This document shows, in pieces, positions 1-64,000 of a DNA stretch of 64,000 nt (positions are counted from its first letter, which is position 1; each line of letters opens with the position of its first letter). The stretch comes from Paraspadella gotoi. Its lineage: Eukaryota; Animalia; Chaetognatha. Below the pieces are notes generated by a model, which did no database searches, was not told where the DNA came from, and saw only the letters and a program-made list of their open reading frames with translations. Made by a program: the position numbers and the translations under genes. The DNA lies in the NCBI GenBank assembly GCA_051294375.1, contig CM119263.1, positions 5,144,740 through 5,208,739 on the forward strand, read 5' to 3'.

Positions 1-29147: not shown

Positions 29148-31118
29148 ATAATTGTTAATAAGATGAACATTATAAATGTATACCTACAAGAAAGAAAGAG
29201 AGAGAGAGATAATAAAAAGTCACAAACAAAAAGAGAGAGATGAAGAAAGAAAGAGAAGAGAGAGAGAGAGAGATTGATTGATTAATTTTTAATTGATTGA
29301 TTGATTGATTGGTAATGCTGAAAGCTTTAAATTAGTACAAGGATTTTTTCCTAATTGGATTACGAGACTATTCATTCTTTGGCTTTGATTTTCCATCTTT
29401 TTTATTATATTAATTATGTTCATTACTTGTATTTCTGCCAAAGATTCTTTCTATCATTCAATCTCTTTCTTCTCTCCTTTTCTTTTAATTAATTTCAACC
29501 TTTACACAGTGACATCCAAATGTGTGACCTTTTGAGTCTTTTTCTTGTTTTTTCTTTTTTTTAAAGCTTTACTAATAATTAACTTTTTGGGATTGATGGA
29601 TTGATGGATAACACTTGATGAATTATTTTTTTTATATTCATAAGTTTAAATTCATCTATTTGTTACCCTAAAAGTTTTCAAATAAATTTTTATTCCATTA
29701 AAGATCATGCGTTAGATTACTTAGAAGTTTTCTAAATGCTCCATTATAAAAAGCTAAAAATGCAATAATCTCATTTGCATATTGCAGTAAAAGAAATAAT
29801 CTTTTAAAAAATATACATAATATATAATTTTTTTTTTCAGGTTTAAAACGCTTATAACATATTGTGGTTATTATGATTCAAAAAGGTTATTAAGAAAGAA
29901 TTATTTTTTTTACAAAAAAATGAATTTGAAAAAAAAAGTACCTTGTCAAAGTGAAAAAAAGATAAATGTGAAAACAGAATCGCAGCCAGAAATTCAGAAA
30001 TCGACAAAAATCGATCGGAAATGACTTTTTACGCAATGGCAAAGTTTAGTTCCAATAATATTTATGGGTAATAGATTTTTAAATTATTCAATGTATTTTA
30101 CTGTATCTCGATAGCCTGTAACAATTTTGCATAGATTTTTTAGGATAACTTCTGTAAAGACTCAGGGAATAAAAAAAAATATTCAGATGGGCTGAAATCA
30201 ATAATATTTTTTTTCGCCTGCCGGTGGAACTCTCTTTCAGCTTTTAGCTTGCATTGCGTCATAAGTCGTGTCTGTTCGTTCACATTATATTTATGGGATT
30301 AGTTTACAATTGCATTAGAGCCAATCATTGATTTGCAGATCTCATCAGATCTCATCTCTTCATGTTAGTTAATTTTTTCACAGAATTAAAAAAAATATTT
30401 TGCAACAAACGAATGACTTTTTAAAACTTTTTTTCTCCGCTTTTCGCAAATGACGCTTTTATTTTGCTCAGAGAAAAACCAGGGGTCAGGCGACGCTTAC
30501 ACAATGAAAACAAAAGGCTTTTTAAGTTCACTTTTCAATGAATTAATACCATTTTATTTCTCTACTCAGTAAAAATAATATTTTCGGAGTGAATCTTATA
30601 CCTATTACTGTTGATGTTTACTCTTTCCTTAGCCTGGTTTGGGTTTTTTTTTTGTCGAATCAAAGTGCTATTTGGATATGAAAAACCTAATTGAATTACT
30701 GTTATTTCTTTTTAATGCAATGAAATGAGATTTAACAAGCTGACAGTAAAACCATTAGCTCCACTAAGCAGTTTTATATCTCTGCGGCGAAAGACTTTTG
30801 TCCGATAAAAGAAGAACAGAGGAAATGAATTAAGTGATAAATTCTTTATTCACATGATAATAATGGGAGAGCATCCCAACTGTTTGGAAAATTAAGGCTT
30901 GAAACTAACAGCAATGACATGAGAATTCGAACGAGGAAACGGTTCTGATCATTTTTATAATCAAAGACAAAGACCACAAATATTAAAACACTACTTTTTT
31001 AATTTTACTTAAATTTATACGTCATTCACAAGTTACTTCAAAACATAAAAAAAAATCGAAAATATATTTTTTTACCCAATTTCATTAACAAGACAAAAAA
31101 TAAATCATCAATAAACAT

Positions 31119-31337
31119 TTAGTCCAAAGAAGACTTGCGTTGCTCCATTTGAATCTCTCTTAATCGTTTCTTGAACTCTAGCGTTTTCTGAGGATCAACT
31201 TTGGGAAACAAAGTCTGTTTGATATTGATGACGTCTTTTTCGAAAAACAGTTCCGGTCGGTTGAAGCAATAAAACGCTCCGACGGGAAAGGCCATGTAGC
31301 AGGCCATCTTGAAGACTTCCAATCTCCAATTGCCCAT
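31119..31337 (-). CDS. PET100: PET100 cytochrome c oxidase assembly factor (intronless, 72 aa)
   Basis: MGNWRLEVFKMACYMAFPVGAFYCFNRPELF matches the Pet100 family motif. Confidence 0.85.
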   Translation of the reverse strand: MGNWRLEVFKMACYMAFPVGAFYCFNRPELFFEKDVINIKQTLFPKVDPQKTLEFKKRLREIQMEQRKSSLD

Positions 31338-31563
31338 GACGAAAATGGGAACAGTAGCAGTTAAATTACGGGCTGATCGTCAGAGAATCATTTGATGTAA
31401 TTGAACGCCATTGCTGCGAGGGAATAAGAACAATAAATACAATAAGTACTTAATGAAATAATACAGCACAGTCTAAATCAAGTGAATGCGAAAACACGCT
31501 AACGCAGATTATTACACTCTAAACATCATAAGATCATTTTTTGTCACAGCATGATAGTGGGAT

Positions 31564-33498
31564 TCAACTGTTGGAATTGTCATCGTTCAAATCCGGCGGG
31601 CCAAGAATGCTCTTGGTCGGGCCGAACGCTTGACTCAAAGCATCTTTGGTCGATGCGGAGAAGTCGAGGAGATCGTCCCAATTGATCGGCGACGCCGGGG
31701 AGGTGGAGATGGGGCCGTCGGGAACGAACAGATTGAGGAGTTCCGAAGGATCCATTTGAATCCCCGGCGTCTGGGAGACCAAAGCGTCTTTGATATGGTC
31801 GAGTCCTTGGTCTACGGTCTCGATTTGCTTGCTGAGCGAGAGCGCCAACTCCTGCGGTCGGGAAGTGGACGCCTGCGGCGGCGACGACGACGCTAACAGC
31901 AGAGCGGCGTCGTCGATTTCATCATTGACGGCGAATGGAGGCTTTAAGGTTGATTCTGAGGTGTCCATCTGAAGCAAATCGGAGGCAGACGAATGGGGAA
32001 AAGAAAGATCTAGAGCCGATGGGATGTCGGGAAAAGCAGACGGAGGGAGTGAATCAGAAATTGTTGCAGATGACGCCCCTGACGTCGACGCCTTCACGAA
32101 TTCCGGCGACAAGATCGAGTTAACGTCAAAATACGATGGTGGCGCCGTTGATGGTTGCGACGACGACGAGGCGCCAGTCGAAGATTTCTCACTTTTCTTT
32201 CCTTTAGTTCGACTACCTTTGTTCTTTGCGTTGAGAAGGCTCCGACTGTGATTGCTCGTGATGCCGGGTGAAACAGTTTGGGTAAGGTAATTTTGGTAAG
32301 TCGTCGTCGTATTTGTCGCGGAAGAGAGCGCGGATGTCTGAGGTGAAACAACGCTCGGAATATAAGCCGCTTCGTCTCCCAGAATCAGAAAAGGTTCTTT
32401 GGAATCTTTTTCGTCGAAGTTAAAAATAGAGGATCCGACGGAATCCACGGACTCAGCCGAAGTGGACGGAGAGATGACGAGCATGGCGGATCCGTCCGAA
32501 TTGACGGCAGTCGTCATGACGGGCAGATCGACGACGCTGACGATGGTACTAGGATCGAGCTGGGTTCCGATGTCGTCGGAGGTGATGATGGCGGTCACGG
32601 TATCTATTTTCGGTCCCGGCGTCGATACGCGGGCGGCGTCAGTCAGAGGAGAGGACTCGCGCTGAGGGAGTTCGCTGATGATGGGGCCCGAGAATCTAGC
32701 CGCGCCGGAAGAATGCGGGGTCTCGGCGGGATTCGCCGTTTCGTTTTCCATCAGTGCTGGATATTTGCGTTTGCCGAGTTGCATTGTGGGTCGGGACGAA
32801 CGAGGACCCGTGCTGCGGTTGGGCACCACCGTGTGCATGATGAATTGCAAGAGTTTGTAAGTTACTTGTTGTTGTTTGAGATGCTTTTGTCTTTGGTTGG
32901 CCAGTTCTTGCCACAAGGCGGTGTTCTCCCGTTTTAATTGCTGAAATTGCTCGTTGACCATATCTTGCGTCGCCTGAAGAACTTTTAGGTTTGTCTCAAG
33001 CGAAGTGATTTTCTCCTCAATTTCGACGCGATCAAGCAGCGCCTCTTGCCGCACGGCCGTCGACTGTATTCCTGCTGCTGCAGACGATGGAGTTTTGCGC
33101 TTGATGCGCGACAGCTGCTCTGGTCGATCCCTGATGAAAAACATGTGCTGAAACTCCATATCATCGGCTTCGCCCTTCATGCAGCCTTGTTCGATGCTGA
33201 GGACTTTGCGAAAGCCGTACATGTTCAGTTGTCGGATAAAAGACGAAATGTTGTTGTGTTTATAAAACAAAGGTAGCTGCTCTTTGGCAAATTTTTGTGG
33301 ATCCACGATAAAAAAGCTTTTGCCGTTGGGGCTCCAGTGGACGATCGGGTCGGTCGTCTTATCCTCCACCAAAGCCCACAACTTGGCGATGAAGGCCGAT
33401 ACATTTGGGCCGACGGAGTAAGCGACCGCTGCGGCGTCAGAGGACGAGGGTTGAACGGAACTCGACTCGTCGCCGACTAGAATATCTCGCCCTGGCAT
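31564..33498 (-). CDS. HSF1: Heat shock transcription factor (intronless, 644 aa)
   Basis: HSF DNA-binding domain (AFIAKLW..HWS..FYKHNNISSFIRQLNMYGFRK), HR-A/B (QLKRENTALWQELANQRQKH), HR-C-like segment and an acidic-aromatic C-terminus. Confidence 0.93.
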   Translation of the reverse strand: MPGRDILVGDESSSVQPSSSDAAAVAYSVGPNVSAFIAKLWALVEDKTTDPIVHWSPNGKSFFIVDPQKFAKEQLPLFYKHNNISSFIRQLNMYGFRKVLSIEQGCMKGEADDMEFQHMFFIRDRPEQLSRIKRKTPSSAAAGIQSTAVRQEALLDRVEIEEKITSLETNLKVLQATQDMVNEQFQQLKRENTALWQELANQRQKHLKQQQVTYKLLQFIMHTVVPNRSTGPRSSRPTMQLGKRKYPALMENETANPAETPHSSGAARFSGPIISELPQRESSPLTDAARVSTPGPKIDTVTAIITSDDIGTQLDPSTIVSVVDLPVMTTAVNSDGSAMLVISPSTSAESVDSVGSSIFNFDEKDSKEPFLILGDEAAYIPSVVSPQTSALSSATNTTTTYQNYLTQTVSPGITSNHSRSLLNAKNKGSRTKGKKSEKSSTGASSSSQPSTAPPSYFDVNSILSPEFVKASTSGASSATISDSLPPSAFPDIPSALDLSFPHSSASDLLQMDTSESTLKPPFAVNDEIDDAALLLASSSPPQASTSRPQELALSLSKQIETVDQGLDHIKDALVSQTPGIQMDPSELLNLFVPDGPISTSPASPINWDDLLDFSASTKDALSQAFGPTKSILGPPDLNDDNSNS

Positions 33499-33825
33499 CT
33501 GATAGGGAAAATCACTCAGACTTTTTAAAAGAAATCTTTTTTGGACAGACTAGTATACAAAGGATCGTAGCAAACAAAAAAGTAACTGATCAAAAAGCTT
33601 TAAAATTCGGAAATTTCCTGCTGGGAGTTTTTTAAAAAAGTTTTGTTCTGTGAAGTGGATGTTTTTCAAATATAAATAATGATAATTAGAAAAAAAATAA
33701 AAACCTTTATTCAACTTTGTTTACAGGCGAACTAGACAGGCATGTTATTAGTTTAATGTGTTTATAAACTCTAAAGACTCGGATTGCCTTCCAACAACGA
33801 TGTAAACGCACACACTCAAAATGTT

Positions 33826-34275
33826 TTAACTAAAGTTAATCGCCTTCCCAGCGTACGCGGCAAGATGCGCCTCTCGTAGCGCCTCCGAGACTGTCGGGTG
33901 GGCGTGGCAGACCCGCGCAACGTCCTCGCAGCTGGCGCCATACTCCATGGCGAGCACGGCCTCGTTTATGAGCTCTCCCGCGACGCTGCCGATGAAGTGG
34001 ACGCCGAGAATTTTGTCCGTTGACTTGTCGCTCAAGACTTTGACGAATCCGTCCGAGTCGTCGTTGCATTTGGCACGACTGTTTGCCGTCAGCGGAAACT
34101 TGCCGATCTTGTAGGCGACTTTCGCCTCCTTCAGCATTTCCTCGGTCTTGCCGACCCAAGCGACCTCGGGATGCGTGTAGATGACGGACGGGACGCAGTT
34201 GTAGTCGATGTGGACGGCGCCGCCCGTCATGCCCTCCACGCAAATAATACCCTCGTCCTCGGCCTTGTGTGCCAA

Positions 34276-34306
<31 letters not shown>

Positions 34307-35361
34307 AAGATGTTGGGCACGGACGTTTGGAACCGCGAGTTGACCGGGATCCGCCCCTGGGGATCAGTCTTGATGCCCACGTTCTCCAGACCCAATTTAT
34401 CCGTGTAGGGACGCCGACCGACGCAAACGAGGAGGACGTCGCAATCAATCGTCTCTTTTTTGTCGGGATTTTTGACCGACTCGACGCCGACTTTAATAGT
34501 TTTGCCCGACCGTTCGGCCGACATGACTTTCGTGGCCATTTTAAACTTAAGCCCCTGCTTCGTGAGAATGCGTTGAATGGTCTTGGACACTTCGGCGTCG
34601 ATCCCCACGCCGCCGACGGCCGGGAGAAACTCGATCATTGTGACGTTGGACCCTAGACGCGACCAAACTGAGCCCAACTCCATGCCGATCACCCCGGCGC
34701 CGATGACGATCATTTCCTTGGGAACGGCCTTCAACGACAAGGCGCCGGTGGAGGAGACGACCGTCTCTTCGTCGATGTCGATCCCAGCGAAGGGAGTGAC
34801 TTCGCTCCCCGTCGCGATCATTATGTTCTTTGTCGGAATCTCGTCCGCGCTGCCGTCGGGCTTGACGGCCTTGACGAGGTTGCCCGAAGCGATGGTCCCG
34901 TGACCGTCGACTCGCGTCACCTTATTGCTCTTGAAGAGATGAGCGATGCCGCCGGTGAGCGCCGTCACCGCCTTCTCCTTTTGACCCATCATCACTGGGA
35001 GATTGAGTCTTGGGTTGTCAAAATCGATCCCGCGATTTTTCAAGTCGTTGTGCATCGCTTGATGGAAGAGGTGGCTGTTGTTAAGCAACGATTTCGACGG
35101 GATGCAGCCCACGTTGAGGCACGTGCCGCCGAGGGTGGGGTTCTTCTCCACGCAGGCCGTCTTCATGCCCAGCTGCGCGGCTTTAATGGCGGCGACGTAG
35201 CCCCCGGGGCCGGAGCCGATCACGACCAGATCGTGTTCCTCTAGGGTGGATCCGTTCCGGGCCTGAAGGCGCGTCGCGAAACATGACGAGGGGCCCAGGA
35301 GATCCGTGGGAATGGAAGCCAATGGGGAGGATGTTCGTACGAGTTTTGCCAACGACTGCAT
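33826..35361 (-). CDS. DLD: Mitochondrial dihydrolipoyl dehydrogenase E3 (intronless, ~511 aa from MQSLAK)
   Basis: [30 protein letters not shown] redox disulfide, HAHPTVSE, and a basic N-terminal transit peptide. Start placed at the first ATG after the acceptor-like site. Confidence 0.97.
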
Positions 35362-35596
35362 CTTTAACTGGGCGAGAGAAAAAGGGACAAATGCCAAATC
35401 TCTTCGTAATGAATTGGGTTGAACTAAATAAGAAGAACAACAACCATCTCACCTTTTTTAAGAAATGACTACAAATTACGCGAGCACCTGAGGGTACAAA
35501 GCGAATACAAGACAAAATAAAACGATAATTATATTAACAAACAAAAATAACGATCAAAAACAGAAATTGTCAATAAAGTTTTAAAAAAACTCGAGT

Positions 35597-36481
35597 TCAA
35601 TTGTTCAACGAAGCGACGACCGATGACGACGACGCCGAAGCAAGATCTTTCGCGACGTAATAAAAGTAAGCGGTGTGGGCGGCGATGACTCCGAAATTGA
35701 GCATCATGGAGAATCCGTGCAATACGCCGAACCGACGCCGAACTAAATTGTACTTTTCCAGCTGATGCTTTTCGAGGCCGGACATGTCGAACTTCATGAC
35801 CCCGACCTCGTGACCATGGTTGACCCTTTTCTCAAATGCCTGGCAGGTCCACATGGCTTTCGTCGAGGCAGGACCGAAGTAAAGAGTGTTGAGAAGATTA
35901 CCGACGAGTCCGACTGAGAGGAGCAGGCCTGATTCGGAGAGAAAGTGGTGGGCGGTATGACAAGGAATAAGAGAAGGAAAAGAAAAGGAAAAGATGACAA
36001 AAGAAAAAGTGAAAATAAGAGTCGATATGAGTCCTTTTATACCTTTTACTTTCGTGTCTCCCTCCCAGGTCGATGGAGAAAACATCAAAGCGAAAGACCC
36101 CAGCGCCGTGAGCGACGTGAGAGACGAAATGAGAAAGTATCGAGGAAAGAGTTGAGATTGGAGGCGACCGAAGACGTGGCGGGGCAGATGAAAGAACATT
36201 GTAGTTCCGGCCACGGATGAAACCCACAGGTGCATTCCGTACTAAAGAAAATAAATTTGCCTATTACTAAGGAGTAAGGATGTTCATTAATTTGATCAAT
36301 CTGTGAGACATACTTGAAAGGAAAGTGCTGACAAGTTAACCATTTGACTGAGAGTCGAATTGGGAGATGATGGTAATGCAAAGTAAATTAGAGGAGAGGC
36401 GACGCCAAGAGCGGTCACCGCCTCGAGTTCGGTGGAAAGTGAGGCAAAAAACGAGGACATCTTCGAAAAAAGTCCGGCCAT
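35597..36481 (-). CDS. TMEM205: TMEM205-like membrane protein, paralog A (exons 36481-36314, 36241-36043, 35928-35597)
   Basis: GMHLWVSSVAG..LPRHVFGRLQSQLFPRYF and FGVLHGFSMMLN; GT-AG introns with consistent phase. Confidence 0.85.
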
Positions 36482-36965
36482 AGTTAATTGTTTATTTCAG
36501 CATGCCCAGAAATTGTTCAACTGCGAAAAGCATCAAGTAACCAAAATTTATATGTGTATCGGATTGGCAAGACACCAATTGGTTGAAAGACCACAGGTAT
36601 AACTATAAGTAATAAATTTATTAAAGTTAAAACAAACGAGCATCGAAAAGTACCCCTCGCAGGATTCGAATCCAAACTACGATTCGGACCAGTGACCACA
36701 TACTAAAACATTTGGGTAATATCATGTTAATATCAATATAACGTCAATCAAAATAGGAGGCCCTCCACAAATAGCGCAAAAAACGCCTACCTATGTTTCT
36801 TAACATACATACCGTACATATGCTTAGGCAAAGCAACCGTGTGCAAATATCTTTAAGAAGAGAGTTCATGTCAACAAACACAAAGACATGTCTTGTTACC
36901 TACGGTACAAACTACAAAGTATTGCAATTGTTTTTTGTGTCCATTTTTTTCTTTTTTTTTATATT

Positions 36966-38700
36966 TTAACTTATTTCTTGAATTGTCATATCTTTCGCTA
37001 AATAATAAAAATAGACAGTATGAACGACGGCGACGCTAACATTGAGCAGCATCGAGAATCCATGGAGCTTCGCAAATCTGCGCCGCAACGATTGGTATTT
37101 TTGAAATTCCTTTTGGTCCAAACCGGACATGTCGTATTTCATGACCCCGACTTCGTGGCCGTGATTAACTTTCTTTTCTAATGACTGATACATCGATATA
37201 ACGCGAATAGAAGCTGGCGCGAAGTAGAGAGCATTTAAAACGTTTCCCACCAAACCCAAAGTGAGGAGAGTTCCTGAAATGAGAATCATTCCCTCTAGTA
37301 CAATTAGATTGTCATTTGAATTATAGCATTTTTTTTGTTAAACCTTTGATCTTGGTTTCAGCCTCCCAAATCGAAGGTGGGAACATGAGAGAGTAAGAAC
37401 CGAGAGCGACCATCGACGTCACTGACGAGATGAGAAAATATTGAGGGAAGAGTTGAGATTGCAGTTTCCCGAACATGTGCATTGGTAGGACTCGTCGCAT
37501 AGTCGAGCCAGCGATTCCAACCCACAACTGCATTCCAAACTACAAATACAATGTTAAATTAATAGCTTTACATACATTGGAATTAGATGAGCTTAAAAAA
37601 AAACAAGTTTGAGCAAACTATGTCGGATCTGCCTACGATAATTAAGCGGTAATCAGCTAATCAGATGATAAATCACAATATTTTTAAAAAAATTTTTCCA
37701 CTCACATCATTTTTTGAACGCACATCATTTTTTCAATTTGCATCATTTTTACAATTCGTGTCATTTTTTCAACTTGCATCTTTTTTTAACTTGAATCATT
37801 TTTTAAACTTGCATAATTTTTTTAAATTGCATCATTTTCTAACATTAATTAATTAAAACATTTATTAGTAATCATAAATAATAAAGATTCAAGTGAATGT
37901 GACTTATGTTTTTTCCATTTAAACTCATTTCCACTGGAACGATTCCGTCAAAACTTTATATCTAGCTTCTTCACACTTTCCTACCCGCTCACAAAATTTC
38001 ATCTCAATCTATTAATTCAATTATGATTAATTCGAGTAATTATGGTTTAAAATAATTAAAAAAATTCAAGTAAATGTGATTCATTTTTTTCATTTTAACT
38101 CATTTCCACTTGAACGTTTCCACCGAAACTTTATATCAAGCTTCGACACACACTTTCCTACCCACACACAAAATTTCAACTCAATCTATCCATCCAATTA
38201 TGATTAATTAGAGTAATTATTGGTTAAAATAGGTAAAAAGATTTTAATAAATGCGACTTATGTTTTTTCCATTTAAACTCATTTCCACTCGCACGATTCC
38301 ATCGAAACTTTATATCCAGCTTCATCACACACTTTCCTACCCACACACAAAATCTCATTACAATCCAACCACCCAATCACGAGTTATTGGAGCTTTTTGC
38401 TAAGGTGGGACGGACGGACATAATTTATCATAATTCGATGTTCTGACATGATGTAAGTGATTGCCCGACAATATTGAGGGGGCGGACCGACGGATCGACA
38501 AAGTGAATTATAGAGTCGGGATCTGCTGAAAGCAGATCCGACTAAAAATAAACCACCTGAGAAGAGAGAGACGCCAAATGAACGAATCTGGTAAGGGATG
38601 AGGTTGATGAGGCCGGTAAACCGAGGCATAACATTGGAATGCAAAGGCCGAGACAAGTCAGCGTTTTCAGTTCCGTAGAAATTGACGCCCAAAAGGTCAT
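36966..38700 (-). CDS. TMEM205: TMEM205-like membrane protein, paralog B (exons 38700-38557, 37539-37344, 37273-36966)
   Basis: MTFWASISTELK.. aligns with paralog A exon 1; FGMQLWVGIAG..LPMHMFGKLQSQLFPQYF; RRFAKLHGFSMLLN; same intron positions as paralog A. Confidence 0.85.
37603..38544 (-). mobile_element. Non-autonomous Helentron/DINE-1-like element (copy 2) in intron 1 of TMEM205 paralog B
   Basis: Same termini as 28437-29147 (AAGTTTGAGCAAAC..GTCGGATCTGCCTACGATAATTAAG; AGAGTCGGGATCTGCTGAAAGCAGATCCGAC), GGACGGACGGAC, ~19-bp repeats at 37700-37840 and three ~177-bp repeats at ~37885-38380; sits in A/T runs. Confidence 0.72.
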
Positions 38701-39498
38701 TTTTCCCACCAATGTTCCTCAAATATTTTCGGATTATTTTCACAGACTAATCTTCAACTTTTCAACGGCATAATTATACATAGGAAACGGGATAAAAATG
38801 AAACTCAGCGAAACGAGATTGGTTTTTTTTAAATCAATTTCGTCTTTTTCCATAAAAGACCAAACTAAAAAAAAGCATGAAGTTGCGGCGGTGCAGCAGC
38901 TCTTGGAGACGGACGGATAGTAATTAAATTCCTGAATCATAACCTTTATCATGCAATAAATAATTTGCTAATAAATAAATATAGACTAAGGTTGGCGCAG
39001 CTTTGCCATCGCCGCGACCGATAAATAAAAATAAATTAAAATTAGCCGGGAAAAAAGTTGTTTCCCGCCCCCTCTCTTCTCCTCTTTTACCTCTCTCTTT
39101 CAGCGCTTTCATCGTTTTGCCCTCGCTTTGGGAAAGAAAAGGTTCCCTTCCTGACTTATTTTAGCTTCGTTTACATAAAAATATTAATTCTTGTTTGCCC
39201 ACGCTCGAAAAATAATCCTGTCCTATGTAAAATTTTAAAGATCATGTGGACATTCCATCGACTGTACCTTTCATTGTATCTAAAAAAAAAAATCTTGGTG
39301 TCAGCTATTTATATATATTTGCGCCCCAATAAAAATACGTAAAACAAAATGAAACGATTTGAAACAAATGTATTTTTAAATAACTAAAGGACTAACTGCG
39401 ATGTCCCTACGTCTCCAACTCGAAATAAAAATATAAAAATCATACAAATAATACAAAAATACAAAAATCGTACTGTAAAACATACAGTAAAAAGTGGA

Positions 39499-42400
39499 TC
39501 AGATTCTCAGAAATATGTCGTCAAGCGGCGAATGTGTCCTCGGGTTCTCAGATGGGTTCACATTTAAATTCTGCAAGAAAGGAACTCGGATAGGAACCGA
39601 CATTGTTTCGTCGTCACTGTTGACGTGGTGGTCGTCGCCGTCGTCGCCCTGAAAGATATTAAACTTTGCAAGTTGTACTTTCTCTAGAAGAATTTCAGTC
39701 AGTTAATTTTAAAAATTAGTACCGGGAGACGAAAACTGTAGCGGCTATCGTCGTTTTCTTGGAGATCCGCCAACTCGGAAGGTGAAATCGAAGAGATAGG
39801 CTAAAAATTACACATTAACAATTAACATTCCTTGACAAAATCGTTTTCATGTCTCAAGAATAGGAAATATCCACCTGAAGGTCAGCTACCGCATGAGTTT
39901 CGGCAAAGACGCTTTCCTCATTATCATATTGCCCTCGAGGGAGGAAGGGCGACCGGTCGTTTGACGAATGCGGAATACCTGAGGAACCTGGGAGAGGGAA
40001 AGACGGAGGCGCCATGGCAACCGGCGAATCGTGGTCTCCTTAAAATTTGTACATAAAATCGGGTTAATGGCAATGTTGTTGCAGAATTATTTCATTTGGA
40101 TCTAGGTACTAATTGCAAAACCTGAAAGATCGTGTAGGGCGTATTGATTGTCGTTTTCGGGAAAATGTCTTCGATGAAGCGAAAAACCAGAGGCGTCCAT
40201 AGAAGGGTGCTAAAAAATAGTAAAATATAGTAAAATGTAAAATATTTGTATATAGTGTAATTAGTCGTTGGGATACGGACTGACGATTGCTCGCTCACTT
40301 TTTTCCTAAAATGCAGCTCGTGTAAATAGACGGCGCTCAAACCCATGTCGGTGACAGCTAATTCCCTTTGCATCGCTTCAGAAGGAAAAGGCCCATTAGC
40401 TCCCAAACCGACGGTCGACTCGATCATCGAGGCCCCTAAATAGAATATAAATAATATATAAGAAATTATAAAAACATTCACAAAAAATATATGCTGTCTT
40501 GGTTAATACCATTAGGTGAGCTGATCAAGCTGTTGAGAACGCCATTGCTGGCAGTCAATGGACCGTCATTCTGATAGACGCCCGCGCCGCGCGCTAATTG
40601 CATAGGAGGGCGACTGGCAAAGGAAGGGTGATCGGAGGCGATGCCCGAACGGCCGATTGGTGCTGTGATCGAATGAAGAATGCGATTTCAAGATAAAAGT
40701 AATACCGAGCTTGGTAAGTAAATTAAGTTATAAAAAAACCGTTGCGACTCAAATTGACCTCAGTCATCAAGATGACCTTAGTCACAAAGATGCCGTTCAC
40801 TAAACTACTGTGAAGCCTCAGTCGTTGTCGGCTAACTTCTTCTCCTTCTTACATTATGAAGTTTCTCTCATTCGAATCTCAAGCCAAGATCTAAAAATAC
40901 ATTTTTCTCTCTTTTTAATCGATGTCGAAATCATTATTATCAACTACATTTTAATCTTATTGTATCTTCTTCTGGTATATCGTCCGTTATTATTGTTTTG
41001 AATATTTGTAATACGTTGTAAAAACGTAGAACCTCTTTTGTCTTTGTTATTGACTTTTAAAGTAGTTGATATAAAATTAATTAAATTAAATCTTTGAGAC
41101 GAGGGGTACCAAAGTTTCTTTTTAATTCTTTATTTTAATATTATTTCAATATTTTAAGTAAAAATAGGTAAACATAAATCGCACGTACCAACTGATTGAT
41201 TAACGCTCGTCAACATGGAATTGTAGGTATAACTCTGCCCGACGCCCGGTCCAGCCGATGACAGCGACAGAAGAGAATTGAAGAGAGCCGTGTCTTGAGG
41301 GTCCGTAACGCCATTAACAACTAAGGCTGCCTCTTTTTGTGCTTGGTCCTGAATTCAAATCATATTATCCTATAGCTGAAAAATTATATGAAGCTGGTAC
41401 AACCAATAAAACAATTATCCATTTTTATGGACAAGTCGCTAAGAGGACTGAAGAGTGCTACCCGCAACTTCTTTTACCACCTCTAGGAATGGGTGGTCCT
41501 GGACTTGGAACCAGGCTTAAGGGTTTTCCAGGCCCCCAAGGCGGTTTACGGCCGACCTCACACTTCCCGCAGGATAGGTACCATTGGGTATTGATCCCGG
41601 TACCTAATGGTCGTGAACTGATGGTATTACTCAATGAGCCACCGGATCACGATTGAAGATTGCATGCTTATAAGAGGGGTAATCATATTGCAATGCACGA
41701 CAACTTTTACTCCCAGATATAATTGCCAATGTTACTGACTTTGACTTCTTTCAGGAAAAGACTACAGTCTTCGGGAGGTGTCCAGTCCGGGTTTGTAACA
41801 TGGAAATGCATCAACGATAACTCAGTCTTTCCATCATCAGCCTGAGATACAAAGTTGATAAACTGATTAGATTGACTTCGGTAATAGTTGGCTTATTATG
41901 GTGAGGAAGGTGTAATGTCTAAATTTGATTCTGCTTCATACAAGAACTTTCCTCATTGACTTAGTCTTATTGTAAAGGTTAAAACCAAATTGAAACTCAC
42001 CGGCTCACTTTGTGAGCGATTATTGACTTGCGTCGCTGTTGAATTCATCTTGGTAGGCTCAAACCATTGGGGGTTGCCATGGCGACGAACGTTCATCAGC
42101 GAGAAGGAGCAGACGTCGCCGACGCCAATTACGTCCACAGTAAAATTTCGAAAAAAATCCACAATCTCAAGCGATCTGACAAGATAATTAAGATTTTTTA
42201 ATCGTTATCTTTATTGCCTACTATTAAGGGTAGCAAAAATTTATAAGAAAAAAAATATCTTATTGCTATAACGTTACCTGTTCTTCAGCACAAAGCAGAG
42301 AATAAACGGAGTAACGATCGGTGACAGGAGCTCCTCCAACAAATGCACAAATTTATATTGAAACAATCGCGAAAATTCATCGCGCGTTTGCCACTTGTGG

Positions 42401-45065
42401 GCGTTACCCTGGGGTTAAAGCATCAAGATAAATAATACTAAATATTTATTATTCATAATCATATAAAAAATTAGGAAACGTTACCTTCCAGTGGTCAGGC
42501 ATGTAATGAATATGTGAAAGAACCGTGGTAAGAAGTTTTTCTGGGCACCAAATTAGATGCTCGTCAGGAATGAACTGACGCAAAATCGTCACCGCAGCAG
42601 CGAGAACAGTCATAACAGTGAGGACGTGTTCAACTAGTCGAAAAGAAAGAATATGAAAAAGTATTCCACGCTAAAATTCAAAGTCAATTACCTGTAAGAA
42701 CATCTTCGTCTATTACAGTCAAAATTACGAGAACACTGAGAATGGATCCACAAAAGAAAGAAACGCTTTTCGCGAATACAGTTGTCCAGGGAGACATAAA
42801 TAGGGTCATGTAACGGGACGCCGCTATATAAAAAAAATTGTTTTGACCATAAAGTAAGGAATTGGGCAAAGTTGGAACGCCCCAACCCACGAAGAATACA
42901 TCTTGTTTAAATTGGGCAAAGGTAAGTAAGACCAACCTTTGTATCCTCGACTCAGTCTAGTTGAGAACTCGTGGTCAAGCTCGTTGAAGTGACGCAAATA
43001 GATTGAAGCGTAATGTGACCAAGCCCTCATCCCGAAAAACCCGGGCTCCCGTTTGATCATTTCCGCATAATTGTAAAAAGAGTAGAGTATTTGCCACAGC
43101 AAAATTACAGGACAAAGGACAAAGTTGGCGATTCCTTAAAAACAAAAAAAGAATGTACAGATTTACCAGAGGAGGATTTAGCTTGCCGTTCCATTTTTTT
43201 CTTCCTCTTCTTTCCTACTCCTCCTCCTGCCCCTCGGTATATTTTATCTAGCGATACATACTCTAGTATCTACTCTTCGCGAAATATATTATTTTCGCTC
43301 TATTTCCTCACGCCTTCAATACCACTCGAGTTTACTTTTAATTAAACAAAACTTTTCCGAGCCTCTCCTTTCCTACCAATGTAAAAAATTTTTTTCGCCA
43401 ATTGGTCTGCTAAGTCTCTCCGTTTGTGAGTATTTTTGAAATCTTCCTTCAATTGATAGCTGTTGGCAAAAGGAGCCCATGGTCCCCAAAACAAAATCAT
43501 GTCGAGGTTGTAACGATATCCGGCCGTAATGAAAACGTATCGTCCGATGAATGGAAGATCAAATTTGACTGGGAGAACGTTTTTGTTTACCATTGCCGCG
43601 GTGTAATTCTTAAAACGAAGAATTCTGTCAAAACGCAATATAATTTCAGATTCACTTTTAAAGGAAAGCCGTGTTTTGATGATTACAGGGTTAAAGACTT
43701 AAGGTAGCGGTAGCCGACCAAATTCAAATTTTAATGGGAACAGCATTAAACTAATCCATTATTGGTATTAATTATAGTGTTAAAATATTTTTTTGCAAAA
43801 ATGTTCCGAACCATGAGTAATTCGCTAATTAATATTATTATATTGCTACATAATGTTAAAAAAATTTTTGGATATTTTAAGTTTTTTTAATTGATTCTGA
43901 TAGAGCTTAAAAAGTTAAGCAAAAAATATAATTACAACTTTTTAAAATTTTGATATTTTATTACTAAAAATTAGTAAAAACTGCTAAAATCATCGGATGA
44001 TGATGATGATGATTTTTAAGGTTTTTCTCAATTTTAACCCACTTATCATCAAAATATTGAAAAAAGAATTATACTTTGTGTAGATAACTTATCATAAGCT
44101 ATTTGAATCTGCTTTTAAAAATAAAAAATTTCAAAAAAAATTTTTGACATTTCCTATCTATAAATAATTATTAAAAAATTAATTACTAATGCTTCTTGCC
44201 ATTTTAGAAAATTTTGCTCCATTGAAAGTTTTCTCAGAAATGTATGAAGTTTCATTTGGAAAGGTTCCCCCAAATCAAACTTCTGACCCACCCCCCATTG
44301 ACGAAGTTTGGCTCTACTTAAGGTTAGAGATTAAATAAACGCACAAATAGCTCAAATTTTTAAACAGCGTCATCGAACCTATGATAAATGTCGAGTTGAG
44401 TAAGCTCGGATTTGTGGATGCACATTTGATGCTCCTTTTGCACCTCAATTAGCCTGGCCTGAACTTCGTGCCAAGTCATGTTGTGAAGGTCCGAACTGGA
44501 AACCTTTAACACGCTGCAATAGAACGACCGGATCTCCATGTACATCATCAGATGATACATCACTTTTACGATGCGGAAGATCCAAAATGATCCCGCGATA
44601 ACGAGACCCAGCAGAGTTAAACTGAAAACAAAGAAAGTAAAGTTTATATCGAGTGATTAACTAGTCCACAAAGGCAATTTACCTATGAAAACTATGAATG
44701 GAGCAAGATTTGATGCAGTCGGAAATGGTGACCTTGGTGTGATTGGTCTGACCGTGCGAGGTATGAGGGTGAGGCACATCTTTGTCGCCGAACAAAACCG
44801 CGTAATCCACGCATTCGATCAGAAAACTGGTGAGAGTCATGACGAAGAGGAATTGACAAATGTCGAGGACATCGCCGAGCAAGATGCACATGAATCCTCG
44901 TTTTTGATGATATTTGTAAACTCGAGAGAAAAACTCGTCCAAATTCCTCACGTGATTCCATTTCGTCTTCGTCGCCTCATCTGGAGCTGGAAAGGGCAAA
45001 GACTCAACGCCGTCTCCATCGTGATAGCCGCTGAGCGATTGGTAGCCTGTCTCGAATGCGCTCAT
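39499..45065 (-). CDS. ATG9: Autophagy-related protein 9, multi-exon
   Basis: KWNHVRNLDEFFSRVYKYHQKRGF, WHEVQARLIEVQKEHQMCIHKSELTQLDIYHRILRFKNY, YLRHFNELDHE, VDFFRNFTVDVIGVGDVCSFSLMNVRRHGNPQW. The 3' exons are less certain; stop inferred at 39499. Confidence 0.93.
41480..41655 (-). mobile_element. Possible tRNA-derived SINE in an ATG9 intron
   Basis: Minus strand reads GATCCGGTGGCTCATTGAG (A-box-like) ... GGGATCAATACCC (B-box-like), followed by a GC-rich body. Confidence 0.35.
43700..44325. mobile_element. AT-rich foldback-like insertion in an ATG9 intron
   Basis: TTAA near both ends; degenerate inverted arms (~43820-43890 vs ~44115-44190). Confidence 0.3.
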
Positions 45066-45774
45066 CTTTACGCGTCTCTTGAAGAGACTGCTAAATTTTA
45101 ATTTTAATTAAATTTCATGGGATGGTCTGCCTGTCTGTCGGAGGGTTTTACGAATGGAAAGGGAAAACAATTTGATTGTCCATGTTTTACTCGAGCAGTA
45201 AAACCAAACTTTTTTGTCGTTATAGGTTCTGAGCGGAAATCCAAACTATTTGGGTTAATTTCATTTTCTGTAATAAAACGAGGACGAAAAGTGTAAAAAA
45301 CACGCGTTGTTTTGACTTAGAATTTATAAAAATGAAGAACGTCAAGTAGATGTACGCTTAAACAATAGAATCAAGGCGGTCAGTTTAAATCCAAGACCAA
45401 CAAAGAGGATCACAGAAATCTGGCCACTCGTGCTCTCTCTCGCATTGTCTCGCTTTCTCGTTGAGTTATTATGTTCAGCCAATCACATGCGAGGGAGCTT
45501 GATTTGAATTTAAAAACATAGTCATAGATTGAAATAATTATTTTTTCATAAATTATTCAACGTTAATTAAATATAAAATTGTAAAAACAAAAATGCGGCT
45601 CCTTCAAAAAAGCGTGAGTTAGAAATTCGTATGTATTTTTAAAAAATGTAAACATGCTTAAATAAAAACGAACAAAGCGAAAAACCATAACCATAACCAT
45701 AACCATAATGACCTCCACAGGAACCGACAGCTGACACAAAACAGAAAGAAGCAAACAAAAACGTTTTCTAATTA

Positions 45775-46501
45775 CAGAAGGCTTCATATTATAAAATGTG
45801 GTACCCCTTTTTTGTGACCAGAATCTGTTCCCACCAAACTACCTGATCGAATTTAATGAAATTTTACATTTAGAGTGCTAATGACTATATAAATGGAAAT
45901 ATCGAGGCGAATTTTGATATTCAACCCCTGACAAGAGATACAGGGCCCTGGGGGTGGACCCCTGGGGGGGCCAAAAAATGCTAAATTTTTTTTTCATTTT
46001 TCAAATTTTTTCAGTAGCATCAGGTGCATTGTTTTAAACATAAGAAAAAAACATTTTAGAACTAAAATTAATGAATTTGCAATAATTAAGCATGGTTGAA
46101 GATGAATGGTTCATCGTTTTACTTCCAATTTTCCCAAATTATTCCAAATCTGACTTCATCTGCTGATATTCATGAAGCTAAAAATTAAGTTAAATGAATA
46201 TTTTTGAGGTAATAAATACGTTTTTGTGGAAGAGTAAACGTCTGTGCAACTGTTCTAAACAAAAATAATAAAAAATTTTGAAAAAAATTTTTGACCATTT
46301 TTCGCCCCCATGGGTGACCCCGGGGGGGGGGCCCATATCTCGGCTCAGCGGTCAAATATTGAGATTCGCCTCGATAGTTTTATTAGTATTCACATAGGGA
46401 TCGTTCATTCCAAATTTCAATAAATTTGGTCCAGTCGTTTTCTCGGAATGAGTTCTGGTCACAAAAAAGGGGTACCACATTTTATAATATGAAGCCTTCT
46501 G
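45775..46501. mobile_element. Tc1/mariner-type MITE with 49-bp perfect TIRs and TA target duplication
   Basis: CAGAAGGCTTCATATTATAAAATGTGGTACCCCTTTTTTGTGACCAGAA at 45775 is the exact reverse complement of 46453-46501. TA at 45773-4 and 46502-3; imperfect inverted similarity continues inward. Confidence 0.92.
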
Positions 46502-46628
46502 TATCATATACCATATAATAAATTTTAATATTGGTTAGCTCTAATGAGGATTGTGTCAGTGTCTCTGGATGTCACTGCACGTATTAAACGCAAACTCCAT
46601 AGGCTTTCGTAAAAATGCTTAAAACTTC

Positions 46629-47759
46629 TCACGCATATTTTTTCATAAAATTGAGATGGAAGGTTTTGAACAATTCCATGTTCTTTTTGATGGCCTCGAA
46701 AGGAGGCAAAATGGTCATCCTAAAATGATGGGTGCCCGGTCTTTGACCGAATCCCGATCCCGGCACGACGCACAACCCTGTCTCCTCCAACAAAGCAAAG
46801 CAATAGAAAGCGTCGGGGGCCTTCCCGTCCGCTTTGGCCGCCTCAACGGCGCGGGGCGGAAGGAGGATCTGCGGAAAGGTGTACATGGCGCCCATGACTT
46901 CGTTGCAGGAGATGCCGGGAATAGAGTTGAAGGTGTCGGCGACGAGCCTGGCCTTCTGTTTGAGAGTGTCCAAGACTTGGGTCTTCTCTTTGATAAAGAG
47001 ATCGTAAGACGGATCATCGGGTTTGGGTTCGTTGGTGACAAGAGACATGGCGCATTGCCCCACCGTCGACGAACACAGCTTGGTGGAAATGAGTTTGTTC
47101 AACTGCGCTTTGACGAAAGGATCGAGATTGACAACCTCCATGTAGCCGCCCCGAAAGCCGCATTCTCCCTGCCACCCTTTCGACATGGAATGAAAAGAGG
47201 CAAGCGGGATCTCGGCGAAGTCGCCTCCCATCTCGAACATGACTTTCTTAAAGGAGTGGAACTTGGATCCCTCCGCATAGACGTTTGTCTGGTAGACTTC
47301 ATCAGCGAGGATAAAGAGTCCCTCCTCCTTCGCGAAACGGATCACGTCCTCGATGTTTTGTCGCGTCAGGACTTGACCCGTGGGATTTCCCGGGTTTATG
47401 ACGCAAATGGCGCCGGGATTGCAGGCGTCGCGCGACTCGCCGATGGCGCGCTTCAGCTCGGGGACGTCGAGCGACCAACCATGCTCCTCGTCCAAGTAGT
47501 AGCTGATCTGGTGGGCGCCGAACTCGGCAATGGTGGCCGAGTAGAGGGGATACTGGGGGAGGGGGATCATGACCCCTACGGGTGTTTGCCCCTCGGCGTG
47601 GAGGAGCAGCTTGAGGATGGTACGGATGCCGTCGCTTGCTCCAGTCGTCAAGTAGATGTTGTTTGCGTCCGCGGGGATTCCGCCGTCGCGATGCTCGATG
47701 TAGTTCGCTACGTCTTTACGAACCTGGGGTAAGAGAAAATATTTTGAGAGAGAGAAATA

Positions 47760-47793
<34 letters not shown>

Positions 47794-48310
47794 AAGAAAA
47801 AAAAAAGAGAGAGAGAGAGTTCTCACCAGCTCAATCCCGACGGAATCAGTGTAGGATCCCATCGAGGCCCCCGCACATCCAGACAACAAATGCTTGGCTC
47901 TGGCGACGACGTCAGAAGGAAATTTTCCCGATTCCATGATTTCCGGGTACAAGCAGCAAGCAAGAACCTATGGCAAATACAGGAACATTTTAAAACATAA
48001 AAAAAATTCCATAAGTTGGTTTAAAAATTAAACGCACCTGACGGATGAAAGTGATTGGTTGATTGCCGACGGCGTGACAGTCGCCGATGTTGGCTCGAGT
48101 GACGGCCTGGAAGGGTTTGGGCGCGCCGGAGCGGAGCTCGTGCTCAATCTCGGCGGCGCGGACGACGATGGGTCCGCGGACGGCGTATTCAACCTTTTTG
48201 ATTTTCGGATTCATCGTTTCCGCGGTCAACATCGTACGGGAAGGCATTTTCCAGTTTAGCAGCAAAGGCAAGGTTCGGGCACGACGAGAGAGTAGACTGA
48301 AGACTGCCAT
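46629..48310 (-). CDS. GPT: Alanine aminotransferase, probably mitochondrial (exons 48310-48038, 47967-47827, 47723-46629; ~502 aa)
   Basis: [56 protein letters not shown] (PLP lysine); Arg-rich N-terminus. Confidence 0.95.
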
Positions 48311-48628
48311 GTTCGTTAACGTTTCGAAATCATTTAGCAGAAATATTGATTTTTTTTTCTTTTTTTTCAATTCATTAAGCGAATCAGAGAAGAAATATAC
48401 AAGTAAAACAAAGGCAGGGAAACTAAATAAATTTTCTTATCGGTAAAAAATGACCCAGTAAACTAGAAAAAAATTAGTAAATTAGCAAAAAGCGAACGAA
48501 TCACCGAAATTCGCAGGTGCAAATATTACATCTGAGACGGATTCACGTCGTAATCAAGGACGATGATGAGCCCCAATGGATCTCGCCAACCCTCCCGTTG
48601 ACGCCTTCTGACGGCTTGCCTCTCCCAC

Positions 48629-49816
48629 TCAATAAGCGAACCTCATCTTCTCCGAGTATTTGAGATCCTCCAACGCCGGAAGGCAGGCGAAGTTGATCAT
48701 CGGGGGCGGGCCGCACATGACGACAAGCGTTTCCTCGCTCGGCGCCGGGAGGTGATCCCTGATCATCTCCGAGTTTACGAAGCCTTTGCTATAGCTCCAG
48801 CCATCTTGGGGGCGATCCAAGGTATACCAGAGATGGAATCGGCCTCGGTTTTGGGCTTGGATCTCCTCCAACTCGTCCCTCAACAGGATGTCGTCTTCGG
48901 TCTGATTGGCGAAGAGGAGCCACATCTCGCTCCGATCTCTATGGTCCTTGAGAATCGCGCGAATCAACTGCAGCATCGGGGTGATACCCGTTCCGCCGGC
49001 GATCATTCCGATCTGGAATCGACAACAACCACCATTAGTAATTCATTTTGTCTAATTAGTACAAGTTAGCTTTTTTTTTTGCCTTCCTGACGTGTCGGAC
49101 TTCCGGAAGGTCAGACTGTTTCTTCTCCTTGATCAAAAACTTTCCCCGGCCTGCGTAGACGAGAAGGCCGGAAGGTCCGCGGAAGTTGATTGTGCTGCCG
49201 AGTTCCATGTTGTTGAGATGCTGCGACATTTTCCCGCCATCGGGGAATCGAGGGTGGACGCCTTTGAAGTAGACTTTGATGACGAGGTCGACGTATCCGA
49301 GTTCATCGTCGCTGGAAGTCGGCGTGTAGGGGCGAATCACCAGCTCTCCGTTTATTCTGGAAAGAAAGGTTCTACGTATGTATAAATTTAAAAAGGACTA
49401 ACAGCCTTACAACACCTAAATACAAGCCCTGAAAATTGTTTTTTCCGATAAACCAAATTTCGTCGATCACACCTGGCAGAGAGATAGACGTGCTGACCGA
49501 CGGGGAGACCGAGGGCGTGTTCGTCGGAAGGCAGAGCGAATCTGAATCGTCGAGTGTCGTGACTGATCTCCTCCTATTCACCAAAATAGTATTAAAAAAT
49601 AAAAATACATAATTCAAAATTAAATCAAGATTCACAAATAGAAAAGCGTGAATTCCTCACCCGATCGACGAGTTGAAGCGGGTAGTTGATCTTCGGATCC
49701 TCGAGCGTCACTTTTCTCTTCTTCTTCGTCGTCAACCGTCTCCATCCGAGAATGGTGACGGCGACGACGCCCAAGGCCACGCCCACTCCGATACCCACTT
49801 GAGCCGTGGTCACCAT
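48629..49816 (-). CDS. CYB5R: NADH-cytochrome b5 reductase (4 exons, N-terminal membrane anchor)
   Basis: [56 protein letters not shown]. Confidence 0.93.
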
Positions 49817-50090
49817 GGCGGCGCGATAGCTTTCGACCGCGTCAATCTGATTTAAACCGCGAATTTGAAGAACGATAAAATTGAAAAAGAGGTTTAACAT
49901 TCGAAAAATAAAAATCCAACAGCCAAAACAGTTACCAACAGCCAATAAAAAGAGCCAACAACCGAATAGAAATGTAAAGCGCCTCAAAAAATAATTCGAT
50001 AAAAAACTATTGTCTTGTAGAGTATTGAACATTGCGATTTGTCAAAGCTTAAAAAAATAATCGAGCGATAAAAAAAAAGGGACGGAATTG

Positions 50091-51984
50091 TCAAGTTCGG
50101 CAAGAATTAATGGCAGCGTCGACGTCGGGCAGATTCTGGATCAAAGGATCGATATCGTCCGACTTTTTCGACGGAGACAAGAGACGCCATCTGGTGGAGA
50201 AGAAGACGACGAAGGCGACGAGTCCCGCGCCGACGATCATAAGGCACAACTCCGCGATGGTCATCATCAAGAGCGGCGTCGTGACGCGACTCTTTAGCTG
50301 ACCCGCGGAATCTTCGTCCAGAGCCGCAGTCTCTTCAATCCAAACCATTGGCAAGATGAGATCGTCGGGGAACTTTTGGAAATATTTGGACCAGACTGGA
50401 TGGTTTTTCACGAAGGCGTTGACTTGGAGCCGTTTGGCCGCGTCCATTACTGTCCCTAGATTTGAAAGGTGATAAAACTGTGAGGCGAGGAGAGAGTTTT
50501 AACCGGAAAAGCCACGACTCACCAGTCCATGGTTCCATCTTGAGATAAGTCTCGTGTTCTTCGCGATTCGGATGTAGACCCAAGATCCTGGATTGATACT
50601 CCTCATCCGCCTGATACAAATGCGGCAGGGAAGAGATGACCGGCGCGCCCATTTGACAACTGGACAGATTCAAGACTCCGGCTCCGAGGCAGTGGGCATC
50701 GTCCGGCGTGCAAAAGCAGAGGTTGCCCGGGTTGACGGAAGTGTTGGCGAAGACGTTGACGGGGACGACGAATCGATAGCCGGGAATTCCGTGGACGCTC
50801 GTGTCGGATTCGAAATTCAAGTGAATCGATCTGAAAATCGACATTGAATTTTGTTCTTTACTTTCTTTCCCCCAAATATTGTGAATCATTTGTGAAAATG
50901 ACCAGATTTTATAGAATTTGAACCTGAAATATGGTCTTGCTGTATTATTATCTTTTAAGAGAGATGGAGGGCACCATAGCCAGTCCAAAGTCAGGGGAAA
51001 GCAAACTTATTTATCTAATGAATAAATGATTTCTTTTATATTGGTTGTCCATTGCGGTTACTTACAGTGAGAGAAACAAACCGCTGCCGCCATCGCAAAA
51101 TTTTCGCTCAACAAAAGAGAAAAAACGAACCTGCAAATGTCCGTCGAGTAGAGATAGAGCGTGTCCTCTCGCGAGATAAATGGATGATAAAATGTCCCGT
51201 CGGTTCCGTTGATGGCATTGCAGTATGGAGTTCGCCAGACGTTCAATGCGGATCGATTGTTCCACGAAAGGATCGTCGCCTCCTCATCCACGCCCCCTAG
51301 TCCCGTACGAACGAGATATTCTCCGTCGTCGCTCTCGTTCTTGTTCAAGAACCAACCGAAATCCGTGAAGGGAATTAGATCCGGTTTTATTTTTTTCAAC
51401 TCGATCAATAGAGGAACTGGATAACCCCAAAGCCATTGCTCCACCGTTCGCTCCTCGAAGAGGCTCGACTTCGTTTGCCAAAAGATCAGCTCCAACGGGG
51501 TCCTCTCGTAAAAGGGCAAGCCCGTCGTTTCCTGCAGAACCGTCAAAAAGGGAAAATTGGGGAGTCTGATGATGTCGGATTCGTCGCCGTCACTGAGGTC
51601 CGGTTCGAAGCTAAAGACGCGATTCTCTCGATAGGAGACGCTCTCTCCGTCGTCGTGAAACGTCACGTTCTGTTTGTGACGCTTCTCCGAGTAGACGTAA
51701 GGTCCCTTCTCTAGAAGAAGCGGCTTTTCGCCGGCGAAAATCTCCGACGGGTTGACGACGTGAAAGAGGCGGAACTTGACGAAGATCGGGACTGGCACGT
51801 CGGTCCACGCGCGGAAGATGGCGTTGGAGTCGTCGGAGGCGGAAGCGGAGGCGGGATCGCGGATCGGGAGACTGGAGGCGATCTCGGAATCGATTATCTT
51901 ACGTAAAACGGGAATTAAGACGATACCGGAGACGAAGAGGAAAAGTCCGACGAACAATATTATTGTCAGTTTCATTCGCGTCAT
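50091..51984 (-). CDS. CD36/scavenger receptor class B, LIMP-2(SCARB2)-like (exons 51984-51131, 50830-50523, 50455-50091)
   Basis: N- and C-terminal TM helices, EKGPYVY, CNAINGTDG, DICRSI, SLPHLY; C-tail DDIDPLI fits the [DE]xxxL[LI] lysosomal sorting motif. Confidence 0.88.
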
Positions 51985-53084
51985 TTTTTTAAATTTTAAT
52001 GCTTCGTTTTAGTTCATTTCTTCCTGTCTTTAGGCCAGCTAGTGATCTGGATTTCAAATGATAAAAGATACGTAGGAATATTTTGTATAAATTCGTAAAA
52101 AAATTAACGGTTTATAATAAAAAAAATTGCCATAAACTTATAAAAGAAAAATGACTAACAATTGGAAAATAATATTAGTAGAAAAAACAAATGCTAAAAA
52201 AATAAAATACGGTCCACAACTGCGAATTTTAGCACCGATTAAAATCCTCCAAAAGCTAAATACCAGTAACTAAGGATCCGAATACGATTTAGTTAAAACG
52301 ACGCGTTACACCCTAATTAACAGGAGCTCAAATAATATTATGCTTTGATAATGACGATTTCCGAACGAAACGTTTAAAATTAATACTTTTGAACGTTTAA
52401 ATTATTAACCAGGGTTTTCTTTTCCGGTCTTAATGACAATGCTTTCATGAAATTTAATGGATAACTTTTTTAAATTAGTTTAGGAAAGTTAAGATGTAGC
52501 TCTTTGCAAGATTGCTTTTTACAAAGATTTAAATGCTGGAAAGTTACATAACTGCAGAGCGATTTACCTTAAACCCTAAGTAATCATGAAACATTGTTTT
52601 TTCTACACTGTTCTAAGGTCAGATTCCCTCAGAATTAAATTATTTGGGTAACAACTTTAGCCGAGCCATGGAGACAGATATGACGTGATAAAGGAAAAGC
52701 CTTAATAACATCAAGCCTGAAACAGTGAGAGGAACGAATAAGCTCTTCGACACTCAAGTGGTTCGACGTGCATTTGGCAGTTTCTTCGATAAGCGATTGA
52801 TTGATCTTTAACGTAGTAATCTCCAAATAAATGCCCTTGATTATGATACAATCCAAATAATGATCGAACAATTTGTCCTCGCGAGAAAAACCAACGCAAG
52901 GAAAAAGAATCAATTTTGTTTCCAGCTGATCTAAAATTTTCTTTAAGTATTTCTACCGCTACAGTTTCCGGTTTATATTAAGAAACATCTTTGAACATAT
53001 CACCCATGATAGACGATCGATAACACGTAATCACATAGGACTATCACAAATTCTTTTCCCCCTGATTCTAGGAAATGTCCATTT

Positions 53085-56071
53085 CTACATCAACTTCCAG
53101 AGATGGCTCGTGATACCCAGAGCCCCTCCTCGCAAGAATCTCACAAAATTGTCCCCAACCAATGGACCTGAAAGGAAATTAAAACTGGGAAAATCATAAA
53201 GAGAAGAAACAAACCTTTAAAAAATCTCACCCATCGCGAAAAGATTCGACTCTTTGGTGCATTCGTAGGTGAAAACGTTAATTTCGAGAGGATTGGTCGC
53301 AGAGTCGATGGTTGTAGGTTCTTTGGCGATTCCAAGAAGGCGTCCCTCCTATGACATAGAAAAACGATTAGGATCGGAAATAATTCTCTTTCACCCCGAC
53401 CAACCGTGCAGACCTGCTCGAGAAAATCGAGTGTGGGTCTCGCGCCTGCGCAGATGAGGACTCCACCGCATTTGATCTTCTTCTCCGTTTTGGTCTCGCG
53501 TTCGCGAATGACGACTTCGCCGCCTTCTAGAAACCTGGACACAGTATAGCCTGTGTTGAAGGAAGAAAAAAGGTAAGACAAATATTGACTAGCAACTTTG
53601 GTTCATTTCAGGTGAGTGATGAGATTGCAGCAATTTAGAATATGCCTCACATCTTTTGATTTTATTTTCTGAAAAGTTTTTTTTTATTTTATGACTATTT
53701 TTAATAAGTTTTAATAATGGTTTAATTTTCCTTCCCTACCTTGAAAAGCGAGATAGCATTGCGTACAACCGCCGCTCTCAGGATCCTGTTGCCCGTTCAT
53801 CATCGCGAATACTTTGTGATACTCCGGGAAAAGCGCCGGAGGAAGATTGTGAAAGATAAGGGAAGGATTGTTGCACTTGCAACGGAAGACGTGAACGACG
53901 GGAATTCCTTTGGATCTGGTTCAGAATAAATTATTATCGATTTAGGCTTCGCATGACCCACCTTATCCAATACCCCACCTAACCTAACCCACCCTCACCC
54001 TCCTCCCCAACCAATAATAACCTGGCGATGGTGATGGCGTCCGCGGCGGTGAGGCCCGCCCCCACGATCATCAGCGGAAGCGAAGAGTCGCAGACGTGAG
54101 AGAGCGGCCTGGAGCTTCTGGAGCGCCGCCTGGGTCGCTCCTCCTCGACGACATCGCTCGACCACTCTTCCTCGCCGGTCCTTTTGCTCTTCTTCGTCTT
54201 GGCCACCGGAACTAAGAGGCCACCGACGATGGCCTCCTCCAGTTCACCAAAGGAATGCATAACGTAAGGGTAATCGTCTTCGCCTTCAACCTGGAGGAAA
54301 TCGCGATGTCAGTTGAGACGAAAAACGAATAACTTTGTAAGAGATTTAAGTATCTCAATCTCATTTACCTACTGTGTTTTGATTAGGCAATTAATAGTTA
54401 TAGCTTTTTAATCTGGTACTGTTAGATAAATAATCTTTAATTCCTTTATGGAATATTGATTCTACATCGGTCCGCCTCGCCACGACCGCGACGTCGATCA
54501 ATCGATTACCGCGAACAAAAGGGCAACTTGGTAATAAGGCGTATCCTTGCAATATTATTTGACTAATCCCTAAGCAATAAGCATTTGAGAATATGAATCT
54601 CTTATCAAATACGAATACGAATAAAATTCAGTAATTTGAGAAATTAATATAAAAAAATATTTATCTCTGATATAGAAACTTATCCATAATAATCAAATCA
54701 AACTAAATCTAATGAAGCAAAGAGTTAATTTAAATAACAGAAAAAGCTAGATAAAGAACTAACTTTAACAACTCGAAGTCAAAGTTACAGCCGCACTTGA
54801 AATCCCCTCACCTCCAACTTGCGCGGTCGATCGTGAGCGCCGGTGGCCAGCACCACATGAGCGGCTTTGGTGATTCTCTCTTCCACCTCCGTCCGTCCAT
54901 TCCCGACGTATTTGCGGTAAGTGGACCTCACCTCCCAATATCCTTTCTGCGAGTGATAACAACCGCATTTGTTGCAAACTTCTTCTTCACCTGAATCGAA
55001 ATTGAATCGGTTGAAATCAACAGTTGTAACAGTTATAATAATTAATAATTGGAATCAGGACGAAAAATCGAATCATTAGCAACGTTAATTATTAATTATG
55101 TAAAAACGAAAACAGAATTAGCTCAGTCCTAACCAGTTTCCGAATCGACCAGCTCTGAGCAAGGGTTGACTTTCTTCACCGAAGTGACGGTGGTGTAGCT
55201 GTAAAAATTTCTTTCCAAATCGTTTTGTCGCACGTAGTCGAGATAGTAAGCGGCGATGTCTCCCACCTAAGAATAAAACCCAATCGAATCAATTATCGTT
55301 CGCTGTTTGTCACATGCAGTCGGCAACGCCACGGGCGCGGGGTGCAAAGGCTTACTTTGACCCTTTGCCCGATGGGCTCCTTCGGGTGCGAGTTTTGTCT
55401 CCAAGACTGAAAATCCATCCCGGGAAGTTCCATCCAAGATCCGGCGGAAACCGTGAGCAAGGAAGACTCGATAGTGTTCCAAGATCCTCCTAAGAGCAAC
55501 GACAGAATGTAAAGCAAACACAGAGACCATTTCCGAGAAATGCTCCCCAACTCACCCGGAGCTCCTCTTCCGAAGACGGCGTAGTCGATGGCTTTCTCAG
55601 GAAAATGACGAAACTCTACGCAAGAGGGATGCTGATCGCCAACGTCTGCCTTGGGCTGCGTCAACGCATCAAAGAGGACGGCCAATGGGTTGGAGGAACG
55701 ACCTTCCAGGCCTTCGGAGAGGAAGGCCAAGTTTTGCTCGACCAGGGAAATCGAGGCGTCGATCTCTGGAAGGCACAATATTGAGTCAGTCTCTGTCTGT
55801 CTCTCGCCGTCTCTATCTCTCTCTCTTTCTTACCCGACAAGTGCCACTGCAGTATCTCGTCCGGGTGGGAGACTCCATTGTAAAAGGGCCAATTCCCAGA
55901 AAGGAAATACGCAAGGCAGATGGCCGAAGGTCCGTTGCCGATGACGGCCACTTTGGTCTTGGCGGGTGGCGCGTCCAGACCCGTGTCGGAACAGGCCCGA
56001 CCCGCGGCCTCCTTCGTTTCCGAGGTCGTTGATTCGGAGACGGCGGCGACTCCCTCCGTCCCGGATGACAT
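53085..56071 (-). CDS. OSGIN: Oxidative stress-induced growth inhibitor (OSGIN1/2-like) flavoprotein, multi-exon
   Basis: VIGNGPSAICLAYFLSG, LSEGLEGRSSNPLAVLFDAL, SWMELPG, IVGAGLTAADAI, GPLVGDNFVRFLRGGAL. Confidence 0.88.
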
Positions 56072-56549
56072 GATTCCTTCGCGTCTCTCAAAAATGAGGA
56101 TTTCAAGCGGCAGCTTTTTTTAGTTTCGCGGATTGTGGCGAGGAATCGCGCCGTGGAATCGAAATGCATCTGAGGAAAGGAAAAGCAGGGATGTACGTAG
56201 GGGTCAAACCTCTTTTTTTTTCAAAATCTCAACTCACCTTTCGTGATTCCCCACATTTTTCGGTCTTAAAAAAAGCAAAGCGAGTATTAAAACTTAAAAA
56301 AGTTGAGGAAAGAAAGAAAGGAAACTTAACATCTGCAAGCAGCTCTCTTGTGAGAATTACAAGCAGCCTACAAGCATTGACCCTAGAGAATAAAAGAAAA
56401 AAGAATTCCGCATGTCATTTTAAGAATGTCTTAAGTAACACCAAATGTAAATAAACAAATTTCGGTATAAATAAGTCATCGCCAAAAAGAGAGGGAGAGA
56501 GAGAAAGGGAGAGGAGAGAAAGATACGACGTCGGCCGTCGAAGTGTCAT

Positions 56550-57281
56550 TCACTTGACTTTTTCACCGTCTTTGTCGTCGTCGTCGAAAATTACGTGAGA
56601 CTGCAACATGTCGAAGAAGAACGAGACAGAGTTGTCGAATAAAACTCTAAATCGGAGGGGAATGAGATAAAAGTTGACGAACTGAGCGGGCGGCCAAATG
56701 CACCACTCGGCCGTGTAGAGGAAGACGCCTTTGGTGAGGATGTTGTCGAGTATCCCTCGCCAGGGAGTTCCCTGCATGACGCCCAACGTCGTCAGAAACA
56801 CGGAGAGACAAAAGGGAGAAAAAATAATCTGATCCACGAGGATTTTCTTTATGATGGCGACGGGATTTTTGCCAGGCATCAGTCGGTGGAGCAAGAGGTA
56901 CCAAAAGTGGCAACAAGGTCCGATGGAGAGTCCGGCGAGAGAGAGGTTGAGCGTTCGACGCCGATCGAATCCTTTTCGTTGCCAGGATTGGACGACTGCG
57001 TCGCCGATTCCGTTCATGACGCAACAAATGAGAGTGTTCGAGTAGAGGAGATTGTGGTCGGCGAAGGCGATTTTCGCCGCGCGACGAATGAGGTTCCTTT
57101 CGTCGCGGATCCATTTCGTCGAGCGACCAACGACGTTGCGATCGTCACGCGACCATTTCGCCGCGCGACGAATCAAGTTCGACTTGGAGTCTCGTTCCGA
57201 CTTCGCGAATTCGCGGATCGAGAGAAACTGACGACGACGTCTCAAAAAGTTTCGAGACGTCGGCAGAAAGTTTTTCATCAT
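56550..57281 (-). CDS. Mpv17/PMP22 family protein, MPV17L2-like (intronless)
   Basis: LLYSNT..GIGDAVVQ, GP..HFWYLLL, KKILVDQIIFSP, WCIWPPAQFVNFYLIP. Confidence 0.88.
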   Translation of the reverse strand: MMKNFLPTSRNFLRRRRQFLSIREFAKSERDSKSNLIRRAAKWSRDDRNVVGRSTKWIRDERNLIRRAAKIAFADHNLLYSNTLICCVMNGIGDAVVQSWQRKGFDRRRTLNLSLAGLSIGPCCHFWYLLLHRLMPGKNPVAIIKKILVDQIIFSPFCLSVFLTTLGVMQGTPWRGILDNILTKGVFLYTAEWCIWPPAQFVNFYLIPLRFRVLFDNSVSFFFDMLQSHVIFDDDDKDGEKVK

Positions 57282-57379
57282 GACTCATGTTGGCTGAAAG
57301 CGAATTGGGTATTTAAATTCAACGCAGCACAAGAAAGCAGATGGAAGTCCGCAACGCAAACAAAAGTTTTCTCTTCCTC

Positions 57380-58033
57380 TCAGTCTGCCAAATCGGATTT
57401 GATGCCCACTTTTTTCAGTTCTTCGATCAAGTCTCCTTCCTGATGCATTTGGATCATGATGTCGCAGCCGCCGATGAATTCTCCGCCCATGTAAACCTGA
57501 TGGCGGAATAACAAGACCAGTCACAGTTTATTCCAACAAATTATTGGTTCCTGCAATTGCAAAGACACTCATGCCTTCATACCTGTGGAATTGTGGGCCA
57601 GTTGCTGTACTCTTTGATACCTTGTCTCAATTCCTCGTCTTCAAGGACGTTGTAAGAATCGAACTTTGTGACTCCGTGCATTCGAAGAATCTGACAAACT
57701 GCGTTGCTGAACCCACACTGGGGTTGTTCAGGGGTTCCTTGTTTTTAAAATTTAAAATTTATAACAATGTATTGAAAGACTGGATAAGGTCGACTACTTA
57801 GATTAGAGATCACTCTCACCTTTCATAAACACCACGACGGGTTTCTCCTGCACCAGACTGTCGATGTGGTTCTTGATGGAAGGCTCTTCCGAGTACCAGC
57901 GTCGCTGAGGCAAAATCCGCGGATTCCAAGCGACTTTCAAGACGACGCTTTGACGCGAGGCCGTGGCGACGATCCCTCGAGCGGCCAAAAGAGGCAAACA
58001 TTTCCTCAAAGATCGATTCAGTTTCGTCGTCAT
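57380..58033 (-). CDS. GLRX5: Mitochondrial monothiol glutaredoxin 5 (3 exons)
   Basis: VVVFMKG|[19 protein letters not shown]|[14 protein letters not shown]; N-terminal transit peptide. Confidence 0.93.
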
Positions 58034-58104
58034 TTCGAACCAGATTTATTTTTTTTCTTCCAAAGAGAGAGAAATCAAAATTGGGGCGAAAAAGAAAAAA
58101 AGGG

Positions 58105-58512
58105 TCAGAAATCGGTGACTCTCCCTTTTCTCTCCCAATCTCCGAATCGAGTGGGTTCGACTCCTTTAGGTCCGCCTCTTTCTCCAGTGACCTCGTTGAC
58201 CCAATCGTCCAAGGGCGAATCTTCGTCGTTAGTTTCGTCTTCGTCCTTCGTCTCCTTTCGCCTCTCTTCGGCCTCCGCAGCCGCCGCCGCAGCCGCCGCA
58301 GCTGCCGCCTCCTGCTTCTTCCCTTCCTCCAAATCGAATCTCCCAACGGGAGTGAAGGGCTTCTTGAGCGGAGGCGAACTTTGCTTCGCCCCGACGACGT
58401 GGGAGGTGGCGAAGGATCTAAGGTTCGGACGGGAGTGAAGTGACGACGACGACCACACCGACGACGATGAAAGTCGCGGGAGACAAAAGATCAAAGAGAA
58501 TCGAGAAGTCAT
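58105..58512 (-). CDS. SDHAF4: Succinate dehydrogenase assembly factor 4 (intronless)
   Basis: C-terminal VNEVTGERGGPKGVEPTRFGDWERKGRVTDF is the Sdh8/SDHAF4 signature. Confidence 0.92.
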   Translation of the reverse strand: MTSRFSLIFCLPRLSSSSVWSSSSLHSRPNLRSFATSHVVGAKQSSPPLKKPFTPVGRFDLEEGKKQEAAAAAAAAAAAEAEERRKETKDEDETNDEDSPLDDWVNEVTGERGGPKGVEPTRFGDWERKGRVTDF

Positions 58513-58758
58513 TCGGTCAGAAGTTTAACTTTATATTTCTCGGAAATGAAAAAAACAAAAATAGAACGAAACGTAAATTTCGTTACAAAAAAAAAAAAAA
58601 AAAACCAAACAAACAAAAAAAAAAACAGCACGCGTAACATGAAAAATCAAATTCTGTAAAAAAAAAGTCAAATTCTAGAAACATTCGCGTTCCCGAAACT
58701 GTCTCTAGTTTTTTTATGTCTCTACACTTCGAATGGCCTGTCAGTTAGAAATGACCCG

Positions 58759-60104
58759 TCAGTTAGACCTCTCTCCCCCGACCTCGATCCCGTTCCCTTT
58801 CCACCACGTCTCGGCCTCAACCCTCCAACGCCACCAGGTGACGCGGCATCTGTCCCACCAGGCGCCGACCGAATCAAACGCCGGACGAACGTCGAGAATC
58901 GTGAAGCGAAAGTCTTTAGTCACTTCGCCGCCGTCGTAATAGTCGATGACGTAGCGGACCTAAGAAGTGTGAGAAAGAGCGTTCGCGTTATGAATGGGAT
59001 AGCGCCACGCCCCTTTCCATTTCACTCGCCTCTTTTCCGTTTCGATCGACGATCCAATCATGACGATCGAAGGGCAACTCGTATCCCAACACCCAGTGGC
59101 GGAAACGCGCGCGCGGCGAATATTCCTGCGCTTTTCCGCCGAAAGATTTCAGTTTGGGATTTCGACATTCGTCGGCGCGAAGAGCCTCCCACTTGAGAAC
59201 CTCCTGAAACCGACAGGAAAAGATCGGGAATATTTGTTAAAATAGCTACGTACGTTCTCACGTTTCTCGCAGCCAAATCCAGGGAAGGTTCTTCCTCAAA
59301 ACAAAATGACAGCTACCTTATGTCTAACCGCGAATGACCCAAAAAAGTCTAACTCTTCAAATTTTGATTGGATACCGTTAAGAGAATTTTCTCCTTTCAC
59401 CTGCCAGGCGTCTTCGTTATTTCGATTGTGAATTTTGATGATGTTATTCATGTCCTCAGGGGCGATGTCTTCGTCTCTCCATCTCCATCCTGTTAAGAGA
59501 GCGAACAACAATTAATTGAATCATGGATGGATAAATGGATGAGTTAATTTATACTTAATTATGTAATTGAATTATTGAATAGATTAATAGATGGAGGAAT
59601 TATTTAACACGAAAGGATATATGAATGAATGCCCCCCCTCAATGATGACCGACCCTTTCTGAGCATGGCGTTCCAAAACATCTGCTCGGAAGGATAGACC
59701 CAAGTCTCTCCATCGGCTTCGGCCTTGGGAATCGTAGATCTCTCGCGTTCGGTTGAGAGAGGAAAGGGTTGTCCCGGCGACGGCCGCTGATTCGGCGGCG
59801 GCATCAAGTTCTTCGGGTCAACGTCCTCCTCTTTCTCTCCCGGCGCCAGAATTAGCGCCGGCGACGCCGACGACGCCGCGTTGAGTTTCTCGGCCATCGG
59901 ACATTCGCTCGGGACTCGGTCGAGGCTTCGGAGGTGGTCCTCCACGGAGATCGAAGGGGCGGCGGCGGCGGCGGCAGGAGCAGCAGGGACTGCAGCGGCA
60001 GTTTTGGTGTGCATGGGGCATTGTGGGGGCGGGGATGAAGCGGGAGGGGGAGCGACTGACGCTGCCACCGCCGGCGAAGCTTCGGTCGAACTTACTCCGC
60101 CCAT
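58759..60104 (-). CDS. HCCS: Holocytochrome c synthase (cytochrome c heme lyase), 4 exons
   Basis: CPM heme motifs, [54 protein letters not shown]. Confidence 0.95.
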
Positions 60105-60224
60105 CTTTTCATTTTTTCTGGGTTAAGTTATGGACTAAAACGGAAATGAGACTAGAAAAGTGAAACGATAGTCGCGTGACTCAACCGGTAATAAGAAAGA
60201 AAGACAGACGAAGGAAAATAAAAA

Positions 60225-62352
<2,128 letters not shown>

Positions 62353-62477
62353 TTTCTCATCTCTGAAAATGTAAAATCGACTTAAAAATAGGACGGCGAA
62401 TTGCGTGTACAAAAAAGGATGAAATAAAATTGGAACAAGGTATAACAAATATCCAAAACAATTTTTTAAAATATGGT

Positions 62478-63590
62478 TCACAAGGTTTCTTTGTCATTGG
62501 AAAGTCTTTTGCTACGTCGACGATCGGAAATTTCTATTTTCGTCTCCCGTTTCTTGGATTTTCGCATCAGCCCTTTGGTTTTTACGTCCTTCTCTACTTT
62601 CATAGTTTTTATTTCGTCGAGGTCAGTTTCAATTTTCTCCATTTTTACATTTCCTATATCGTCTTTTTCGCTTTTGATCTTTTTAACTTTATCCTTTTCC
62701 ACTTTAAATTTCTTCTCATCTCCCTCCCCTTTTGCCATCTTTCTCCTCGTCTTCGCCCCCTCTCCTCCGTCCCCTTTGGGCGCCAAAGGCCCCGCATTTC
62801 CCAGGAACCAAATGGTTCTCCCTTTTCGATCTTTCATCGATCTCATTCCGTCTCGTCCGTAGCATCGAAGCCAACGACCGAATCCCGAATCCCATTTCTC
62901 CTTTGACTCTGAAAAGTATCCTCCTCCTTCGTCGATTCCGATCTCGATCACTTCCTCGGCCAATCCACGAATCAGGTCGAAAACGTCGCCGACGGCCGAC
63001 GCCGCTCCCAACGCCGTCCTGGCGCGCTCGAACGGCGCCGTTCCGAGCTGAAATAGCGCCTCGGCTCTGAGGTAATTGCCGACGCCGTTAAAGAATCTCT
63101 GATCGAGCAAGAGTTCGCAAATGGGCGAGTCAAAGGCCTTTTCTTCCAGTCGTTCGAGAACGCGATCCCGCGCCGCCGCCGTCTCCGTCACGACGCAGGG
63201 TCCCCGCGCCGGATCCCAATCGGCGCCGGGAAACCAGCGACCGAATCGACGGGGGTCGACGAAGCTCAGCGTCTGGAGTCCGTCCTTGGAAAAGAACCGA
63301 AGGTGAGAGTGTTTGGGCAGCGTGTCGGCGGAAGTAAGTTCGAACTTTCCAGACATTCCGAAATGAAAGAGAATGGAGAGGGTGTGGTCGGCATTGTCAA
63401 CGTCCGTCAACGTCATCTTCATCTCTTTTCCTCTCGACTCTGCGTCGATGCGATAATCAACGCAATTCCAAGTTACATCCGGGTTTTTGACGCTGACGTC
63501 GGATTTAACGACAGCTCCACCGAAGGAGACGCGGCGCCCGATCGATCGGACAAGTAATGCCGCCAAGCGGAGCTCAGGACCCTCCGGCAT
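62478..63590 (-). CDS. NEIL1: Endonuclease VIII-like DNA glycosylase NEIL1 (intronless, 370 aa)
   Basis: MPEGPEL N-terminus, SRGKE, HFGMSG, FVDPRRFG, LLDQRFFNGVGNYLRAE (H2TH), basic C-tail. Confidence 0.94.
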   Translation of the reverse strand: MPEGPELRLAALLVRSIGRRVSFGGAVVKSDVSVKNPDVTWNCVDYRIDAESRGKEMKMTLTDVDNADHTLSILFHFGMSGKFELTSADTLPKHSHLRFFSKDGLQTLSFVDPRRFGRWFPGADWDPARGPCVVTETAAARDRVLERLEEKAFDSPICELLLDQRFFNGVGNYLRAEALFQLGTAPFERARTALGAASAVGDVFDLIRGLAEEVIEIGIDEGGGYFSESKEKWDSGFGRWLRCYGRDGMRSMKDRKGRTIWFLGNAGPLAPKGDGGEGAKTRRKMAKGEGDEKKFKVEKDKVKKIKSEKDDIGNVKMEKIETDLDEIKTMKVEKDVKTKGLMRKSKKRETKIEISDRRRSKRLSNDKETL

Positions 63591-64000
63591 CCTTTTGCAG
63601 TTTGCGCTGAGTCTTAATAAAATATTATTTTAACTTAATATTCTGTTTATAATCTAAAACATTTATTATTACCCAATACAACTAGCTGGAAATAAAAATA
63701 GACGTTCATACCGGATTTAGTCAACGGCCATGTTAGCATATGGATTTTAAATTCGAGTTAAATGAAAAGATCAAATACTAAATCGTTATTTATAGCGACT
63801 TTAGATTTTGCTGACGTTTTTTATTCTTCAACTCCCACTAGTCAAGATTGCTCACTTTTATAGTTAAACTAACTAATAAATGTAAAAGAATTTAAAATAT
63901 TCCGCTCAAATTTTTTCACGAGTTTAAAATTAAGGTATCAATTTTTGGGGAAAAAAAGTTGCAAAAAAAGCTCCTGCAAGGCAAGCACCCCAGTTTTTAT

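Follow-up and report, generated by a model that had tools for sequence, protein, structure and literature searches.

Sixteen genes follow one another on a single strand of the DNA analysed here (a stretch of 64,000 nt, referred to below as the window), and the locus raises the question of how many promoters serve them: one, a few, or one for each gene. An earlier note on this DNA had proposed either one giant operon or several chained operons, resolved by spliced-leader (SL) trans-splicing.

Gene Content and Orientation of the Block

According to hand-curated gene models, the minus strand carries 16 reading frames, all open and intact, from position 63590 to 31119 (Table 1), which bears out the earlier claim of 16 consecutive co-oriented genes. 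All 46 introns within their coding sequences (CDSs) are of the GT-AG or GC-AG type in these models. Only two candidate plus-strand open reading frames of at least 60 aa that begin with ATG lie mostly outside minus-strand exons, and throughout the block same-strand neighbours succeed one another with no opposite-strand gene in between, as the definition of SL operons demands. Pfam families were assigned to 15 of the 16 genes; the remaining one, the OSGIN-like gene, was named via a full-length relative (its relatives show 75–83% identity, and one is named OSGIN by the Atlas), and a search of an OSGIN exon against the PDB was uninformative. The named matches of the HSF1-like protein were HSF, and its search returned no close relative, the best identities being 40–48% among the matches listed. 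Mitochondrial functions are represented by eight of the 16 genes, five of them consecutive (COX15, HCCS, SDHAF4, GLRX5, and the MPV17-like gene).

Table 1. Positions of the genes, candidate acceptors, introns and intergenic elements in the window.
Feature	Position	Strand	Remarks
Gene 1, NEIL1-like DNA glycosylase	62478..63590	-	1 exon, 370 aa; Pfam Neil1-DNA_bind, Fapy_DNA_glyco
COX15 predicted first-exon acceptor AG	62364-62363	-	
Gene 2, COX15 heme A synthase	60225..62352	-	7 exons, 459 aa; Pfam COX15-CtaA
Gene 3, HCCS cytochrome c heme lyase	58759..60104	-	4 exons, 304 aa; Pfam Cyto_heme_lyase, 3 of 3 exons scanned
Gene 4, DUF1674 protein	58105..58512	-	135 aa; Pfam DUF1674; presumably SDHAF4
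Gene 5, glutaredoxin	57380..58033	-	3 exons; Pfam Glutaredoxin; presumably GLRX5 type
Gene 6, Mpv17/PMP22 family, putatively MPV17L2-like	56550..57281	-	243 aa; Pfam Mpv17_PMP22
OSGIN-like gene 5'UTR intron	56237-56170	-	68 nt; exact length accounting of contig
Gene 7, OSGIN1/2-like flavoprotein	53085..56071	-	10 coding exons, 558 aa; 6 splice joints among the matches listed
SCARB candidate trans-splice acceptor AG	52048-52047	-	
Gene 8, CD36/SCARB family	50091..51984	-	3 exons, 508 aa; Pfam CD36
Gene 9, NADH-cytochrome b5 reductase-like (CYB5R)	48629..49816	-	4 exons, one GC-AG intron; Pfam FAD_binding_6, NAD_binding_1; contig joints
Gene 10, alanine aminotransferase-like	46629..48310	-	3 exons, 502 aa; Pfam Aminotran_1_2; taken to be GPT
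MITE	45773..46503	.	731 nt, 176-nt imperfect terminal inverted repeats; within the largest gap (GPT/ATG9)
CCAAT-box-like motif, candidate internal promoter element	45477..45485	+	between MITE and ATG9
Gene 11, ATG9	39499..45065	-	16 exons, ~901 aa; Pfam ATG9
Gene 12, DUF4149 protein, copy a	36966..38700	-	Pfam DUF4149; contig joints; taken to be TMEM205-like (TMEM205a)
Gene 13, DUF4149 protein, copy b	35597..36481	-	Pfam DUF4149; taken to be TMEM205-like (TMEM205b)
DLD 5'UTR intron	contig joint 35367/35453	-	85 nt; best-scoring upstream acceptor gives predicted first exon base 35487
Gene 14, DLD dihydrolipoyl dehydrogenase	33826..35361	-	511 aa, intronless CDS
Gene 15, HSF1-like heat-shock factor	31564..33498	-	1 exon, 644 aa; Pfam HSF_DNA-bind; AG immediately before ATG (acceptor distance 0)
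Gene 16, PET100	31119..31337	-	72 aa; Pfam Pet100

Gene orientation alone is weak evidence for an operon, because 0.32 runs of at least 16 genes are expected per 21,072-gene genome under random orientation, a number that rises to about 4 when neighbours lie on the same strand in 60% of cases. The orientation figure of 2^-15 given earlier was overstated, as it ignored the number of places tried.

RNA Contigs across the Intergenic Gaps

The stop-to-ATG gaps measure 125, 120, 246, 71, 98, 478, 1100, 274, 318, 1563, 798, 484, 235, 327, and 226 nt in transcription order (all 15 identical to those listed earlier), and five of them are shorter than 230 nt. RNA contigs were taken from one public run (X1); two of the four runs listed were used, X3 and X4 having a share of 0.00. 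None of the listed runs is registered as RNA, and it is from its splice joints that X1 is taken to be spliced RNA from the species analysed here: GT/GC-AG introns accounted for 12 of 15 joints in one listing and for six of six in a second. Bin depths across four short introns, used as a control, equalled the values expected with no contig in introns, and unspliced DNA was not evident at these four introns. An assembler may drop low-coverage intron paths, which weakens this control. The second run (X2) gave short low-depth pieces only, including one spliced joint and, in the OSGIN/SCARB gap, a perfect 170-nt match; these pieces were not counted as independent support.

Among the matches listed, seven of the 15 gaps are bridged within one contig piece: GLRX5/MPV17 and MPV17/OSGIN, which share the piece 56238-57494 on either side of the MPV17-like gene; CYB5R/GPT (piece 48036-49012); ATG9/TMEM205a (piece 38557-39647); and TMEM205b/DLD, DLD/HSF1, and HSF1/PET100, where genes 13–16 are joined by one 5431-nt contig with no mismatches. 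The SDHAF4/GLRX5 gap is bridged by length arithmetic, since a 4921-nt contig, if collinear, would end upstream of SDHAF4 at 58538, immediately following an AG. In three further gaps RNA falls 8, 25, and 60 nt short of the first exon predicted for the next gene: the contig upstream of COX15 stops 8 nt before the predicted first exon base of COX15, RNA of the OSGIN-like gene extends to 52072, and TMEM205a RNA reaches 36581, some 40 nt past an AATAAA and 60 nt before the predicted TMEM205b first exon. In total, 11 of the 15 gaps are bridged or nearly abutting. The COX15/HCCS, HCCS/SDHAF4, and SCARB/CYB5R gaps fall outside the matches listed, and the GPT/ATG9 gap is unbridged among them; GPT RNA extends to 46489, on the edge of the MITE. 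For the 5' ends of the ATG9 and CYB5R contigs, length arithmetic landed on no clear acceptor. At the downstream edge of the block, PET100 RNA ends at 30848, inside an AATAAA, which is likely to be the end of the block; a 205-nt contig with a depth of 2.9 was also found downstream of this gene. At the opposite edge, the X1 contig over the NEIL1-like gene is unspliced from 62371 to 64000 and, if collinear, continues for 941 further nt past the window end.

Because RNA contigs bridge most of the long gaps or nearly reach the next gene, the long gaps are mostly UTR. The stop-to-ATG distances on which the earlier argument rested are therefore exact as distances and overstate the spacers, the longer ones being mostly filled with RNA. 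Published work on chaetognaths uses a limit of < 250 bp from 3' end to 5' end (PMC12460157), and such spacing was found or implied at 13 of the 15 junctions, when a junction was counted if bridged, if separated by 8–60 nt, or if its stop-to-ATG gap was < 250 nt. SCARB/CYB5R, at 274 nt from stop to ATG, likely falls below 250 bp once UTRs are counted, and GPT/ATG9 lies beyond the limit. A contig that spans two genes is not equivalent to a single transcript, as overlapping UTRs or background can join contigs.

Spliced Leader and Acceptor Evidence

The first 16 nt of a transcript-like DLD contig from a relative (L001) match the 3' end of the chaetognath leader SL2.0 exactly, and this leader-end motif is absent from the window. 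The letters of the leader were read on the relative's DLD only (82% protein identity; one of the 16 genes). In a tree of this one gene with 39 rows, which held no named chaetognath, nematode, or tunicate, the window's DLD, L001, and four other proteins formed a clade with support of 100/99. This clade was sister to the rotifer Brachionus (93/93), and named arthropods and molluscs fell outside it; against a nematode or tunicate origin, the leader match is the sole argument. Because the window's DLD groups with leader-bearing L001 at 100/99, the sequence comparison indicates that the window very likely comes from a lineage with SL trans-splicing (Chaetognatha).

At SCARB, a 790-nt contig matches the window up to 52046 and then carries 9 unaligned nt, the break falling exactly at an AG; this tail could be a cis-spliced exon. 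In the TMEM205b contig, which begins at 36518, a 31-nt tail is attached 2 nt into the predicted exon. This tail was considered as a chaetognath leader and rejected, since its sequence is not that of a leader; it is also absent from the window and may be a chimeric join. First exon bases of downstream genes are predicted at 62362, 60134, 58538 or 58653, 57293, 56382, 52046, 49846, 48462, 45267 or 45228, 36520, 35487, 33498, and 31413. A weight-matrix test gave a negative result for acceptors ahead of the 16 ATGs: 190 of 500 shuffle sets reached the same score, and sense and antisense showed no difference (p=0.40). A scan of 80 loci for the leader-end motif returned two matches, the 5' end of L001 and a site within the coding sequence of L003, which was rejected as chance. 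Leader-derived peptides were found at none of 167 protein starts, and the window gave no Rfam match at gathering score, with no SL RNA or snoRNA family.

One Promoter, a Few, or One per Gene

On balance, it is probable that the 16 genes represent a chain of two or few SL-resolved operons, most likely split into NEIL1–GPT and ATG9–PET100. In such a chain, RNA polymerase II would initiate upstream and read through successive genes, the 3' end of each upstream mRNA would be made a few to tens of bases before the unpaired AG acceptor of the next gene, and the spliceosome would attach a capped chaetognath leader of ~36 nt at that AG, thereby giving the downstream gene a capped 5' end with no promoter of its own. 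The first operon would comprise the 10 genes from NEIL1 to GPT and probably begins past the window end; the second would comprise the six genes from ATG9 to PET100, from a promoter between the MITE and ATG9. The phylum, the position of the split, the transcription of each unit as one precursor, and leader addition to every gene of the block are inferred. The earlier operon reading gains partial support, from the very likely SL lineage, the leader on a relative's DLD, and the bridged or nearly abutting gaps, and its statistical argument was overstated.

The MITE reported earlier is real and does lie in the 1563-nt GPT/ATG9 gap, its length being 731 nt instead of 727 nt; its inverted arms occupy 45773-45948 and 46328-46503, and contigs pile up on it at high copy. 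With the MITE removed, the stretch from the end of the GPT RNA to the ATG9 5' region still holds ~500 nt of free DNA. Since this gap is unbridged and retains that much free DNA, several chained operons fit somewhat better than one giant operon. The break may also reflect nothing other than the repeat. A single SL-resolved operon of the 16 genes and more upstream, > 33 kb long, with one promoter past the window end and the MITE as a passive insertion in a spacer, is possible, if on the unlikely side: 14 of the 15 gaps are bridged, nearly abutting, or < 275 nt, RNA upstream of NEIL1 passes the window end, and a break needs no promoter, because transcript assemblies of Macrostomum operons are reported to be split at repeats (PMC8629364). 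The ~500 nt left at GPT/ATG9 contrast, however, with the 8–60 nt at the three measured junctions, published maxima are 6–9 genes, and the gap holds a CCAAT-like motif, which carries no significance in itself (a scan of the window gave 4 CCAAT-box matches vs 2.9 expected by chance). In its fullest form, one promoter driving at least 16 genes over > 33 kb as a mitochondrially biased respiratory-chain assembly operon that also carries HSF1 and ATG9, the single-unit proposal is doubtful.

It is less likely still that most genes have their own promoter within the 3'UTR or last exon of the upstream gene, perhaps with individual leaders, leaving few true operon pairs. About half of chaetognath genes are trans-spliced and only 18% are operonic (PMC12460157), the acceptor-motif test was negative, contigs cannot reveal single molecules and may owe their continuity to read-through or overlapping UTRs, and visual inspection picked out a putative GC-box-like stretch near 39070, within the gap bridged from ATG9 to TMEM205a. 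This reading would, however, require as many as 15 hidden promoters, five of the 15 stop-to-ATG gaps are < 230 nt, and at all three junctions with both sides placed RNA comes within 8–60 nt of the first exon predicted for the next gene, which is too little for a promoter and comparable to the 3-nt spacer published for the S. cephaloptera operon. That the same-strand run arose by chance, with no trans-splicing involved, in a compact and gene-dense region is very improbable. Random orientation does allow ~0.3 runs of at least 16 genes per 21,000-gene genome, but chance accounts neither for the leader on the relative's DLD, nor for RNA ends that abut the next gene, nor for the AG tail at SCARB. 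Moreover, the genome is not compact throughout, since positions 1-23000 of the window show no evident genes.

Comparison with Known Operons

SL-resolved operons have been published for chaetognaths, namely RPS14-PCNA in Spadella cephaloptera, with a 3-nt spacer (PMC2481426), and genome-wide in Paraspadella gotoi (PMC12460157). The longest of them has nine genes, the gene classes described being ribosomal proteins, ubiquitin, and proteasome; leaders also occur on genes outside operons, and no operon-specific leader is reported (PMC12460157). The chain of operons proposed here resembles these in its same-strand housekeeping genes, in upstream RNA that ends near the next acceptor, and in the leader family, seen on the relative's DLD. 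It differs in that the < 250 bp rule, applied with RNA-defined ends, would likely chain 10 and then six genes, and in that none of its genes encodes a ribosomal protein, ubiquitin, or the proteasome. The abutted operons of Ciona intestinalis likewise have little or no spacer and no operon-specific leader (PMC2760879, PMC7986045), whereas they reach at most 6–7 genes, have a median spacer of 1 bp (here 8–60 nt, as upper bounds), and use a different leader. In C. elegans and Macrostomum lignano, polycistronic housekeeping clusters are also resolved by leader trans-splicing (PMC8629364), and repeats can occupy the spacers, as the MITE may do here; in contrast, their operons hold 2–8 and up to 9 genes, respectively, with spacers of ~100 bp (PMC8629364), and downstream genes of C. 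elegans receive a dedicated leader, SL2, for which chaetognaths reportedly have no counterpart. Narrow phrase searches of the literature returned nothing beyond the cited papers on larger animal operons or on mitochondrial enrichment of operons.

An SL-resolved operon is thus of a known kind in arrow worms, and its scale and content would be new. Read cautiously, the block would contain a unit of about 10 genes, against nine in the longest published chaetognath operon. This comparison suggests that long operons are undercounted by distance-based methods wherever gene models are fused or 3'UTRs are long. A single unit, if true, would be the longest among the published animal operons compared. 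With its mitochondrial cofactor and assembly genes, the block offers a direct test of functional grouping in animal operons, and also of how the stress regulator HSF1 is controlled without a promoter of its own.

Gene Content and Extent of the Block

Coordinate-built gene models, made with the whole window read, gave 16 intact reading frames, all on the minus strand, in the transcription order NEIL1, COX15, HCCS, DUF1674 (SDHAF4), glutaredoxin (GLRX5 type), Mpv17-family, OSGIN-like, CD36/SCARB, cytochrome b5 reductase (CYB5R), alanine aminotransferase-like (GPT), ATG9, two DUF4149 (TMEM205-like) genes (a and b), DLD, HSF1, and PET100. These models bore out the 16 minus-strand genes of the earlier note and reproduced all 15 of its stop-to-ATG gaps. 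Pfam families were assigned to 15 of the 16 genes (19 of 24 scanned pieces matched), and the OSGIN-like gene was named through the relative P0162; the human-style names SDHAF4, GLRX5, MPV17L2, GPT, and TMEM205 are ones we take to follow from family membership. Coding sequence makes up 57% of the block. The left end is set by a plus-strand SET/MYND-like gene converging on the block. Upstream of NEIL1, unspliced RNA of X1, the public sequencing run that supplies our main RNA evidence, reaches the window end with 941 nt left over, and hence the block probably begins farther upstream, as had been suggested. The coding regions of NEIL1, Mpv17-like, DLD, and HSF1 are without introns. Orthologues of these four genes are intron-rich in most animals; those here may have lost their introns or may have reached the operon by retroposition.

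Coordinates of the block and of other features in the window
Feature	Position	Strand	Remark
Gene block	63590 to 31119	−	16 genes
NEIL1	62478–63590	−
COX15 out-of-frame ATG	62360	−	2 nt past predicted acceptor, 8 nt ahead of true start
Contig end, SDHAF4/GLRX5	58538		first base after AG, by length arithmetic
Mpv17-like	56550–57281	−
OSGIN-like upstream ORF	56256–56120	−	22 codons, across 68-nt 5′UTR intron
Divergent X1 contig	46905–48163		depth 998
MITE	45773–46503		731 nt, in GPT/ATG9 gap
CCAAT-like motif before ATG9	45477–45485	+
Repeat element	37600–38500		in 1017-nt TMEM205a intron
Join of 31-nt tail, TMEM205b	36518		2 nt inside predicted exon
DLD	33826–35361	−
HSF1	31564–33498	−
AATAAA past PET100	30848
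Second CCAAT-like motif	30319–30327		800 nt beyond PET100
Related repeat element	28400–29140		downstream of block
SET/MYND-like (SMYD-like) multi-exon gene	~23067–26490	+	motifs judged visually; Pfam SET match weak (E = 0.011)
Stretch of ~2.2 kb	about 4050–9400		about three copies

RNA Across the Gaps

Assembled contigs of X1 and of a second public run, X2, were aligned over 44500–64000, and those of X1 over 30500–39800. X1 holds 0.94 of the window's words (four runs were listed, none registered as RNA), and because most joints are GT/GC-AG introns (12 of the 15 joints listed in the first interval, with 35 more beyond the listing, and 6 of 6 in the second), it is read as spliced RNA; it behaves as such from the window's species. 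As a check, the bin depths across four short introns agreed to 0.1 with those expected of empty introns. The RNA evidence comes from one run, and its contigs are assemblies rather than single molecules; assemblers may delete leader tips that are short and intron paths of low coverage. A low-depth contig downstream of PET100 indicates that background is present in the data.

Seven of the 15 gaps were directly bridged, one was bridged through length arithmetic, three were nearly abutting, and GPT/ATG9 (gap 10), where a contig ends at the MITE edge, was unbridged among the matches listed; COX15/HCCS, HCCS/SDHAF4, and SCARB/CYB5R fall outside those matches. Contigs bridged GLRX5/MPV17 (gap 5), MPV17/OSGIN (gap 6), CYB5R/GPT (gap 9), and ATG9/TMEM205a (gap 11), and a single 5431-nt contig with 0 mismatches linked TMEM205b, DLD, HSF1, and PET100 (gaps 13–15), its 3′ end lying within an AATAAA. 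The arithmetic applied at SDHAF4/GLRX5 (gap 4); the same reckoning matched the observed offset exactly (2788/2788) and placed the contig's end at 58538. At NEIL1/COX15 (gap 1) a contig ended 8 nt short of the predicted COX15 first exon; at OSGIN/SCARB (gap 7) upstream RNA spanned 1013 of 1100 nt, ending 25 nt short; and at TMEM205a/TMEM205b (gap 12) RNA ended 60 nt short, about 40 nt past an AATAAA. The SCARB contig starts exactly after an AG, with nine unaligned letters.

Spliced Leader and Acceptor Evidence

The best metagenome match to DLD (gene 14), from a scan in which 80 of 141 confirmed matches were kept, was L001, an intronless, mRNA-like contig at 81% to the window DLD, the first 16 bases of which, TTTCAATTTGTTTAAA, coincide with the 3′-terminal 16 of the chaetognath leader SL2.0 (PMC2481426, Table 3). 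Four proteins matched DLD at 83–86% identity, and named animals at no more than 77%, among the 120 matches listed. A tree of 39 rows (35 of these 120 picked for taxon spread, the metagenome contigs L001–L003, and the window protein; no named chaetognath, nematode, or tunicate) joined the window DLD, L001, and the four proteins in one clade (100/99), with the rotifer Brachionus as sister (93/93, not starred). These findings make a chaetognath origin of the window very likely. Since L001 lies in this clade and carries the SL2.0 end, it shows that the gene 14 orthologue is leader-spliced in a relative.

The leader-end motif was not found in the window. Against the operon reading, the sole 5′ tail with letters read, 31 nt on the 5431-nt contig at TMEM205b, is not a published chaetognath leader; it is unrelated sequence absent from the window, possibly a chimeric join. 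Nor did a weight matrix built from the block's 46 introns detect enrichment of acceptor-like sites within 100 nt upstream of the 16 ATGs, as 190 of the 500 shuffled sets reached an equally high score.

Transcription Units and Alternatives

Shared orientation by itself proves little, and the case rests on spacing and RNA. The probability of 2^-15 in the earlier note is valid for one chosen place. Genome-wide, 21,072 genes of random orientation would be expected to yield 0.32 runs of at least 16, a figure that rises to between 4 and 30 where adjacent genes share a strand 60–70% of the time. We regard pure chance as a highly improbable origin of the block. The reading we lean towards has two or a few precursors, from each of which mRNAs would be released through 3′ end formation and leader transfer at predicted leader sites. 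Such long precursors would be transcribed across successive genes, the upstream mRNA would gain its 3′ end shortly ahead of the next unpaired AG, and a capped leader would be transferred to that AG of the downstream gene.

The likeliest break between units is GPT/ATG9, where about 500 nt are left once the MITE is subtracted. This remainder contains a CCAAT-like motif, not significant by itself. The alternative of separate hidden promoters seems to us unlikely. That the whole block is one unit is a viable if doubtful reading, because operon assemblies are reported, in the available text of PMC8629364, to split at repeats. The readings of two or a few units and of one unit together make operonic organization of most of the block probable; to that extent the operon proposed earlier stands, with two or a few units placed ahead of a single one.

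Comparison with Known Operons

Oikopleura operons contain up to 11 genes; if this is right, a 10-gene unit would be no animal record, and 16 would be. The available text of published sources gives maxima of six (PMC2760879) or seven (PMC7986045) genes in Ciona and nine in Macrostomum (PMC8629364), two to eight genes in C. elegans operons (as cited in PMC8629364), and a functional relation among C. elegans operon genes that is rare (PMC2776167). PMC2481426 describes the leaders of chaetognaths and a single operon in which the spacer is 3 bases long. According to the available text of PMC12460157, 10,197 of 21,072 genes are trans-spliced, 18% are in operons (defined by a distance of <250 bp), an operon-specific leader is absent, and the longest operon has nine genes, of classes other than those of our block. 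Its operon list may already include the block's genes, which bears directly on novelty. Narrow phrase searches of the literature found no larger animal operons, which does not imply absence from print; a search within 10.1101/642082 likewise gave no matches. We consider the block real, unusually long, and likely operonic, in a phylum with operons already established.

Mitochondrial Genes and Other Features

Eight of the 16 genes (COX15, HCCS, SDHAF4, GLRX5, Mpv17-like, GPT, DLD, and PET100), five of them consecutive, are presumably mitochondrial, judging from human orthologue localization. If 6% of genes in the background are taken to be mitochondrial, the binomial probability comes to 1e-6; it grows to 0.007 for 20% and to 0.07 for 30%. 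These are assumed backgrounds for chaetognath operon genes, and the block was picked after the fact. C. elegans operons are enriched in mitochondrial genes; our narrow literature searches found no source for such enrichment in operons. The bias is a lead, not a result.

The COX15 start is preceded by an out-of-frame ATG. The OSGIN-like upstream ORF, with its stop ~50 nt before the main ATG, is a possible translational control element. The divergent X1 contig aligns to portions of the aminotransferase gene, from which it differs at many sites, and probably derives from a paralogue that is expressed at another genomic locus. The second CCAAT-like motif is identical to that before ATG9, and no gene was found adjoining it. 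Positions 1–23000 contain no obvious gene; N gaps are present, and GA/TC microsatellites occupy 9% of bases versus 0.2% in the gene block. The copies of the ~2.2-kb stretch differ by small error-like indels and may be an assembly duplication. The two related repeat elements contain short tandem arrays, and the one in the TMEM205a intron has very high contig depth.
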